From NCBI GenBank assembly GCA_965243135.1, contig OZ251539.1, forward strand, positions 3,616,001 through 3,680,000: 64,000 nt of DNA, written 5' to 3'. Positions 1 through 64,000 of the stretch are shown one piece after another; the stretch's first letter is position 1; each line of letters opens with the position of its first letter. Origin of the DNA: Alphaproteobacteria bacterium. Its GTDB lineage: Bacteria; Pseudomonadota; Alphaproteobacteria; MPNO01; UBA830. A program made the translations under genes and the position numbers. The notes under the pieces are model-generated. The model had not been told where the DNA came from. It saw only the letters and a program-made list of their open reading frames with translations, and made no database searches.

Positions 1-297
1 TTCGCCGCTTTGCTTCGGCATGTATTTTTAGCGGCGTTGGTCGCCCGTTCGGGCACGCCCATCTTGCCGCCCGACCCCGCCGCAACGGCCTGAGCGGGCG
101 GTCGCCCGACTCGCGCACCCTGCATTCAAACTTGAAAGGATCCCAGGCAAAGCCGCAACGGAGGTCGGACGGCTCCTGCGGCGATGCGCGGGGCAGGTGC
201 CGACGGCCTCGTCCGGTTCGCGGACTGCCGGGCCCGCCGCGCCGTCAGGGACGCCGCGCGGAGTCGAAAGGCGCGTTCAAGCGCCTCCCGGCCCGCG

Positions 298-1359
298 TCA
301 CTGGACGGTTTCGCTCGCGCCTTCGCGGAACAGGCCGAGCTTCTCCTGAACCGGCTGGTCGGTGAAACTGAACAGAAACGCGTCGTCGTCCGCCTCGTGG
401 CGATGCGGATACCAGGCCGGCACGACGAAGGTGTCCTTCTCCTTCCAGGAGATGGTCTGGTCGCCGATACGCGTGCGCCCGGCGCCTTCGACCACGGAAT
501 AGACCCAAGCTGCCGTCGTTTGGTAGATGTCTCCGGAAAAGCCCGCCGGAAGCCGCTGCATGTAGGTTGCGATCGTCGGCATGACCGGACCGCCGGTCGC
601 CGGGTTGATGTAGGCGAGCTTGATTCCGTGACGCGGATCGACCTCGCCGCTCTCCGCCAGCCGCTCCAGAGCGGCCCGCGTCTTCGCGTAGGGGTAGTGG
701 AAGACGGGCGAATTTCCGGTGTCGAACGTCGCGCCGACCGGCAGCATGTTGACGCCGTAACGCGAGATGTTGTCTCCGACCGGCCGCCCCGCCGGAAACT
801 CCGTTTCCGGATACGGTTCCGCGAACACCGGGCCGAGATGGCGGACCAGCGGGATGTCGAGCCCGTCCAGCCAGACGACGGGCGCTTCGCCGTCATGGCC
901 GTGATCGTGCCATACCCAGGACGGGGTGAGGATCAGGTCGCCCACTTCCATGTACGCCTTCTCGCCGTTGATCGCGGTGTAGGCTCCGGAACCTTCGACG
1001 ATGAACCGCAGCGCGGCGGGAGAATGCCGGTGCGCCGGCGCGACTTCGCCGGGCATGATCAACTGCAACCCTGCATAAAGGGCTTCGGTTATGCAGGAGC
1101 GGCCCTCGAGCGTCGGATTCTCGAGCACCATGACGCGCCGCTCCGCTTCTTCGGCGGAGATGACGTCGGCCGCCTCCATGATGAAGGGACGGCACTCGGC
1201 GTAGTCCCACTTGTGCGGCGTGGCTGCGGTTACCGGTTCGACCGCGAGAAGATCTTGCAGCACCTCCCATAACGGAGTCATGTTTTTCGCCGCCATCCGC
1301 GCGTAGAAGTCGGCCCGCGTGTTCGTCATCCGGGGCTTTTCATGCAGAGCCCTGTTCAT
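298..1359 (-). CDS. gtdA: Gentisate 1,2-dioxygenase-like bicupin
   Basis: Motifs PLWEVL, ERRVMVLENP, LYAGLQLIMPGEVAPAHRH, PSWVWHDH and WLDGLDIP. ATG at 1359 has GGAGA upstream (alternative start 1329). The 745-aa track ORF is an upstream overextension. Confidence 0.85.
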   Translation of the reverse strand: MNRALHEKPRMTNTRADFYARMAAKNMTPLWEVLQDLLAVEPVTAATPHKWDYAECRPFIMEAADVISAEEAERRVMVLENPTLEGRSCITEALYAGLQLIMPGEVAPAHRHSPAALRFIVEGSGAYTAINGEKAYMEVGDLILTPSWVWHDHGHDGEAPVVWLDGLDIPLVRHLGPVFAEPYPETEFPAGRPVGDNISRYGVNMLPVGATFDTGNSPVFHYPYAKTRAALERLAESGEVDPRHGIKLAYINPATGGPVMPTIATYMQRLPAGFSGDIYQTTAAWVYSVVEGAGRTRIGDQTISWKEKDTFVVPAWYPHRHEADDDAFLFSFTDQPVQEKLGLFREGASETVQ

Positions 1360-1444
1360 GGCGTGTCTCCCTGTTCGACCGGCCGGCATTCTAACCCGCA
1401 TCGTCCGCCGGCTCCACACCGGACGGCGGGATGCGTCCGGGCGA

Positions 1445-1612
1445 CAGGTCCATGCACCGGATGGCCCGTCCGGTTTGTCCGGTTTTTTTTGAGCGCCTCC
1501 AAACCACGGAGGCGCGGCGGACGGAACGGCTGCAGGAGCCGAGAAGTTCGAAGGGACGTCGCACCCGCGCGTCCAGTCAAGGCGAATCGGGGCAGGCGTT
1601 TCGGAGCGCATG
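1445..1612 (+). mobile_element. Decayed IS481/ISNCY-like left end and transposase N-terminus relic
   Basis: GGTCCATG...GTCCGGTT followed by a stretch reading RRTERLQE..KFE..GVSER. Similar to 9036-9185 and 63813-64000. Confidence 0.55.
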
Positions 1613-1907
1613 TTCCTTCCCGGCGTTCCTTTCCAGCGTCGACGTTTTCTCGCGGGGCGTCCCTCTCGCCGGGGTCTTGCCCGGCGCGTCCGTTCGCCGC
1701 AGGGACGGCGGCGGACTGTCCGGCCTCCGCGGAAACGGCGGTCTTGAAAATTCGCGGTTTTCCGCGCCCGACGCGGGGAGATTCTCCGTCCTTCGAAGGC
1801 CGTCGGAATTTCAGGACGCCAGGAACGGCGGCCGCCCTCGACAAGGCGCAGGCCGAACCCGCGGCGCGAGCGGCGGCCTTTCGCGGAGGCGGCCGTCGGA
1901 AAGCCGT
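1613..1907. repeat. Conserved non-coding repeat downstream of AAA-nuclease copy 1
   Basis: Blocks GCGGAAACGGCGGTCTYGAAAATTCRCGGTTTTCCG and TTTCAGGACGCCAGGAACGGCGGCCGCCCTCG recur near 5803-5915 and 9308-9420; diverged version at 55583-55866. Confidence 0.9.
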
Positions 1908-4295
1908 TCAGGCGGCTTCGCAATCGAACCCGACGACGTTGCGTTCTTGGCGGCTGAACTCCACCCCGATCAGGTGGACCGAACGCCCGAGACGGCGGTA
2001 CTTGTCCGCGTAGCCCTTCTCCCGCAGCTGCGCGAGCGCGGTCCCCTCCCGCCCGCGCTCCACCACCTTGAACTCGAACAGGTAGACGCGCCCGCCGGCG
2101 CGGATCGCCATGTCGGCGCGCCCCAGGCTGCCGCTGTCCTCGGCCACCGGCTCGAAGCCCTCCATCAGGAAGCAGCTGTGGATGACGCTCGCGTAGTGGG
2201 CCTCGTACTTCGCGACGGGGCTGTTCATGTACCATTGGTGCGGGATGGCGGCGAAGACGCCGCGGAACAGGGTCCCGAGGCGCTCGAAGTCGTTCGCCTC
2301 CAGCAGTTCGCCCAGCCGCAGGCGCGCCGTCTTCTTGCGCGCCTCGACCGGGAGCAGTTCTTCCAGCAGGGCCTCGCCCAGGCTCTGGCGCACCTCGAGG
2401 TTCGGATAGTCCAGCCGGTAGCGCCCGTCCTCCTCGCCCGCGATGGGTAGAGTCGAGGACTGGCGCGTTAGCTTTAGGGTCCGGTGGATGTTCCGTCGCT
2501 TTCGCTCCGGGCCTCAGTCCGGCTCCCGTGGCCACGTTTCCAGTCCCCGCTCTCCGAACCGGACGTGCGGATTTCCCGCGCCTCCAGCAGGATCATGCGT
2601 CTCGCCCACGGATGGATTGTCAGCGTTCCCAAAAAACGGCCGGTTTTCCGGACCCGGGAGTTGCACCGTCTCCCATATTTTCCGCCTGTTCTCGCTTTCC
2701 AACCCGTCGCCGAGCCTGTTTACGCCTCGACGACCCCGGCCTCTCGACCGGGTTCCTTCGCTTGTGACGCTTCCGGGATCTCTGGCATGTAGTCGGTTGT
2801 TAGGCATAGCCAATCTCCGAGCCCTTCTCCCTTGCGGCGCCCTTCCTCGCCTGAGGCCCCTTTCCTCCGCCGGCGTTACCCGGCTTCTCCGGTACTACGG
2901 GCCTCTCCGCCACCCTGCCGGCCCGGCCTGCCCCTCGCGGGGTTCCGGTTGACTCGTGCGCGTCACCGACAGGGCTTCCCGTGTTGCTGCTTCCTTCATC
3001 TTCCATGCGTGCCGACATCACTACCCCGGCGGAAACGGTCGGTGCTTTTGTCGTTCTCTTCCCGACCGTCGGCGGCTTTCCCCTAACCTCAGGAGGGTCA
3101 GCTTCCGCATTGACCGTTTCGAGGCCTGCTCAATGTTCACTACTCGTTTCGGCCCGCGTGTTCGCTGAGCGGCCTTCGCCGCCCTTTCCCAGAGTGCTTC
3201 AGCCTACATCGTTACCTCCGTAAACCGCCCTGGCCGCTACCAACCGGAACGACAGTTGTTGGGTGGGATTCGCACCCACCAGAAGAAAGCGCCTTTCCAC
3301 GGCGCACTGAGGTAGCCGGTCTGGAACAGAAGCGCCTCGACATTGTCCACGTCGAAGGCCGAGAGCAGGCTCTCGCTGCCGATCATGCCGTCCAGGTCGG
3401 GCGTGGGCAGGTCGCGGCGCGTCAGCGTCTCGACCAGGAAGGTCGGCGTGCCGCTCAGGAACCAGTAGTTGCCGAACTTGCGTTTGTCGAACAGCAGCAG
3501 GATGTCGAACGGGTTGTAGATCTTTTCCGGTCCGAGCCAGTTGTAGCCGTTGTACCAGCGCCGGACCTCGTCCCGGTCCAGGCCCTCGAGTTCCGGGGCG
3601 AAGACCGCGTCCAGTTCGTCGTCCGTGTAGCCGCAGATATCGCCGTAGCGCTCGTCCAGCGTGATGTCGTTCAGGTTGTTCAGGCCAGAGAACAGGCCCG
3701 CTTTCGAGAATTTGCTCACCCCCGTCAGGAAAACGAAGCGGAGCTGCCTGTCGCAAGCCACCCCGTACAAGCTGCGCAGGAAATTGCGGTTGGCCAGCGC
3801 CAGTTCCCGGTCGCCGAGCGCGTCCAGAATCGGCTTGTCGTATTCGTCCACCAGAACGACCACCTTCTGCCCTGTGCGCTCGTGCAGCGTCCTTATCAGG
3901 CGCCGGAAACGGACCGCTGCCCCGGCGGGGCCCGGTTCGAGGCCGGCCTGCATCTCCGCCTCTTCCAGCTGCGCTTCCACGGTTTCCCGAACCCCGTCCG
4001 GAGTGTCGAAATCGCCCACGCCGCTGAAATCCAGCCGCACGACCGGGTGGCGCGCCGACCAGTCCCACTTGCCGTGCACGGCGAGGCCCCGGAACAACTC
4101 CTCGCTTCCCTCGAACAGCTCCTGCAGCGTGTCCACCAGCAGGCTCTTGCCGAACCGGCGCGGACGCGACAGGAAGTAATACTTGCCCCTCTCGACGAGG
4201 CGGCGCACATGGTCCGTCTTGTCGACGTAGTAGCAATCCATCCCCCGGATCTCCCGGAGGGAGGTCATGCCGATCGGAAGCATGCGTCTCGTCAT
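1908..4295 (-). pseudogene. AAA-ATPase-like/PD-(D/E)XK nuclease, copy 1, interrupted by a group II intron (exons 4295-3308 and 2446-1908)
   Basis: YYVDKT, SRPRRFGKS, LVDEYDKP, FLTGVSKF, then GRADM..YLFEFK. The joined exons are 988+539=1527 nt, in frame (GYL-T-IAGEEDG). Two small in-frame deletions relative to the paralogs. Confidence 0.9.
2447..3307 (-). mobile_element. ORF-less group II intron, 861 nt
   Basis: Starts GTGCGCC at 3307 and ends CTCGACTCTAC at 2447. DV-like GCGGGAAATCCGCACGTCCGGTTC. EBS1 TGAGGT (3086-3091) lies in a hairpin loop and is complementary to the exon end ACCTCA. No RT ORF. Confidence 0.9.
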
Positions 4296-4301
4296 CCGAA
4301 G

Positions 4302-4330
4302 AGAGTAGGCCGCAGTGCCGGAACCGTCAA
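4302..4330 (-). promoter_or_regulatory. Sigma70 promoter of AAA copy 1 (leaderless)
   Basis: TTGACG-17 bp-TACTCT-6 bp-ATG. Confidence 0.7.
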
Positions 4331-4549
4331 GGAAGAGACGGCCGCGAGCGTGATTGCGTTCGGGCCGCGGCGGGAATTCTCGCCTCCTTTCCAGCCGCCG
4401 CGACCGAGCGCGCTACGACAGGCTTTTCCTGAGCGACAGGGTAGTCAAGGCAACGACTGCGCCAAGCCGAAGCGGGGAAGCGTGTCGCGGCGGCCAGCCC
4501 CTTCGGTAACGATGCTGCCTCGATGCATCTTCCGCGCGGGGCGGACGCC

Positions 4550-5617
4550 TCAGCGGGAATCGCTGCGGAGCTTTATCAAATAACGGAAGAGATCCAGGTA
4601 GCGTTGTATGATGGCCTGTCTTGAGAACTCGGTTTCGAAACGCCGACGTCCCGATGTCGCCAAATTTCGACGGAGCTCCGGGTTTTCGATTAAACGAAAA
4701 ATCGACTTCGCCAGCGCTTCCGTGTCGTCGATCGGAGTTAGCAAACCATCCAACCCGTCCCTGATCAGCCACGCCGGTCCTTTCGAAGCGCACGCCACGA
4801 TCGGCGTTCGGGACGCCCATGATTCGACGATAACGATGCCGAAAGACTCATGCCTCGAAGGGTGAACAACAATATCGGCGCTCGCAATCAGATTCGAAAT
4901 ATCTTCGCGCCAACCGAGGAAACGAATCCTCGAACCTATCCCGATATCCCGCGCCTGTTTCACAAGGCGCGCTCGTTCATCTCCCTCTCCGGCAAGCAAG
5001 AGAAAAACGCCTTCAAGGAGTTTCATCGCATGTAGAAGGACATCGAACCTTTTTGCCGGAGCCAACCTGCCGGCGGCCAACAGCAAAGGGGCGTCCTCAG
5101 GAATATCGAGAGAGTCACGGGGGAGGGGGCTTTCATTTCCAGGTTCATTGATCGGAAAATTGGGAATAAAACTTATCCTTTCTCTAGGCCAGCCATTGTC
5201 GACCGCGAATTGAAGAATATCCGGAGTTACCGCAATCAAATGATCGGAATTATTGATTTGCCTCCTGACATTGTAGTACCCGTCGAGCCGCCCAACCCTC
5301 ACGGCGGAATGTTCGGCAAATCTGGATGCATGACCATTCATCACTGCAGCTCTTGTCTTCCATGAAAGTATGATATCCGGTCGGAATCTATCGATCTCCT
5401 TCGCAATATATGGAATGGATTTGAAATCGAACCACCGTCCCAACGGAAGGGTGACCGTTTCCACCTCAGCCGCTTGGAGCCGCGTAGTGAACGACGCGTG
5501 ATCGCGAACGAACGTACGCTGCGTTATCCCTTGTTTCTGGAAGCTTTCGGCGCATTTGACGAATAATTCTTGCACGCCGCCGAATGGATCTCCTGTCAGC
5601 GTTTGCAACAACCTCAT
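4550..5617 (-). CDS. GT4-type (GT-B fold) glycosyltransferase, copy A
   Basis: N-terminal GGVQ, GRLAPAK, FLGWREDI, PSRHESFGIVIVESWA. Visibly more AT-rich than its flanks. Confidence 0.9.
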   Translation of the reverse strand: MRLLQTLTGDPFGGVQELFVKCAESFQKQGITQRTFVRDHASFTTRLQAAEVETVTLPLGRWFDFKSIPYIAKEIDRFRPDIILSWKTRAAVMNGHASRFAEHSAVRVGRLDGYYNVRRQINNSDHLIAVTPDILQFAVDNGWPRERISFIPNFPINEPGNESPLPRDSLDIPEDAPLLLAAGRLAPAKRFDVLLHAMKLLEGVFLLLAGEGDERARLVKQARDIGIGSRIRFLGWREDISNLIASADIVVHPSRHESFGIVIVESWASRTPIVACASKGPAWLIRDGLDGLLTPIDDTEALAKSIFRLIENPELRRNLATSGRRRFETEFSRQAIIQRYLDLFRYLIKLRSDSR

Positions 5618-5715
5618 TTGGACGAACCCTGCATTTTATTATTCAAAATTACCTCGCTATAGAAGATAAAGTATCGGACAACCACCTGCGATATCGTTTG
5701 GCGTCGTTAACGGAC

Positions 5716-5997
5716 GACCGGTCCACATACCCCGTCCGGATTTAGAACGCTCCCAGACCAAGGAGGCGGCAGCGTCCGGGCGGATTGCCCGAGACGGTTT
5801 CCGCGGAAACGGCGGTCTCGAAAATTCGCGGTTTTCCGCTCTCGAAGCGGGGAAATTCTCCCTCCCTTGAAGGCCGTCGCCATTTCAGGACGCCAGGAAC
5901 GGCGGCCGCCCTCGGCGAGGCGCTGGCCGCCCCGAACATGCGACAGCCTTTCGCGGAGGCGGCTGCCGAAATGTCCGAACGGGACACTCGCCCGGCT
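5716..5997. repeat. IS-end relic plus AAA-downstream repeat, internally deleted version
   Basis: Matches 9036-9507 but lacks about 190 bp after CCAAGGAGGCGG. Confidence 0.85.
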
Positions 5998-7542
5998 TCA
6001 GGCGGCCTCGCAATCGAACCCGACGACGTTGCGCTCCTCGCGGCTGAACTCCACCCCGATCAGGTGCACCGAACGACCGAGATGGCGGTACTTGTCCGCG
6101 TAACCCTTCTCCCGCAGCTGCGCGAGCGCGACCCCCTCCCGCCCGTGCTCCACCACCTTGAACTCGAACAGGTAGACGCGCCCGTCGGCGCGGATCGCCA
6201 TGTCGGCGCGCCCCCGGCTGCCGCTGTCCTCCGCGACCGGCTCGAGGCCCTCCATCAGGAAGCAACTGTGGATGACGCTCGCGTAGTGGGCCTCGTACTT
6301 CGCGACCGGGCTGTTCATGTACCACTGGTGCGGAATGGCGGCGAAGACGCCGCGGAACAGGGTCCCGAGGCGCTCGAAGTCGTTCGCTTTCAGCAGTTCG
6401 CCCAGCCGCAGGTTCTCCGTTTCCTCGCGGGCCTCGTTCGGGAGCAACTCTCCCAGCAGGGCTTCGCCCAGGCTTTGGCGCACCTCGAGGTTCGGGTAGT
6501 CCAGCCTGTAACGTCTCCCGCCGTCCTCCTCGCCGGCGATGGTCAGGTAGCCGGTCTGGAACAGAAGCGCCTCGACCGAGATCCTGTCCACGTCGAAGGT
6601 CGAGAGCAGGCTCTCGCTGCCGATCATGCCGTCCAGGCGGGGAGTGGGCAGGTTGCGGCGCGTCAGCGTCTCGACCAGGAAGGTCGGCGTGCCGCTCAGG
6701 AACCAGTGGTTGCCGAACTCGCCCGTTTCGAAGAGAAGGAGGATGTCGAACGGGTTGTAGAGCTTGTCCGCGCCGCGCCAGTTGTAGCCGTTGTACCAGC
6801 GGCGGATCTCGTCCCGGTCCAGGCCCTCGAGTTCGGGGGCGAAGACCGCGTCCAGCTCCGAGTCCGTGTAGCCGCAGATGGAGCCGAAACGGGGGTCGAG
6901 GGTGACGTCGCGCAGGTTGTTCAGGCCCGAGAACAGGCCCGCCTGCGAGAACTTGCTCACCCCCGTCAGGAAAACGAAACGGAGATGCCTGTCGCAGGCC
7001 TTGATCACCCCGTACAGGCTGCGCAGGAAGTCGCGGTTGGCCAGCGCCAGCTCCCGGTCGCCGAGCGCGTCCAGAATCGGCTTGTCGTATTCGTCCACCA
7101 GAACGACCGCCTGCCGCCCGGTGCGCTCGTGCAGCGTCCTTATCAGGCGCCGGAAACGGATCGCCGCCCCGGCGGGGCCCGGTTCGAGGCCGGCTTGCAT
7201 CTCCGTCTCTTCCAGCTGCGCTTCCACGGTTTCCCGAGCCCCGTCCGGGCCGTCGAAACGGCCCACGCCGCTGAAATCCAGCCGCACGACCGGATGGCGC
7301 GCCGACCAGTCCCACCCGTCGTGCACGGCGAGGCCCCGGAACAACTCCTCGCTTCCTTCGAACAGCTCCTGCAGCGTGTCCACCAGCAGGCTCTTGCCGA
7401 ACCGGCGCGGACGCGACAGGAAATTGTACTTGCCCCTCTCGACGAGACGGCGCGCATGGTCCGTCTTGTCGACGTAGTAGCAGTCCATTTTCCGGATCTC
7501 CCGGAGGGAGGTCATGCCGGTCGGAAGCATGCGTTTCGTCAT
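5998..7542 (-). CDS. AAA-ATPase-like/PD-(D/E)XK nuclease, copy 2 (intact)
   Basis: 514 aa with RPRRFGKS, LVDEYDKP and GRADM..FEFK..ALAQLREKGYADKY. Confidence 0.93.
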   Translation of the reverse strand: MTKRMLPTGMTSLREIRKMDCYYVDKTDHARRLVERGKYNFLSRPRRFGKSLLVDTLQELFEGSEELFRGLAVHDGWDWSARHPVVRLDFSGVGRFDGPDGARETVEAQLEETEMQAGLEPGPAGAAIRFRRLIRTLHERTGRQAVVLVDEYDKPILDALGDRELALANRDFLRSLYGVIKACDRHLRFVFLTGVSKFSQAGLFSGLNNLRDVTLDPRFGSICGYTDSELDAVFAPELEGLDRDEIRRWYNGYNWRGADKLYNPFDILLLFETGEFGNHWFLSGTPTFLVETLTRRNLPTPRLDGMIGSESLLSTFDVDRISVEALLFQTGYLTIAGEEDGGRRYRLDYPNLEVRQSLGEALLGELLPNEAREETENLRLGELLKANDFERLGTLFRGVFAAIPHQWYMNSPVAKYEAHYASVIHSCFLMEGLEPVAEDSGSRGRADMAIRADGRVYLFEFKVVEHGREGVALAQLREKGYADKYRHLGRSVHLIGVEFSREERNVVGFDCEAA

Positions 7543-7548
7543 TCGAAG

Positions 7549-7577
7549 AGGATAGGCCGCCGCGCCGGAACCGTCAA
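7549..7577 (-). promoter_or_regulatory. Sigma70 promoter of AAA copy 2 (leaderless)
   Basis: TTGACG-17-TATCCT-6-ATG. Confidence 0.7.
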
Positions 7578-7869
7578 GGCGGCGGCCGCGAGCGTAATTT
7601 CCAGTTCATTTTTCCGGTTTTGCGATTCGATAACCGCCCCCGCCTCAAGGACCGGAAAACGCCCTGTCGCATGATTGCGTTCGGGCAACGGCGGGAATTC
7701 TCGCCTCCTGTCCAGCCGCCGCGACCGAGAATGCTACGACAGGCTTTCCCCGAGCGACAGGGTAGCCAAGGCAACGACTGCGCCAAACCGAAACCGGGAA
7801 GCGTGTCGCGGCGGCCAGTCCCACGGAAACGATGCCGCCTCGACGCATCTCTCGCGCAGGGCGGCCGCC

Positions 7870-8937
7870 TCAGCGGGAATTGCTTCGGAGCTTCATCAAA
7901 TCACGGAAGAGATCCAGGTAGCGTTGTATAATGGCCGACCTTGAGAACTCGGCTTCGAAACGCCGACGTCCCGATGCCGCCAAATTTCGACGGAGCTCCG
8001 GGTTTTCGATTAAACGAAAAATCGACTTCGCCAGCGCTTCCGCGTCGTCGATCGGAGTTAGCAAACCATCCAATCCGTCCCTGATCAGCCACGCCGGTCC
8101 TTTCGAAGCGCACGCCACGATCGGCGTTCGAGACGCCCATGATTCGACGATAACGATGCCGAAAGGCTCATGCCTCGAAGGGTGAACAACAATATCCGCG
8201 CTCGCAATCAGATTCGAAATATCTCCGCGCCAACCGAGGAAACGAACCCTCGAACCTATCCCGATATCCCGCGCCTGTTTCACAAGACGCGCTCGTTCAT
8301 CTCCCTCTCCGGCAAGCAAGAGAAAAACGCCTTCAAGGAGTTTCATCGCATGTAGAAGAACATCGAACCCTTTTGCCGGAGCCAACCTGCCGACGGCCAA
8401 CAGCAAAGGGGCGTCCTCAGGAATATCGAGAGAGTCACGGGGGAGGAGGATTTCATTTCCAGGTTCATTGATCGGAAAATTGGGAATAAAACTTATCCTT
8501 TCTGTAGGCCAGACATTGTCGACCGCGAATTGAAGAATATCCGGAGTTACCGCAATCAAATGATCGGAATTATTGATTTGCCTCCTGACATTGTAGTATC
8601 CGTCGAGCCGCCCAACCCTCACGGCGGAATGTTCGGCAAATCTGGATGCATGACCATTCATCACCGCAGCTCTTGTTTTCCATGAAAGTATGATATCCGG
8701 TCGGAATCTATCGATCTCCTTCGCAATGTATGGAATGGATTTGAAATCGAACCACCGTCCCAACGGAAGGGTGACCGTTTCCACCCCAGCCGCTTGGAGC
8801 CGCGTAGTGAACGACGCGTGATCGCGAACGAACGTACGCTGCGTTATCCTTTGTTTCTGGAAGATTTCGGCGCATTTGACGAATAATTCTTGCACGCCTC
8901 CGAATGGATCTCCTGTCAGCGTTTGCAACAACCTCAT
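7870..8937 (-). CDS. GT4-type glycosyltransferase, copy B
   Basis: Near-identical to 4550-5617, with canonical VGRLAPAKGFD and PSRHEPFG. Confidence 0.9.
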   Translation of the reverse strand: MRLLQTLTGDPFGGVQELFVKCAEIFQKQRITQRTFVRDHASFTTRLQAAGVETVTLPLGRWFDFKSIPYIAKEIDRFRPDIILSWKTRAAVMNGHASRFAEHSAVRVGRLDGYYNVRRQINNSDHLIAVTPDILQFAVDNVWPTERISFIPNFPINEPGNEILLPRDSLDIPEDAPLLLAVGRLAPAKGFDVLLHAMKLLEGVFLLLAGEGDERARLVKQARDIGIGSRVRFLGWRGDISNLIASADIVVHPSRHEPFGIVIVESWASRTPIVACASKGPAWLIRDGLDGLLTPIDDAEALAKSIFRLIENPELRRNLAASGRRRFEAEFSRSAIIQRYLDLFRDLMKLRSNSR

Positions 8938-9035
8938 TTGGACAAACCCTGCATTTTATTTTTCAAAATTACCTCGCTATAGAAGATAAAGTATCGGACA
9001 ACGACCTGCGATATCGTTTGGCGTCGTTAACGGAC

Positions 9036-9507
9036 GACCGGTCCACATGCCCCGTCCGGATTTAGAACGCTCCCAGACCAAGGAGGCGGACGGAGCGGCT
9101 GCAGGGACCGAGGAAGTTCGAAGCGGCGTCGCGCCCGTCACCGGGTCAAGGCGAATCGGGGCAGGCGTTTCGAAGCGCATGTTCCTTCCCGGCCTCCCTT
9201 TTCAGCGTCGACGTTTTCTCGCGGAGCGTCCCTCTCGCCGGAGTCTTGCCCGGCGCGTCCGTTCGCCGCAGGAGCGGCGTCCGGGCGGATTGCCCGAGAC
9301 GGTTTCTGCGGAAACGGCGGTCTCGAAAATTCACGGTTTTCCGAGCCCAAAGCAGGGAAATTCTCCCTCCCTTGAAGGCCGTCGCCATTTCAGGACGCCA
9401 GGAACGGCGGCCGCCCTCGGCGAGGCGCTGGCCGCCCCGAACATGCGACGGCCTTTCGCGGAGGCGGCTGCCGAAATGTCCGAACGGAACATCGAACTCG
9501 TCCGGCT
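9036..9507. repeat. IS-end relic plus AAA-downstream repeat, full version
   Basis: Colinear with 1445-1907. Confidence 0.88.
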
Positions 9508-11046
9508 TCAGGCGGCCTCGCAATCGAACCCGACGACATTGCGCTCTTCGCGGCTGAACTCCACCCCGATCAGGTGGACCGAACGCCCGAGGTGGCGGTA
9601 CTTGTCCGCGTAGCCCTTCTCCCGCAGCTGCGCGAGCGCGGTCCCTTCCCGCCCGCGCTCCACCACCTTGAACTCGAACAGGTAGACGCGCCCGCCGGCG
9701 CGGATCGCCATGTCGGCGCGCCCCCGGCTGCCGCTGTCCTCGGCCACCGGCTCGAAGCCCTCCATCAGGAAGCAACTGTGGATGACGCTCGCGTAGTGGG
9801 CCTCGTACTTCGCGACCGGGCTGTTCATGTACCACTGGTGCGGGATGGCGGCGAAGACGCCGCGGAACAGGGTTTCGAGGCGCTTGAAGTCGTTCGCCTC
9901 CAGCAATTCGCCCAGCCGCAGGTTCTCCGTCTCCTCGCGGGCCTCGACCGGGAGCAGTTCTTCCAGCAGGGCCTCGCCCAGGCTCTGGCGCACCTCGAGG
10001 TTCGGGTAGCCCAGCCGGTAGCGCCCGTCCTCCTCGCCGACGATGGTGAGGTAGCCGGTCTGGAACAGAAGCGCCTCGACCGAGATTCTGTCCACGTCGA
10101 AGGTCGAGAGCAGGCTCTCGCTGCCGATCATGCCGTCCAGGCGGGGAGTGGGCAGGTTGCGGCGCACCAGCGTCTCGACCAGAAAGGTCGGCGTGCCGCT
10201 CTCGAACCAGTAGTTGCCGAACCTGCGCTCGGCGAACAGCAGCAGGAGGCCGAATGGATTGTAGAGCTTCTCCGGCCCGCGCCAGTTGTAGCCGTTGTAC
10301 CAGCGGCGGACCTCGTCCCGGTCCAGGCCCTCCAGTTCCGGGGCGAAGACCGCGTCCAGCTCGTCGTCGGTGCAGCCGCAGATGTCCGAGAACTCCGGCA
10401 CCAGCGTGATGTCGCGCAGGTTGTTCAGGCCAGAGAACAGGCCCGCCTTCGAGAATTTGCTCACCCCCGTCAGGAAAACGAAACGGAGCTGCCTGTCGCA
10501 GGCCTTGATCACCCCGTACAGGCTGCGCAGGAAGTCGCGGTTGGCCAGCGCCAGCTCCCGGTCGCCGAGCGCGTCCAGGATCGGCTTGTCGTATTCGTCC
10601 ACCAGGACGACCGTTCGCTGCCCGGTGCGCTCGTGCAGCGTCCTTATCAGGCGCCGGAAACGAACCGCCGCCCCGGCGGGACCCGGTTCGAGGCCGGCCT
10701 GCATCTCCGTCTCTTCCAGCTGCGCTTCCACGGTTTCCCGAACTCCGTCCGGGCCGTCGAAACGGCCCACGCCGCTGAAATCCAGCCGCACGACCGGGTG
10801 GCGCGCCGACCAGTCCCACCTGCCGTGCACGGCGAGGCCCCGGAACAACTCCTCGCTTCCTTCGAACAGCTCCTGCAGCGTGTCCACCAGCAGGGTCTTG
10901 CCGAACCGGCGCGGACGCGACAGGAAATAGTACTTGCCCATCTCGACCAGGCGGCGCGCATGGTCCGTCTTGTCGACGTAGTAGCAGTCCATCCCCCGAA
11001 TCTCCCGGAGGGAGGAAAAGCCGATCGGAAGCATGCGTTTCGTCAT
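9508..11046 (-). CDS. AAA-ATPase-like/PD-(D/E)XK nuclease, copy 3 (intact)
   Basis: 512 aa, same motifs (RPRRFGKT). Confidence 0.93.
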   Translation of the reverse strand: MTKRMLPIGFSSLREIRGMDCYYVDKTDHARRLVEMGKYYFLSRPRRFGKTLLVDTLQELFEGSEELFRGLAVHGRWDWSARHPVVRLDFSGVGRFDGPDGVRETVEAQLEETEMQAGLEPGPAGAAVRFRRLIRTLHERTGQRTVVLVDEYDKPILDALGDRELALANRDFLRSLYGVIKACDRQLRFVFLTGVSKFSKAGLFSGLNNLRDITLVPEFSDICGCTDDELDAVFAPELEGLDRDEVRRWYNGYNWRGPEKLYNPFGLLLLFAERRFGNYWFESGTPTFLVETLVRRNLPTPRLDGMIGSESLLSTFDVDRISVEALLFQTGYLTIVGEEDGRYRLGYPNLEVRQSLGEALLEELLPVEAREETENLRLGELLEANDFKRLETLFRGVFAAIPHQWYMNSPVAKYEAHYASVIHSCFLMEGFEPVAEDSGSRGRADMAIRAGGRVYLFEFKVVERGREGTALAQLREKGYADKYRHLGRSVHLIGVEFSREERNVVGFDCEAA

Positions 11047-11052
11047 TCGAAG

Positions 11053-11081
11053 AGGGTAGGCCGCCGCGCCGGAGACGTCAA
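11053..11081 (-). promoter_or_regulatory. Sigma70 promoter of AAA copy 3 (leaderless)
   Basis: TTGACG-17-TACCCT-6-ATG. Confidence 0.7.
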
Positions 11082-11113
11082 GGAGGAGGCGGTCGCAAGC
11101 GTGATTAACCGAC

Positions 11114-11160
11114 GATATGACCGGTCCATATGGCCTGTCCGGTTTTGGAACGCCTCAGGG
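11114..11160 (+). repeat. Short IS-end relic
   Basis: GATATGACCGGTCCATATGGCCTGTCCGGTTTTGGAACGC resembles 5716, 9036 and 63813. Confidence 0.6.
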
Positions 11161-11246
11161 AAGCGGCGGCGGGAAAGCGCATCTTCGTCCGGCGGAACGT
11201 CGCGCGACGGAAGCCCTCGCGCTGGAAAGCAGGGTCTGCGTCGGCT

Positions 11247-12206
11247 TCACGCGCCGTGATAGGCGCGGTACCACTCGACGAATTTCGGGATCCCGTCCTC
11301 GATCGGGGTCGTCGGCGCGTAGCCGAGATCCCTCTCGGTCGCGCCGATGTCGGCCCAGGTTTCCTGCACGTCGCCGGGCTGCATCGGCTCCAGGATCCTT
11401 TCGGCGCGCCTGCCGAGCGCCTTCTCAAGGAGTTCGATCATCCGCGTCAGCGACTCGGACCGTCCGGCGCCGACGTTGTAGAGCCGGTGCGGCGCCTCGG
11501 CGGGTGGCGGATTGTCCAGCGCCGCGACGACGCCGGTCACGACGTCGTCGACGAAAGTGAAATCCCGCTTCATGTCGCCGCGATTGAAGACGCGGATCGG
11601 ACGGCCTTCGAGGATCGCCTCCGTGAAGAGGTAGAGCGCCATGTCCGGCCGTCCCCACGGCCCGTACGCGGTGAAGAAGCGCAACCCGGTCTGCGGCAGG
11701 CCGTAGAGGTGGCCGTAGCAATGGCTCATGTGCTCGTCGGCCAGCTTGGTCGCCGCGTAGAGCGAAACCGGCCTGTCGACCCGGTCCTCGACGGAGAAGG
11801 GAAGGCTGTCGTTGCCTCCGTAGACCGAACTGGAACTCGCGTAGACCAGATGTTCGAAGGACGGCGAGCGGCGGCACAGCTCCAGGACGGCCAGATGGCC
11901 CGTCAGATTCGATCCGACATAGGCGAACGGGCGATCGATCGAATGACGGACGCCCGCCTGGGCCGCGAGGTGAACGACGCGCCCGGCGCCGCCGAGAGCC
12001 GCCAGCGCCGCCGGGTCGGCCAGATCGATCCGGTGGAATTCGAAGTCCTTCCGGCTCGTCAACAGCGCCAGCCGCGCCTTCTTGAGCGCGACGCTGTAGT
12101 AGTCGTTCAGGTTGTCCAGCCCGACGACCCGCTCGCCGCGCTCCAGAAGGCGGAGGGCGGCATGGTATCCGATGAACCCTGCGACGCCGGTTACGAGAAC
12201 CGTCAC
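11247..12206 (-). CDS. NAD-dependent epimerase (UDP-glucuronate 4-epimerase-like)
   Basis: TGVAGFIG, HLAAQAGVR, YASSSSVYG, YAATK, GLRFFTAYGPWGRPDMA. Confidence 0.92.
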   Translation of the reverse strand: MTVLVTGVAGFIGYHAALRLLERGERVVGLDNLNDYYSVALKKARLALLTSRKDFEFHRIDLADPAALAALGGAGRVVHLAAQAGVRHSIDRPFAYVGSNLTGHLAVLELCRRSPSFEHLVYASSSSVYGGNDSLPFSVEDRVDRPVSLYAATKLADEHMSHCYGHLYGLPQTGLRFFTAYGPWGRPDMALYLFTEAILEGRPIRVFNRGDMKRDFTFVDDVVTGVVAALDNPPPAEAPHRLYNVGAGRSESLTRMIELLEKALGRRAERILEPMQPGDVQETWADIGATERDLGYAPTTPIEDGIPKFVEWYRAYHGA

Positions 12207-12258
12207 GCGGCGTCTCCCGGCGCCTCGACCGCGGCGGCGGACCGCCGGGCGGCGGCCA

Positions 12259-13323
12259 CTAGGCGGAAGATCCGGCGAACGCCGGAATGACCTTTTCCCC
12301 GAACAGCTTCACCGAGCGCTCCGCGTCCTCGTAAGCCATGTCGTTGAAATTGACCTGGAGCGAAGCGTCGTCGAACCCTCCGACCTGCCTGTCGTAGTCG
12401 CGGATCTGCTCGATCAGGGCCTCGGGAGTCCCGACCCATGCGGCGCCCTTTTCGACCTGGCTCTCGAAGGTCTCGCGGTCGAGGGCGGCGATCATCTTGT
12501 CGTATCCCTTGTAGGCGTCCGATCGCGTGCCGCCGACCCAGTCGCTCGCCGCGTCGACGAGGGACTTGAGGTACCGGTTGAGCGGATCGCGAGCCGCCCG
12601 CACCGCCTCGTCCTTGGTCTCGGCGCAGTACATGTGGAACGCCAGCATGACGCGGCCGTCGCCTTCGTGACCCGCGGACTTCCACGCTTCGCGGTAAATG
12701 CCGATCAGTTCGGCCATGTGCGACCCGCCGATCGGAATCGCCATGATCCGGTTGCCCACGCGCCCCGCTTTCTCGAACGACTCCGGCGTGGTGAACGCGG
12801 CGGTCCAGAACGGCGGGCGCGGCTTGCTGGTGGGCCTGGGCAGGGAGGTGACGTTTCTGAAGCTGTGGAACCGCCCTTCGTGGGTCGCGTTCTCCCGGGT
12901 CAGCAGAAGGTCGACCTGCTCCATGCCCTCGTCGAACCGCGCCACGCTCTCGTCGAGCTCGATGCCGAAGCGGTCGTATTCGTGCGGCAGGAAGGCCCTC
13001 GCGAAACCGATCTCGGCGCGCCCGCCGGTGATCGCGTCGAGCATGCCGATCTCGCCCGCCAGCTTGAGCGGATTGTTGAATACGGGCAGCACCGCGCCGG
13101 TGACGATGCGCGCCTGCCGGGCCCGCTGCGACAACGCCGTCAGGAAGACCACCGGATTTGGGCTGTACCCGCCGTAGGGATGGAAATAGTGCTCGACCGT
13201 CCGAAGATGCGTGTAGCCCAAGGCGTCGGCGTATTCCGCCAGCCGCAAGCATTCGTCGAAATACTGCGCTCCCGATTTCTGGTCCGGCCCCACGTCCGGG
13301 AAAAACTGAATTCCGAATTCCAT
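12259..13323 (-). CDS. LLM-class flavin-dependent oxidoreductase
   Basis: MEFGIQFF, EHYF..YGGYSPNP, NPLKLAGEIGMLD..GR. Confidence 0.9.
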   Translation of the reverse strand: MEFGIQFFPDVGPDQKSGAQYFDECLRLAEYADALGYTHLRTVEHYFHPYGGYSPNPVVFLTALSQRARQARIVTGAVLPVFNNPLKLAGEIGMLDAITGGRAEIGFARAFLPHEYDRFGIELDESVARFDEGMEQVDLLLTRENATHEGRFHSFRNVTSLPRPTSKPRPPFWTAAFTTPESFEKAGRVGNRIMAIPIGGSHMAELIGIYREAWKSAGHEGDGRVMLAFHMYCAETKDEAVRAARDPLNRYLKSLVDAASDWVGGTRSDAYKGYDKMIAALDRETFESQVEKGAAWVGTPEALIEQIRDYDRQVGGFDDASLQVNFNDMAYEDAERSVKLFGEKVIPAFAGSSA

Positions 13324-13370
13324 CGCCGTCTCCCGCTTTCCCGCGCCTCGTCCCGCCCGGACTTTACGAC

Positions 13371-13400
13371 GCAAATTGATCCGTGTACAGATCAATTTGC
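13371..13400. promoter_or_regulatory. Palindromic operator, probable MarR site
   Basis: Perfect 11-bp inverted repeat GCAAATTGATC-N8-GATCAATTTGC between the divergent LLM and MarR genes. Confidence 0.75.
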
Positions 13401-13419
13401 CGGAGGACGGGCAGCGGAC

Positions 13420-13887
13420 ATGGACGAGGCGGTCGGGAACCTGAGGCGGCGGGTCGCGAGCTACCCGCTGGGCGAAGCGCCGGGCCACCTGATCCGGCGA
13501 TGCCAGCAGCGCGCCATCGACCTCTTCGTCGAGGAGGTCGGGGACGGCGGCCCGACGCCGCGGCAGTTCGCCGTGCTGCTGACCGTGTACCAGAAGCCCG
13601 GGATGATGCAGGCCGATCTGGTCCGCGTCACCGGCATCGACCGCAGCACCCTCGCCGAAATCATCCGCAGGTTGACGGACCGCGGCCAGCTCGCGCGCGT
13701 CCGAACGGCGGCGGACCGCCGCGCCAACGCGCTGACTCTGACCCCCGCGGGAGAAGCCGCGCTGCTGGCCGCGTTCGAGGCCGCCGAGCGGGCGCAACGC
13801 CGCATCCTCGAACCCGTCGCGCCGGACCGCCGGGGCGATGCGATGGCCGTGCTCGCGCTGCTGGCCGGGCTGCCGCCGCATGCCTGA
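13420..13887 (+). CDS. MarR-family transcriptional regulator
   Basis: PGHLIRRCQQ, TPRQFAVL, TGIDRSTL, DRRANALTLT. GGAGG upstream. Confidence 0.9.
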   Translation: MDEAVGNLRRRVASYPLGEAPGHLIRRCQQRAIDLFVEEVGDGGPTPRQFAVLLTVYQKPGMMQADLVRVTGIDRSTLAEIIRRLTDRGQLARVRTAADRRANALTLTPAGEAALLAAFEAAERAQRRILEPVAPDRRGDAMAVLALLAGLPPHA

Positions 13888-16800
13888 ATCGGAGGCCGGA
13901 CGGCCCGCCCTGATTCCGGGCAGCGAGGTTACGATGGTCGGAACCGTCAAGAGCCCGCGGCGCCATTCCTCCCGGAACGGCCCCTTCGCAACGGCGACCC
14001 TGCTCGCCGACGACGGACGCGAGGTCCGCGCCGTCTGGTGGGACGCGGAAACGGCGCCGGCCGCCGATTGGCGCGTGGCGGTGCGCGGCGAGGTCAAGCT
14101 GCGCGACAGCGCTCCCCAGATCCAGGCGCGCAGAACCGAGCGGCTCGAACCGACGCGCCATCCCCTCGCCTCCGTCGCCCGCTTCTATCTCGGCTGCGTC
14201 GAAGCCGAAGCGGCCGACGAATTGCGCCTGCGGACCGGCGAGCCGTCCCACGTCCTTCTCGCCCACGGCGCCAGTCCGCTGTACGGTCCGAGAGTTCTTC
14301 CCGATTCCGCAGATTCCTGGTGCCGCAACCGCCAAGAGGCGATCGGCGAGACGATCGTCGCAGGCTGGCCGCTGGCGGCGGGAGTGGACGTCAAGGGCTT
14401 CGCCTTGTCGCCCCTTCTCGTGTCCGATGCGGAGATCGAACGCCGGGACGACGGTTGGATCTGTCGGTGCAGATCCGTCAGCCTCAACCCCTACGCCCTC
14501 GACCTTCTGGGCGTCGAGCGCGAGGAGCGCGACGATCTGGTCCGTCGGACCGCAGGCGATCCGGCCGTCGAAGAAGCCGCGTCGCCGGGGCGGCGGGCGG
14601 CGGCCATTCTCGAAACGCTCCGCGCCTTCGGCGTCGAGGCCCTGGGGGATCCCCAAGCTCTTTCGCCGCCGGGCGACGAACCCGGCATCCATAACGCCGC
14701 GGCGCTCGCGACGTCCACCGGAGCGGCCACGGCCAGCTGGATGCTGATTCAGGATCTCCTGGCTCTGGCGAACGATCCCCGGCTCATGGAGAAAGGGCCG
14801 GCCGCGGTCTTCGCGGGGATTTCGCCGGTCCCGCCGACGCCGACGCCGGACTCCCATCCGTCTCTCCTGCCGTCGACGCTGGCTCAGGATCGAGCGGTGC
14901 ACGCCGCGATGAAAAACGTGCTCACCGTCGTGACCGGTCCGCCGGGCACGGGAAAATCGCAAATGATCGTGAACGCCGTGGCGGCGGCCGTCGTCCGCGG
15001 CGAAAGCGTCCTCCTGGCGTCCAAGAACAACCACGCCGTGGACGTCGTGATCGAGCGGCTTCGGAAAATCTCTCCGGCCGCCGCCGTCGCGCGGGCGGGA
15101 TCCGCGAGCCGGCAGGAGGAACTCGCGAAAACGGTTCGCGAGGCGGCGAACGCCATGCGCCGGTCGAGCGGCGTTTGGGAGCCGTCCGAGAAATGGCTCG
15201 AAGCGAAAAAGCGCGTCGAGGAGGTGCATCGTCTCCTGGGCAACCGGATCCAGGCCGAACGCGAACTGGACGAAGCCCGGCGGGCGCTGGACTCCGCCCT
15301 TCCGGAACTGCCGGCGGGCGCGCCCCTCGACGTCGATTGCGACGCGCTCTCGGCCGCTGTCGCCGACGCCGCGAGGGCGCTCGGCCGTTTCGGCGACCGC
15401 CCCGGCATTTTCCGGAGACGCCGCCGTCACGCGGAACGGCTCGCCCGGGCCCGCGACGCCCTCGATCGGGTGTCCGCCCTGATGGGCGGCATCGCGACGG
15501 AGGACTGCCTCTCCTCGGTCGCCGACCGTCCGATCCGAACCGCGCAGCCGCGGCGCGATTTCCGTTCGATCGAAGATCTCGCCGGGCGGCTTCGCGACGT
15601 TTCCGCCGTCGGGCGCGCGGCGAAAGCCGCCGCCTCCCGGCTTGCGAAGTTGCCGCTTCCTCACCAGTTGGAGGACCGGCTGCGCGACCTGGCCGACGAC
15701 CGGGTCGCCGCGGGCCGGGCCGTTTTCGACGCGCACTGGAAACGGATCGTCCGAGAGAGGTCCGTCGATGCCGCCGACAAACTGGCCGCCGCGCTGGACG
15801 ATTCGCAGAAATCGGGCGCGCGCCGGGCGCGGGCGCTGATCGCCGAATCGCTCCCCGCGATCCCGATATGGGGCGTCACCAACCTGTCGGCGCGGACCAA
15901 CCTGCCGCTGCGGCAGGGACTGTTCGACCTGGTCGTCGTGGACGAAGCTTCCCAGTGCGACATCGCGTCCGCGCTGCCGCTGCTCGTCCGCGGGAAACGC
16001 GCGCTGATCATCGGGGACCGGCGGCAGCTCGTTCACATCTGCTCTCTCGGCCGCGCCCGCGAACGAATCATCGGAGAGCGCTGCGGACTTACGGCCGATC
16101 AGCTGGCGGAGTTCAGCTATCGCGACCGCAGCTGCTTCGATCTCGCGGCCGGACGCGCCGGCCGGTCGTCGATCTTTCTCGACCGGCATTTCCGTTCGCA
16201 TCCGGCGATTTCCGGTTTCGCCAACGAGCGTTTCTACGATCGCCGCATGCAATTGTGCGCCGAGGCGCGGCCGCCCGAAGGGCTTTCGGCGATCCAGTGG
16301 ATCCGGCATCCCGGAGACAGCCGTCCGGGTCCGCGAGGGAGAAGCAGAATGAATCCGGAAGAGGCCGCCGCCGTCGAGAGCGAGGTCGCGCGGGACCTGC
16401 CTTTTCTGGACGAAATCGGCCTCTCCGTCGGGGTGGTCACGCCGTACCGCGCTCAGGTGGACAAGATTGCCGGGCTCCTGTCGAAGCGGGGCGTCGGACC
16501 CGATCGGGTCAACGTCGCGACCGCCCACGGGTTCCAGGGCGACGAACGGGACGTCATCTATTTTTCTCCCGTCGTCGGGCCGTCGATGACGGAACGCCAG
16601 ACCGCCTTCGCCGCGGATCCGAATCTCGTGAACGTCGCATTGACGCGCGCTCGCAGACGGCTGGTGATCGTCGGCAACTTCGACGCCTGCGCGGCCTACG
16701 ACAACCCGCTCCGCGATCTCGCGCGCTACGCGGATCACCTCGAAAGCAAAATGGAAGACAATCCGCTGCGCCTGGCGCTCGGCGAGGCGCTTCTGCAGCG

Positions 16801-17035
16801 CGGCATCCTCGCGGCGGCGGGACGGAGCGTCGGGAGCGACCCCGTGGATCTGGCGATAATCGGCGACCGCGTCCGCATCGACGTCGAGTGCGCGCCGTTT
16901 CCGCCCGGCGGCGATTCCGCGCGGGACAGGCGCGTCGAGGCCGCGGGCTGGAAGGTCCTGCGTTTCGACGGCCGGCGGCTCGGCCACGATCTCGACGGCT
17001 GCGTCGAGACGATACTGAACGCCCTCGGCGCCTGA
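13880..17035 (+). CDS. SF1 (DNA2/NAM7-like) helicase with N-terminal OB-fold-like segment and C-terminal Vsr/DUF559-like nuclease domain
   Basis: GPPGTGKS, SKNNHAVD, VVVDEASQ, IGDRRQL, HFRS, VVTPYRAQ, FQGDERD, NVALTRAR. C-terminal VDLAI..IDVEC..RD....AGWKVLRF. Confidence 0.85.
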   Translation: MPESEAGRPALIPGSEVTMVGTVKSPRRHSSRNGPFATATLLADDGREVRAVWWDAETAPAADWRVAVRGEVKLRDSAPQIQARRTERLEPTRHPLASVARFYLGCVEAEAADELRLRTGEPSHVLLAHGASPLYGPRVLPDSADSWCRNRQEAIGETIVAGWPLAAGVDVKGFALSPLLVSDAEIERRDDGWICRCRSVSLNPYALDLLGVEREERDDLVRRTAGDPAVEEAASPGRRAAAILETLRAFGVEALGDPQALSPPGDEPGIHNAAALATSTGAATASWMLIQDLLALANDPRLMEKGPAAVFAGISPVPPTPTPDSHPSLLPSTLAQDRAVHAAMKNVLTVVTGPPGTGKSQMIVNAVAAAVVRGESVLLASKNNHAVDVVIERLRKISPAAAVARAGSASRQEELAKTVREAANAMRRSSGVWEPSEKWLEAKKRVEEVHRLLGNRIQAERELDEARRALDSALPELPAGAPLDVDCDALSAAVADAARALGRFGDRPGIFRRRRRHAERLARARDALDRVSALMGGIATEDCLSSVADRPIRTAQPRRDFRSIEDLAGRLRDVSAVGRAAKAAASRLAKLPLPHQLEDRLRDLADDRVAAGRAVFDAHWKRIVRERSVDAADKLAAALDDSQKSGARRARALIAESLPAIPIWGVTNLSARTNLPLRQGLFDLVVVDEASQCDIASALPLLVRGKRALIIGDRRQLVHICSLGRARERIIGERCGLTADQLAEFSYRDRSCFDLAAGRAGRSSIFLDRHFRSHPAISGFANERFYDRRMQLCAEARPPEGLSAIQWIRHPGDSRPGPRGRSRMNPEEAAAVESEVARDLPFLDEIGLSVGVVTPYRAQVDKIAGLLSKRGVGPDRVNVATAHGFQGDERDVIYFSPVVGPSMTERQTAFAADPNLVNVALTRARRRLVIVGNFDACAAYDNPLRDLARYADHLESKMEDNPLRLALGEALLQRGILAAAGRSVGSDPVDLAIIGDRVRIDVECAPFPPGGDSARDRRVEAAGWKVLRFDGRRLGHDLDGCVETILNALGA

Positions 17036-17161
17036 GGCGGCCTGCGCGCAACGCCGACGTCCGCCGGTCGCTCGCGCCGACGAACGAAGAGCGGTTTCCG
17101 TTTCGCTATGCGTTTCTGCTATTCTGAAGGCGGCAAAAGTCAGATAAGGGAGAAATCGGCC

Positions 17162-18160
17162 ATGAAGTCCGTCCTGCACGCAGTCCTCGCGGCTGCCCTC
17201 GCAGTAAGCATTCCCGCGACCGCGGGCGCGCAGGTGAAGCGCATCACGATCGGCACCAATCCCCAAGGGTCGACCTATTTTCTGCTCGGCAGCGGCTTTG
17301 CGAAGCTCTTTCAGGAAAAGCTCGAGATCCGCTCGACCGCGCAGCCCCACGCCGGTTCGTCGGTCTACCTTCCGCTGATGGAAGCCGGCGAAATAACCCT
17401 CGGCATGAACTCGTCCCTCGATTCCGGCCTCGCGTACGGCGGCAAGGATCCGTACAAGAACGCGACCCGGAAGGTGCGGGCGATCGCCCGCGTCTGGATC
17501 CTGCCGTACGCGTACATGGTCAAGGAGAGCTCCGGCATCAAGAGCCTCACCGATCTGAAGGGCAAGCGGGTGGTCGTCAAGTTCAAGACCAACGTGTCGC
17601 TCGCCCAGGCCAACCGGACGATACTGAGCTCGGCCGGCCTCGCGATGGACGACATTACCGCGGTCGAATCGGGCGGCGTCGTCGCCAGCATCGGCATGGT
17701 CGTCCAGGGCCGCGTCGACGCGGCGCCCATTGCCACCGGGATGCCGGCGCTGCGCAAGGCGCATGCGACGGTGCCGGGCGGCCTTCGCATCCTGGCGGTC
17801 GGCCCCAAGGGCACCGACGAGTTTCTCGAGGCGGGAATGGCGGGCCTCTACACGGTCACCGAGAAGCCCAACAACCGCAAGCCGTTCGTGCGCGGCGAAA
17901 CGAAGATCGCGGCGTTCGATTCCTACCTCAACGCGGGCACGCAGGTTTCGAACGAAGACGCCTACCGCATGGCGAAGGCGATCTACGAAAACTGGAAACA
18001 GATGCAGAAGGACTATCCGCCTCTCCGCGGGACCCGGCAAGCGGGGCTCGCGCCCGCGAACAATCCGCTTCCGTATCACCCCGGCGCCGCCAAATACTAC
18101 AAGGAAGCGGGCATCTACGCCGACGCCAACGCGAAGCGGGACGCGATGTTGATGAAGTAG
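17162..18160 (+). CDS. TAXI-family TRAP transporter solute-binding protein
   Basis: Signal peptide, ITIGTNPQGSTYF, IKSLTDLKGKRV, PYHPGA. Confidence 0.9.
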   Translation: MKSVLHAVLAAALAVSIPATAGAQVKRITIGTNPQGSTYFLLGSGFAKLFQEKLEIRSTAQPHAGSSVYLPLMEAGEITLGMNSSLDSGLAYGGKDPYKNATRKVRAIARVWILPYAYMVKESSGIKSLTDLKGKRVVVKFKTNVSLAQANRTILSSAGLAMDDITAVESGGVVASIGMVVQGRVDAAPIATGMPALRKAHATVPGGLRILAVGPKGTDEFLEAGMAGLYTVTEKPNNRKPFVRGETKIAAFDSYLNAGTQVSNEDAYRMAKAIYENWKQMQKDYPPLRGTRQAGLAPANNPLPYHPGAAKYYKEAGIYADANAKRDAMLMK

Positions 18161-18169
18161 GGGCGCGGC

Positions 18170-20047
18170 ATGGAGAGACTCGCAGGAGCGCTCCTGCGAG
18201 TCTGCCTCGCGGCCGTTCCGCTCGCCGGGATCGGCTGGATCCTCGCGATAACCGATTACTTCGGGTTCGCCCTGACCTTTCAGCAGGCTCTCGGCGTCAT
18301 TCTCGGGTTCGCCTGCGCTTGCGCGTTTCTCAGATATCCGTATCGCGAGAGAGCGGGCGCTCTCGAGCTGGCGCTGTCCCTGACCGCCTTTCTGTGCTGG
18401 TTCTGGATGGCGTACAACTTCGAGGACTGGATCGTGACCGCGCACGAGCGCACGCCTGACAAGTGGGTGCCCGGCGCGCTCGCCCTCGTCCTGATGATGG
18501 AGGGCTTGCGCAAGGCGGCCGGCAAGGTCATCGCCGGCCTCGTCTGGGTCTTGATCCTTTACGCCTTTCTGGGGAACCACCTGCCGGGCGTACTGGAGGC
18601 GGAAGTCTTCCCGCCGACGAAGACGGTCACCTACTACTACGCGGACAACAACGGGGTGCCGGGACTCGTCCTGCAGGTCGTGGTCAACCTCGTGCTCGCG
18701 TTCATCATCTTCGGAAAGCTGATGGAGGTGAGCGGCGGCACCGCGTTCCTGAACGACATCGCCATGGGATGGATGGGGCACAGGCGGGGCGGCCCCGCGA
18801 AAGTGGCGGTGCTCGCGTCGAGCGCCTTCGGCACCATCTCCGGCTCGACCGTGGCGAACATCATGTCGACCGGCATCGTCACCATTCCGCTGATGAAACG
18901 AACGGGCTTCCGCCGGGAGTACGCCGGCGCGATCGAGGCCGTCGCCTCGAACGGAGGGCAGATCGCGCCGCCGGTGATGGGCGCGACAGCCTTCATCATC
19001 GCCGAGTTCCTCGAGATTCCCTACCAGGACGTCGTCGTCGCGGCCGCGATCCCGGCCGCCATCTATTTCCTCGTCCTTTTCCTGCAGGTCGACGCCGTGG
19101 CCCGCCGCTTCGACATAAAGGGGCTGCCCCGCTCGGAACTGCCCAACGTGCGGCGCGTTCTCAAAACCGGATGGATCTTCATCCTGCCGATCGTCGTTCT
19201 GCTTTATTTCCTGTTCTGGCTCGGATACAACCCGGGCCTTTCGGCGCTCTATTCGGCGGCGAGCCTGATCGTGCTGATGACCGTGCGCGACCGGCGGCCG
19301 CCGACCGCGGAGCACTGGAAGAACTTCGTGCTCGGCTCCGGAGAAATCCTGGTTCCGCTCATCCTGATCGGCGGCGCGGCGGGCATCATTCTCGGCGTGC
19401 TCAACTCCACCGGCCTCGCTTTTCAGCTCAGTCTGATCCTGGCCGCGATCGGCGAAAGCAACGGCGTTCTCGTCATGCTGATGCTCACCTCGCTGATCTG
19501 CATCGTGCTCGGAATGGGGATGCCCACGGCGACGGTCTATATCGTGCTCGTCTCCGTCATCGGCCCGGCCCTGATCAAGATGGGACTCGTGCCCATCGGC
19601 GCGCATCTCTTCCTGTTCTATTTCGGCCTGATCAGCATGCTCACGCCGCCGGTGGCGATCGCGTCGATGGTCGCCGCCGAGATGGCGGGCGCCAACATGT
19701 GGCGGACCGGCTTCATCGGCGTGCAGCTCGCGGCGACGGCCTATCTCCTGCCCTATCTCTGGGCGTTCAACCCCGCCCTGCTGTTCGAAGGCGGCCTCTT
19801 CGCCATCGTCTGCGCCGTGACGACCGCGGCGACGGCCGGCCTGCTGCTCGCGCATTCCCTGACGGTATTCGGGAACGGCGGCGTTATCGGCTGGACGTCG
19901 TCCGCCGCGATGTACGCCGCCTGCATCGTCGTCGGATCCTCCACCGTCTGGCTGGGAGCCGACTCTCCGTTCACGCTAGCCGTGGCCGCCGCCGGTTGCG
20001 TCGTCGTCCATCTCGTGTTGCGGCGCGCGCGGTCGGCGCCTTCCTGA
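18170..20047 (+). CDS. TRAP transporter fused 4TM/12TM permease
   Basis: GGPAKVAV, GTISGSTVAN, ASNGGQIAPPVMGA, LGMGMPT, TPPVA. Confidence 0.92.
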   Translation: MERLAGALLRVCLAAVPLAGIGWILAITDYFGFALTFQQALGVILGFACACAFLRYPYRERAGALELALSLTAFLCWFWMAYNFEDWIVTAHERTPDKWVPGALALVLMMEGLRKAAGKVIAGLVWVLILYAFLGNHLPGVLEAEVFPPTKTVTYYYADNNGVPGLVLQVVVNLVLAFIIFGKLMEVSGGTAFLNDIAMGWMGHRRGGPAKVAVLASSAFGTISGSTVANIMSTGIVTIPLMKRTGFRREYAGAIEAVASNGGQIAPPVMGATAFIIAEFLEIPYQDVVVAAAIPAAIYFLVLFLQVDAVARRFDIKGLPRSELPNVRRVLKTGWIFILPIVVLLYFLFWLGYNPGLSALYSAASLIVLMTVRDRRPPTAEHWKNFVLGSGEILVPLILIGGAAGIILGVLNSTGLAFQLSLILAAIGESNGVLVMLMLTSLICIVLGMGMPTATVYIVLVSVIGPALIKMGLVPIGAHLFLFYFGLISMLTPPVAIASMVAAEMAGANMWRTGFIGVQLAATAYLLPYLWAFNPALLFEGGLFAIVCAVTTAATAGLLLAHSLTVFGNGGVIGWTSSAAMYAACIVVGSSTVWLGADSPFTLAVAAAGCVVVHLVLRRARSAPS

Positions 20048-20091
20048 GCGGCCGGCGCGCGGAAAACGGACGCGCCGCCCCGGCGCGTCCG

Positions 20092-20667
20092 TCAGCTTCC
20101 GGGCATCAGGTCGGCGACGTCGACTCCTTCGCCCACGCGGTGAAGCGGCCGGCCGGAATCGGCGACGGCGACAATCACGACGATTTCGTCCGACCGCGGC
20201 GCGTCGGGCAGCGAGACTTCCATCGCGTCGAAGTGCGAGAACGTCCACATTTCCGCCTTGTGGTGCAGCGGACAGTCGATCGCGGCGCCGGGACCCGCGA
20301 CCTTCGCGGCGGACGGGATGATGGAAGGAGCCGGGCCCATGACGGCGCGCAACGGCTTCCCCAGCGTCGGATGCAGAACGGCGGCCGCATGCTCCCTTTC
20401 GCCGCTCTCGCCGACGATGGCGGCCTTGCCGAAGCTTTCGACCCGGCCGGCTTCGACGCCGAGCGCCTCCATCGCCTTGCGTCCGAGCAGGTCGCCGAGC
20501 TCCGCTCCCGCCGCCTCGAGTTCTTCGAGATCCCTGGAGTACCGGCCGGCATAGGGGTTTCGCATCACCGCGACAGCGGCGCACTGCCGTGTCGGCGGAT
20601 CGACCGCCTCGCCCTGTTCCGTTCGCACTTCCTCCACCACGGTGACGATTTTCCTGATTTCCGGCAT
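20092..20667 (-). CDS. 'Amino acid synthesis' family protein (AA_synth/DUF1185-like)
   Basis: IRKIVT, NPYAGRY, ESFGKAAIVG, EREHAAA, SHFDAME, DAPRSDEI. GGAGG upstream. Confidence 0.8.
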   Translation of the reverse strand: MPEIRKIVTVVEEVRTEQGEAVDPPTRQCAAVAVMRNPYAGRYSRDLEELEAAGAELGDLLGRKAMEALGVEAGRVESFGKAAIVGESGEREHAAAVLHPTLGKPLRAVMGPAPSIIPSAAKVAGPGAAIDCPLHHKAEMWTFSHFDAMEVSLPDAPRSDEIVVIVAVADSGRPLHRVGEGVDVADLMPGS

Positions 20668-21068
20668 GGGAACCTCCCTTCTCGATCGCCCTCCGTGCGG
20701 AGCGCGTTCACGCAGTATCGCACCGTCGTCCGGGGGCGACGAGTCGGACTCGACCGGAGCCCGCCTCGCGTCGTTCGACAAGGCCCGGACGAAACGGCCG
20801 TCGGCCCAGCGAGCTGCCGTATGCCCGCGCATTTCGGCTATCGCTTCAGAAAACGCAACGGATCCGTCCGTTTGGGTATGAACTCCGCATTGCCAAGTCG
20901 CTTCCGATAATGCTAACTTTAAGTGTTCTCTCTCCAAATGTTGTGGGGTGACCGTACCAACACGATGCTGCCGGGGAGGAACACGCCGGAGCTGATGGAA
21001 GATTGCATTGGCGCCTGCGAGAATATGCTCCAAGTGACTTTGATGAATTCTGGGGACCGTGACAAGGA

Positions 21069-22670
21069 ATGGCGATGAAGAAGCCTGCCGACACCGCGCC
21101 GGAATCTTCGGCACACAGGTCACACAGGTCACACAGGTCACACAGGTCACACCCAGACGTTCGCATCGACGTCGAGAATTTCGGCCCCATCGAAAAGGGG
21201 CAAATAGACCTTCGCCCCCTGACGGTATTCATCGGTCCCAGCAACACCGGCAAAACATATTTCGCCGTTCTCATATACGCCTTGCACCGAGTTCTCCAAG
21301 GGTTTCACAGATTCCCCATCCAAGGCAACTATCCATTTCTTCTAGAAGACGATTTCGACATTTCAAACGATGAATTTTTGCGCATTGTGCTCAAGCTTAT
21401 GAACGATGGACAATCATTTCATTTTTCCGACCTTCCGAAAAGTCTTGCGAACAGCATAAGTTCCGCATCCGGCAATCCTGATCTTTTGCAAAAAGAACTA
21501 ATAAATGAGTTATGTAGGTGTTTCAATGCCGATTCATTTAACGCTCTTTCAAGAGTCGGGCGATCACCCGTAGAAACAAAGATTTCCCTGATCGTCAAGG
21601 AAAAAGAAAAGAGTCTTTGGCAGTTTTCCATGAGAAAATTCAAAGACGAATGCAGATCGAGCGGGAAAATCGAAAATATCGATATTTTCTCGAATTCACA
21701 AGATATAGGTGGTGAAAATCAGGAAGAAATAATGCGCCTTTTTTTCCGGATTCTGATCAACGGAAGGCCGAGCGATACAGCAAAAGAATCATATAATCGC
21801 ATCAAGACAATCGTGGGGCTTCTATCCAGCTCGACGCCTCCGAGAATCCAAAAACAGTATTATCTTCCCGCATCCAGAAGCGGCATCATGCTATGCCACA
21901 GAAATATCGCAACTACCTTGCTGTCGCGGTCCTCCGAAGCGGGTCTCTTTCCCGAATTTCCCGGCATAGTTGCCGATTTTCTGCAACATCTAATCCTTCA
22001 GGAGGACGATCCAACTCCTCGAACGGGCGTTCCGGACCAGGAAATACAGGAAAAACCCGCTGAAGATCTCGCCGATTACCTGGAACGGGAGATGTTGGGC
22101 GGGCGAATAGAAGTCATTCGCTCGCGCCCGCACGAATTTCCGCATTTCGCTTACCGATTTCATGACACGGATCACGGCATCCGCTTGAACATGGCGTCAT
22201 CTATGGTTTCGGAACTGGCGCCGATCGTTCTTTTTCTTCGCCGTTGCGTCGTAAAAGGCGACATGCTCGTTATCGAGGAGCCGGAAGCTCATCTGCATCC
22301 GGCAGCCCAAGCTGACTTGGCAACGCTTCTGGTTCGGCTCATTCACCGCGGAATTAGGGTGTTGATTACGACGCACAGCGAGTGGTTGCTGCAAGCCCTT
22401 GGAAACCTTATGTTCGAAGGAAAAATAAAGGAAAAATCGGAAGAAAGAGGAGCGGGATTTTCTAATTCTCTAACTCCGAAAGACATTGGAATATGGCTTT
22501 TCGACAAAGAGGATGGAGATCAGGGAACGGTGGTGAAAGAAGTGAATCTGGATCCATACCGAGGAATTGAAACGCCGGATTACGAAAAAGTATCGGATGC
22601 GCTATACGGCCGTACCGCGGCGCTTCAAAATCTTCTGGAGTTCCTTGATGACGATTTCGAAAAGGAATAG
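21069..22670 (+). CDS. ABC-type ATPase (AAA_15/AAA_21-like), defence-associated
   Basis: IDVENFGPI, GPSNTGKT, YLPASRSG, ASSMVSEL, LVIEEPEAHLHPAAQ, ITTHS. Low GC. Confidence 0.85.
   Translation: MAMKKPADTAPESSAHRSHRSHRSHRSHPDVRIDVENFGPIEKGQIDLRPLTVFIGPSNTGKTYFAVLIYALHRVLQGFHRFPIQGNYPFLLEDDFDISNDEFLRIVLKLMNDGQSFHFSDLPKSLANSISSASGNPDLLQKELINELCRCFNADSFNALSRVGRSPVETKISLIVKEKEKSLWQFSMRKFKDECRSSGKIENIDIFSNSQDIGGENQEEIMRLFFRILINGRPSDTAKESYNRIKTIVGLLSSSTPPRIQKQYYLPASRSGIMLCHRNIATTLLSRSSEAGLFPEFPGIVADFLQHLILQEDDPTPRTGVPDQEIQEKPAEDLADYLEREMLGGRIEVIRSRPHEFPHFAYRFHDTDHGIRLNMASSMVSELAPIVLFLRRCVVKGDMLVIEEPEAHLHPAAQADLATLLVRLIHRGIRVLITTHSEWLLQALGNLMFEGKIKEKSEERGAGFSNSLTPKDIGIWLFDKEDGDQGTVVKEVNLDPYRGIETPDYEKVSDALYGRTAALQNLLEFLDDDFEKE
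21112..21152 (+). repeat. 9-bp tandem repeat (CACACAGGT)x4 plus partial
   Basis: Seen directly; encodes (SHR)n in the ATPase N-terminus. Confidence 0.95.
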
Positions 22671-23166
22671 TAGGCATATTTTGGATGACGTTCGATCGTC
22701 GATCGGCAGGGAAAACTTGGCATCGTCATGCAGCCGGGATGGATGCCGCGTGCATTTGGACAAGATCGCCGGCGATCGGGTGATCGCGGATATGGACCTT
22801 GCCTTTGATGCGCATCAAATGAACGGTCAGCGATGCGATTTTGTTTTCTATACCGTCGGTTTGAACGGATATCTTCTTGCGCTTCCTATGGAACTCAAGA
22901 GCGGAGATGTCAGAGCTTCGGACGTTCTTATGCAACTCCAAGGAGGTGTAGATTTCGTGAAATCCGTTACGCCGCAGGCCGTTTGTCATCCTGTTTTGTT
23001 TCACGGAGGATCCCTGAGAAAGCCAGAACACGTTGCTCTTCGGAAACGGAAGTTTCCCGTCAATGAACATCGTATTTCCGTTACTGTGGCCCGATGCGAT
23101 CACGGTGGAAATTTGGCGCAGTGCCTGAAGATCATTGAGGGCCGGGTTTCAAAATTTTTGAACTAA
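22648..23166 (+). CDS. Hypothetical protein, possible PD-(D/E)XK nuclease partner of the ATPase
   Basis: Overlaps the ATPase 3' end. RCDFVF...MELKSG...QLQGG pattern. Confidence 0.6.
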   Translation: MTISKRNSRHILDDVRSSIGRENLASSCSRDGCRVHLDKIAGDRVIADMDLAFDAHQMNGQRCDFVFYTVGLNGYLLALPMELKSGDVRASDVLMQLQGGVDFVKSVTPQAVCHPVLFHGGSLRKPEHVALRKRKFPVNEHRISVTVARCDHGGNLAQCLKIIEGRVSKFLN

Positions 23167-23425
23167 CCTGTTCTATGGATATCGTCCCTCCAGATGTTGC
23201 GGTCCGTGATACTATGTCACAACCTCTCCGGGGAGGAGGCGTCCACGGAGTTGACAGGGGAAAATTTTTCGATAGCGTCACTAATGGCTGGATCGATTAT
23301 TCGCAAAATCGTGTCTTGGTGGAGCTGTTTTTTTTGCGCTCTCGTTTCATCCAATATTGGTCGCAGAGCTGTACTGAAGAAGACCAAGACATCGACCTTC
23401 TGAAACGACGTGCGGAAATCTCGCG

Positions 23426-24556
23426 ATGACGACTTTGCCGCTATTTGAAGACATCGTGAATGCGCTGCCGACGGAAGGGATAAAGTACGCCGGTTCGAAA
23501 CTCAAGCTTCTGCCCTGCATTCTCGATCTGGCGCGACAAACGCACGCGAGAAGCGTCCTCGACGGGTTTTCCGGGTCGACCCGGGTTTCTCAAGCGTTCG
23601 CCAAATCGGGTTATCGAGTCGTCAGCAACGATATTGCTGTCTGGTCGGAAGTTCTCGGGACTTGCTATCTTGGGAACCGCGAACCGGGAGATCGCTATTC
23701 GAGACTGATTCATGGCTTGAATGACGTGCCGCCGAAAGACGGCTGGTTTACGGAACATTACGGCGGAGAGCCGAATGGCGGCGTGGCCGTCGACGATGAC
23801 GGCTTCAAGAAACCCTGGCAGATTCACAACGCTCGTAAACTGGACGGGATCCGCGAGGAAATCGACAACCTTTCCTTGTCTCCCGTCGAAAAAGCGGTTG
23901 CTTTGACGAGCTTGATATTGGGCTTGGACCGCGTGGACAGCACACTTGGCCATCATGTTTCGTACCTTAGATGCTGGTCTCCTCGATCGTATAACGAATT
24001 GCGCCTCGAAGTGCCGAAGTTGTTTATTTCCAACTCGGGAAACGAGGTCGTTCGAGGAAACGTGTTCGACATTGTCGATCGCAAGGTCGACCTTGCGTAT
24101 TTCGATCCGCCGTACGGATCGAACAACGAAAAAATGCCGCCGTCGCGAGTTCGATACGCGTCGTACTATCATCTGTGGACCACCGTTTGTCTGAACGATA
24201 AGCCGGAATTGTTCGGCAAATCGATGCGCAGGAAGGATACGTCGGATACCGTCGCGGCATCCGAGTTTGAAGAATTCAAGAGGAATCCTCGCTCGGGCCG
24301 GTTCCTGGCGGTCGAAGCGGTGGAGCGGTTGATCCGGTCTGCGGCGGCGCGTTGGGTGATTCTATCGTACAGTTCCGGCGGTCGCGCCACCGCGGACGAA
24401 CTGGACGGCATTCTGTCCGCGAACGGCAAGATCGTCGAAATTCTCGAGATTGACTACAAGCGCAACGTCATGGCGGGAATGAAATGGACCGATGAATGGG
24501 TGCGCGACGCGGAAATTCCCAATAGGGAATTCCTGTTCCTGATTGACAGGGGATGA
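23426..24556 (+). CDS. D12-class DNA adenine methyltransferase
   Basis: KYAGSKLKL, VLDGFSGS, VSND, YFDPPY, ILSYS. Confidence 0.9.
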   Translation: MTTLPLFEDIVNALPTEGIKYAGSKLKLLPCILDLARQTHARSVLDGFSGSTRVSQAFAKSGYRVVSNDIAVWSEVLGTCYLGNREPGDRYSRLIHGLNDVPPKDGWFTEHYGGEPNGGVAVDDDGFKKPWQIHNARKLDGIREEIDNLSLSPVEKAVALTSLILGLDRVDSTLGHHVSYLRCWSPRSYNELRLEVPKLFISNSGNEVVRGNVFDIVDRKVDLAYFDPPYGSNNEKMPPSRVRYASYYHLWTTVCLNDKPELFGKSMRRKDTSDTVAASEFEEFKRNPRSGRFLAVEAVERLIRSAAARWVILSYSSGGRATADELDGILSANGKIVEILEIDYKRNVMAGMKWTDEWVRDAEIPNREFLFLIDRG

Positions 24557-24602
24557 GCGCGGCGCGCCGGCCGGTTGGCGGACGCGGTCGGGTTTCGGGC
24601 GG

Positions 24603-24628
24603 GCGGCGTTCCGCGCCGCTTTTTCTTT
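24603..24628 (+). terminator. Probable intrinsic terminator
   Basis: GCGGCG-TTCCG-CGCCGC followed by TTTTTCTTT, between convergent genes. Confidence 0.5.
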
Positions 24629-24643
24629 GCCGGCCGCGGATCC

Positions 24644-25468
24644 CTAACGGCCCCACCAATAGATGCAGCAGAACAGGAATAGCCACACCACGTCCACGAA
24701 ATGCCAGTACCAGGCCGCCGCCTCGAACCCGAAATGATGGTCGGGCCGGAAATGCCCCGCGCGGGCGCGGAAGAAGCAGACGATCAGGAAGATCGTGCCG
24801 ACCAGCACGTGAAACCCGTGGAAGCCGGTCGCCATGAAGAAGGTCGACGGATAAATTCCTTCGCGGAATCCGAACGCCGCGTGGGTGTACTCGTAAACCT
24901 GAACGCCGGTGAAGCAGATGCCCAGGAAGATCGTGAGGCCCAGCCCCTGCAGCATGTGCTTGCGGTCGCCTTCGCGCAACGCGTGGTGCGCCCAGGTGAC
25001 GGTCACGCCCGACATCAGAAGGATGAGCGTGTTGAGAAAGGGCAGATCCCAGGTGTCGAAGGTCTGCACGCCGGGCGGCGGCCACTGCCCCTCGATCTGC
25101 GCCGGAGGAAACAGCGCCGCGTTGAAATAGGCCCAGAACCACGCCACGAAGAACATGACCTCGGAGGCGATGAAAAGCGCCATGCCGTAACGCAATCCGA
25201 TCTGAACCACCGGATTGTGGTAGCCTTCGTATTCGGCTTCCCGGATGACGTCCCAGAACCAGCCGGCCATCGTTCCGAGGATCCCGGCGAAGCCCAGAAT
25301 GAGGACCCAGGACACGCCCTCGTGCATGTAGAGCACGGCGCCCACCGTAAGAACGAGCGCCGAAACCGCGCCGATCGCCGGCCAGGGGCTGGGGTCGACC
25401 AGATGATAGGGGTGCTTGTGGCCGTGAAAGTCGGCGGCGCTGGTGCCGGAATCCGCTGGCGGTGCCAT
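24644..25468 (-). CDS. coxC: Cytochrome c oxidase subunit III
   Basis: HPYHLVDPSPWP, FIASEVMFF, TGFHGFHV, AAWYWHFVDVVW. Confidence 0.97.
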   Translation of the reverse strand: MAPPADSGTSAADFHGHKHPYHLVDPSPWPAIGAVSALVLTVGAVLYMHEGVSWVLILGFAGILGTMAGWFWDVIREAEYEGYHNPVVQIGLRYGMALFIASEVMFFVAWFWAYFNAALFPPAQIEGQWPPPGVQTFDTWDLPFLNTLILLMSGVTVTWAHHALREGDRKHMLQGLGLTIFLGICFTGVQVYEYTHAAFGFREGIYPSTFFMATGFHGFHVLVGTIFLIVCFFRARAGHFRPDHHFGFEAAAWYWHFVDVVWLFLFCCIYWWGR

Positions 25469-25486
25469 CTGCTGACGCTCCGTTGT

Positions 25487-26056
25487 TTAACTGTCGGCGG
25501 AAGCCTGCGCCGCGGACGGGCCGGCCTCCTCCTCGCTGCGAAAGAACGTGTAGGAAAGCGTGATCGTCGTCACGTCGTCCAGGCCCGGGTCCTCGGCGAT
25601 GGCCGGATCGATGAAAAAGGCGACCGGCATGTCCGCTGACGCTCCCGCTTCGAGCCGCTGCTCGGTAAAGCAGAAGCATTCGATCTTGTTGAAGTACAGC
25701 CCCGCTTTCAGCGGCGTGACGTTGAACGTGGCGGTGCCCGCGACGACGGACTTGGAGATGTTGCGCGCCCGGTAGAACGCAAGCGCCTGCTCGCCGACGC
25801 GGATGTCGACGTCGCCCTGGGACGGCGCGAAGCTCCACGGCAGGTCCGGAGCCACGTCGGCGTTGAACCGGACCGTGATCCGGCGATCCAGAATTCGCGC
25901 GGGCGCCGCGTCCGCGACCTGCGTGGTTCCGCCGTATCCCGTGACCTGGCAGAATATCCTGTACAGCGGCGCGGCGGCGAAGGCCGCGGCCGTCATGCAC
26001 CCGGCCGCGGCGAGGGCGACGAGGAAGGTGCGGCGGTTGCGGGTCGCGGCCGCCAT
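25487..26056 (-). CDS. ctaG: Cytochrome c oxidase assembly protein CtaG/Cox11
   Basis: PLYRIFCQVTGYGG, YFNKIECFCF, TLSYTF. Confidence 0.95.
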   Translation of the reverse strand: MAAATRNRRTFLVALAAAGCMTAAAFAAAPLYRIFCQVTGYGGTTQVADAAPARILDRRITVRFNADVAPDLPWSFAPSQGDVDIRVGEQALAFYRARNISKSVVAGTATFNVTPLKAGLYFNKIECFCFTEQRLEAGASADMPVAFFIDPAIAEDPGLDDVTTITLSYTFFRSEEEAGPSAAQASADS

Positions 26057-26057
26057 G

Positions 26058-26180
26058 TCAGCTCCCCGCGCCCATGCGGACGACGGACATCACGTAGAAC
26101 AGGGCCGCAAGCGCGAAGATGACCGCGGCCAGGGCGATATTGCGGCCGCGCCGCCTGCGATGCATCTCCGAACGAGCCAT
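26058..26180 (-). CDS. Small membrane protein of the cox operon
   Basis: MARSEMHRRRRGRNIALAAVIFALAALFYVMSVVRM, at the usual position between ctaB and ctaG. Confidence 0.7.
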   Translation of the reverse strand: MARSEMHRRRRGRNIALAAVIFALAALFYVMSVVRMGAGS

Positions 26181-27082
26181 CACCCCCGCCCGACCGCGCT
26201 GTCGACGATAAGGCCGGCGAACAGCAGGAAAAGGTAAAGGATGGAAAAGCCGAACATGCGGCGCGCCGCGCGCTCCGACTCGTCCCGCCGCAGGCCGATC
26301 GCCAGCCGCAGGAAGACGATGCCGAGCGCCAGGGCGAGCAGCCCCCACGCGCCGCTCGCCGTCCCGACCCACCACGGAACGAGGGACACCGGGAGCAGCA
26401 GCGCCGTATAGAGGAGGATCTGGCGGCGCGTCTCGCGGTCGCCCGCCACCACCGGCAGCATCGGCACGCCGGCCCGCGCGTATTCGTCGCGCCTGTAGAG
26501 CGACAGCGCCCAGAAATGCGGCGGCGTCCACATGAAGATCAGCGCGAACAGCGCGACCGCGCCCGCCCCGACCTCGCCGGTGACCGCCGCCCAGCCGATC
26601 ATCGGCGGAAACGCTCCGGCCGCGCCGCCGATCACGATGTTCCACGCGGTGCGCCGCTTGAGCCAGATCGTGTAGACGAACACGTAGAAGCCGATGGCGA
26701 GCGCCAGAAGGGCGGCGGCGGTCCAGTTGACGCCGAGCGCCATCACCATGACGGACGCGCCGGCGAGAATCACGCCGAACGGCAGCGCGGCTTCGGGCCG
26801 CATGCGGCCGGCGGGCAGAGGCCGGTTGCGGGTGCGCTCCATCCTCGCGTCGATGTCGCGTTCGAACCACATGTTGATCGCGCCCGACGCGCCCGCGGCC
26901 ACCGCGATGGCCAGCACCGCGACGGCCGCGATCACCGGATGGATCCCGCCCGGCGCCGCGACGACGCCGGCGGCGCCCGTGAACGCGACGAGGGACATCA
27001 CCCGCGGTTTGAGCAGGGCGAAGAAATCCGCCACCGCGGCTTCCTGCCGCAGGACGGCCCCCGTTCCGCCGACTCCGGTCAT
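26180..27082 (-). CDS. ctaB: Protoheme IX farnesyltransferase
   Basis: LLKPRVMSL, ERDIDARMERTRNRP, WTPPHFWAL. Confidence 0.96.
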   Translation of the reverse strand: MTGVGGTGAVLRQEAAVADFFALLKPRVMSLVAFTGAAGVVAAPGGIHPVIAAVAVLAIAVAAGASGAINMWFERDIDARMERTRNRPLPAGRMRPEAALPFGVILAGASVMVMALGVNWTAAALLALAIGFYVFVYTIWLKRRTAWNIVIGGAAGAFPPMIGWAAVTGEVGAGAVALFALIFMWTPPHFWALSLYRRDEYARAGVPMLPVVAGDRETRRQILLYTALLLPVSLVPWWVGTASGAWGLLALALGIVFLRLAIGLRRDESERAARRMFGFSILYLFLLFAGLIVDSAVGRG

Positions 27083-27098
27083 CTCCGCCGCCGCTCCG

Positions 27099-29551
<2,453 letters not shown>

Positions 29552-29804
29552 CGTGTCTGATCCTGATTCGTCTGCGCCGCCGCTGTCGTCCGACCCGTCG
29601 AACCAGCGTGCCGGAAATCGAACTCCAAAAACGAAAATAACCTATTTCGATGCCCGTATACAAGACGGACGCGTCGCCGCGGGGCGGACGGCGAACCCGG
29701 CCCCGCCGCCGCGGCGCGCGGCGCGGCGAAGCGGGACCGCCGCGATCGACGCCGGACCGGCCCGCGCCCCGAAAATCGCGCGGCCGGCCGGCGGCCTCGG
29801 ACAA

Positions 29805-29833
29805 TTGACATTCGCGGCGCGAGGCGTCATTTT
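29805..29833 (+). promoter_or_regulatory. Probable sigma70 promoter of tRNA-Leu
   Basis: TTGACA-17-CATTTT, 13 bp before the tRNA. Confidence 0.6.
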
Positions 29834-29846
29834 ACCCGCAACGGAC

Positions 29847-29933
29847 GCCCAGGTGGCGGAATTGGTAGACGCGCAGGTTTCAGGTACCTGTGGCCGCAAG
29901 GTCGTGGAAGTTCGAGTCTTCTCCTGGGCACCA
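29847..29933 (+). tRNA. tRNA-Leu(CAG)
   Basis: GCCCAGG/CCTGGGC acceptor stem plus ACCA, anticodon arm CAGGT-TTCAGGT-ACCTG, long variable arm, GTTCGAG T-loop. Confidence 0.96.
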
Positions 29934-30123
29934 GGCTCCGGCGGTTTTTTCCGGCGCCCCGCCGGTCGTCTTTTCGGCGAGCGTCCGGACCGCGCCTCCG
30001 ACGGGAGAGCGGACAGCCGGCGCCGTTCGGCGCGTTCCCGCGGAACCTCCCGCTTTGCCGGCGGCGGAAGGCGGCTCGGCGTCGTCCGTCGGATTTCAGG
30101 GGCCAGGGTCTGCGGAGCCCGCC

Positions 30124-31095
30124 ATGGGGAACGAGATTGCGAACACGGCGGATGCGCTCGCCTCCGCGCGGCGCGTCCTCGAAACGGAAATCGCCGGCCT
30201 CCGGGCGCTGTCCCGCGGGCTGGACGCGGGGTTCGCGCGCGCCATCGACACGCTCGAGCGGGCGACCGGGCGCATCGTGGTCACCGGCATCGGCAAGAGC
30301 GGCCACGTCGCGCGCAAGATCGCCGCGACGCTCGCGTCCACCGGCACTCCGGCCCAGTACGTCCATCCGGCCGAAGCCAGCCACGGCGACCTTGGAATGA
30401 TCACCGCCGACGACGCGGTCGTCGCGCTTTCCAATTCCGGCGAGACCGCGGAACTCGCCGCCATCGTCGATTACGCCAAGTTCATGAGCATCGCCCTGGT
30501 CTCGATCACCGCCCGCGCCGACAGCACCATGGCCAGGGCCGCCGACGTGCCGCTGATCATTCCGGACGGCCCCGAAGCCTGCCCGATGAAGCTTGCGCCC
30601 ACGACGTCGACCACGGTCATGCTGGCGCTCGGAGACGCCATCGCCGTATCGCTCTTCGAGCGCCGCGGGTTCTCGCCGGAAGACTTCCGCGCGCTGCATC
30701 CGGGAGGCCAGCTGGGCCTCCGCCTGATCCCGGTGCGCGACATCATGCATTCGGGCGAGGATCTGCCGCTCGTCCCGCTGGAAGCGGGAATGACCGAAGC
30801 GGTCATCGAGATGAGCGGCAAGCGCTTCGGTTGCGTCGGCGTCGTCGATTCGAAACGCCTCGTCGGCATCATCACCGACGGCGATTTGCGCCGCCACATC
30901 AGAAAAGATATCTTCGCCATGACGGCCGCGGACGTCATGACGGAAAATCCGAAGACCGCCGACGAGGATGCTCTTGCCGCCCAAGTGTTCGGGATGATGA
31001 ACGACAACAAGATCACGAACGCTTTCGTCGTCCGGAACGGCGCTCCGGTCGGAATCGTCCATATTCACGACATCCTTCGAGCCGGAATTTCCTGA
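30124..31095 (+). CDS. kdsD: Arabinose-5-phosphate isomerase (KpsF/GutQ)
   Basis: GIGKSGH, HPAEASHGDLG, APTTST, HPGG, CBS pair. Confidence 0.95.
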   Translation: MGNEIANTADALASARRVLETEIAGLRALSRGLDAGFARAIDTLERATGRIVVTGIGKSGHVARKIAATLASTGTPAQYVHPAEASHGDLGMITADDAVVALSNSGETAELAAIVDYAKFMSIALVSITARADSTMARAADVPLIIPDGPEACPMKLAPTTSTTVMLALGDAIAVSLFERRGFSPEDFRALHPGGQLGLRLIPVRDIMHSGEDLPLVPLEAGMTEAVIEMSGKRFGCVGVVDSKRLVGIITDGDLRRHIRKDIFAMTAADVMTENPKTADEDALAAQVFGMMNDNKITNAFVVRNGAPVGIVHIHDILRAGIS

Positions 31096-31098
31096 GCG

Positions 31099-31746
31099 AT
31101 GACGGAGAGCCGTACGGAGCGAACCCTGAACGCCGGCGCCTCGCTGCCGCGCGACAGGGCGAACTACGGCAGGGTGGTCCGCGCCGCGAAATTTTCGCTG
31201 CTCGCAGCCGCGACGGCGGTCGTTCTGCTCGTCGTCGTCTGGTCGGGAATCGAAACCCGGCCGCAGCGAGCCGCGCCGAAGCTCGCCGACGTCTGGACCT
31301 CCGGCGGCCAGGGCGCCGCCAACGCGCGCTTCTTCGGCGTCGACCGGCGGCAACGTCCTTTCTCCGTCTCGGCCGCAAGGGTCGTGCAGACGGGCAAGAC
31401 CGACGAGGGACCGGTCGATCTCGACGGCGTGAAGGCGGAGATCGCTCCCCGCGACGGCCCCCCCGTGGTGTTGACGTCGTCGAAAGGCAGGTATCGACGC
31501 GACGCGGAGTTGCTGGATCTCTCGCAGAAAGTCCGTTTGTCCCGCGACCGCGAATACGAACTCCGGACCGAGCGCGCGCGGATAGAGTTTCGCAAAGGCA
31601 CGGCGTCGGGGAACGCCGAGGTGCGGGGCGAAGGCGCGTTCGGTTCCGTCGTCGCGGACGGCTTCAGGATCGCGGAGAACGGCGCCAAGATCGTGTTTTC
31701 GGGTCGTTCCCGCCTGCTTCTGCCGCCGTCGGGATCGTTCCGTTGA
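31099..31746 (+). CDS. lptC: LPS export protein LptC
   Basis: N-terminal TM, beta-rich body, position between kdsD and lptA. Confidence 0.75.
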   Translation: MTESRTERTLNAGASLPRDRANYGRVVRAAKFSLLAAATAVVLLVVVWSGIETRPQRAAPKLADVWTSGGQGAANARFFGVDRRQRPFSVSAARVVQTGKTDEGPVDLDGVKAEIAPRDGPPVVLTSSKGRYRRDAELLDLSQKVRLSRDREYELRTERARIEFRKGTASGNAEVRGEGAFGSVVADGFRIAENGAKIVFSGRSRLLLPPSGSFR

Positions 31747-32567
31747 GCGCGGCTGCGCGCGTTCTCGCCGCGGCCGCCGCGGCCGCGCTCGCCCTGCCGG
31801 CCTTCGGGCAGGCGCTGCCGCGCGCTTCCGGCGGCGAGGCCGTCGAGATCGCCGCCCGGCAAGGCATAGAGTGGCACAGGGACGGCAGAAAATACGTCGC
31901 GCGCGGCGACGTGAGGGCTTCCCAGGGAGACGTGGTGGTCTACGCCGACGTCCTTACGGCGCATTATTACGAAGCCGAGGACGGCAGCACGTCGATCTGG
32001 CGAATCGAGGCGGACAAGAACGTCAGGATAGAAACGCTTGCGCAGAAAGCGTCGGGCGACAGGGGGGTCTACGACGTGGATGGCGGAACCCTCGTGCTGA
32101 CCGGCGACGTGAGTCTCGACACCGAGACCGACCGGATCACGGCGAACGAAAGCCTCGAATACCGGGAAAGGGAGAGCCTCGCCATCGCCCGCGGAAACGC
32201 CGTCGCCCGGCGCGGCGAGAACCAGCTGCAGGCCGACGTCCTGACCGCGCGCATCGTGAACGGCGACGACGGCAAGGCCGTCGTCAAGGAGGTCGACGCC
32301 GTCGAGAACGTCGTTCTGACCACTCCGCAAAACGTGGTCCGCTCGCGGCGCGGCAACTACGATCTCGAATCGGGCATCGTCCGGCTCACGGGCGCGGTCA
32401 GAATCACGCAGGGCCGGAACCAGTTGAACGGCGACGAGGCCGAGATCGATCTGAACAACGGAGTCAGCAGGCTCCTGAGCAGCGGCCGGCAAGGCGTCAG
32501 CGGCGTCTTCATACCCGATTCGGAATCCCTGCCGCGGGCGCGGCGCGGAAATCAGGGGACGCCTTGA
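31743..32567 (+). CDS. lptA: LptA/OstA-family protein
   Basis: Signal peptide, two OstA-like repeats (VARGDV..Q, LTGAV.ITQG.N.L.G). TTG start overlaps the lptC stop. Confidence 0.82.
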   Translation: MSAAARVLAAAAAAALALPAFGQALPRASGGEAVEIAARQGIEWHRDGRKYVARGDVRASQGDVVVYADVLTAHYYEAEDGSTSIWRIEADKNVRIETLAQKASGDRGVYDVDGGTLVLTGDVSLDTETDRITANESLEYRERESLAIARGNAVARRGENQLQADVLTARIVNGDDGKAVVKEVDAVENVVLTTPQNVVRSRRGNYDLESGIVRLTGAVRITQGRNQLNGDEAEIDLNNGVSRLLSSGRQGVSGVFIPDSESLPRARRGNQGTP

Positions 32568-33319
32568 CCGGCGAACGCGATTCGCCGCCCCTCCGGAAGA
32601 CCGGTCTGCACGTGCGCGGAGTGGGCAAGCGCTATCGCAAGCGAACGGTGCTTCGCGACGTCAGCATCGCGCTGGAGCGGGGAGAAGTGGTCGGACTGCT
32701 CGGGCCGAACGGCGCCGGAAAGACGACATGCTTCTACATCGTCATGGGCATGGTGTCTCCGGACTACGGAAAGATCGCGCTCGACGGTTACGACGTGACG
32801 GACGTTCCGATGTACCGCCGCGCCCGGATCGGGATCGGCTACCTCCCGCAGGAATCGTCGATCTTTCGCGGCCTCAGCGTCGAAGACAACATCCGCGCCA
32901 TCCTCGAGACGGTCGACAGGGATCCCGCGAAGAGGAAGGCGACGCTGGAAGAACTCCTCGCGGAGTTCTCGCTGACGCATCTGAGGCGCAGCCCCGCGCT
33001 CGCGCTATCCGGGGGCGAGCGCCGGCGCGTGGAAATCGCCCGCGCCCTCGCCTCCCGGCCGAACTACATTCTTCTCGACGAGCCCTTCACGGGCATCGAT
33101 CCCCTCGCGGTCGACGACCTTCGCGCTCTCGTCGCCCACCTCAAGTCCCGCGACATCGGCGTGCTGATCACCGACCACAACGTGCGGGAAACGCTCGACA
33201 TCGTTGATCGAACCTATATCCTCTACGATGGCGCCGTCCTGATGGAAGGCGCGCCGGCGGAGGTCATCGAGCATCCGGAGGTGCGCCGCCTTTACCTGGG
33301 CGACAGGTTCAACCTTTAG
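32564..33319 (+). CDS. lptB: LPS export ABC ATPase
   Basis: GPNGAGKTT, GYLPQESSIF, LSGGERRRVEIARAL, ITDHNVRETL. Confidence 0.96.
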   Translation: MTGERDSPPLRKTGLHVRGVGKRYRKRTVLRDVSIALERGEVVGLLGPNGAGKTTCFYIVMGMVSPDYGKIALDGYDVTDVPMYRRARIGIGYLPQESSIFRGLSVEDNIRAILETVDRDPAKRKATLEELLAEFSLTHLRRSPALALSGGERRRVEIARALASRPNYILLDEPFTGIDPLAVDDLRALVAHLKSRDIGVLITDHNVRETLDIVDRTYILYDGAVLMEGAPAEVIEHPEVRRLYLGDRFNL

Positions 33320-33420
33320 GCCGTCCGGCGCAGGCTCGTGACCGCAGATCTCCCGTCGCCGAAGTTCCGCGCAGCCTCGAGATTCCGGCGGGCGGACGCG
33401 CCGGAATCACGGATCCCCGG

Positions 33421-34743
33421 ATGATGCCCGGACTGCGACCGGCGCTGCGCCCGGCCCGGTCGATGACGCGGCATTTGCTGCAGGCGATCGAGCTGCTGCA
33501 GATGTCGAGCGCGGAGCTTTCCGCCTACGTGGAGCGGGAGCTCGAGCGCAACCCCTTTCTGGACCGCGAGGAAGGGCCTGCGTTCGACGGCGGGGACGCC
33601 GCCGGGCGTTCCGCCGGGCCCGCGTCCGGCGGCGAACTCGTCGCGGCGGACGAAGCTACGCTGCGCGATCACCTCGCCAGCCAGATTCGCCTCGAATTCC
33701 GGGGATCCCGGGAGCGGCGGATCGCGTTCCGGCTCGTCGAACTGCTCGACGAGAACGGCTGGCTCACCGAAGATCTCGAGGCGGTCGCCGCCGCGCTCAA
33801 GTGCGAAATCGGCGACGTGGAACGGGCGCTGGCCCGATGCCAGGCTCTGGATCCTCCGGGGATATTCGGCCGCTCACTCGCCGAATGCCTCGCGCTGCAA
33901 CTGCGCGAGAAGGGCCGCCTCGACCCGCCGATGAGAGCGCTGCTTGACAACCTTCATCTTCTCGCGCGCCGCGATTTCGCCCGATTGCGCCGCCTTTGCG
34001 CCGTGGACGACGAGACCCTGTCCCGGCTCGTGCGGGAGATACGGGCGCTCGACCCGCGCCCGGCCGCGCGGTTCGAGCGCGAAGCGGCGCAATTCGCGAT
34101 CCCCGACGCGTTCGTTCGCCGCAGGAACGGCGTCTGGCGCGTCGAGCTCAACGGCGACGCGTTGCCGCGGGTTCTCCTGAACCGCCCGTATTACGCGGAG
34201 ATGCGCGGGCAGGCGCGTTCCGAACGGGAGCGCGAGTATTTCAGCGACCGGCTCCGGTCGGCGAACTGGCTGGTTCGCAGCCTGCGCCAGCGGGCCGACA
34301 CGATTCTCAGGGTGGCGTCCGAACTGGTCGCCCGGCAGGAAGAGTTCTTCGATCACGGCGCCGCTCGCCTGCGGCCGATGACGCGGCGCGATCTGGCCGT
34401 CGCCGTCGGCCTGCACGAAAGCACGGTCGGCCGGGCGGTCGCGAACAGGTATCTCGGCACGGAGCGCGGCGTCTTCGAAATGAAACGCTTCTTCACGAGC
34501 GCGGTCGGCGGCCCGGCGCGGTCCTCCGAAGCGGTGCGGTTCCGCATCAGAACGTTGATCGACGAGGAGAAGCCGGAAGCCGTTCTTTCAGACCACGGGA
34601 TCGCGGGGATCCTGGGCCAGGAAGGAATCGACGTCGCCCGCCGGACCGTGGCGAAATACCGCGGCGCGATGCGCATTCCGTCGTCCGCGCAACGCCGGCG
34701 CGAGAAGGTTTCCGGAGCGGCCCGGCCGCGCGGGCCGCCGTGA
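33421..34743 (+). CDS. rpoN: RNA polymerase sigma-54 factor
   Basis: LLQAIELLQ, NPFL, HESTVGRA, RpoN box ARRTVAKYR. Confidence 0.93.
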   Translation: MMPGLRPALRPARSMTRHLLQAIELLQMSSAELSAYVERELERNPFLDREEGPAFDGGDAAGRSAGPASGGELVAADEATLRDHLASQIRLEFRGSRERRIAFRLVELLDENGWLTEDLEAVAAALKCEIGDVERALARCQALDPPGIFGRSLAECLALQLREKGRLDPPMRALLDNLHLLARRDFARLRRLCAVDDETLSRLVREIRALDPRPAARFEREAAQFAIPDAFVRRRNGVWRVELNGDALPRVLLNRPYYAEMRGQARSEREREYFSDRLRSANWLVRSLRQRADTILRVASELVARQEEFFDHGAARLRPMTRRDLAVAVGLHESTVGRAVANRYLGTERGVFEMKRFFTSAVGGPARSSEAVRFRIRTLIDEEKPEAVLSDHGIAGILGQEGIDVARRTVAKYRGAMRIPSSAQRRREKVSGAARPRGPP

Positions 34744-34809
34744 ATCGACGAACGCCGGTCTCGCGGGCGGGCGGAGCCGAAAAAAACGGCGCGGCGCAAG
34801 CGCCTGCTT

Positions 34810-34838
34810 TTGACAATTCCGCCGCGGCGGCCTACTCT
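34810..34838 (+). promoter_or_regulatory. Sigma70 promoter of AAA copy 4 (leaderless)
   Basis: TTGACA-17-TACTCT-6-ATG(34845). Confidence 0.78.
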
Positions 34839-34844
34839 CTTCGA

Positions 34845-36378
34845 ATGACGAAGCGCATGCTGCCGACCGGCATGACGTCCCTCCGGAAAATCCGGACGAG
34901 AGGCTGCTACTACGTCGACAAGACGGACCATCTGCGCCGCCTCGTCGAAGGGGGCGACTACTATTTCCTGTCGCGTCCGCGCCGGTTCGGCAAGACCCTG
35001 CTGGTGGACACGCTCCAGAAGCTGTTCGAGGGAAGCGAGGAACTGTTCCGGGGCCTCGCCATACACGGCAAGTGGGACTGGTCGGCGCGCCGTCGTGCGG
35101 CTGGATTTCAGCGGCGTGGGCCGTTTCGATACCCCGGACGGGGTCCGGGGAACCGTGGAAAGGCAACTGGCGGCGACGGAGAGGCGCGCCGGCCTCGAAC
35201 CGGGTCCCGCCGGGGCGGCGGTCCGTTTCCACGAGTTGATCGAGGCCCTGCACGAGCGCACCGGGCGGCGGGCGGTCGTGCTGGTCGACGAATACGACAA
35301 GCCGATCCTGGACGCGCTCGGCGACCGGGAACTGGCGCTGGCCAACCGCGACTTTCTGCGCAGCCTGTACGGGGTGATCAAGGCTTCCGACGAGCAACTC
35401 CGTTTCGTTTTCCTGACGGGGGTGAGCAAGTTCTCGCAGGCGGGCCTGTTCTCGGGCCTGAACAACCTGATCGACGTCACGCTGGAGCCGGAGTTCTCGG
35501 ACATCTGCGGCTACACGGACGACGAGCTGGACACGGTCTTCGCCCCGGAACTCGAGGGCCTGGACCGGGACGAGGTCCGCCGCTGGTACAACGGCTATAA
35601 CTGGCGCGGGCCGGAGAGGGTCTACAACCCGTTCGGCCTGCTGCTGCTGTTTCGGCGGCGCGAGTTCCGCCCGTACTGGTTCCAGAGCGGCACGCCGACC
35701 TTCCTGGTCGAGACGCTGGCGCGCCGCGACCTGCCCACCCCGGACCTGGACGGCATGACCGGCAGCGAGAGCCTGCTGTCGTCCGTCGACGTGGACAATA
35801 TCTCGATCGAGGCGCTTCTGTTCCAGACCGGCTACCTGACCATCGCCGGCGAGGAGGACGGGCGCTACAGGCTGGGCTACCCGAACCTCGAGGTGCGCCG
35901 GAGCCTGGGCGAGGCTTTGCTGGAAGAACTGCTCCCGGCCGAGGCCCGCGAGGAGACGGAGAACCTGCGGCTGGGCGAACTGCTAGAAGCGAACGACTTC
36001 GAGCGCCTCGGGACCCTGTTCCGCGGCATCTTCGCCGCCATCCCGCACCAGTGGTACGCGACCAGCCCGGTCGCGAAATACGAGGCCCACTACGCGAGCG
36101 TCATCCACAGCTGCTTCCTGATGGAGGGCGTCGAGCCGGTCGCGGAGGACAGCGGCAGCCGGGGGCGCGCCGACATGGCGATCCGCGTCGGCGGGCGCGT
36201 CTACCTGTTCGAGTTCAAGGTGGTGGAGCGCGGACGGGAGGGAACCGCGATCGCGCAGTTGCGGGAGAAGGGCTATGCGGACAAGTACCGCCATCTCGGG
36301 CATTCGGTCCACCTGATCGGTGTGGAGTTCAGCCGGGCGGAGCGCAACGTCGTCGGGTTCGATTACGAAACCGCCTGA
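34845..36378 (+). pseudogene. AAA-ATPase-like/PD-(D/E)XK nuclease, copy 4, frameshifted
   Basis: MTKRMLPTG.. from 34845. A 5-nt deletion near 35094 (GCGCGCCGTC[CGGTC]GTGCGG relative to copy 5) shifts the frame; the remainder is open to 36378. Confidence 0.9.
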
Positions 36379-36490
36379 AGCCGGACGAGTTCGACGTCCC
36401 GTTCGGACATTTCGACAGCCGCCTCCACGAAAGAACGCCGTCCGCGACGCGGGTTCGGCTTGCGCTTTGTCGAAGGCGGCAGCCGCTTCC
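36379..36490. repeat. AAA-downstream repeat (short, inverted relative to the other copies)
   Basis: Its reverse complement matches 9455-9507 proximally and 1830-1890 distally. Confidence 0.8.
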
Positions 36491-36810
36491 AGCGGTTCGT
36501 CGCCTTGCGCGCCAGCAACTTGACGGGCCGCGGCGCCGCCAAGCTGCACTGAGCCGCGCCTTGCCCCCCGGAGCTTGCGGCGCGGTCGCGTCCGGCCCGC
36601 TCCGGCACCCTCCCGGTTGAACATGCCCGCGTTCGGACAGCCGGAAAGCGGGCCCGGAAGCAAGCGCGAAAAAGGGCGCGGCGCAAACGCCTCAACTGCT
36701 TGACTTGCTTGCGGGCGGTGCTAGTTTCGCTCCCCTTGGCTCGGCAGGACGACAGTTGCCGCGCCGGATTCCGTGAACATTTTGGCCGGACGACAGTCGG
36801 CCGCCGGGGC

Positions 36811-37392
36811 ATGCAGGTAACCGTCTCAGGAAAACAGATCGAAATCGGCGCAGCCTTTCAGGGATACGCGGAAGGCCATCTCGAAGCCGTCGTCGGCAAA
36901 TACTTCGACCGCGGCATCGACGCGGCGGTGACCGTTTCCCGTGCAGGCCAAGGCATGCGCGTGGACATCAAGGTGCACGCCGGCCGCGGTTTCGTCATCC
37001 AGTCCCACGGCGAGGCCGAGCAGACGCAGCAAGCTTTCGACGTCGCCCTGGAGCGCGCCGGAAAGCGCTTGCGGCGCTACAAGCGGAGACTCAAGGGGCA
37101 CCATCGGAAGGAACGCGCGCAGGCGAAGCTCGCGCCTCTGAACGCCCAGCGCTACGTCATCGCGCCGCCGGACGAGGACGAGGACGAGAGCGCGAATCAG
37201 GACGCCGGAGCCGCGGTGATCGCCGAGGTCACCAGGGAAATCGAAACCCTCTCGGTGGGCGACGCGGTGATGCGTCTCGACCTCGCGGACCGGGCGGCGC
37301 TCATGTTCAGAAACGCAGCGAACGGACAGCTCAACGTCGTCTATCGCCGCCGGGACGGCAACATCGGCTGGATCGATCCGCAACCGACCTGA
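36811..37392 (+). CDS. hpf: Long ribosome hibernation promoting factor
   Basis: MQVTVSGKQI, KRLRRYKRRLK, LSVGDAVMRLDL, VVYRRRDGNIGWIDP. Confidence 0.93.
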   Translation: MQVTVSGKQIEIGAAFQGYAEGHLEAVVGKYFDRGIDAAVTVSRAGQGMRVDIKVHAGRGFVIQSHGEAEQTQQAFDVALERAGKRLRRYKRRLKGHHRKERAQAKLAPLNAQRYVIAPPDEDEDESANQDAGAAVIAEVTREIETLSVGDAVMRLDLADRAALMFRNAANGQLNVVYRRRDGNIGWIDPQPT

Positions 37393-37403
37393 CGGGGGAG
37401 AAG

Positions 37404-37868
37404 ATGGAAATCGCGAACTTCCTGGAAAGGAACTGCGTCGTTCTGTCGATGAGGGTCAAGAGCAAAAAGCAGGCGCTCGAGGAATTGGCCGACCATGCCG
37501 CCGAAGCGACCGGCCTTTCCGAACGGCGGATATTCGACGTTCTTCTCGAGCGGGAGCGGCTCGGCACGACCGGCGTCGGCGGCGGCATCGCCATACCCCA
37601 CGGCAAGCTATCGGAACTGGACCGGCTCTTCGCGTGTTTCGCGCGGCTCGACGAATCCGTCGATTTCGACGCGGTCGACGACAAGCCCGTCGATCTAATC
37701 TTCCTTTTGCTGGCGCCGGAATCCGCGGGTGCCGACCATCTCAAGGCGCTTGCGCGAATATCGCGAGTGCTGCGCGACGATTGCGTTTGCGAGAAACTCC
37801 GGACCGCCGTGACCCCGGACCGCGCTTACGGCGTCCTGACCGGACACGTCGAAAGTCGCGCCGCCTGA
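37404..37868 (+). CDS. ptsN: PTS IIA-Ntr
   Basis: ERERLGTTGVGGGIAIPHGK, DFDAVD. Confidence 0.95.
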   Translation: MEIANFLERNCVVLSMRVKSKKQALEELADHAAEATGLSERRIFDVLLERERLGTTGVGGGIAIPHGKLSELDRLFACFARLDESVDFDAVDDKPVDLIFLLLAPESAGADHLKALARISRVLRDDCVCEKLRTAVTPDRAYGVLTGHVESRAA

Positions 37869-37950
37869 AGGGAGCGCGGACGGCTTGCCATCGCTCCCGA
37901 CCCGCGCTATTCTTCCTTGGCATCTTGGCTTCGTTAGAGGAGTTACGGAC

Positions 37951-38154
37951 ATGAAAAAGCTTTTCGCAGTGGCGGCCGTCGGCGTGCTCGCATTCTCCGC
38001 GCCCGCATGGGCCGATGGCGGATACGGAGCTTGCGCCGGGCTTCACACGGTTCAGACCGAAGTGCCGAAGCAGAGCACGCAGACGGCCCAAACCCCGCAG
38101 AGGCCGCGGCAGACGGCCGGCGTGCCCGGCAAGGCGTCGCAGCCGGGCGGATGA
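37951..38154 (+). CDS. Small secreted hypothetical protein
   Basis: GAGGAG RBS, MKKLFAVAAVGVLAFSAPAWA signal peptide. Confidence 0.7.
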   Translation: MKKLFAVAAVGVLAFSAPAWADGGYGACAGLHTVQTEVPKQSTQTAQTPQRPRQTAGVPGKASQPGG

Positions 38155-38238
38155 GGTTCTCCGCCGCCTGAATTCGCCCGTCCGGAGATCTTCCGGCCTG
38201 CGGCGCGAACGGACGCGGCGCGTCGGAAGTTTCGGACG

Positions 38239-39258
38239 ATGGGATACAAGGTGGCTGTTGCCGGGGCGACCGGCAATGTCGGGCGCGAGCTTCTGCAGAT
38301 CCTCGCGGAGCGCGATTTCCCGGCGGACGAGGTGTACGCGCTGGCGTCCCCGAAATCCGTCGGACGCGAGGTGTCGTTCGGAGAAGACCGCGTCCTCAGG
38401 GTGCAGGATCTCTCGACGTTCGATTTCGAGGGCGTCGACTTCGGCCTTTTCTCGCCGGGCGCCAAGGTTTCGGCCGAACATGCGCCGCGGGCCGCCGCCG
38501 CCGGCTGCGTGGTGATCGACAACACGTCCCGGTTCAGAATGGAGCCGGACGTTCCGCTCGTGGTGCCGGAGGTCAATCCTTCTGCGCTCGACCGGCATGC
38601 GAAGCGCAATATCGTCGCCAACCCCAACTGTTCGACGATTCAGATGGTGGTCGCGCTGAAGCCGCTCCGGGATCTCGCCAAGATCAAGCGGGTGGTCGTC
38701 GCGACCTATCAGTCCGTCTCGGGCGGCGGCAAGGCGGCGATGGACGAATTGTTCAACCAGACTCGCGGAATTTACGTGAACGACCCCGTCGTGCGGGAGA
38801 TGTTCACCAAGCAGATCGCGTTCAACGCCATTCCCCATATCGACGTCTTCATGAACGACGGTTCCACCAAGGAGGAATGGAAAATGGCGGTGGAGACCCG
38901 GAAGATACTCGATCCCGATATCGCGGTGCATGCGACCTGCGTGCGCGTTCCCGTCTTTATCGGTCATGCCGAGGCGATCAACGTCGAGTTCGGGAGCCCG
39001 GTCGGGGAAAGAGAGGCGCGCGCCGCTCTCCGGGAATCGCCGGGCGTCGTCGTGGTCGACCACCGTGCCGACGAAGGATACGTGACGCCGGTCGAATGCG
39101 CGGGCGACGATGCGGTTTACGTGAGCCGGATCCGCAAGGATCCCACGGTCGAAAACGGACTGTCCATGTGGGTGGTTTCGGACAACTTGCGAAAAGGCGC
39201 GGCGCTCAACGCGGTACAGATCGCCGAGACGCTGGCGCGCAAGCGGCAAGCGGCTTAG
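38239..39258 (+). CDS. asd: Aspartate-semialdehyde dehydrogenase
   Basis: GATGNVG, ANPNCSTIQM, TYQSVSG, DNLRKGAALN. Confidence 0.97.
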   Translation: MGYKVAVAGATGNVGRELLQILAERDFPADEVYALASPKSVGREVSFGEDRVLRVQDLSTFDFEGVDFGLFSPGAKVSAEHAPRAAAAGCVVIDNTSRFRMEPDVPLVVPEVNPSALDRHAKRNIVANPNCSTIQMVVALKPLRDLAKIKRVVVATYQSVSGGGKAAMDELFNQTRGIYVNDPVVREMFTKQIAFNAIPHIDVFMNDGSTKEEWKMAVETRKILDPDIAVHATCVRVPVFIGHAEAINVEFGSPVGEREARAALRESPGVVVVDHRADEGYVTPVECAGDDAVYVSRIRKDPTVENGLSMWVVSDNLRKGAALNAVQIAETLARKRQAA

Positions 39259-39328
39259 ACCGCTGCGGCGGGCTCGGACGGACCGAACGGCCATTGCGCC
39301 CGCCGTCGGTCCGATTCATAATTCCGCG

Positions 39329-40171
39329 ATGGAAAACGGCTATATCGTGGCGCCGGATCCGGGCGATGCGCGTCTGACGGAGCGCGTGTCCGGCGTGGAC
39401 CATGCGGGCGCTCCCGTCGAGACCGCGGTCACGGTCGAACGGCCTCTCACGCTGTTTCTCAACAGCCGCGAAATCGTCACCCTCATGACGATCGGCGACT
39501 ATCCCGAATGCCTCGCCGTCGGCTATCTGGTCAATCAGAACATGCTGCGGCGGGACGACGAACTTACCGGCGTCGAGTACGACGAGGAGGCGGAGGCCGT
39601 GGTGGTCAGGACGCGGCGCGAAACCGATTTCGAGGAGAAACTCGCCCGGCAGACCCGCACGTCGGGCTGCGCGCTGGGCACCGTCTTCGGCGACATCATG
39701 GAAACCTTCGGGGACGTCGCGCTCGATCCGGACGCGGTCCTGCGGACCTCCTGGCTCTACGCACTCACCAAAAGGATCGCCCTCACGCCCAGCCTGTATC
39801 TCGAAGCCGGAGCCATCCACGGCTGCGTGCTGTGCGAACGCGACCGTCCGTTGATCTATATGGAGGACGTGGGGCGTCACAACGCCGTCGACAAGATCGC
39901 CGGCTACATGTACCTCAACGAGCTTTCTCCTGCGGGCAAGATCTTTTACACGACGGGCCGCCTGACAAGCGAGATGGTGATCAAGACGGTGCAGATGGAA
40001 ATTCCCATCCTGGTTTCGCGATCCGGCTTCACGGCATGGGGCGTCGAGCTTGCGCGTCAGGCCAATCTGACGCTGATCGGCCGCGCGCGCGGGCGTCGCT
40101 TCATGGCTCTCGCGGGCGTCGAACGGATCGTGCGCGACGCGAACGTTGCCGGACAGGCGGAATCGGCTTGA
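39329..40171 (+). CDS. fdhD: Formate dehydrogenase accessory sulfurtransferase
   Basis: VERPL, TSGCA, EDVGRHNAVDK, TGRLTSEMVIK. Confidence 0.93.
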   Translation: MENGYIVAPDPGDARLTERVSGVDHAGAPVETAVTVERPLTLFLNSREIVTLMTIGDYPECLAVGYLVNQNMLRRDDELTGVEYDEEAEAVVVRTRRETDFEEKLARQTRTSGCALGTVFGDIMETFGDVALDPDAVLRTSWLYALTKRIALTPSLYLEAGAIHGCVLCERDRPLIYMEDVGRHNAVDKIAGYMYLNELSPAGKIFYTTGRLTSEMVIKTVQMEIPILVSRSGFTAWGVELARQANLTLIGRARGRRFMALAGVERIVRDANVAGQAESA

Positions 40172-40310
40172 CCGGCGGCGCGACGTCGGCGGGGGCGAGG
40201 CTCCGCGTTCGATTACTCGCGACGGCCTTCGGGAATCCGGCGTCCGAGGACTGCAGCGGACGCGGGATCGCCCGCCGGCCCGCGCGGAAATTCCCTCCTT
40301 CGGGGCGGCG

Positions 40311-40931
40311 GTGACGCCGGAAACGCAAACGGCATGCGGCTTGTTGCTTGCCGGCGGACGTTCGAGACGCATGGGCGGCGGCGACAAGTGTCTCGCGTCC
40401 GTCGCCGGGCGAACGTTGCTGCGCCGCATTGCCGACATCGCCGCGCCCCAGGTCGGGCCGATGCTGCTCAACACGAACAGCGATCCCGCCCTGTTCGAGG
40501 ATTACGGATTTCCAGTGGCGGCGGACGTGGTGGAAGGGTTCGCAGGGCCGCTTGCCGGAGTATTGACTGGCCTCGAATGGGCGCGGGAAAACGCGCCCGG
40601 CTGCGCGTGGGTCGCCAGCTTCGCCTGCGATGCGCCGTTGATTCCCTCCGACCTCGTGGCGCGGCTCGCCGCAGCGGTCGCGGAACGCCGGGCGGACATG
40701 GCGTGCGCGAGCTCCGGCGGACGCGATCATCCCGTTTTCGCGCTCTGGCCGGTCCGGCTCGCGGAGGATCTGCGCCGCGCGGTCGTCGATCAGGACGTCC
40801 GCAAGGTGGATGTCTGGACCGGACGATACCATCTGGCGCGCGCCGAATTCCCCGTCGAACCGTTCGATCCGTTCTTCAACGTGAACCGTCCGGAGGATCT
40901 GGAGGCCGTCGCCGCGCTTCTTGTGGGCTGA
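40311..40931 (+). CDS. mobA: Molybdenum cofactor guanylyltransferase
   Basis: LAGGRSRRMGGGDK, GPLAG, CDAP, FFNVN. Start approximate. Confidence 0.92.
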   Translation: MTPETQTACGLLLAGGRSRRMGGGDKCLASVAGRTLLRRIADIAAPQVGPMLLNTNSDPALFEDYGFPVAADVVEGFAGPLAGVLTGLEWARENAPGCAWVASFACDAPLIPSDLVARLAAAVAERRADMACASSGGRDHPVFALWPVRLAEDLRRAVVDQDVRKVDVWTGRYHLARAEFPVEPFDPFFNVNRPEDLEAVAALLVG

Positions 40932-40994
40932 CGGCGGCGCGGGCGGTCCGGGCCCTTCGCGCGCGGACGGCGGCGACCGTTTCGCGGCGGCGCG

Positions 40995-41909
40995 TCAGGC
41001 CAAATGGCCGCCGAGGATTCCCGCGAGGAGCAGCCATCCGAACAGTCGGTTCGACTTGAACTTTGCGAGGCAGTCCCTGGGCGCGTCGAGATCGACGCGC
41101 GCCGCCTGCCATGCCAACTGCGAAAAGCCCGCCGCGATCCCGATCCAGAAGAGCCATTCCAACCCGGCCAGATGCCCCGCCGCGCCGAACAAGATCGTCG
41201 CGCAGGCGTAAAAGAACAGCAACCACGGCTTGGAGGCCGGCACCCCGAGAGCGCGCGCCGAAGAGCCGACTCGCGCCGCCGGATCGTCCCGCCGATCCTG
41301 GTGCGCGTAGATCGTGTCGTATCCGAGCGTCCAGAAAACGCCGCCCGCGTACAGCGCGAAGGCCGGGGCGGCCAGATCTCCGCGAGCGGCGGCCCATCCG
41401 AGCAGCGCGCCCCAATTGAAGGCGAGGCCAAGCACGAATTGCGGCCAGAACGTTACGCGCTTGGCGAGAGGATACAGAGCGACGAGAGGCAAGGACGCGA
41501 CTCCGACCCATATCGCGTAGCTGTCGAGAGAAAGCAGAATCGCCGCGCCGATCGCGAGCTGCGCCAGAAACCAGACGAACGCCTGAAGCACGGTCACTTC
41601 GCCGGCGGGCAGCGGACGGTCGCGGGTGCGCGCGACGCGAGCGTCGAGCTTGCGGTCGAGAATGTCGTTCCACGTGCAACCGGCGCCCCGCATCGCCAAG
41701 GCGCCGGCGCCGAACAGGACGTAGAGATGCAGACTGTTGGGAGACGCCAGCGCGATGCTCCACCAGCACGGAAACAACAGCAGCCAGGAGCCGATCGGCC
41801 GGTCGAGGCGCGAGAGCCGAACATAGGGCCGGATCCCTGCCGGCATCCATCGGTCGACCCAGCCGCCGCGCGGTATGTCGCTGGCGCGGCCGCGCGCGGT
41901 TTCGTTCAT
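40995..41909 (-). CDS. ubiA: 4-hydroxybenzoate polyprenyltransferase
   Basis: RLDRPIG, MRGAGCTWND, RTRDRPL, YDTIYAHQD. Confidence 0.95.
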   Translation of the reverse strand: MNETARGRASDIPRGGWVDRWMPAGIRPYVRLSRLDRPIGSWLLLFPCWWSIALASPNSLHLYVLFGAGALAMRGAGCTWNDILDRKLDARVARTRDRPLPAGEVTVLQAFVWFLAQLAIGAAILLSLDSYAIWVGVASLPLVALYPLAKRVTFWPQFVLGLAFNWGALLGWAAARGDLAAPAFALYAGGVFWTLGYDTIYAHQDRRDDPAARVGSSARALGVPASKPWLLFFYACATILFGAAGHLAGLEWLFWIGIAAGFSQLAWQAARVDLDAPRDCLAKFKSNRLFGWLLLAGILGGHLA

Positions 41910-43019
41910 TCTCCGGCTTTCGGCCGGCGGTCGCGCCGGACATTTTCGCGCCGACGGACGGGCCGGAGACATCCACGCGCCGCCGCAGCCTGACGCGACA
42001 GCGGCCGCGCCGTTTCCGGGTCGGCGGCTCCGGGCCGGGCATTCTTCATGAGACTCCCGCCGCCATCTCGAGAGAGCGCCGTTTGGCCGCCAAGCATGGC
42101 GCGCCTACGAAATCGCAGAACATGCCGAGCGTCCGGCATCCTCCCGAGGCGCGAAACCGGCTTGTCGCGGCGGCATGCCGAAAGCGGGAAAACCCGTGTT
42201 ATGCGGAGGAATTGCGGAAGACGACGTCGTCGGCGCAGCGGCGGCGCTGCAACCCTGTCGGCTCCGGAACGGAGCGGGGGATTATTTCGCAACAGGAGAG
42301 CCATCCCCGTAAAATATCGCATTTACCGATGCGCGAGCGAGAAGCCTACCGTACACGCAACCGGTCCACATGCGACGAGAAATCAAACGAACGGACAATC
42401 GGGAAGACGGCGACTGCCGTCCTTTCCCGGACGCTACTCCACCCACGCCTGCGACTACAACCGTCAAGAAACGGTCGCGTCGGAAGCCGGGCGCAGCGCT
42501 TTGGAGGGCCGGCCCGGACGCGAGACACCCTCCTGCGATCGAACTTCGGCCGGACAGACGCGCACGGAAACGCAGACCTTTCCGACGGCCTTCCTGTTCG
42601 AGTGCGCGTTCGCGCCAAAGCGCGGGCTGAACCTGACCGCTCATCGGCAAGGCGGCCGACGACATGCTTCCCGGAGTCCGCGTAGCGCGTTCTTTCAAGT
42701 TCGCATCGCGACATGCCTGAGCGCCCGCTAACGTCGAGGAGCAAGGTCAGGCGACGCGGACCGCAAGACACGGGACTGTTTATTCCGCAGGGGTTCGCGA
42801 CCGCGCATTTCTTCCGGCAGAGGCCCGAGCGCTTTTCGACGCGGGCCGCGGAGATCCGCTCACCGTGGTCACCGTAGACACCTTGCACTATCGGCCATGC
42901 GGGGAAGGCCGCGAGCCGACTCTTTCGCGATAAGCGGAAGGCCGGTATAGTCGGCGCACAAGGCGCTCGGGGCGATGCGGTCTGAACAGTCCTGCGCGGC
43001 GCGTCAGGGAAATTGGGCG

Positions 43020-43814
43020 ATGACCGGCTACCTGTTTCGTGATCGTTGGCCTGCCACGGATCTCGCACGCTCCATTGCTTCGCTGCGTTCGGATGGGTTG
43101 TTCGACGAATACGAAAACTTGCGAGATGATCCACCGCGCCGCTCGCAACCATATCTTGTCGAACATCATGACGGGACAACCGAGGAGAGGTCGCGCAACG
43201 ACCGCGGCATTCAGTACGAACCGCGCTACGCGATAGCGCTCTGGAATCTTGGAAAATCCGCATGGCCGCGGTCCGACGGCGATCGGCAGCGTTTTATCGA
43301 CTATCAGATGCCACTCAAAGCCGTTCGGACGGACAAAATTGGCGAGGTCGATCTGCTCGGCATTACGGATCAAGGCCGCCTGATAGTCGTGGAATTGAAG
43401 TTTCCGCGCAGGAGCCGGGGCGACTCGCCGATGTTCGCTCTGATGGAGGGGCTACGCTACGCCGCCGTCGTTGAAGGTCGCTCCGAACGCATCGCAAAGG
43501 AGATCGAGGATCGCATTCGTTGCGAGGTCGACCGCGAGACTCCGCCGATCGTGCAGCTATTGGCGCCATGCTCGTGGTGGCGGGCGTGGTTGGACCCGAA
43601 GCTAAAACGAGCGGCCGGCGACTGGAATCGGGAATTCGATAATCTCGCTTCGAAGATCGAGAAATCAATCGGCGTGACGGTCGAGTGCCTGGCAACGGAT
43701 ACCAGCATCCCGGAAGTGGAGACCGGTTTGCGCAAACAGCGGCCGACGCTCGACCGCGCGCCAAACTTTTTTGCGGTTCGTCTCGCCTCGTCCGAGTTCG
43801 TTCCTCTGCGTTGA
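43020..43814 (+). CDS. Hypothetical protein with PD-(D/E)XK-like motif
   Basis: YQMPL..GEVDLLG....LIVVELK. Open 264-aa frame. Confidence 0.6.
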   Translation: MTGYLFRDRWPATDLARSIASLRSDGLFDEYENLRDDPPRRSQPYLVEHHDGTTEERSRNDRGIQYEPRYAIALWNLGKSAWPRSDGDRQRFIDYQMPLKAVRTDKIGEVDLLGITDQGRLIVVELKFPRRSRGDSPMFALMEGLRYAAVVEGRSERIAKEIEDRIRCEVDRETPPIVQLLAPCSWWRAWLDPKLKRAAGDWNREFDNLASKIEKSIGVTVECLATDTSIPEVETGLRKQRPTLDRAPNFFAVRLASSEFVPLR

Positions 43815-43899
43815 TCGAATCTTGTGCGTGAGGCGGCGGTACGGTTGGCACCCCGCTCCGCTGCCAGATCCGCAAGGATCGTGCAGACGTCCGGAACAA

Positions 43900-44006
43900 A
43901 AGGAGTGCTTCGGTTTCCGCTCCGTAAATCGCCCTAGCTGCGCCGGAACGACATTTGCTGGATGGGGCTTGCGCCCACCTGAAGGAAGCGCCTTTCCACG
44001 ACGCAC
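43900..44006 (-). mobile_element. 5' fragment of a second, related group II intron
   Basis: GTGCGTCGTGGAAAGGCGCTT.. aligns with 3307-3190. Preceded by ATCTCA. Confidence 0.8.
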
Positions 44007-44027
44007 TGAGATATGCGGGCTAAGCTC

Positions 44028-44555
44028 GTGAAGGAACTGTTCAAGGTGACGGTCGAAGTCACAGACGGCCTGCCGACCCTTCGTTACCGGTTCGACTGGC
44101 GCGGGCAGTGACTGCAGCGTACATTGCCCGGCAAGGCCCTCGTCATTACTGACAACGCCGACTGGAGCGACGTGGAAATTGTACAGGGCGCAGTGTCGAG
44201 AGCGCGTTCCAAAAGAACGCTCACGGCCTGAAGCCGTCGCTCGAAAGATCGGGGTGCATTTCTTCCGCTGCGTCATCGACTTGTTGCCGAGCGGTATCCT
44301 GAAGCGTGAAACGCGCAGCAGCAGCCTGAGGAGTTCAGCGCTGCTTGATCAGCTCGGCCCGGGAATTCGGTGTCGCGCATCCCGGCAGGAAGCCCGTTGC
44401 AACGTTGTCGCGGATGATCGGCGGCCAGCGCGCCCTTTACGAAGCTCTCGACCTACGATGGCCGCTGCCCCTTGCCCGATCTGTTAGGTCATACTGCGGT
44501 ACCCTGATAATATTGGTAAATCAACTGCATGCGGAATCTCGCGGTAAACTCGAGC
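44028..44555 (+). mobile_element. IS1634-like transposase C-terminal relic
   Basis: Broken frames read GKALVITDNADWSDVEIV, VESAF, KIGVHFFRCVI, ALLDQLG and QRALYEALDL. Confidence 0.65.
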
Positions 44556-44632
44556 CAAGAGCGGTGGCCGTTCTCGACGGGGCACTCGTCGATTCGAATC
44601 TGCCACAGCCTTTCGCGAGGGCAGCTGCCGAA

Positions 44633-44810
44633 ATCAGGTGGACCGCCCGCCCGAGATGACGTTACCTCGCCGTATAGCCCTTCTCCCGCAGCCGCGCGAT
44701 TTCCTCCCGCCCGCGCTCGACCGCCTTGAACTCGAACAGGTAGACGTATCGTCATGTTGACGCGCCCCGGCTGCCGCCGGTCTCGGAGGCTGGCGCGATT
44801 GAGACAGCTC
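44633..44810 (-). pseudogene. Relic of the AAA-nuclease 3' end (copy 7)
   Basis: ATCAGGTGGACC..GCCCTTCTCCCGCAG..CCTTGAACTCGAACAGGTAGACG..GCGCCCCGGCTGCCG match the 3' ends of the other copies, with indels. Confidence 0.85.
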
Positions 44811-44870
44811 TTGACGGCCTGTGTCGAAAGCGCTACGGAATTTTTCATATATCAAGTGTGGAGAGGTACA

Positions 44871-45968
44871 ATGTCGTCCGCATATGAAGAGACTGTATCC
44901 GACGTCACCGAAAATACCGATAACGTGGACGACGATTCCGAGGAGGATGAGCAAAGGAAGATCACCTATAGCATATCGAGCTATGGTGCGGATTATACGG
45001 CCGATAGTATCGTAAAACGACTTGATAATGAAGCATTTTACTTTCCTGAATTTCAGAGATCCTATGTCTGGACTCGCCCTCAAGCATCTCGTTTTATCGA
45101 ATCTCTCCTCCTCGGACTTCCTGTTCCGGGAGTATTTCTTGCGAAAGAGGAAGAAACACACAAGCATTTGATCATAGATGGACAACAAAGGCTTAAATCT
45201 CTTCAGTTCTTTTATCAAGGACGTTTTCGAGATAATAAGAAGTTCGGTCTTCAGAAAGTCGATGAAAGATGGAACGGGAAATCAATAGATGATTTGCGCG
45301 AAGAGGACCGTCGGCGTCTCGATGACTCGATCATTCATTGTACAATATTCAAACAAAACAGACCAGAAGAAGACGATACCAGCTTTCATGACGTTTTTGA
45401 TCGACTTAATACCGGCGGAGTGAAACTATATCCTCAGGAGATTCGAAACTGCGTAGATCACGGTAATCTTACGAAGCTTCTGAACGCCTGCAATGAAATA
45501 GAGGTTTGGAGACGTATTTTTGGAAAAGAAAGCGTTAGATTGAAAGATCAAGAGCTGATATTGAGATTTTTTGCGTTTTATATGAACGAAAACTACCAGA
45601 GACCCATGAAAGAATTTCTTGATCGGTTTTCCCATAAAAATCGAAAATTAAGCGATGAACGATACGAAACGATGCTTTGCCTGTTCGAAAATACAATAAA
45701 CACCGTAGGAAACGCTGTCGGAGAAAAAAAAGCATTTCGACCTAGTAAAAATCTCAATGCCGCGGTATTCGAGGCGGTTATGGTTGGCGTGGCCCGCCGA
45801 ATGGAAGCGAAAGAAGCGAGCGATCTTACCAAGGATGCGGTGAAGAAAGCTTATCTTGAGCTCGTCAAAAATGGGGAGTTTCTTGACGCCTGCAGTCAGC
45901 ATTCATCCGACGAGAAAAATGTCAGAAAACGGCAAAGATTAGCGAGACGTGCGTTCGCCAGTGCATAA
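44871..45968 (+). CDS. DUF262 (ParB/GmrS-like) domain protein
   Basis: PEFQRSYVW, FIESLLLGLPVP, IIDGQQRL, FDRLNTGG. Low GC. Confidence 0.88.
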   Translation: MSSAYEETVSDVTENTDNVDDDSEEDEQRKITYSISSYGADYTADSIVKRLDNEAFYFPEFQRSYVWTRPQASRFIESLLLGLPVPGVFLAKEEETHKHLIIDGQQRLKSLQFFYQGRFRDNKKFGLQKVDERWNGKSIDDLREEDRRRLDDSIIHCTIFKQNRPEEDDTSFHDVFDRLNTGGVKLYPQEIRNCVDHGNLTKLLNACNEIEVWRRIFGKESVRLKDQELILRFFAFYMNENYQRPMKEFLDRFSHKNRKLSDERYETMLCLFENTINTVGNAVGEKKAFRPSKNLNAAVFEAVMVGVARRMEAKEASDLTKDAVKKAYLELVKNGEFLDACSQHSSDEKNVRKRQRLARRAFASA

Positions 45969-46452
45969 AGGTGGGGATTTGAAGTTCGAAGATGATCAAC
46001 TTAGGGTTAAACTCGTTTCCGAAGCGCTGGAAGATCTTCCAGACAACGAGGAGATACGAAGCCATTGGACTCGATATCTGTGCGTCCTGACGGCGGGCCT
46101 TCTTGAAACCGGTCTGCGTGAAATAATAATGGAATATGTTCGAAGAAATTCAGATCAACGGATTCAAAAAAAGCTTAGCGGCAGACAACTATCGCCGCCG
46201 AATCCAAAAAGCGGCGTAATTATCTCTACATTGTCCGGTTTCGACAAAAAATGGGGAGAGGAGATAAAAAAATACATCACGGACGAAAAAGGGGACAAGA
46301 TCGACAGCGTAATGAATAATCGGAATAGAATAGCGCATGGTCAAGATGTTTCGGTTACTTCTAGAGCGCTAAATTCGCAATATCAAGAGGTCGTTGAAGT
46401 TGTCAAATTCGTAAATGATCTTGTATTGACGCAGTCGGACGTGGCGGAATGA
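45961..46452 (+). CDS. HEPN-domain protein
   Basis: RNRIAHG (RxxxxH) motif with an upstream Y......GLLE helix. Overlaps the DUF262 stop. Start uncertain. Confidence 0.75.
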   Translation: MHKGGDLKFEDDQLRVKLVSEALEDLPDNEEIRSHWTRYLCVLTAGLLETGLREIIMEYVRRNSDQRIQKKLSGRQLSPPNPKSGVIISTLSGFDKKWGEEIKKYITDEKGDKIDSVMNNRNRIAHGQDVSVTSRALNSQYQEVVEVVKFVNDLVLTQSDVAE

Positions 46453-47082
46453 ATCCGAAGGCATTCTTGTTTGATGCATTGCAAGACGGAAGGTAGGCGT
46501 GAAACGTAGCCCATCGATGAAACAGCGTGTTCCTCGCTTTGAATGAAAACGGGGAATTGATGATTGCGCGGCGGCTTGGCGTTCGTCGTCCCACAGCTGT
46601 GGAGGGCGTTTTTCGGGACCTGTCGGAAAACCCGTTCGAGATCGAGGTGCTTTCAAGGTATCGCGAACGGATCGACTGGCAACGATTTGAATCCGGTTCC
46701 CTCCCCGCCCAGCACTGCCGTGCGACGCTTCCGCTTCCCAACGCACCTCGTCCCGCCGCCGGGGGCGGCGTCGCCGACGGCAAAGCCCCCTCGTCCGTCG
46801 GTCGCTTCGAAGCAAAAATTCGGTATGAGGGCACAAGGATCCCATGTCCGGTTCCCGGGACAAATTTTCTTCGTCTCCCGGGTAGCAAACGCTTACCCCA
46901 CAAAGAGACTCCTACGCTGTTCCGAACGTCTTCGCCGAGTCGCCGGATGTCCTCTCCTCTCAGGATGAGCTGGCCAGCATCGGCGCGGCGTCGGATTGAC
47001 TCGAGCCGGCCGACAGCGTATACGGCGAGCGTTCCGTTCGTGCGCCGACGTTCGGGATTCCATCAGCCGCAGGATGCCGTTC

Positions 47083-47472
47083 ATGGCGAAGCGTCCCTTG
47101 TCTCCGCATCTTCAGATCTACAGGCCCCAGCTCACTTCGGTGCTGTCCATTCTGCACCGCCTGACCGGCATTGCGTTGGCGGTTGGCACGCTGCTCCTGG
47201 TGTGGTGGCTGGCTGCGGCCGCATCCGGCGAAAGCGCTTTCGCCGACGTCCAGGCGGTGATCGGCTCCTGGATCGGCAGGTTGCTGCTGCTGGGCTGGTC
47301 GTTCGCGCTCTTCTTCCATCTTTGCAACGGCATTCGCCATCTGTTTTGGGACGCGGGCAAGGGATTCGCGCTCGGCGCCGTCTACGCCAGCGGGCGAGCG
47401 GCGGTGGCGGCCGCCGTCGCGCTCACCGCCGCCGCGTGGATCTGGGGGTACGCGACCATGGGCGCCTTCTGA
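47083..47472 (+). CDS. sdhC: Succinate dehydrogenase cytochrome b556 subunit
   Basis: [30 protein letters not shown]. Confidence 0.96.
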
Positions 47473-47852
47473 TGACGAGACAATCGCCGCTGGCCCGAGT
47501 CCGGGGACTCGGAACGGCCAGGGAGGGGGTTGCGCACTGGTGGGCGCAACGCCTGACCGCAGTGGCGCTCGTTCCTTTGCTGATCTGGTTCGTGGCGTCG
47601 CTCTGCGCCATGACGGGCGCCGATTACGGCGAGGTTCGAACGTGGATCTCGCAGCCGATGGTGTCGATCCTGCTCGTGCTGCTGGCCGTCGCCGCGTTCC
47701 ACCATGCGCAGCTCGGTCTCCAGGTCGTCCTCGAGGACTACGTTCGGACCGAATGGCTGAAGCTTTCGAGCATCGTTCTCGTCAGGTTCGCAGCGGTCGC
47801 GCTCGCCGTGGCCGCCATCCTGTCCGTCGCCAGGATCGCCCTCGGAAAATGA
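47472..47852 (+). CDS. sdhD: Succinate dehydrogenase membrane anchor
   Basis: [22 protein letters not shown]. Confidence 0.95.
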
Positions 47853-49645
47853 GCTCCAAGTCTTACGAAATCGTCGACCATACCTACGACGTCGTGGTGC
47901 TCGGCGCCGGCGGCGCCGGCCTTCGCGCCACTTTCGGCATGGCGCTGAAGAACCTCCGCACGGCCTGCATCACCAAGGTGTTCCCGACCCGAAGCCACAC
48001 CGTCGCCGCGCAGGGAGGGATTTCCGCGGCGCTCGGAAACATGAGCGAGGACGACTGGCGCTGGCATTTCTACGACACGGTGAAGGGGGCCGACTGGCTC
48101 GGCGACCAGGACGCGATCGAGTACATGTGCCGCGAGGCCATTCCCGCGGTTCTGGAACTCGAGCATTACGGCGTGCCGTTTTCGCGGACCGAAAAGGGCG
48201 AGATCTATCAGCGTCCTTTCGGCGGCATGACCACCAGATACGGCGACGGTCCGCCGGCGCAACGCACGGCCGCCGCCGCCGACCGGACGGGACACGCCAT
48301 TCTCCACACCCTGTACCAACAATCCCTGAAGCACCGCGCCGAGTTCTTCGTGGAATACTTCGGGCTCGACCTCCTCATGGACGACGATGGGGTTTGCCGC
48401 GGCGTGATGGCGTGGAACCTCGACGACGGAACCATCCACCGTTTCAGGGCCGGCCTGGTCGTGGTCGCGACCGGCGGCTACGGGCGCTGCTACTTCTCGT
48501 GCACCGGCGCCCACACCCAGACCGGGGACGGCAACGCGATGGCGCTGCGCGCCGGCCTGCCGTGCGAAGACATGGAGTTCATCCAGTTCCACCCCACGGG
48601 AATCTACGGGGCGGGCTGCCTCATCACTGAAGGCGTGCGGGGCGAAGGAGGATACCTGACCAATTCGGAAGGCGAGCGCTTCATGGAACGCTACGCGCCG
48701 AGCGTGAAGGACCTCGCCTCGCGCGACGTCGTGAGCCGCGCGATGACCATGGAAATCCGCGAGGGCCGCGGCGTCGGCGCCGACAGCGACCACATCCACC
48801 TTCACATCGAGCATCTCGACCCGGATGTCATCGGCGAGCGGCTGCCGGGAATTTCCGAGACCGCCCGCATCTTTGCGGGCGTCGACGTCACCAGGGAGCC
48901 GATTCCCGTGCTCCCCACCGTGCATTACAACATGGGGGGCATCCCCACCACCTACCGTGGCGAAATGGTGAAGCCGGCGGACGGAAACCCGGAGGAGATC
49001 CAGCCCGGCCTCATGGCGATCGGCGAGGCGGCTTGCGTTTCGGTTCACGGCGCCAACCGCCTGGGATCGAATTCGCTGCTCGACCTCGTCGTTTTCGGCC
49101 GCGCCGCCGCCGAGCGGGCCGCGGAGATGGTCGATCCCGGCGGAAAACAGCCCGAACTTCCGAGGGACGCCGGCGAAGCGGCGCTGGATCGCTTCGACGC
49201 GCGCCGCCACGCTTCCGGCTCCGTTCCCACGGCGGAACTGCGGCTCGGGATGCAGCGCGCCATGCAATCGCACTGCGCCGTGTTCCGAACCGAGGAACTG
49301 ATGGTGGAAGGCCGGCGCAAGCTTTCGGAACTCTGGTCGAAGAACGACGACGTGAAGGTCGCGGACAAGTCGTTGATCTGGAATTCCGATTTGGCGGAGA
49401 CTCTGGAATACGACAATCTGCTGGCGCAGGCGATCGTCAGCCTCGATTCCGCGATCAACCGCAAGGAGAGCCGCGGCGGGCACGCGCGCGAAGATTTTCC
49501 CGACCGCGACGACGACAACTGGATGAAGCACACCTACGTGTGGCTCAACGAGGACGGAACCACCCGCATCGAGTACCGCCCGGTCCATGGCGAGACGATG
49601 AGCGGCGACGTGGAAGCGGTTCCGCCGAAGGAACGGGTGTACTGA
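47849..49645 (+). CDS. sdhA: Succinate dehydrogenase flavoprotein
   Basis: [33 protein letters not shown]. Confidence 0.98.
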
Positions 49646-49646
49646 G

Positions 49647-50426
49647 ATGGCGCAATTCACGCTCCCCGCGAATTCGCGGATCCGCAAGGGCAGGACCTGG
49701 CCGGCGCCGGAAGGCGGCAAGAAGCCGAAGACCTTCCGAATCTATCGATGGGATCCGGATTCCGGCGAAACTCCGCGGGTCGACGCCTATACGATCGATC
49801 TCGAAGATTGCGGACCGATGGTCCTGGACGCGGTCATCAAGATCAAGAACGAGGTGGATTCGACCCTGACTTTCCGGCGCTCCTGCCGCGAGGGCGTGTG
49901 CGGTTCGTGCGCCATGAACATCGACGGCGGCAATACGCTCGCCTGCACCAAGTACGTCGACGACGTCAAGGGCGACATCAGGATCTACCCGCTGCCCCAC
50001 TTGCCCGTCGTCAAGGATCTCGTGCCCGACCTGAAGCAGGTTTACGCCCAGTACCTGTCGATCGAGCCGTGGCTCAAATCCGATACGCCGGCGCCCCCGG
50101 GGAAGGAGCGATTGCAGTCGCCGGAGGAGCGTCGCAAGCTCGACGGCCTTTGGGAATGCATCCTGTGCTTCTGCTGCTCGACCAGTTGTCCGAGCTATTG
50201 GTGGAACGGCGACCGCTATCTCGGGCCGGCCGCGCTGCTGCAGGCGAATCGCTGGATCCAGGATTCGCGCGACGAAGCGGCCGGCGAGCGCCTCGACGAA
50301 CTTGAAGACCCGTTCCGGTTGTATCGCTGCCATACCATCATGAACTGCACCAACGCCTGTCCGAAGGCTCTCAATCCCGCCAAGGCGATCGCGGAAATCA
50401 AGCAGGCGATGGTCTCGCGGCGCTAG
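49647..50426 (+). CDS. sdhB: Succinate dehydrogenase iron-sulfur subunit
   Basis: [29 protein letters not shown]...CP. Confidence 0.98.
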
Positions 50427-50476
50427 CCGCTCTCGCGAAGGAAGGGCGGCGGGCGCGTCCGCCGCCCGGCGGCGTC

Positions 50477-51577
50477 TTGACCGAAGGCCCTCTCCCGGCA
50501 TACCGCGCCCGGCAGCGCGAAGGCGGACTGAAGCACGATCCCGCCCAGGAGCGCGCAGCGGAGCGACTGCAATCACTGTGGCAAGCGCTTCGCGAACCCG
50601 TGAGCTGGCGCGCGCGGTTCGGGCTGGCGCGTCGTCCTGCCGCGCCGCGCGGCCTGTACATCTGCGGCAGGGTCGGTCGCGGCAAATCCATGCTGATGGA
50701 TCTTTTCTTCGCCGCGGTCGAAGACGGGCGCAAGCGTCGCGTTCACTTCAACGAATTCATGCTCGAAACGCACGACGCCCTGCATCGCTGGCGGCAGCGG
50801 GAAGGCTCGCTTCGGGATCCGCTGCCGCGGCTAGCCCGGACCATCGCGGCGGAAGCGCGGTTGCTGTGCTTCGACGAGTTTCGGGTCGAGAACATCGCGG
50901 ACGCGATGATCCTGGGGCGACTCTTCCAGGGGCTGTTCGACGAGGGCGTGGCGATCGTGGCGACCAGCAACGCGCATCCGGACGATCTATATCGCGACGG
51001 ATTGCAACGCGAACGCTTCCTGCCGTTCATCGAGCTCCTCAAACGCCGCGCCGACATCCTGCAACTCGATGCGCAGCGCGACTACCGGCGCGACGGGTTG
51101 GCGGGCAGGCCCGTCTACTACGCTCCGGTCACGGCCGAAACGGACGCGGCGCTCGACGAAGTATTCTCCGCGTTGACCGGCGGCGCCCCGGCGAAACCCT
51201 CCCGGCTAGAGGTAATGGGGAGAATCCTGGTCGTCCCGGCGGCTGCGGAAGGAGTCGCCCGTTTCCCTTTCGAAGCGCTGTGCGGCCGTCCGCTCGGCGC
51301 GCCGGACTACCTCGCCCTAGCCAAGGCGTACCATACCGTGATCCTGTCCGACGTGCCGCTGTTGCCGCGGACGAAGAGAAGCGAGGCTCGCCGGATGGTA
51401 ACTCTTGTCGACATTCTCTACGACAACGGCATAAATCTGGTCGTGTCCGCCGCCGCCGAACCCGATGCGCTTTGCGTCGAAGGAGACGTCGCGGTCGCGT
51501 TTCAACGCACCGCTTCCCGGTTGATCGAGATGCGGAGCGTCAGCTACATCGAAAACCCGCCCGCGGGCCGTATCTGA
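50477..51577 (+). CDS. zapE: AFG1/ZapE ATPase
   Basis: GLY..GRVGRGKSMLMD, LCFDEF, ATSN, FQRTASRL. Confidence 0.93.
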   Translation: MTEGPLPAYRARQREGGLKHDPAQERAAERLQSLWQALREPVSWRARFGLARRPAAPRGLYICGRVGRGKSMLMDLFFAAVEDGRKRRVHFNEFMLETHDALHRWRQREGSLRDPLPRLARTIAAEARLLCFDEFRVENIADAMILGRLFQGLFDEGVAIVATSNAHPDDLYRDGLQRERFLPFIELLKRRADILQLDAQRDYRRDGLAGRPVYYAPVTAETDAALDEVFSALTGGAPAKPSRLEVMGRILVVPAAAEGVARFPFEALCGRPLGAPDYLALAKAYHTVILSDVPLLPRTKRSEARRMVTLVDILYDNGINLVVSAAAEPDALCVEGDVAVAFQRTASRLIEMRSVSYIENPPAGRI

Positions 51578-51679
51578 AGAATCGCCCTCGGGCATGCCGG
51601 AGTCGCGCCGCAGCCGGTTCGCGAAGGCGGCCTGCCGGCGACTCGCGGGCCGGCCGCCGTCCTTGCCGCGCGAGACGGA

Positions 51680-53563
51680 TCACCTGCCGCAAGGAAAGGG
51701 GCGGTATTCGGGAACCAGGCGGCGCAACGCCTCCATCGCCGCCGTTCGGTCGGAGATCGGGATCGCCTTGGTAAGGGCCTCGATGCCGCGATCGATTTCC
51801 GCGTCGTCTCCGGTTCGGGGCGACACCAGAAGAATGTCGGGATACTCGGTGGCGGCCGGCTCTTCGTTCTCGTAAAACGGCTCTTCGAAGAGCTTTTCGC
51901 CGGTTCGCGCGCCCTTGAACACGATGTCGACATCCGCCCCGGGCCGAAGTCCGGCGAGGTGGATCATCTGTTTCGCGAGGTCCACGATTTTGACCGGCTG
52001 GCCCATGTTCAGGACGAATATCCCGCCGCGGCGGCGAAGTCCGAGCATGGAGGCCTGAAGCACAAGCGTGACGGCTTCGCCGACGGTCATGAAATACCTT
52101 TGCATTTCGGGGTCGGTCACCGTCACCGGCCCGCCGTCGGCGATCTGCCGCTCGAAGAGCGGAACCACCGAACCGGACGACCCCAGGACGTTTCCGAAAC
52201 GGACCGAGAGGAACCGGGTGCCCGTCTCTTCGCGAGCCGATCTCGAGACGCAGCAAAGCTCCGCCAGCCGTTTGGTCGCGCCCATTACGCTGGCGGGATT
52301 CACGGCCTTGTCGGTGGAGATCAGCACCATGGTGCCGGCTCCGGCTTCGGCGCATGCGTCCATGACGTTCAGGGTGCCGAGCACGTTGGTCGCGATGCCT
52401 TCCAGCGGATTCGTTTCCACGATGGCGACATGCTTCAGGGCCGCGGCGTGAAACACCAGCTCGGGCCGGGCGTCCAAGAACAGGCGCAGGATGCGGTCGC
52501 GGTCGCGGACATCGGCGAGCACCGGCGACAGCGCCAGCGCGGGATGTTTTTCTCGCGACTCCAGTTCGATCTCGTACAGGTTGGCTTCCGAAGAGTCGAC
52601 GAGCGTCAACTCGGCAGGGCCGAGCGCCGCGATCTGACGCACGAGCTCGCTGCCGATGCTCCCGCCGGCGCCGGTAATCAGCACGCGCCGGCGCCGCACC
52701 ATGGTTTGGGCGGCTTCGCGATCGAACGGAACTTGCGGACGGCCCAGCAAATCCGCGACCGACAGTTGCCGCACCGTCGTCGCGTCGACATTCCGGAATT
52801 CCGTAAGCCGCGGCAGGCGCGCCAAAGTCATGCCCAGTTGCGTCGCGTCGTCGAGAAGTCTTCGAACCGCCGTTCCGCCTTCGGATTCCCCGGCCAGAAT
52901 CAGTTTTTGCGGGCGGTCCTTGCGGGCGAGCCGCGAGCAGACCGCGACCAGGTCGTCGGGCGCGCCGAGTACGGGAGTGCCGTGAATCCGATGGCCTGAC
53001 CTTTTCCGGTTCGCGGAGAGGATGCCGACGACCCTGAAGGGGCGCTGCGGTTCGCGTTGCAGCGCGCGAATGAACAGTTCCGCGCCGGCGCTGGCGCCCA
53101 CGAGGAGCACCGGCACCTCGCCAACGCGATTCTTCCGGTGCAGATCGAGCCGCCGATCCTTGAGAAGACGATAGAACACCCGCGGGCTCGCCAGCAAAAA
53201 CACCAGAGTCAGCCAGCTGATTACCGGCACCGACCGCGGCACCTCCTCCAGGCGCGTCCAAAGGAACATGACGGCCGTGAAGACAAGAACCGTGATCGTC
53301 GCCGATCTGACGATAGCCAGCATGTCGTCGATCGACGCGTACCTCCACATGCCCCGATTGAGCCGGTTGATCAGGAACGCGACCGCCGCGACGCCGGTAA
53401 ACGCCGCCACGGCCGTAATCAGCATGATTGGCGGCAAATGCGTCAACCATTCGTCGCCGAGTCGAAGGTAAAGCGCCAGCAGCAACGCCGCGGCAGCCAT
53501 TATGCAATCATGGACGAACCCGAGCCGCGCTCGCGCGGAGAGACCCAAGAATCTGAACAGCAT
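51680..53563 (-). CDS. Polysaccharide biosynthesis nucleotide-sugar dehydratase (CapD/PglF-like)
   Basis: N-terminal TMs, TGAGGSIGSEL, FHAAALKHV, ISTDKAVNP, VRFGNVLGSSGSV. Confidence 0.93.
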   Translation of the reverse strand: MLFRFLGLSARARLGFVHDCIMAAAALLLALYLRLGDEWLTHLPPIMLITAVAAFTGVAAVAFLINRLNRGMWRYASIDDMLAIVRSATITVLVFTAVMFLWTRLEEVPRSVPVISWLTLVFLLASPRVFYRLLKDRRLDLHRKNRVGEVPVLLVGASAGAELFIRALQREPQRPFRVVGILSANRKRSGHRIHGTPVLGAPDDLVAVCSRLARKDRPQKLILAGESEGGTAVRRLLDDATQLGMTLARLPRLTEFRNVDATTVRQLSVADLLGRPQVPFDREAAQTMVRRRRVLITGAGGSIGSELVRQIAALGPAELTLVDSSEANLYEIELESREKHPALALSPVLADVRDRDRILRLFLDARPELVFHAAALKHVAIVETNPLEGIATNVLGTLNVMDACAEAGAGTMVLISTDKAVNPASVMGATKRLAELCCVSRSAREETGTRFLSVRFGNVLGSSGSVVPLFERQIADGGPVTVTDPEMQRYFMTVGEAVTLVLQASMLGLRRRGGIFVLNMGQPVKIVDLAKQMIHLAGLRPGADVDIVFKGARTGEKLFEEPFYENEEPAATEYPDILLVSPRTGDDAEIDRGIEALTKAIPISDRTAAMEALRRLVPEYRPFPCGR

Positions 53564-53827
53564 GCGGCCTTCCGGCGAAGTGAGGCCGCGACCGCGCTGC
53601 AAGCGTCACCGCGAGACCGAACGTCCAGACGTTCTTCCCAGAGTCCAGTTTCGCTCGCGAAAGGCCGCGAATATCGTTGGATCTATATCTTAACTCACCG
53701 CGATTCTTCAACGCCGCCCGAACGGGGGCGCTTGCGCCGCGCCGTTTTCATGTCGATCGCCCGTCGACAGCCTTTCTCGGAGGCGGTTGCCGAAACGCGC
53801 GGACGGGGCCTCGTCCGGCTCCCGGCT

Positions 53828-55360
53828 TCAGACGGTCTCGAACTCGAACCCGACGATGTTGCGTTCTTCCCGGCCGAACTCCACCCCGATCAGGTGGACC
53901 GGCACGTCCGAACGCCGGTACTTGTCCGCGTAGCCGCGCTCCCGAATCTGCGCCAGCGCCCGCCCCTTCCCGTCCGCGACCTTGAATTCGAACAGGTAGA
54001 CGTTGCCGTTGTACAGGACCGCGAGGTCCGAGCGGCCGCGCGCCGTGCTCTCCTCCGCGCGGACGTCCATCCCCGCGGCCACGAAGTGCGAATAGAACAC
54101 GCTCGCGTAGTGCGCCCCCGCCATGCCCGTGTTCGCGTACCACTCGTTCGGGATGCTCGCCAGGAACGCCCGGAACAGATTCTCAAGGCCCGCGAAGTCG
54201 TTCGCCCGCATCAGGCGGCGCAACTCCCGGCTCTCCGCCGCGACCGCGACGTCGGGCGCCATCGCCCTCAGCAGAAGCGCGTTCAGGCTGCGCTTCACCT
54301 CCTGGTTCGGGTAGTCCAGCTGGTAGAAGCGCGTGTCCTCGTCCTGCTCCTCGCCGACGATGGTCAGGTAACCGGTCTGGAACAGCAGCGTCTCGACGGG
54401 AATGCTGTCGACGTCGATGGCCGACAGCAGCGCGTCGTCCGCAACCAAGCTCTCCAGGGCCGGCGGCGCGAACCGGCGCCGCGACAGAAGGTCGACGAGA
54501 AAGGTCGGCGTGCCGGTCTCGAACCAGTGCGCCTCGAACTGGCGACGCCGGAAAAGCAGCAGAATGTCGTGCGGGTTGTAGACCTTGTCCGCGCCGCGCC
54601 AGTTGTAGCCGTTGTACCAGCGCTGAACTTCCTTCCGGTCCAGGCCCTCGAGTTCCGGGGCGAAGACCGCGTCCAGTTCCGCGTCCGTGTAGCCGCAAAT
54701 GGCCGAGAACTCCGGCTCCAGCGTGATGTCGATCAGGTTGTTCAGGCCCGAGAACAGACCCGCCTGCGAGAACTTGCTAACTCCCGTCAGAAAAACGAGA
54801 CGGAGATGCCTGTCGCAGTCCTTGATCGCCCCGTACAGGCTGCGCAGGAAGTCGCGGTTGGCCCGCGCCAATTCCCGGTCGCCGAGCGCGTCCAGGACCG
54901 GCTTGTCGTATTCGTCCACCAGTACGACCGCCCGCTGCCCGGTGCGCTCGTGCAGGGCCTCGATCAATTCCCCGAAACGGTTCGACGCCTCGACGGGATC
55001 CGGTTCGAGGCCGGCGCGCCTCTCCGCCGCCGCCAGCTGCCTTTCCACGGTTATCCGAACCCCGTCCGGGACGACGAAATTGCCCCTGCTGAAACTGATC
55101 CGCACGACCGGACGGCGCGCCGACCAGTCCCACCCGCCGTGCACGGCGAGGCCCCGGAACAGCTCCTCGCTGCCCTCGAACAGTTCCTGCAGCGTGTCCA
55201 CCAGAAGGGTCTTGCCGAACCGGCGCGGACGCGACAGGAAATAGTACTTGCCCCTCTCGACGAGGCGGCGCACATGGTCCGTCTTGTCGACGTAGTAGCA
55301 GTCCATCCCCCGGATCTCCCGGAGGGAGGAAAAGCCGATCGGAAGCATGCGTTTCGCCAT
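53828..55360 (-). CDS. AAA-ATPase-like/PD-(D/E)XK nuclease, copy 5 (divergent C-terminal half)
   Basis: 510 aa from MAKRMLP. GRSDL..YLFEFK. Promoter TTGACG-17-TACTCT at 55395-55367. Confidence 0.92.
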   Translation of the reverse strand: MAKRMLPIGFSSLREIRGMDCYYVDKTDHVRRLVERGKYYFLSRPRRFGKTLLVDTLQELFEGSEELFRGLAVHGGWDWSARRPVVRISFSRGNFVVPDGVRITVERQLAAAERRAGLEPDPVEASNRFGELIEALHERTGQRAVVLVDEYDKPVLDALGDRELARANRDFLRSLYGAIKDCDRHLRLVFLTGVSKFSQAGLFSGLNNLIDITLEPEFSAICGYTDAELDAVFAPELEGLDRKEVQRWYNGYNWRGADKVYNPHDILLLFRRRQFEAHWFETGTPTFLVDLLSRRRFAPPALESLVADDALLSAIDVDSIPVETLLFQTGYLTIVGEEQDEDTRFYQLDYPNQEVKRSLNALLLRAMAPDVAVAAESRELRRLMRANDFAGLENLFRAFLASIPNEWYANTGMAGAHYASVFYSHFVAAGMDVRAEESTARGRSDLAVLYNGNVYLFEFKVADGKGRALAQIRERGYADKYRRSDVPVHLIGVEFGREERNIVGFEFETV

Positions 55361-55866
55361 CCGAAGAGAGTAGGCCGCCGCGCCGGAGCCGTCAAGGAGG
55401 AGGCGTTTGCGCTGCGCCGTTTTTGGCCGGTTGTCGTCCGTTCGACGCCCCGCGAGGCCGCCCGTCGGCAGGTCGGCACGCGCAGGCGGGCGGCGGCGAA
55501 GCAGGACCGTTGCTCCGGCGCCGCACGGCAAACTCGGGGCGAACCAGGCCATGCGGTCGCGGCGCGGGCTGGGGCGGAATCTGCGAAAACGGCGTTCTCG
55601 GCGTGGAAAATTCGCAGTTTTCCACGCCCGAAGCGAGGCAATTCTCCGCCATGCTGTCGGCGTTTCAGGACGTCGGGAACGGCGCGGGAGAGCCTGCAGG
55701 CGGACGCCGCTGCCGGGCCGGGTTCCCGCCCGCCCCCTTGGCGGCGCGTGCAGTCAAGCCGCCGGCGCGCAAGGCGGCGACCCGGCCGCCGTCTTCGACG
55801 AAGCGCAAACCGAACTTGCGTCGCGGGCGGCGTTCTTTCGCGGAGGCGGCCGTGTCGGGAAGCCGT
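55361..55866. repeat. Inter-copy repeat: upstream repeat of copy 5 fused to downstream repeat of copy 6
   Basis: 55361-55640 matches 57406-57685; 55583-55866 resembles 1725-1907. Confidence 0.85.
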
Positions 55867-57405
55867 TCAGGCGGCCTCGCAATCGAAGCCGACGACGTTG
55901 CGCTCCTCGCGGCTGAACTCCACCCCGATCAGGTGGACCGAATGTCCGAGACGGCGATACTTGTCCGCGTAGCCCTTCTCACGCAACTGCGCGATCGCGG
56001 TCCCCTCCCGCCCGCGCTCCACCACCTTGAACTCGAACAGGTAGACGCGCCCGCCGGCGCGGATCGCCATGTCGGCGCGCCCCAGGCTGCCGCTGTCCTC
56101 GGCAATCGGCTCGAGGCCCTCCATCAGGAAGCAACTGTGGATGACGCTCGCGTAGTGGGCCTCGTACTTCGCGACAGGGCTGTTCATGTACCACTGGTGC
56201 GGGATGGCGGCGAAGACGCCGCGGAACAGGGTCCCGAGGCGCTCGAAGTCGTTCGCCTCCAGCAGTTCGCCCAGCCGCAGGCGCTTCGTCTTCTTGCGCG
56301 CCTCGACCGGGAGCAGTTCTCCCAGCAGGGCCTCGCCCAGGCTCCGGCGCACCTCGAGGTTCGGATAGTCCAACCGGTAGTGCCCGTCCTCCTCGCCGAC
56401 GATGGTGAGGTAGCCGGTCTGGAACAGAAGCGCTTCGATCGAGATATCGTCCACGTCGAAGGTCGAGAGCAGGCTCTCGCTGCCGATCATGCCGTCCAGG
56501 TCGGGAGTGGGCAGGTCGCGGCGCGTCAGCGTCTCGACCAGGAAGGTCGGCGTGCCGCTCTGGAACCAGTAGTTGCCGAACCTGCGCTCGGCGAGCAGCA
56601 GCAGAATGCCGAACGGGTTGTAGAGCTTCTCCGGCCCGCGCCAGTTGTAGCCGTTGTACCAGCGGCGGATCTCGTCCCGGTCCAGGCCCTCGAGTTCCGG
56701 GGCGAAGACCGCGTCCAGCTCGTCGTCCGTGTAGCCGCAGATGTCCGAGAACTGCGGCGCCAGCGTGATGTCGCGGAGGTTGTTCAGGCCCGAGAACAGG
56801 CCCGCCTGCGAAAACTTGCTCACCCCCGTCAGGAAAACGAAACGGAGATGCCTGTCGCAGGCCTTGATCACTCCGTACAGGCTGCGCAGGAAGCTGCGGT
56901 TGGCCAGCGCCAGATCCCGGTCGCCGAGCGCGTCCAGGATCGGCTTGTCGTATTCGTCCACCAGCACGACCGTCCGCTGTCCGGTGCGCTCGTGCAGCGT
57001 CCTTATCAGGCGCCGGAAACGGACCGCCGCCCCGGCGGGACCCGGTTCGAGGCCGGCCTGCATCTCCGTCTCTTCCAGCTGCGCTTCTACGGTTTCCCGA
57101 ACCCCGTCCGGAGTGTCGAAATCGCCCACGCCGCTGAAATCCAGCCGCACGACTGGATGGCGCGCCGACCAGTCCCACTTGCCGTGCACGGCGAGGCCTC
57201 GGAACAGCTCCTCGCTTCCCTCGAACAGCTCCTGCAGCGTGTCCACCAGCAGGGTCTTGCCGAACCGGCGCGGCCGCGACAGGAAGTAGTAATCTCCTCC
57301 TTCGACGAGGCGGCGCAGATGGTCCGTCTTGTCGACGTAGTAGCAGTCTCTCGTCCGGATTTTCCGGAGGGAGGTCAAGCCGATCGGAAGCATGCGTTTC
57401 GCCAT
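55867..57405 (-). CDS. AAA-ATPase-like/PD-(D/E)XK nuclease, copy 6 (intact)
   Basis: 512 aa. Promoter TTGACG-17-TACTCT at 57440-57412. Confidence 0.93.
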   Translation of the reverse strand: MAKRMLPIGLTSLRKIRTRDCYYVDKTDHLRRLVEGGDYYFLSRPRRFGKTLLVDTLQELFEGSEELFRGLAVHGKWDWSARHPVVRLDFSGVGDFDTPDGVRETVEAQLEETEMQAGLEPGPAGAAVRFRRLIRTLHERTGQRTVVLVDEYDKPILDALGDRDLALANRSFLRSLYGVIKACDRHLRFVFLTGVSKFSQAGLFSGLNNLRDITLAPQFSDICGYTDDELDAVFAPELEGLDRDEIRRWYNGYNWRGPEKLYNPFGILLLLAERRFGNYWFQSGTPTFLVETLTRRDLPTPDLDGMIGSESLLSTFDVDDISIEALLFQTGYLTIVGEEDGHYRLDYPNLEVRRSLGEALLGELLPVEARKKTKRLRLGELLEANDFERLGTLFRGVFAAIPHQWYMNSPVAKYEAHYASVIHSCFLMEGLEPIAEDSGSLGRADMAIRAGGRVYLFEFKVVERGREGTAIAQLREKGYADKYRRLGHSVHLIGVEFSREERNVVGFDCEAA

Positions 57406-57700
57406 CGTAAGAGAGTAGGCCGCCGAGCCGGAGCCGTCAAGGAAGGGGCGCTTGGAGGCGTTTGCGCTGCACCGTTTTTTGCCGGCTGCCGTCCGTTCGA
57501 CGCCTCGCGAGGCCGCCTGTCGGCAGGTCGGCACGCGCAGGCGGGCGTCGGCGGAGCAGGACCGTTGCTCCGGCGCCGTGCGGCAAACTCGGGGCGAACC
57601 AGGCCATGCGGTCGCAGAGCGGGCTGGGATCTGCGAAAACGGCGTTCTCGGCGTAGAAAATTCGCAGTTTCCCACGCCCGAGCATGAAAATTCCGCGCCC
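57406..57700. repeat. Upstream repeat of copy 6
   Basis: Direct repeat of 55361-55650. Confidence 0.88.
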
Positions 57701-57882
57701 CTGAAAGCTGTCCGCATTCCAAGACGTTACGAACAGCGCACGCGGCTTTATTTCAAGACCTCGAGAGCAGCGCAAGAAGCTCGAACGGACATTCGATCAG
57801 GCCCCCCGGGAAAGACCGGCACCGACGAATTCCGGGGAACGAATCCGATGTCGCAATTTCCGGAGATGGGTTACAATGCGTC

Positions 57883-59148
57883 ATGGACCGCCTCGATTTA
57901 CCTGCATCGCGTCGCGCCCGCGCCGCCTGGTGTTTTTTCGACTGGGCGAACTCGGCGTTTCCGACGGTGATCATCACCTTCGTGTTCTCGGTGTATTTCG
58001 TCGGCGCGATCGCGCAGGACAAGATCTCGGGAACCGCCCAGTGGGGTTACGCGATTGCGTTTTCGGGCATCGCGATCGCGCTGCTAAGTCCGGTTCTGGG
58101 CTCCGTCGCCGACCGCGCCGGGCGGCGAAAACCGTGGCTCGCGGCGTGTTCGGCCCTAACCATCGTCTGTTCGGTCCTCCTGTGGTTCGCCTACCCGGAT
58201 CCCGGATACGCGCTGTTCGCCCTGGTGGTTCTGGCGATCGCGAACGTGGGGTTCGAAGTCGGCCAGGTCTTCTACAACGCAATGCTTCCCGGCCTCGTTC
58301 CGCGGGAGGCGATCGGGCGCTTATCCGGATGGGGCTGGGGACTCGGGTATGCCGGCGGTCTCTGCAGTCTGGCGGTCCTGCTCGTCTTCTTCATCCAGGC
58401 GGATCCGCCGCCCTTCGGGCTGTCTCCCGAGGCGCACGAGCATATCCGCGTCATCGGTCCGTTCGTGGCCCTGTGGTTCGCGCTATTTTGCATTCCGCTG
58501 TTCGCGCTGGTTCCCGATGCGCCCTCCAGGCAGTCGGGCGCGCGGCAAGCGGTGCGGGAAGGACTGGCGACGCTCGTTTCCACGATTCGGAGCGTGCGCC
58601 GTTACCGCGACATCGCGTGGTTCCTCTGCGCGCGGTTGTTCTACGTCGACGGCATGAACACCATGTTCGCCTTCGGCGCGGTGTATGCGACCCAGACGTT
58701 CGGCATGAGCACAGAGGAAGTGATCCAGTTCGCGATCGTCATGAACGTCGCGGCGGGACTTGGCGCCGCCGCGTTCGGATGGATCGACGACCTGCTGGGT
58801 TCGAAGCGGACGATCACGCTCGCGCTGCTGGGGTTGATCGGGTTCGGCGTTCCGCTCCTGATTGTCGAGACGAAGCTCTGGTTCTGGATAATCGCCGTTC
58901 CGATGGGTCTGTTCATGGGGCCGGCCCAAGCGGCGAGCCGGTCGTTCATGGCGCATCTGGCTCCGCCCGAATACCGCAACGAAATGTTCGGGTTGTTCGC
59001 GTTTTCGGGCCGGGCGACGGCCTACGTCGGTCCGTTCGTTCTCGCCACGGTGACCCTGATGGCCGAATCACAGCGCGCAGGCATGGCGACCATCGTCGTC
59101 TTTCTCGCGGTCGGCCTTGCGATCCTCGTTCTGAAGGTGCGCCGCTGA
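57883..59148 (+). CDS. MFS transporter (UMF1/ATG22-like)
   Basis: AWCFFDWANSAF, FYNAMLP, SGWGWGLGYAGG, QAASRS. Confidence 0.88.
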   Translation: MDRLDLPASRRARAAWCFFDWANSAFPTVIITFVFSVYFVGAIAQDKISGTAQWGYAIAFSGIAIALLSPVLGSVADRAGRRKPWLAACSALTIVCSVLLWFAYPDPGYALFALVVLAIANVGFEVGQVFYNAMLPGLVPREAIGRLSGWGWGLGYAGGLCSLAVLLVFFIQADPPPFGLSPEAHEHIRVIGPFVALWFALFCIPLFALVPDAPSRQSGARQAVREGLATLVSTIRSVRRYRDIAWFLCARLFYVDGMNTMFAFGAVYATQTFGMSTEEVIQFAIVMNVAAGLGAAAFGWIDDLLGSKRTITLALLGLIGFGVPLLIVETKLWFWIIAVPMGLFMGPAQAASRSFMAHLAPPEYRNEMFGLFAFSGRATAYVGPFVLATVTLMAESQRAGMATIVVFLAVGLAILVLKVRR

Positions 59149-59155
59149 CCGCGAT

Positions 59156-60697
59156 TCAATGCCGGAAGTGCCGCATCCCGGTGAAGACCATCGCGAGGTT
59201 GCGCTCGTCCGCGGCGGCGATCACTTCGGCGTCCCGGATCGAGCCACCTGGCTGAATCACCGCCGTGACGCCGGTCGCCGCCGCCGCAATCAGCCCGTCG
59301 GCGAAAGGAAAGAACGCGTCCGACGCGACGACCGTTCCCGGCGCGCTTTCCGCACGCTTTTCCGCGGCGATGCGCGCCGCGTCGACGCGGCTAGGCTGTC
59401 CGGCTCCGATCCCGACGGTCGCGCCGTCTCTCGCGAGGACGACAGCGTTGGATTTGACATGCTTCGTGACCGCGAACGCGAACAGCAGATCTGCGGTTTC
59501 GGCTTCGGTCGGCACCCGCGCCGTCACGGTCCGGAGGTCGCCAGCGGCGACGCGGCCGGCATCGCGGCTCTGGAGCAGGATTCCGCCGGACAGGGTTTTC
59601 GCAGTCATTCCCGACGCGCGCGGATCCGGCATGCCGCCGGTCTCCAGGACGCGCAGCCTGCTCTTCGCGGCGAGGATTTCCCGCGCGGCGTTCTCGACTT
59701 CCGGCGCGACGACAGCCTCCAGGAAGATTTCGATCAGCGCCCGCGCGAGCGCCGCGTCGAGCGTCCGGTTGACGGCGACGACCCCCCCGAAGGCGCTAAC
59801 CGGATCGCACGCGAGCGCCCTGGTCCAGGCTTCCTCGAGAGTCGCGGCGCAGGCGACGCCGCAGGGATTGGCATGCTTCACGATGACCGCGGCGGGCCGT
59901 TCGAACTCCGCGGCGAGTTCGAACGCGGCGTCGGCGTCGTTCAGATTGTTGTACGAGAGTTCTCCGCCCTGGATCGCGGTTGCGACGGCGACGCCCGGCC
60001 GGGAATCGCCGGTCGCGTAGAATGCCGATTTCTGATGCGGGTTTTCGCCGTAGCGAAGGATTCGTCGGCGCGTCGCGGGCAGAGAGAAACGGCGCGGAAA
60101 AACGTCGTCGCCGCGTTCCGAGAAATACCGGGCGATCGCCGCGTCGTAGGCGGCGGTTCGGGCGAACGCGACGCCCGCGAGGCGCCGTCGGAGTTCAGGC
60201 CCGATTCCGCCGCCGTTCAGGGCATCGGCGACCGCGCCGTAGTCTTCCGGATCCGTCAGGACGGCGACGCTTTCGTGGTTCTTCGCCGCGGCTCGGAGCA
60301 TGGCGGGTCCGCCGATGTCGACGTTTTCGATGCACTCGTCGAAACCGCCGCCCGCCGCGACGGTCGCCTCGAAGGGATAGAGGTTCACCACCACCAGATC
60401 GATGGGAAGGATGCCGTTGTCCCGCATAGCGCGAAGATGGGCCTCGTCGTCCCGGCGCGCGAGAATCCCGCCGTGTATTGCCGGGTGCAGGGTCTTGACG
60501 CGGCCGTCCATGATTTCCGGAAAGCCGGTGCGGTCGCCGACCTCGGTCACGGCGATTCCGGCGTCGCGCAAGGCTCTTGCGGTGCCGCCGGTGGAGAGGA
60601 TTTCGACGTTGCGGTCGGCCAAGCAGCGGGCGAGGCCGATCAGGCCGGTCTTGTCCGACACCGAAATCAGGGCGCGGGCGGGGATCAGGGCGGTCAC
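59156..60697 (-). CDS. purH: Bifunctional AICAR transformylase/IMP cyclohydrolase
   Basis: [45 protein letters not shown]. Confidence 0.97.
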
Positions 60698-60882
60698 GGG
60701 GCGTTCTCCGAATCTGTCGGCCAGCGGATTCCAAGCCGTCGCCCAACAACCCGGATATCGGGATTAGTCGCCGAAATCGCTCGATCGGGATACGAGCATC
60801 GACATGCGAGCAATCGGTTCCGGGCACCTGCGAGGGACGCTCGGGGCGATGCGCCGGTCGATTCGGCTCTGTCGGGCATTCG

Positions 60883-61782
60883 TCAGGTCCGCCGAGACCG
60901 GCGCATGGAAACTGATGCCGCCTTCAACCCGAACCGAATCAGCGTGGCAATGGCGACGGGGAGGAACCATGGGCCGAAAAAATGCCTCCGGAAATAGCGC
61001 AGAAAACCTCGCGTCTTGCACCATTCCACCCATACCGGATTGGCGCTGCTAGTGCCTCCATGGTGAATGGCCGTCACATGCGGCGTGAAATAGACCGGGA
61101 TTCCAACCCGATGCAACCGCAGGCAAAAATCCAGATCGTCCACATGCAGAAAATAACCTTCGTCCATCCCGCTCACAGATCGATAGGTGCTTGTCGGCAA
61201 CATCATGCACGCTCCGCTGATGACAGGCACGCGAGTGGTCCGTTCGGGAAGCGGTTCCCGGTGAAGATTGAGAGGACGGAACGGCGCGAATCTATCCAAC
61301 CGCAACGCTTCCACAAGGGCGGTGCGAGGCGTCAGAAAAGCGCGCCGCGTTGCGCGTTGCTCGCGCCCGGCCGCATCGGTCAAGCGGCACCCGAGTAGCC
61401 AGTCGTCGCCAAGCGTCGACGCTTCGGTCAGTAGCGAGGGAACTGCCGACGGCGCAAGGCGACAGTCAGGATTCAGCAACAAGAGATAGCGACTTTTGCT
61501 CTCTGCAGCACCGATATTGCAGCCGCGTGCGAACCCGACGTTGCCCTGACCGGAAACAATCTTCAGCCTTGGTTCTACGGCTGACATCCGTGTCAACGCA
61601 GCGGCCACCGAATCCGGATTGCCATTGTTAACTAGAATGACCTCGTCCACGCCCCGTTGATTGGCGGCGAGCACGGCTTCAATGGACTCGAACAACACCG
61701 GCCCCGTCTGGTACGAGACCATGACGACGCCTACTCCCTCCGCCTGCGCACGGTGCGCACTTGTCGGCTCGCTTGGCAGCAT
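60883..61782 (-). CDS. GT2-family glycosyltransferase
   Basis: VVMVSY, NVGFARGCNIG, LLLNPD, SGACM, MDEGYFLHVDDLD. Confidence 0.9.
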   Translation of the reverse strand: MLPSEPTSAHRAQAEGVGVVMVSYQTGPVLFESIEAVLAANQRGVDEVILVNNGNPDSVAAALTRMSAVEPRLKIVSGQGNVGFARGCNIGAAESKSRYLLLLNPDCRLAPSAVPSLLTEASTLGDDWLLGCRLTDAAGREQRATRRAFLTPRTALVEALRLDRFAPFRPLNLHREPLPERTTRVPVISGACMMLPTSTYRSVSGMDEGYFLHVDDLDFCLRLHRVGIPVYFTPHVTAIHHGGTSSANPVWVEWCKTRGFLRYFRRHFFGPWFLPVAIATLIRFGLKAASVSMRRSRRT

Positions 61783-61959
61783 TACTGCAACAGGTTACAT
61801 GTCGGCAACGGTGTCTCCCCGACACGTCTGCCGCAAATGTCGGCCGCTTGGCAGAAATAGCGGCCGAACCCATGCCATAGCTGCGTACTCTCTCGTAAGG
61901 GCACTCGCCAAAATAGACCCTTTATTTTGGCGAAAAACGATAATCCCACTCTTTCGGCC

Positions 61960-62110
61960 AGTTGCGCGCCTGCTTCGCGAGCCGGACGACAATTTACACC
62001 GCGAGACCGCACAGGGCCCGTTCGGCAAGATTGTTGTCCATCGGCACGGCTGTTTCATATACTTCCAAACCTTCGCAGCGACGCGACAGGGACTACAGCG
62101 GCCTGCGCTG
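61960..62110 (-). mobile_element. IS66-like transposase C-terminal relic
   Basis: The reverse strand reads VPMDNNLAERALCGLAV, resembling the DNNxAERxxR motif of IS66 TnpC. Confidence 0.55.
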
Positions 62111-62234
62111 CAGCGCATCGCAGGGCGGGGATTTGTTGCCGTGCCTGCCGAAGAATGTTTTAATATCGTTCTCAAGATTCTGTTGCACCTCGTCCCTTTC
62201 CAATTTTATTATTACCGCATTTTAGAAAATCGGT

Positions 62235-63697
62235 CTACATCCCTATCGAATTCATGATATCGTTCACGCTCTGCGGCTGCAATGCCCATCGGTAAGCCGG
62301 ATGAATCTCCCAATCGTAACCAAAATCATACACCTCATTTGCCAAAAATCTATTTTGGTCGAAATACTTTCTATCGATCCTCGAATCTAATTTTTTCGAG
62401 CAGTAATAAAATCAATCTTGTACAGAAACTGGATTAAGGACCTTGGTTCTACTTGCGTTCGATTCGTAAAATGGAGGCTGGAATGATCTATAATCTCTCT
62501 CATTTTCTTTACCAGTTCGTCAGTGGAGAATAGAAAACTGCTCGATGTCCTTCTTTCTCTTTTTGTCGGAGCCATACCAAGTAAAAGACTTCTAATTTGT
62601 GGGAGTTCACTGGAAAATTCATTAATCGTATCTTGAAGCCTCTCTAAGGAATATGGTTCAAACGATTTTTCGAAATCTATAGTTTCTATAGATTCATGAT
62701 TGTTATATGCATTACGAGCAGCGCTGTGTAAAAGCTTAACTAAATCTCTCGGTCTCCGCCTAGTTAATGATAATAACACATGATGTATCGAACGATTTCC
62801 CCAATGCCCTTTCCCTCTGAACTTAGAAACCATAATACTTGAAAGTATCTCTCTTGATATTCGGTTTTGGTCTAAATTGAGTATACGGTTTTGATCGTAA
62901 TCCTCTAAAAAACGTGCGTTCCCAAAATAAGTTACAATCCGTTTCGCGATCACCGCAAGAATTTCGTGATTTGTCCATGACAACCAAATCACGTGTCTTT
63001 CAATTTTGTCAGTGGACTCGTCAGACGTTCGGACGAGAAAATAAACATCGGTTCTTAGTCCAATTCGAAATTTGAGACGTTGGTCACTTCCAGATAGGTC
63101 TCGAATTGCATTCAGCATCGCGGAAATATTTCTTATGCTCTGATAAGATGCGTCCCAGCCTCTATCGATATCGTCTATATACACGGTTATCATTTCACTA
63201 TCCAAAAAATTTTCAACAATATTACGATTTAATTCATCGGCAAAGAACCGCTGTTTTTCCCGCAACGTGGACTTGAACGTATCAATTAATAACCGTGCAC
63301 TACCTCTTATCACATTAGTCATCTTGTTGATGTCACTATTTTGACCTATACGAGTAAAAAATTTTTCTATTATAGCGTTAATTAATCCAGTTTTCCAATT
63401 TTCTATTAATCGATTGAAATCTGATCTATCGGTGTTTTCAACATGAGAGATCAGATCATTAGGTCTAACCCACACAGACAGTTTTGAGTTTTCTTCGTCG
63501 TCTAGATACGCTCGCCGCAGCAAAGCGCTCTTTCCTATGCCTTTATGACCGACCAAAATGCGAATCGACATGTCAGCGATTAGGTTTTCATAAGTGCGAT
63601 TTGAGAAAAAATATTCCTTAAACCTTTCTGTATCTTCGTATTCTGCGTCCTCTGCGCCAAACAAGCGCTCATTTGTAACGTCGTTAAAGGTAATCAT
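62235..63697 (-). pseudogene. P-loop ATPase (Sll1717-like) with a frameshift near the 3' end
   Basis: LFGAEDAE, VGHKGIGKS, IDDIDRGW, LRTD, RPRDL. After the A6 run (62391-62396) another frame continues LDSRIDRKYFDQ..WEIHPAYRWALQP..* to 62235. Very low GC. Confidence 0.8.
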
Positions 63698-63752
63698 ACC
63701 CTATCCCTTTCCCTACATCGAATAGTTGCTGCAAAAGGCACCTATTGAACAG

Positions 63753-63781
63753 AGTATACCTCCTCACTAATTCTATGTCAA
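63753..63781 (-). promoter_or_regulatory. Near-consensus sigma70 promoter of the P-loop ATPase
   Basis: TTGACA-17-TATACT. Confidence 0.75.
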
Positions 63782-63812
63782 CACGATGTCAGTAACAGTG
63801 TCAGTAACAGAT

Positions 63813-64000
63813 GATATGTCCGGTCCATGTACCAAATGATCTCTTAGAAGGCTTCCAGACCAAAGGAGGTGGCGGCGGACGGAACAACGACAGGGACTGA
63901 GGAAGTTCGAAGAGGTGTCGCACCGGGGGTGCTGAGCCAGAGCGAGGCGGCGGAGGGCGTTTCGGAGCGCACCTTCCGGCGCTGGCGCTACGAGGCGGAG
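63813..64000 (+). mobile_element. IS481/ISNCY-like left end with decayed transposase N-terminus (runs off the window)
   Basis: GGAGG, then RRTEQRQGLRKFEEV and, in a shifted frame, GVLSQSEAAEGVSERTFRRWRYEAE (HTH-like). No start codon. Confidence 0.7.

Follow-up and report, generated by a model that had tools for sequence, protein, structure and literature searches.

DUF1703 genes and their expression units in the window

The window, that is, the whole stretch of 64,000 nt analyzed here (Alphaproteobacteria bacterium, GCA_965243135.1, contig OZ251539.1, positions 3,616,001–3,680,000, from a genome of 6.1 Mb), harbors six full-length DUF1703 genes and one relic (table 1). All seven sites listed by the initial annotation were recovered, with corrections: c1 is split by an intron, and a 5-nt deletion after position 35091 shifts the reading frame of c4. 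The four intact copies (4/4) match both PF09820 (AAA-ATPase_like; 195.6–198.6 bits vs. a cut-off of 26.1) and PF08011 (PDDEXK_9, a PD-(D/E)XK domain; 55.9–61.1 bits vs. 25.5), and Pfam detected no other domain within their unit. The order c1–GT4–c2–GT4–c3 exposes a 3.4-kb block of DUF1703 gene plus GT4 gene, with 95.8% nucleotide identity, which is plainly a tandem duplication. Copy c4 sits in the gap between rpoN and hpf, in keeping with the earlier remark that one copy interrupts this pair, which is contiguous in one relative. A low-GC island with an NsnA/GmrSD-like gene truncates the relic, and c5, which shares 69–70% amino acid identity with c3, is flanked on both sides by REP-like elements. 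As also remarked before, there is no recombinase in view: transposase and integrase families are absent from the other window ORFs that were scanned (34 + 12).

Table 1. Features of the DUF1703 loci in the window (positions within the 64,000-nt stretch)
Feature	Positions	Strand	Remarks
Copy c1, DUF1703 gene, intron-split	1908..4295	-	exon 1 4295-3308, exon 2 2446-1908
Group II intron in c1, ORF-less	2447..3307	-	861 nt, sense orientation; clean insertion; Rfam D1-D4
Promoter-like box of c1	4293..4330	-	abuts ATG
GT4 glycosyltransferase, copy a	4550..5617	-	within duplicated 3.4-kb block
Copy c2, intact	5998..7542	-	514 aa; promoter box 7540-7577; 3' motif 5948-5960
GT4 glycosyltransferase, copy b	7870..8937	-	94.7% aa identity to copy a
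Copy c3, intact	9508..11046	-	512 aa; promoter box 11044-11081; 3' motif 9453-9465
rpoN	33421..34743		neighbor of c4
REP-like element upstream of c4	~34766..34806		just upstream
Copy c4, rpoN/hpf gap	34810..36433	+	promoter box 34810-34847; ORF 34845-36378; 3' motif 36421-36433
REP-like element downstream of c4	~36651..36693		~276 nt downstream
hpf	36700..37392		neighbor of c4
Relic	44554..44748 (about)	-	~60 C-terminal codons + 3' motif
NsnA/GmrSD-like gene	44754..45968		in low-GC island
Copy c5, intact, subfamily B	53828..55360	-	510 aa; promoter box 55358-55395; 3' motif 53772-53784
Copy c6, intact	55867..57405	-	512 aa; promoter box 57403-57440; 3' motif 55835-55847

The exons of c1 bear no lesion other than the intron, whose termini are 5' GTGCG and 3' CTAC and which lies between TACCTCA and CCATCG at codon about 333. 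It matches RF02003 (75.1 bits vs. a gathering score of 49), and a search of its 861 nt with RF00029 (domain V/VI) returned no match at E up to 1. Relatives of this intron found elsewhere, 1.9–2.1 kb long, contain an RT-like ORF that is apparently broken. Some DUF1703 copies have thereby come to carry a group II intron as an invader.

Each gene would form a self-sufficient expression unit composed of a promoter, a gene for a protein of ~512 aa, and a 3' motif. At its 5' end lies a promoter-like box, TTGACG-N17-TAC(C/T)CT, ending 6 nt before the ATG. The claim that all copies carry the same promoter is borne out by the pattern TTGAC-N17/18-TANNNT-N6-ATG, which occurs six times in the window, precisely at the six copies, and never in shuffled sequences. 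Across the genome, TTGAYN-N17/18-TANNNT-N6-ATG is present at 90 of the 98 intact copies, none of which (0/98) has a Shine–Dalgarno-like word at −16 to −5. Since the promoter stands 6 nt from the ATG and a Shine–Dalgarno word is absent, the mRNA of the unit is probably leaderless and driven by a sigma-70-like promoter, although a strict sigma-70 scan misses the box, as its −10 element agrees with TATAAT in just 3 of the 6 bases. The shared downstream repeat is likewise real: the 13-mer GCCTCCGCGAAAG is found, with 0–2 mismatches, 17–43 nt past all six stop codons and also beside the relic, and 62 of its 63 exact occurrences in the genome fall within 120 nt 3' of a DUF1703 gene on the same strand. 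Finally, the similarity of nearly all copy pairs ends ~39–46 nt upstream of the ATG, regardless of the sequence beyond. The proposal that promoter, gene, and repeat behave as one unit is thus upheld, the unit having a common 5' boundary and being enormously multiplied.

Scale and divergence of the family

A tblastn search of the whole genome, whose 170 raw loci were merged into 162, revealed 98 intact copies, 33 broken copies, and 31 fragments, so that the initial annotation had understated the extent of the family. These loci form 79 clusters in both orientations and occupy 3.6% of the genome; 45 of the clusters are singletons, and among those with at least three members, 12 out of 15 are purely head-to-tail. 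By contrast with this abundance, DUF1703 domain matches number zero in 26 of 30 relatives, one in G003, and 9–23 in G030 and G004, whereas the nine matches in G002 correspond to a handful of copies, mostly with two matches per broken copy. The notion of a multiplied unit gains from this wide variation in copy number. The relatives compared are distant (RpoN 49–53% identity); scans of metagenomes and genomes for a closer relative found none. In the phylogeny, a single clade (support 1.0) unites 96 of the 98 intact copies and leaves out 10 copies from G004 and 7 from G030; the cassette has a GC content of 66.1%, the genome one of 65.0%. These data fit best with a very large expansion, specific to this lineage, that started from one founder within the genome.

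The closest pair among the intact copies shares 97.7% nucleotide identity and the median nearest neighbor 93.8%. Divergence is unevenly spread along the gene: over residues 1–90 and 136–260, dS between subfamilies A and B (0.23) lies in the range seen within them (0.18–0.26), whereas over residues 361–450, it reaches 0.76 between A and B vs. 0.15 within A. The N-terminal half thus appears homogenized across subfamilies, as is typical of gene conversion. The classes of upstream flank are independent of ORF subfamily.

Protein architecture and likeness to known systems

The protein bears the motifs described for DUF1703, namely Walker A RPRRFGK(S/T), Walker B DEYD, and a nuclease signature E...D...ExK...Q (PMC1913061). 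Across 95 diverse homologs, R44, P45, F48, G49, K50, D150, and E436 are invariant, and E151, Y152, D153, D445, E458, K460, and Q473 are conserved in at least 90%; Walker A RPRRFGK, Walker B DEYD, and the nuclease residues E436, D445, E458, and K460 are also conserved among 96 paralogs. The dN/dS ratio, 0.44 overall, falls to 0.13 in the nuclease core of subfamily A; the former value is relaxed, which suggests that part of the family may be drifting.

An AlphaFold2 model of 512 aa (pLDDT 93.7) comprises only an NTPase, a helical/winged-helix part, and a nuclease; a sensor repeat domain (TPR, LRR, or WD40) is absent from this model and from the Pfam results. With VIA-align, residues 4–358 best match the archaeal AAA+ ATPases 2fna and 2qen (Z 15.9, 281 residues aligned), that is, SSO1545/PAB2304, which are placed in Pfam PF01637 (according to PMC1913061) and lack the nuclease. 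The NTPase part also matches plant NLR resistosomes (Z 13.4–14.0), Avs3 (Z 11.8), CED-4 (Z 11.6), and BrxC, as well as ORC/Cdc6 at Z about 11, close enough to the Avs3 and CED-4 scores that Z does not separate a STAND from an ORC affiliation. Residues 298–512 match the PD-(D/E)XK domains of CinB/CidB (Z 9.6–10.2). Judging by the model, the protein is a STAND/ORC-like AAA+ NTPase followed by a winged-helix/helical middle and a C-terminal PD-(D/E)XK nuclease, a union that suggests a conflict or defense function.

With Avs3 (PDB 8dgc) and the NTPases of NLRs and apoptosomes, the superposable part is the NTPase–winged-helix module (Z 11.8–14), and Avs3 likewise joins a PD-(D/E)XK-type nuclease effector to the NTPase in one polypeptide. 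By this likeness, nuclease activation may be driven by oligomerization. However, the domain order is reversed here, with the nuclease C-terminal, the TPR/LRR/WD sensor is missing, and the protein spans only about 512 aa. No curated defense model of PADLOC recognizes the protein (0 families with c3 or c5 as query, E threshold 0.01), nor does any NCBIfam model. Wolbachia cytoplasmic-incompatibility proteins CidB/CinB superpose on its C-terminal domain but have tandem nuclease domains without an ATPase, and the modeled resemblance of fold would not imply a common role.

The closest precedent lies in Cardinium, where DUF1703 expansions with recombination among paralogs have been described (PMC6387759). 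Both domains, the Walker A RPRRFGK(S/T) and Walker B DEYD motifs, and the nuclease motifs are common to the Cardinium cCpun proteins and to ours, as are the multicopy state, recombination among paralogs, and independent expansion in separate lineages. The scale differs, with about 160 loci here vs. 25 full paralogs there, and so does the identity, which is mostly 63–92% at the amino acid level to c3 here vs. a mean of 39% among cCpun paralogs. The passages on the Cardinium expansion do not mention the private ATG-abutting promoter, the family-specific 3' motif, the long head-to-tail arrays, the intron invasion, or the peculiar decay mode.

Amplification, possible mobility, and decay

Three readings had been offered by the initial annotation: a selfish nuclease element, a unit mobilized in trans, and an amplified defense family. 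The last one fits best, given the STAND/ORC-like NTPase and nuclease fold and the conserved catalytic motifs: most likely, an immune-type family of genes has expanded here through duplication and recombination, rather than as a jumping element. To the fuller statement, which includes probable leaderless units and a conflict/defense function, we assign a probability of roughly 0.55. The head-to-tail arrays, the tandem block, and the homogenized N-terminal half are best accounted for if copies underwent unequal crossing-over and gene conversion and also recombined at short repeats in their flanks. From one founder, the family would have grown mainly as copies were duplicated in tandem and crossed over unequally, with gene conversion then acting on the paralogs, and its dispersal would probably have relied on ordinary homologous recombination at short flanking repeats (REP-like elements, spacer modules). 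The protein would most likely act as an NTP-driven switch in which a nucleic-acid or foreign cue triggers oligomerization and turns the nuclease on, with diversity arising, to judge from fold and variation, from a variable helix pair between beta2 and beta3 and from the variable C-terminal half. Several observations count against this explanation. Tandem duplication alone does not account for a dispersal over 79 clusters, of which 45 are singletons. The protein matches no PADLOC or NCBIfam model and, in contrast to Avs and NLR proteins, lacks a sensor repeat domain; the strict sigma-70 scan misses the promoter, and the relaxed dN/dS hints at drift in part of the family. A discrete mobile unit, too, would produce the fixed 5' boundary.

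That boundary, together with the unit-specific 3' motif, is indeed what a self-mobilizing cassette would display if the protein cut DNA and repair copied the unit to new or paralogous sites, either by a homing-like process or as a TnsA/TnsC-type machine without a separate transposase. The spread over 79 clusters in both orientations, the occurrence of the family on 67 of 72,556 plasmids, the uneven copy numbers among relatives, and the resemblance of the NTPase to the transposition ATPases TnsC (Z 10.2) and MuB (Z 9.3) speak for it as well; in Tn7-type elements, too, an AAA+ ATPase (TnsC) and a restriction-like nuclease (TnsA, itself a PD-(D/E)XK enzyme) act jointly on DNA. Yet the DUF1703 unit, unlike Tn7, has no TnsB-like DDE transposase, nor any tyrosine, serine, or HUH domain, no inverted repeats of at least 40 nt at its ends in a window-wide repeat scan, and no near-identical copies, when active elements usually leave identical ones; STAND/ORC scores exceed those of TnsC and MuB, and homing accounts for allele-to-allele spread, not for new loci. 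Selfish transposition, whose expected marks are missing and which is further weakened by the head-to-tail arrays, the tandem block, and the homogenization of paralogs, is therefore quite unlikely. An insertion sequence or transposon is likewise improbable, no transposase or site-specific recombinase having been found in the unit or in the other window ORFs scanned, and no near-identical pair among the 98 intact copies.

Movement in trans would instead leave the cassette passive, REP-flanked units looping out and re-entering at REP-like sites through RecA or an enzyme encoded elsewhere, such as a REP-associated or other recombinase, with spacer modules as alternative flanks. Of the 127 REP-like elements in the genome, 92 lie away from the cassettes and could serve as targets; 22 cassettes have one within 120 nt upstream, in uniform orientation and directly before the −35 box, and eight, including c4 and c5, have same-orientation elements on both sides. 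The arrangement rpoN–REP–cassette–REP–hpf, in which the REP-like element of hpf precedes that gene's own TTGAC, is the expected outcome of integration at a REP site, and a second repeat of ~100 nt abuts the promoter in 15 cases. Still, only eight of about 131 full-span units are flanked on both sides, no matching recombinase was found, such elements may merely gather in intergenic DNA, and the distance of the relatives precludes a comparison of filled and empty sites, so that we consider this route unlikely.

A cellular role outside defense, in DNA repair, replication control, or as symbiosis nuclease effectors, combined with neutral copy inflation, is decidedly improbable. It draws on the lack of an established function for DUF1703 (PMC1913061 and PMC6387759), on the symbiosis-related nuclease effector role proposed for the Cardinium proteins (PMC6387759), on the dN/dS of 0.44, on the 64 dead loci out of 162, and on the lack of defense-database matches. 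Nevertheless, it would be costly for drift to keep 98 copies intact, with both their catalytic residues and their private promoters conserved, and the fold neighbors are immune NTPases and conflict nucleases.

As for the dead loci, the genome shows an overall excess of 5–7-nt deletions starting with AT, which disable many DUF1703 copies, and copy death would mainly proceed via 5-nt deletions. This odd spectrum, of which the G004 and G030 cassette loci gave no sign, and the inability of short-read contigs to span a copy could hint at mis-assembly or polishing errors behind the repeats or lesions. An artifact is, however, extremely improbable, as copies differ from one another by 2–17% and have distinct flanks, contigs from four runs in four studies end at the same cassette edges (34852, 36393), near-identical flanks occur in runs labeled sponge metagenome, and relatives and many independent metagenome assemblies also carry multiple copies; moreover, one and the same sequence context is deleted in some copies while most retain it, and lesions accumulate where a copy is broken already. 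A bolder and very unlikely reading would combine a recombinase-free mobile cassette, moving via REP-like repeats or breaks made by its own nuclease, with a repeat-directed excision of 5–7 nt at AT in multicopy DNA; if true, this excision would be a bacterial counterpart of fungal repeat-induced mutation, restraining both the family and insertion sequences.

Distribution and multiplication of the DUF1703 cassettes

When the whole source genome (a single contig of 6.10 Mb, with the window at G000:C1:3616001-3680000) was searched by tblastn with one intact window copy, c3, as a query, 239 segments were retrieved at 170 loci, which after merging gave 162 loci: 98 intact full-length copies, 33 full-span broken copies, and 31 fragments. 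Their combined length of 220,944 nt amounts to 3.6% of the genome. This count confirms and enlarges the multicopy character described in the initial annotation, which had listed six full-length copies and one relic in the window: all seven sites hold, but only four of the six are intact, c1 bearing an intron and c4 a frameshift (see table). The loci form 79 clusters (gaps of at most 5 kb), of which 45 hold a single locus and 19 hold two, and the longest array counts 15 copies. DUF1703 genes are known to expand in scattered lineages, and the best reading of our observations is that of a known family with an extreme, genome-specific expansion.

Coordinates of the DUF1703 genes (c1 to c6, in window order), repeats, and other genes, given in the window unless stated otherwise
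Feature	Position	Strand	Remarks
c1	4295 down to 1908	-	DUF1703 gene with clean 861-nt insertion at 2447-3307
c2	5998-7542	-	PF09820 (AAA-ATPase_like) + PF08011 (PDDEXK_9), Pfam; start set by promoter pattern; intact
c3	9508-11046	-	PF09820 + PF08011, Pfam; intact
c4	34845-36378		Between rpoN and hpf; two frames owing to 5-nt deletion after 35091
Relic	~44554-44748		Final ~60 codons and downstream motif kept
c5	53828-55360	-	PF09820 + PF08011, Pfam; intact
c6	55867-57405	-	PF09820 + PF08011, Pfam; intact
Intron at the same codon in DUF1703 paralogues	2447-3307	-	Same intron elsewhere in the source contig (G000:C1): 1934092-1934958, 4119187-4120047, 1150704-1151571, 2889578-2890374, 2665261-2668831
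REP-like elements near c4	~34766-34806 and ~36651-36693		
~100-nt repeat ending GTTACTGACA	~63799-63910	-	Also at 554-627 and 4423-4490 of locus L018
SF1 helicase-like ORF (AAA_11/AAA_12)	13838-17035		
Second low-GC stretch (51-57%)	20000-24600		
AAA_15/AAA_21 (OLD/Gabija-type) ATPase	21069-22670		In low-GC stretch 20000-24600
D12-class N6-adenine DNA methyltransferase	23426-24556		In low-GC stretch 20000-24600
Low-GC (~50%) island	44001-46700		Cuts off a cassette (the relic)
NsnA/PD-T4-2_A-like GmrSD_N gene	44754-45968		In low-GC island 44001-46700

Several lines of evidence speak for multiplication through duplication and recombination. Of the 15 clusters with at least three members, 12 are purely head-to-tail, and the GC content of the cassettes (66.1%) is native to the genome (65.0%). 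In the window, the order c1-GT4-c2-GT4-c3 (1908-11081), where GT4 denotes a glycosyltransferase gene, represents a 3.4-kb block in tandem duplicate with 95.8% nucleotide identity, precisely the outcome expected of unequal crossing-over between a pair of flanking copies. The paralogues are moreover mosaics: when subfamily A (50 copies) is compared with subfamily B (46 copies), dS equals 0.23 for residues 1-90 and 136-260, no different from the value inside each subfamily, and reaches 0.51-0.76 for residues 261-450, versus 0.11-0.15 within A; upstream flank classes cut across these ORF subfamilies. Finally, in a tree including 10 of the 19-21 copies found in the relative G004 and seven copies of the relative G030, 96 of the 98 intact copies group into one clade (support 1.0), apart from those of both relatives. 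Recent transposition is on the contrary disfavored by the absence of any nearly identical copies (97.7% identity for the closest pair and a median of 93.8% for nearest neighbors among the 98), by the lack of a recombinase domain within or beside the unit in the window scans, as the initial annotation had remarked, and by the lack of inverted repeats of at least 40 nt at the unit ends in the same window. On this basis, duplication, unequal crossing-over, and gene conversion offer the best reading of how the expansion was built, and active self-mobility of the unit, a less likely reading, is not supported. An adjacent pair of DUF1703 genes at 1565062-1566603 and 1567211-1568752 of the source contig, with 43-45% identity to the rest and other flanks, is a second, unexpanded lineage in the same genome.

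With regard to the dispersal to 79 clusters, the DNA upstream of about position -48 can be sorted into a few classes, all of them repeats in their own right. One is a ~640-nt spacer that is frequent in arrays and complete ahead of ~12 copies. Another is a REP-like element of ~55 nt (an A-run plus GGCGCAGCGCAAACGCC; 127 matches in the genome), which lies directly ahead of the -35 box in 22 cassettes, in an orientation identical in all, 3' of the gene in 13, and on both sides in eight, including c4 and c5. Read on the opposite strand, this element is a hairpin followed by a T-run, and it often stands right before TTGAC boxes; as it also precedes hpf's own TTGAC, the local order is rpoN-REP-cassette-REP-hpf. 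The REP-flanked units suggest that cassettes might loop out and re-enter through homologous recombination at REP-like sites, a recombinase-free mode of spread that could prove new. A further class, an inverted-repeat-like element of ~100 nt (TGTCAGTAACAG..., ending GTTACTGACA; 38 blastn segments at ~30 places), was also considered as a candidate for transposon ends of the cassette and rejected: its solo copies adjoin 15 cassette promoters, in either orientation, and no cassette is bounded by two inverted copies of it. One inverted pair of it encloses a 3.9-kb element with a DUF5131 gene plus three ORFs that have no Pfam match.

The repeat family reshapes the chromosome, with the tandem gain of a glycosyltransferase, the splitting of rpoN from hpf, and many intron homing sites. 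The GT4 gene is a neighboring cell-envelope gene amplified by this family.

The rpoN-hpf site in independent DNA and in relatives

The initial annotation described the rpoN-hpf pair as interrupted by a cassette, and c4 indeed sits between both genes. It also raised the possibility that the repeats could be assembly artefacts, a view against which independent sequencing runs argue. The rpoN-hpf stretch is partly present in runs of seven studies, some labelled sponge metagenome, and contigs of four runs, each from a different study, were aligned to window 28001-48000, where they differ by 0-3% over the unique flanks. In run X1, contigs end at 34852 and resume at 36393, that is, at the cassette edges; one contig of run X3 reads from rpoN through the promoter to 34874 with zero differences; and one contig of run X7 diverges from the window sequence at 34754, just past rpoN. 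No contig spanning the cassette was found in the four runs, nor any joint skipping exactly the cassette among the 15 joints listed of a total of 80. The X1 and X3 contigs thus speak against a mis-assembled repeat and place the cassette at rpoN-hpf in at least one other data set. Contig depth in X3 and X7 is null or nearly so (at most 0.21) over 45343-46676, so the low-GC island that cuts off the relic may be strain-specific.

PF09820 was also sought in 30 relatives. It gave 23 matches in G004, nine in G030, nine in G002 (mostly two per broken copy), and one in G003, and no match in the remaining 26, a set that includes several incomplete genomes. As to the empty sites that the initial annotation proposed to look for, lptB-rpoN-hpf-ptsN is contiguous in G003, a coarse comparison with a distant genome, but a capD query gave nothing useful. 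In G002, rpoN is followed by a ptsN-like gene, with no hpf match; in G004, an unrelated 1.7 kb separates rpoN from ptsN. A DUF1703 gene lies ~1.7 kb behind the ptsN-like gene of G004 (8756-10286 of locus L008, G004:C1:230000-243000), and not between rpoN and hpf. These relatives offer no true empty sites because they are too distant, RpoN being only 49-53% identical in four same-genus genomes (no match in G001); an RpoN search of genome and metagenome contigs for closer relatives reached 51% identity at best. The G004 and G030 copies have shared flanks of their own, unlike those of the source genome, and G004 copies carry a GGAAAGG word ahead of the ATG instead of an abutting promoter. Each genome thus amplified, or homogenized, its own unit.

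A minimal expression unit and its predicted product

To delimit the unit, we compared the 98 intact copies and their 700-nt flanks all against all: the similarity of nearly every pair stops 39-46 nt ahead of the ATG (quartiles 35, 39, 46). Its 3' limit, in colinear alignment, lies 1-23 nt past the stop codon. The conserved stretch before the start reads CTTGACGGCTCCGGCGCGGCGGCCTAC(C/T)CTCTTCGA-ATG, and the pattern TTGAYN-N17/18-TANNNT-N6-ATG fits 90 of the 98 copies, the end of the -10-like box always lying 6 nt from the ATG. The promoter that the initial annotation ascribed to every full copy is borne out, since matches to the pattern in the window are exactly its six copies, with none in shuffled sequences. 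A strict sigma-70 scan called no promoter upstream of c3, because TAC(C/T)CT agrees with TATAAT at just three positions. GGAG, GAGG, and AGGA are all missing from positions -16 to -5 in the 98 copies. A -10 box usually lies 5-8 nt from the start site, and transcription is therefore expected to begin on the A of the ATG or right beside it; from this spacing we infer that the DUF1703 mRNAs of this genome would be leaderless. Public gene calls of these proteins often begin 16-20 codons inside (491-497 vs. 512 aa, e.g., P0001, P0007, and P0009), probably because the true ATG has no ribosome-binding site before it, and the PF09820 profile, which begins at residue 7, supports the upstream ATG.

The shared downstream repeat likewise holds: 62 of the 63 exact genomic copies of the 13-mer GCCTCCGCGAAAG lie within 120 nt 3' of a DUF1703 gene, on the same strand. 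Around it, the motif is found with at most one mismatch 17-56 nt past the stop in 60 of the 98 intact copies, and the 13-mer with one mismatch marks 86 of 146 3' ends. It is probably functional, as it is kept across subfamilies whose adjoining coding DNA has a dS of 0.6-0.8. A conserved hairpin or terminator was rejected: some variants can pair, but the commonest cannot (by eye), and no T-run follows.

The product belongs to a large family, with 16,899 matching clusters (50% identity level, E <=0.001), in which Walker A, Walker B, and nuclease residues are kept in an alignment of 95 diverse members. The AlphaFold model is of high confidence (pLDDT 93.7, pTM 0.92). Its residues 4-358 best resemble the archaeal AAA+ ATPases 2fna and 2qen (Z 15.9), next plant NLR resistosomes (13.4-14.0), and further Avs3 (11.8), BrxC (11.7), CED-4 (11.6), MalT and ORC/Cdc6 (~11), and TnsC (10.2), whereas residues 298-512 resemble the PD-(D/E)XK domains of CinB/CidB (9.6-10.2). 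The parts that vary among paralogues are the C-terminal half and a helix pair between beta2 and beta3, residues 91-135 being the most variable (mean entropy 0.9-1.2 bits; dN 0.30). In the model these residues form that helix pair, flanked by strands 85-89 and 145-150; initiator-type AAA+ proteins have an insertion at this position that contacts DNA. The modelled architecture suggests an NTP-dependent switch turning on a nuclease, as in Avs proteins, although the DUF1703 protein here has no sensor repeat domain. A conflict or defense role is probable. Neither the PADLOC nor the NCBIfam library matched it, and a PDB sequence search returned chance-level matches only. Two papers describe DUF1703 function as unknown (PMC1913061; PMC6387759), and a table in a third lists PF09820 under RADAR RdrA, PARIS, and Old-tin (PMC10952713). 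Plasmids rarely carry the family (67 of 72,556 records), and 29 unannotated fragments with the label Bacteriophage sp. have it as well. With 98 intact close copies in one genome, each with its own minimal promoter, and with variable and fixed segments clearly mapped onto a high-confidence model, this expansion amounts to a natural experiment on DUF1703, with dozens of natural variants to hand for testing a defense or conflict role.

Introns and short deletions within the copies

The insertion in c1 is a group II intron in sense orientation, with 5' GTGCG and 3' CTAC ends (Rfam group-II-D1D4-4, 75.1 bits; no domain V/VI match in the insert with Rfam). In five copies this ORF-less form occupies exactly the same place, TACCTCA|CCATCG (codon ~333); another copy carries a 3.6-kb form there, and two more retain the 3' junction only. 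The five ORF-less introns compared are 98.7-100% identical, when their host exons are 89-92% identical, which implies either recent separate entry into paralogues or spread via short conversion tracts. This contrast points to an intron that recently homed in trans into a target present in many copies. Longer relatives elsewhere (1.9-2.1 kb) have an RT-like ORF, apparently broken in the one translated. The exons of c1 having no further lesion, this copy may still function if the intron splices.

The main cause of death of cassette copies is of a different nature. Across the 30 full-span broken copies surveyed, exact 5-nt deletions account for 42 lesions and recur at 12 sites (codons 34, 83, 118, 131, 150-151, 156-157, 209-211, 353, 378, 383-384, 419-421, and 422-424; 14 sites when the differing pentamers at 156-157 and 209-211 are counted apart), against only five 1-2-nt indels, three deletions of 7 nt, and a single one of 10 nt. 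At codon 83, ATCCG or ATCCT was lost in 12 copies of both subfamilies, c4 included. The same spectrum is found in other repeats of the genome once cassettes are masked, with 200, 29, 21, 7, 388, 334, 48, and 1 clean-flank events of 1 to 8 nt, respectively, the direction being certain for cassettes only, where the reading frame shows loss. AT stands at one end of 207 of the 317 distinct 5-nt events, versus 6.7% expected (oriented consensus AT-C-N-G), and overall ~60-65% of the 5-, 6-, and 7-nt events start or end with AT, versus ~6.5% expected; flanking microhomology is absent in about half of them.

Common descent and conversion may account for identical lesions across copies, which does not explain the bias in length and sequence. 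An assembly artefact is unlikely, judging from the same contexts being intact in most copies and from lesions piling up in already broken ones. Argonaute and Ku were rejected as sources, the genome having no Piwi and no Ku match, and the spectrum was not seen in small samples of cassette loci from G004 and G030. If real, this 5-7-nt deletion signature would represent a new mutational process. In G002, all four DUF1703 copies (loci L037, L040, L043, and L046) have in common a 7-nt deletion at codons 81-83, the spot of the commonest 5-nt deletion here.

What the first reader, a model, noticed from the sequence alone, without database searches (positions are those of the whole stretch)
1908..57405. 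Paralogs are block mosaics with hypervariable patches, suggesting combinatorial diversification
Seen: the nearest relative changes along the protein. Copy 6 shares SLRKIRTR..DHLRRLVEGGDYYF with copy 4, GDFDTPDGV with copy 1, GQRTVV and AERRFGNYW with copy 3, ARKKT and GSLGRAD with copy 1, and GTAIAQL and LGHSVHL with copy 4. Copy 5 shares IGFSSL with copy 3, ERQLAA.ERRAG..ELIEAL with copy 4 and WRGADK with copy 2. Two patches differ in nearly every copy (DERYGD/DPRFGS/VPEFSD/EPEFSD/EPEFSA/APQFSD and DKRKFGNY/ETGEFGNH/AERRFGNY/RRREFRPY/RRRQFEAH) while the catalytic motifs are invariant. Inference: ongoing gene conversion shuffles putative specificity segments, producing a repertoire reminiscent of an immune receptor family.
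Basis: partly seen in the sequence, partly recalled or inferred. Interest (0 to 1): 0.78.

Follow-up and report, generated by a model that had tools for sequence, protein, structure and literature searches.

The report
Hundred-copy nuclease gene family, recombining
The six look-alike genes belong to a family of about a hundred ATPase-nuclease genes in one bacterial genome that keep swapping short stretches with each other, so the patchwork is real, but nothing yet shows that it serves as an immune-like repertoire.

Summary
The six copies are DUF1703 genes, a PF09820 ATPase fused to a PF08011 PD-(D/E)XK nuclease.

The genome holds 98 intact copies and 51 broken loci. Recombination is overwhelming:
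- PHI z = -32.7 for 50 copies, and z = -4.1 for the five window copies alone.
- Site incompatibility rises with distance.
- Each third of the gene rejects the trees of the other thirds.

- The first 270 residues form one pool shared by two divergent C-terminal types.
- The most variable stretch, residues 91-141, comes in about 8 cassette classes.
They co-vary as a charge-swapped pair.

The immune-receptor reading is not established. Patch dN/dS is about 1, not significantly above it. No defence model matches, and neighbouring genes are mostly housekeeping. Recombining DUF1703 expansions are already in print for Cardinium (PMC6387759).

Unexplained: broken copies carry mostly 5-7-nt deletions.

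The parts
3308..4295 (-). c1, exon 1 (codons 1 to about 330) of a DUF1703 gene
   Evidence: blastn against c3 aligns c3 nt 1-1000. Translation.
2447..3307 (-). ORF-less group II intron interrupting c1, on the gene's strand
   Evidence: 861-bp insert lying exactly between c3 nt 1000 and 1001. Rfam RF02003 group-II-D1D4-4 at 3142-3281, 75.1 bits, E 6e-16. Removing it leaves an open 508-codon frame. Near-identical copies (97-99%) sit elsewhere in the genome.
1908..2446 (-). c1, exon 2 including the stop codon (nuclease domain)
   Evidence: blastn against c3 nt 1001-1536, 95.3% identity.
5998..7542 (-). c2, intact DUF1703 gene (514 aa), A type
9508..11046 (-). c3, intact DUF1703 gene (512 aa), A type. 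Used as the reference for numbering.
   Evidence: Pfam PF09820 195.6 bits and PF08011 61.1 bits. AF2 model with pLDDT 80.6.
34845..36378 (+). c4, A-type copy broken by a 5-nt deletion between 35091 and 35092
   Evidence: The same deletion occurs in 14 broken loci of the genome.
53828..55360 (-). c5, intact DUF1703 gene (510 aa) with the B-type C-terminal half
55867..57405 (-). c6, intact DUF1703 gene (512 aa), A type
10624..10776 (-). Most variable cassette (residues 91-141) in c3. Equivalents: c2 7120-7272, c5 54941-55090, c6 56983-57135.
   Evidence: 16 classes at 10% nt distance, 8 of them with 5 or more members. Distances are 3-9% within classes and 11-45% between classes, and each major class occurs in both A- and B-type genes. 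Coordinates. In the model it forms loop, helix 101-116, loop, helix 126-141, lying between strand 85-89 and the Walker B strand 145-150.
10384..10416 (-). Patch 1 (residues 211-221) in c3. Equivalents: c2 6880-6912, c5 54701-54733, c6 56743-56775.
   Evidence: Four allele groups: AP/VP-EF 26, EPEF 25, DPRF 23, DERY 21 of 95 copies. Coordinates.
10210..10245 (-). Patch 2 (residues 268-279) in c3. Equivalents: c2 6706-6741, c5 54527-54562, c6 56569-56604. It is also the boundary between the shared N-terminal pool and the type-specific C-terminal half.
   Evidence: Co-varies with patch 1. A-versus-B identity drops from 0.87 to 0.68 at nt 811.
11047..11092 (-). Conserved block of about 45 bp directly upstream of the start codon. 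It has a TTGAC-type box, a 17-nt spacer, a TAnnnT box and then 6 nt before ATG. The same block lies before c1, c2, c4, c5 and c6.
   Evidence: Conservation of 80-100% over the last ~45 columns in 50 A-type and 33 B-type copies. The consensus promoter scan found 0 sites at c3, so a promoter role is inferred only.
44632..44793 (.). Short remnant of a family member (matches residues 433-493, 57% identity)
   Evidence: tblastn HSP at genome 3660632-3660793

Best explanation
The six genes are members of a very large DUF1703 family in this genome. Each encodes a STAND/Orc-like P-loop ATPase fused to a PD-(D/E)XK nuclease. There are 98 intact copies at 58 chromosomal places, plus 51 broken loci. The block mosaics are real.

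How the mosaics arise. Frequent, short, non-reciprocal homologous exchange (gene conversion) occurs among the dispersed and tandem copies. Tracts run from tens to a few hundred bases.

How the variation is organised. It is a finite set of alternative segments that are re-dealt, not open-ended hypervariation:
- about 8 cassette classes for a helix-loop-helix hairpin, residues 91-141, between Walker A and Walker B;
- four allele pairs for two patches, residues 211-221 and 268-275;
- two to three C-terminal (linker plus nuclease) types.

The first 270 codons recombine freely across all types. The C-terminal half does not.

What selection preserves. It keeps the reading frames, the ATPase and nuclease catalytic residues, and matched residue pairs such as 218/272.

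Shown here: the family size, the recombination, the modular structure and the linkage pattern.

Inferred: that the exchange is RecA-type gene conversion; that the linked patches touch in the folded protein; and that the protein acts in some genetic conflict (defence or selfish spread) rather than in housekeeping.
For: Family and size
- Pfam hits far above cut-off in 3 of 3 copies tested.
- 157 or more tblastn matches. 98 of 98 full-length hits have open frames. Intact copies make up 151 kb, 2.5% of the genome, and fragments a further 70 kb.

Recombination
- PHI: A type z = -32.7; B z = -28.7; B2 z = -24.3; third codon positions only z = -10.7, -12.0 and -7.6. In every case 0 of 1000 permutations were as low.
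- The fraction of incompatible site pairs rises from 27% at under 5 nt to 61% at 200-300 nt.
- The mean longest identical run is 35.0 polymorphic sites, against 22.1 +/- 0.6 permuted.
- AU tests reject every cross-segment tree, p-AU at most 1.3e-3.
- Some tracts are recent: 436 identical nt between two copies that match at only 84% of polymorphic sites overall.

Modular structure
- A-versus-B identity equals within-type identity over nt 1-810, with 100%-identical 90-nt windows. It falls to 0.54-0.78 beyond that.
- Segment classes assort almost independently (AMI about 0). There are 83 distinct five-segment combinations in 95 copies, against 92.9 +/- 1.4 expected if independent.

Selection
- dN/dS is 0.33-0.38 outside the variable parts.
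- Catalytic residues are conserved.
- Patch 1 and patch 2 stay linked, while common sites between them, silent ones included, are unlinked with AMI 0-0.1.
- In 78 relatives from other genomes, an acidic residue at 218 goes with R/K/Q at 272 in 17 of 17. A basic residue at 218 goes with D/E at 272 in 26 of 40.

Replication elsewhere
- 19 copies in a related genome give PHI z = -49.9. Residues 91-141 are again their most variable stretch.
- Recombining DUF1703 paralogs were reported in Cardinium (PMC6387759, passages read).
Against: - The PHI, run-length and Nei-Gojobori calculations are my own scripts, not the published programs. No breakpoint program (GARD, RDP) was run.
- The run-length test can be inflated by clusters of rare variants.
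- The assembly could not be checked against raw reads, because only short-read contigs were on offer and they break inside the copies.
- No event was caught in progress, so 'ongoing' rests on long identical tracts.
- Patch linkage could partly reflect history if conversion tracts tend to stop at the divergent patches.
- The function is unknown: there were no hits in PADLOC, NCBIfam or by sequence in the PDB.
Confidence: 0.85

Rival explanations
1. Adaptive repertoire. The roughly 100 copies are a germline-encoded set of NLR-like sensor-nucleases. The variable hairpin and patches would set what each copy recognises. Gene conversion would be selected because it creates new combinations.
For: - The ATPase half is closest in fold to STAND-type NTPases: Arch_ATPase 2qen Z 14.8, plant NLR RPP1 12.7, Apaf-1 12.0, Avs3 9.2. 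It carries a nuclease where such proteins carry an effector domain.
- Variation is concentrated in one hairpin in two independent expansions.
- dN/dS in the loop 93-106 is 1.36 (A type) and 1.44 (B type), against 0.33-0.38 for the rest of the gene.
- 83 distinct combinations occur in 95 copies.
- Distribution is patchy and lineage-specific: 5 of 31 relatives and 3 of 151 genomes of the class have a match.
Against: - The bootstrap intervals for dN/dS include 1 (0.75-2.49 and 0.79-2.65).
- There is no repeat-type sensor domain.
- 0 PADLOC families match.
- About 10 of 129 sampled neighbouring ORFs, at 7 of 20 places, are of a defence or mobile kind. The rest with hits are metabolic or housekeeping.
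- The cassettes are few and each recurs in many copies.
- ORC/Cdc6 and TnsC score about as well as the NLRs in the fold comparison.
Confidence: 0.2
2. Selfish multi-copy gene. The ATPase-nuclease unit, with its own short upstream block, spreads and persists for its own sake, like an insertion element or a toxin-type addiction gene. The mosaics are then a passive by-product of homologous recombination among many similar copies.
For: - Copies sit at 58 separate places between unrelated housekeeping operons such as mreBC/ilv, clpB/ndk and hemCD.
- 51 decayed loci lie beside the 98 intact copies.
- The conserved unit is little more than the gene plus 45-130 bp upstream and up to about 170 bp downstream.
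- Separate expansions occur in scattered lineages.
- The nuclease domain is closest in fold to CidB/CinB of Wolbachia, Z 9.9-11.3. Those proteins travel on mobile elements (PMC12445526, passages read).
- Patch dN/dS near 1 fits neutral shuffling.
Against: - No consistent terminal inverted repeats were found in 3 of 3 copies examined.
- There are no near-identical copies. The highest amino-acid identity is 0.977 and the A-type median is 0.868, so there was no recent burst.
- All 98 keep open frames and catalytic residues, with dN/dS 0.35-0.45. That needs selection on each copy.
- No partner (antidote) gene lies within the repeated unit.
Confidence: 0.35
3. Assembly artefact. The mosaics are chimeric consensus sequences built from reads of different copies.
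For: - The family is highly repetitive.
- Short-read contigs of four public runs break inside every copy laid.
- Broken copies carry an odd excess of 5-7-nt deletions, and a consensus error could in principle cause that.
Against: - The genome is one 6.1-Mb contig, with each copy in its own unique flank.
- 98 of 98 full-length copies keep open frames.
- Random chimeras would not preserve the 218/272 charge pairing or the sharp linkage islands.
- The same recombination signal is present in a second, separately assembled genome.
- Intact copies share the same local sequence as the deleted ones.
Confidence: 0.03
4. No recombination. One tree holds, with repeated parallel substitutions at a few permitted residues.
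For: Few alternative states occur per variable site.
Against: - Incompatibility depends on distance.
- The signal holds at third codon positions.
- Segment trees are mutually rejected, with delta lnL of 391-2362.
- Multi-hundred-nt identical tracts occur between otherwise divergent copies.
Confidence: 0.01

Closest known systems
DUF1703 expansion in Cardinium hertigii cCpun (Siozios et al. 2019, PMC6387759; passages read)
   Same: Same two-domain architecture (PF09820 + PF08011). Many paralogs in one genome. Recombination among paralogs shown by RDP4 and PHI. Independent expansions in scattered lineages. Function unknown.
   Different: - Copy number: 25 paralogs there, against 98 intact plus 51 broken loci here.
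- Divergence: mean 39% amino-acid identity there, against 75-98% within types here.
- Host: a reduced insect endosymbiont there, a 6.1-Mb high-GC genome here.
- Not described in the passages I read: the shared N-terminal pool, the cassette classes, the linked patch pair and the intron-bearing copies. I did not open that paper's supplements.
STAND NTPase immune sensors (bacterial Avs3, plant and animal NLRs)
   Same: Fold of residues ~10-360: RPP1 Z 12.7, Apaf-1 12.0, Avs3 9.2. An NTPase joined to an effector-type nuclease. Multi-copy families that diversify by recombination; this last point is recalled for plant NLR clusters.
   Different: - No C-terminal repeat sensor.
- The nuclease is C-terminal.
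- No PADLOC match.
- Not in defence islands in the sample.
- ORC/Cdc6, Arch_ATPase and TnsC match as well or better.
CinB/CidB cytoplasmic-incompatibility nucleases of Wolbachia (PDB 7fiw, 7esy, 7et0; PMC12445526, passages read)
   Same: Residues 298-512 match their PD-(D/E)XK domains, Z 9.9-11.3. CifB proteins also pair an AAA-ATPase-like region with PD-(D/E)XK nucleases.
   Different: - One nuclease domain here, not two.
- No cifA-like partner gene in the repeated unit.
- No sequence-level match to any solved chain beyond E 0.28.
Cassette-type antigenic variation by gene conversion (pilE/pilS, vlsE; recalled, not searched)
   Same: Short non-reciprocal transfers among many similar copies create mosaic coding sequences.
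   Different: There is no single expression site fed by silent, promoterless cassettes. Here all 98 copies are full-length, and each has the conserved upstream block. The protein is cytoplasmic by its domains, not a surface antigen.
Rpn / YhgA-like PD-(D/E)XK proteins (named in the abstract of PMC1913061; their recombination-promoting activity is recalled)
   Same: A multi-copy PD-(D/E)XK family with suspected links to recombination or mobility. One Transposase_31 (YhgA-like) ORF lies near a copy.
   Different: A different Pfam family with no ATPase domain. There is no evidence here that the DUF1703 protein promotes its own exchange.

Membership tests
DUF1703 (PF09820 AAA-ATPase_like + PF08011 PDDEXK_9) | Both Pfam models matched above their gathering scores, in the order N-terminal ATPase then C-terminal nuclease | tested here: met
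   3 of 3 copies tested: PF09820 195.6-198.6 bits (cut-off 26.1) and PF08011 55.9-61.1 bits (cut-off 25.5).
DUF1703 (PF09820 AAA-ATPase_like + PF08011 PDDEXK_9) | Unusual Walker A (RPRRFGK[ST]) and Walker B (DEYD), as described by Knizewski et al. 2007 (PMC1913061, passages read) | tested here: met
   Across the 98 intact copies: R44 98/98, R46 98/98, R47 96/98, G49 98/98, K50 98/98, D150 98/98, E151 96/98, D153 96/98.
DUF1703 (PF09820 AAA-ATPase_like + PF08011 PDDEXK_9) | PD-(D/E)XK catalytic residues present | tested here: met
   D445 92/98, E458 98/98, K460 96/98. Residues 298-512 match the CidB/CinB nuclease domains, Z 9.9-11.3.
STAND-type immune sensors (Avs, NLR-like) | NTPase, helical and winged-helix module of the STAND kind | tested here: inconclusive
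   NLR and Apaf-1 chains score Z 9.2-12.7 over residues ~10-360. Arch_ATPase (14.6-14.8), ORC/Cdc6 (9.8-11.9) and TnsC (about 10) score alike.
STAND-type immune sensors (Avs, NLR-like) | Repeat-type sensor domain (TPR, WD40 or LRR) | tested here: not met
   Only the two Pfam domains are found. The model ends with the nuclease at residue 512.
STAND-type immune sensors (Avs, NLR-like) | Match to a known defence-system model, or residence in defence islands | tested here: not met
   0 PADLOC families for 2 copies. About 10 of 129 neighbouring ORFs, at 7 of 20 sampled places, are of a defence or mobile type.
STAND-type immune sensors (Avs, NLR-like) | Protects against phage or foreign DNA | not testable with these tools
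   Needs expression and challenge in a laboratory host.
CifB/CinB-type toxin with CifA antidote | Two PD-(D/E)XK domains and an adjacent cifA-like partner gene | tested here: not met
   One PF08011 stretch per protein. The repeated unit holds no second ORF, and neighbours differ from place to place.
Silent-cassette antigenic variation systems | One expressed locus plus promoterless partial cassettes | tested here: not met
   98 full-length open copies, each with the conserved upstream block.
Insertion sequence / transposon | Terminal inverted repeats at the ends of the repeated unit | tested here: not met
   No inverted-repeat pair common to the 3 copies examined. Target-site duplications were not tested.
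Diversity-generating retroelement target | A reverse transcriptase with a template repeat, and variable sites confined to template adenines | not tested
   Judged unlikely, because the variants are discrete classes shared by 5-16 copies each. No template repeat was sought.

The most novel reading that the evidence does not exclude
The family may be a bacterial germline repertoire of NLR-like sensor-nucleases. On this reading, about a hundred expressed receptors are made by re-dealing some 8 hairpin cassettes, 4 matched patch pairs and 2-3 nuclease types through gene conversion. The helix-loop-helix hairpin between Walker A and Walker B would be the part that reads the target. That would be a prokaryotic counterpart of plant NLR clusters, or of gene-conversion-built antibody repertoires.

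A linked possibility is that the excess of 5-7-nt deletions in broken copies and in intron copies is the footprint of a nuclease that cuts repeated DNA with a half-turn stagger.
Probability: 0.15. Interest if true: 0.88.

Novelty: new variant of a known kind. Interest (0 to 1): 0.62.

Why it matters
- **A within-genome population.** About a hundred recombining copies in one chromosome behave like a population. Linkage between sites is erased within about 100-200 bases, except where residues must match. The pattern therefore points directly at co-adapted contacts such as 218/272, or residues 88-108 with 171-185, in a protein family whose function is unknown.
- **Scale.** The family takes up some 3.6% of a 6.1-Mb genome. 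Its architecture (STAND-like ATPase plus nuclease) is that of conflict systems. The question 'defence repertoire or selfish gene' can be tested with a handful of natural cassette swaps.
- **A known pattern, taken further.** DUF1703 expansions with recombination were described in an insect endosymbiont. This case shows a far larger and more ordered form of the same thing.

Tried and rejected
**Database and scan searches that found nothing**
- PADLOC, NCBIfam and sequence search of the PDB gave no usable match. The best PDB E-value was 0.28, to an unrelated kinase.
- The consensus promoter scan found 0 sites upstream of c3, so the promoter or leaderless idea stays an inference.
- The inverted-repeat search on three copies found no shared terminal repeats.

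**Reads**
- Only Logan contigs were offered.
- Laid on window 1500-11500 from four runs, they stop at the borders of the copies. No listed piece spans a copy. They can neither confirm nor refute the mosaics.
- Summed depth is not a copy number and is not used as one.
- No RNA holder was listed, so nothing can be said about expression.
- The single read-laying run did not cover c4, so its 5-nt deletion is unchecked.

- The last line of the script failed on a formatting error. The correlation it was to print was not obtained.
Some analyses were therefore not done: PHI on all six window copies including c5, and a formal estimate of tract length.

**Models considered and set aside**
- Diversity-generating retroelement: the variants are discrete shared classes.
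- Silent-cassette antigenic variation: all copies are full length.
- Trans-species cassettes: the related genome's hairpins are at best 62% identical to these.
- Microhomology-mediated slippage for the 5-7-nt deletions: most junctions show 0-1 nt of microhomology.

**Model coordinates**
- Model coordinates are not exposed, so the patches could not be mapped to surface or contact positions beyond secondary structure.

Full report
**1. Checking the observation**

The six copies are:

| Copy | Window coordinates | Strand | State |
|---|---|---|---|
| c1 | 1908-4295 | - | split by an insert |
| c2 | 5998-7542 | - | intact |
| c3 | 9508-11046 | - | intact |
| c4 | 34845-36378 | + | frameshifted |
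| c5 | 53828-55360 | - | intact |
| c6 | 55867-57405 | - | intact |

c1 is not simply broken. An 861-bp insert lies exactly between c3 nt 1000 and 1001. It matches the Rfam group II intron model RF02003 (75.1 bits, E 6e-16) and is on the gene's strand. Without it the frame is open for 508 codons.

c4 carries a 5-nt deletion between window 35091 and 35092. It is unique among the 52 aligned A-type sequences.

In 90-nt sliding windows, the nearest copy changes repeatedly in all five A-type window copies. This holds whether the comparison is among window copies only or among all genomic copies.

**2. What the genes are**

Three of three copies tested match PF09820 (AAA-ATPase_like, 195.6-198.6 bits) and PF08011 (PDDEXK_9, 55.9-61.1 bits). 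This is the DUF1703 architecture of Knizewski et al. 2007 (PMC1913061, passages read), with the family's odd Walker A (RPRRFGK[ST]) and Walker B (DEYD).

PADLOC, NCBIfam and a sequence search of the PDB gave nothing useful.

An AlphaFold2 model of c3 was built from a 38-row alignment. It has mean pLDDT 80.6 and pTM 0.75. The VIA second look gave:
- Residues 4-358 align best to archaeal Arch_ATPases (2qen Z 14.8, rmsd 3.8, 281 aligned; 2fna Z 14.6).
- Next come STAND NTPases (plant NLR RPP1 12.7, Apaf-1 12.0, CED-4 about 11.5, Avs3 9.2), ORC/Cdc6 (9.8-11.9) and TnsC (about 10).
- Residues 298-512 align to the PD-(D/E)XK domains of Wolbachia CidB/CinB (Z 9.9-11.3).

**3. Size of the family**

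The window lies in a 6.10-Mb single-contig genome.
- tblastn with c3 gave 239 HSPs, 98 of them full length. All 98 have a single terminal stop.
- Average-linkage clustering gives an A type of 50 copies (amino-acid identity 0.81-0.97, median 0.87), B of 33, B2 of 12, a divergent pair and a singleton.
- c2, c3 and c6 are A type, as are c1 and c4 at the DNA level. c5 is B type.
- The remaining 141 HSPs fall into 51 broken or partial loci.
- Intact copies cover 151 kb (2.5% of the genome) and fragments a further 70 kb.
- Intact copies sit at 58 places. Tandem runs hold up to 7 copies, with gaps of 140-1400 bp.
- Catalytic residues are kept: K50 98/98, D150 98/98, E151 96/98, D445 92/98, E458 98/98, K460 96/98.

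**4. Recombination tests**

*PHI (my implementation).*

| Set | z | Permutations as low |
|---|---|---|
| A type, all sites (448 informative) | -32.7 (0.528 vs 0.698 +/- 0.005) | 0 of 1000 |
| B type | -28.7 | 0 of 1000 |
| B2 type | -24.3 | 0 of 1000 |
| Third codon positions only (A, B, B2) | -10.7, -12.0, -7.6 | 0 of 1000 |
| Five A-type window copies | -4.1 | 0 of 1000 |
| 19 copies of related genome G004 | -49.9 | 0 of 1000 |

*Distance dependence.* The fraction of incompatible site pairs rises from 27% at under 5 nt to 61% at 200-300 nt. That points to short tracts.

*Run-length test (GENECONV-like).* 693 of 1326 pairs reached p<0.05, against 66 expected. The mean longest run was 35.0 against 22.1 +/- 0.6. 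No pair exceeded the largest permuted run found anywhere.

*Tree tests.* In IQ-TREE AU tests, each third of the alignment rejected the ML trees of the other two thirds and of the full alignment. Delta lnL was 391-2362 and p-AU at most 1.3e-3, with 2000 replicates, fewer than the program advises.

**5.

*(a) A shared N-terminal pool.* Over nt 1-810, A-versus-B identity equals within-type identity. For example, it is 0.886 against 0.912 and 0.885, and some 90-nt windows are 100% identical between types. From nt 811 on it falls to 0.54-0.78, with no window above 0.88. The first ~270 residues are one pool shared by all types. The linker and nuclease half defines the types.

*(b) Cassettes at residues 91-141.* This is the most variable stretch.
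- It falls into 16 classes at 10% nt distance, 8 of them with 5-16 members.
- Distances are 3-9% within classes and 11-45% between classes.
- Each major class occurs in both A- and B-type genes.
- In the model it is a loop, helix 101-116, a loop and helix 126-141. These sit between strand 85-89 and the Walker B strand 145-150.
- From memory, the initiator-specific motif of ORC/DnaA-type ATPases lies at about this position. I did not test this.

*(c) Near-independent assortment.* Segment classes assort almost independently (AMI 0.00-0.08). There are 83 distinct five-segment combinations in 95 copies, against 92.9 +/- 1.4 if independent. Adjacent copies share classes about twice as often as random pairs.

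- APEF goes with AERR or QRRE. DERY goes with DKRK or DKRR. DPRF goes with ETRE-like. EPEF goes with RRRE or RRRQ. This holds in both gene types.
- Common polymorphisms between the patches (nt 664-766), silent ones included, have AMI 0-0.1 with the patch-1 class.
- Patch-1 by patch-2 site pairs have mean AMI 0.235. Other pairs at the same distance have 0.024, and only 1.5% of those reach the patch median.
- In 78 relatives from other genomes, an acidic residue at 218 goes with R/K/Q at 272 in 17 of 17. A basic residue at 218 goes with D/E at 272 in 26 of 40, with R/K/Q in 8 and with other residues in 6. These relatives are not independent.
- I read this as a charge-swapped contact held together by selection.

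*(e) A second long-range association.* Residues 88-108 are linked with residues 171-185, with AMI up to 0.89.

**6. Selection**

Pairwise Nei-Gojobori dN/dS is 0.44 (A), 0.45 (B) and 0.35 (B2) overall. By region:

| Region | A type | B type |
|---|---|---|
| Outside the variable parts | 0.33 | 0.38 |
| Hairpin as a whole | 0.67 | 0.70 |
| Loop 93-106 | 1.36 (bootstrap 0.75-2.49) | 1.44 (0.79-2.65) |
| Patch 1 | 1.29 | 0.86 |
| Patch 2 | 0.96 | 0.53 |

All these intervals span 1. Constraint is relaxed in the variable parts, but positive selection is not demonstrated.

In the separate expansion of G004, residues 91-141 are again the most variable stretch. Mean within-genome identity there is 0.60, against 0.75-0.94 elsewhere. 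Its variants are not those of this genome; the best identity is 0.62.

**7. Context and spread**

- *The repeated unit.* Directly upstream of every start codon lies a conserved block of about 45 bp. It has a TTGAC-type box, 17 nt, a TAnnnT box and 6 nt before ATG. Many copies share a further ~130 bp upstream and up to ~170 bp downstream, themselves in alternative versions. The simple promoter scan found no site at c3.
- *No terminal repeats.* No shared terminal inverted repeats were found in three copies.
- *Neighbours.* At 20 places drawn at random from 52 eligible, I picked 129 non-family ORFs by a GC3 rule of my own. About 10 are of a defence or mobile type: PDDEXK_4, DUF4143 twice, HerA with SIR2, an rve integrase, an HTH_32 protein, AAA_22, an Xre-type antitoxin and a YhgA-like protein. 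Those with other hits are mostly metabolic or housekeeping genes, such as PNPase, MreB/MreC, IlvBNC, ClpB, Ndk, HemC/HemD, fumarases and transporters.
- *In the window.* c1, c2 and c3 alternate with two GT4 glycosyltransferase paralogs.
- *Phyletic distribution.* It is patchy.
  - 5 of 31 relatives, G000 included, have a match. One same-genus genome has 19 intact copies at 56-59% identity to c3, with median 89% nt identity among themselves.
  - 3 of 151 genomes sampled across the class match PF09820.
  - Relatives at 50-62% identity occur, often in several copies, in Latescibacterota, Vicinamibacterales, Gammaproteobacteria, Spirochaetia and others.

**8. What is already known**

- Siozios et al. 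2019 (PMC6387759; abstract and passages read, supplements not opened) described 25 DUF1703 paralogs in Cardinium cCpun. Recombination among them was shown by RDP4 and PHI. They noted that only 9.8% of species carry 10 or more copies.
- Knizewski et al. 2007 (PMC1913061, passages read) defined the domains.
- A 2023 review table lists PF09820 among ATPase domains of defence systems (PMC10952713, one passage read).
- A 2025 study reports an AAA-ATPase-like region with PD-(D/E)XK nucleases as the conserved core of CifB (PMC12445526, passages read).
- My two literature searches found no paper on an expansion of this size, on a shared N-terminal pool, or on linked patches in this family. That is as far as 'not in print' goes.

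**9. Verdict**

The mosaic is real and is made by pervasive short-tract gene conversion within a very large DUF1703 family.

The variation is combinatorial, but it is drawn from a small set of cassettes.

Whether the diversity is used as a repertoire, or is the passive fate of a selfish multi-copy nuclease gene, is open. I put the repertoire reading at about 0.2 and the selfish reading at about 0.35. Neither conflicts with the recombination mechanism.

**10. Unexplained by-product**

The indels of the 51 broken loci, measured against their best intact relative, are mostly deletions of 5 to 7 nt.

| Deletion length (nt) | 1 | 2 | 3 | 4 | 5 | 6 | 7 |
|---|---|---|---|---|---|---|---|
| Count | 18 | 7 | 9 | 2 | 83 | 133 | 11 |

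- Insertions total only 33.
- 37 of 51 loci carry at least one 5-nt deletion.
- The same deletions recur: c3 nt 248-252 in 14 loci including c4, nt 1264-1268 in 12, and nt 454-458 in 10. They lie on different local backgrounds.
- Junctions mostly lack microhomology.
- Deleted pieces are AT-richer than random pieces of the same length (GC 0.547 against 0.666 +/- 0.012).
- Degenerate copies of the group II intron show the same bias: 5 nt 20, 6 nt 37 and 7 nt 8, against 1 nt 18, 2 nt 9 and 3 nt 5.
- Among intact copies, two-codon indels outnumber one-codon indels by 21 to 6 distinct events.

I cannot tell a real mutational process, such as a staggered cut rejoined blunt, from a consensus artefact without raw reads. 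The identical local sequence in undeleted copies argues against a context-driven error.

Noticed in passing
window 2447-3307 (-): An ORF-less group II intron of 861 bp sits inside c1, after the first base of codon 334. Copies at 97-99% identity lie at genome 1934092, 4119187 and 1150704. There too, family hits are split at residue 334. So the intron occupies the same site in at least four family members, either by homing or carried along by gene conversion. Longer hits with an internal gap suggest intron copies that encode a protein elsewhere in the genome.
   Followed up: partly
window 35091|35092 (c4), and 51 broken loci genome-wide: Broken family copies and degenerate intron copies are dominated by 5-7-nt deletions of relatively AT-rich segments. 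These recur at fixed sites. Two-codon indels are also the commonest length change among intact copies. The cause is unknown, and this is not verified with reads.
   Followed up: partly
window 11047-11092 (-), and the equivalent block before each copy: A conserved upstream block has a TTGAC-type box, a 17-nt spacer and a TAnnnT box ending 6 nt before the ATG, with no room for a ribosome-binding site. This suggests leaderless transcripts. The consensus promoter scan did not call it.
   Followed up: partly
c3 residues 88-108 (window 10723-10785) and residues 171-185 (window 10492-10536): There is strong long-range association between polymorphisms about 250 nt apart, with AMI up to 0.89. Sites between them are unlinked. 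This is probably a second co-adapted contact.
   Followed up: no
window 4550-5617 (-) and 7870-8937 (-): Two paralogous GT4 glycosyltransferase genes (355 aa each) alternate with c1, c2 and c3, in lower-GC DNA (0.575-0.587). A unit of about 3.5 kb, holding one glycosyltransferase and one DUF1703 gene, appears to have been duplicated inside a polysaccharide-synthesis region.
   Followed up: no
window 20000-24600: A low-GC island (0.51-0.57) holds an AAA_15/AAA_21 ATPase (21069-22670) and a D12-class N6-adenine methyltransferase (23426-24556). It is possibly a small defence or restriction-modification island.
   Followed up: no
window 10792-10815 (c3), 7288-7311 (c2), 57151-57174 (c6): An imperfect palindrome centred on GGCGCGCC overlaps the hotspot of the recurrent 5-nt deletion at c3 nt 248-252.
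   Followed up: no
genome G036 (same class, about 1.7 Mb, 200 contigs): A small genome carries at least 14 PF09820 matches. This is another independent expansion, here in a reduced genome, recalling the endosymbiont cases in the literature.
   Followed up: no
window 1500-11500, unique flanks: Contigs from a sponge-metagenome run (X4) cover the unique flanking genes with about 1-3% differences. Runs X1 and X7 match them with almost none. Close relatives of this organism are therefore present in those samples. Nothing further was traced.
   Followed up: no
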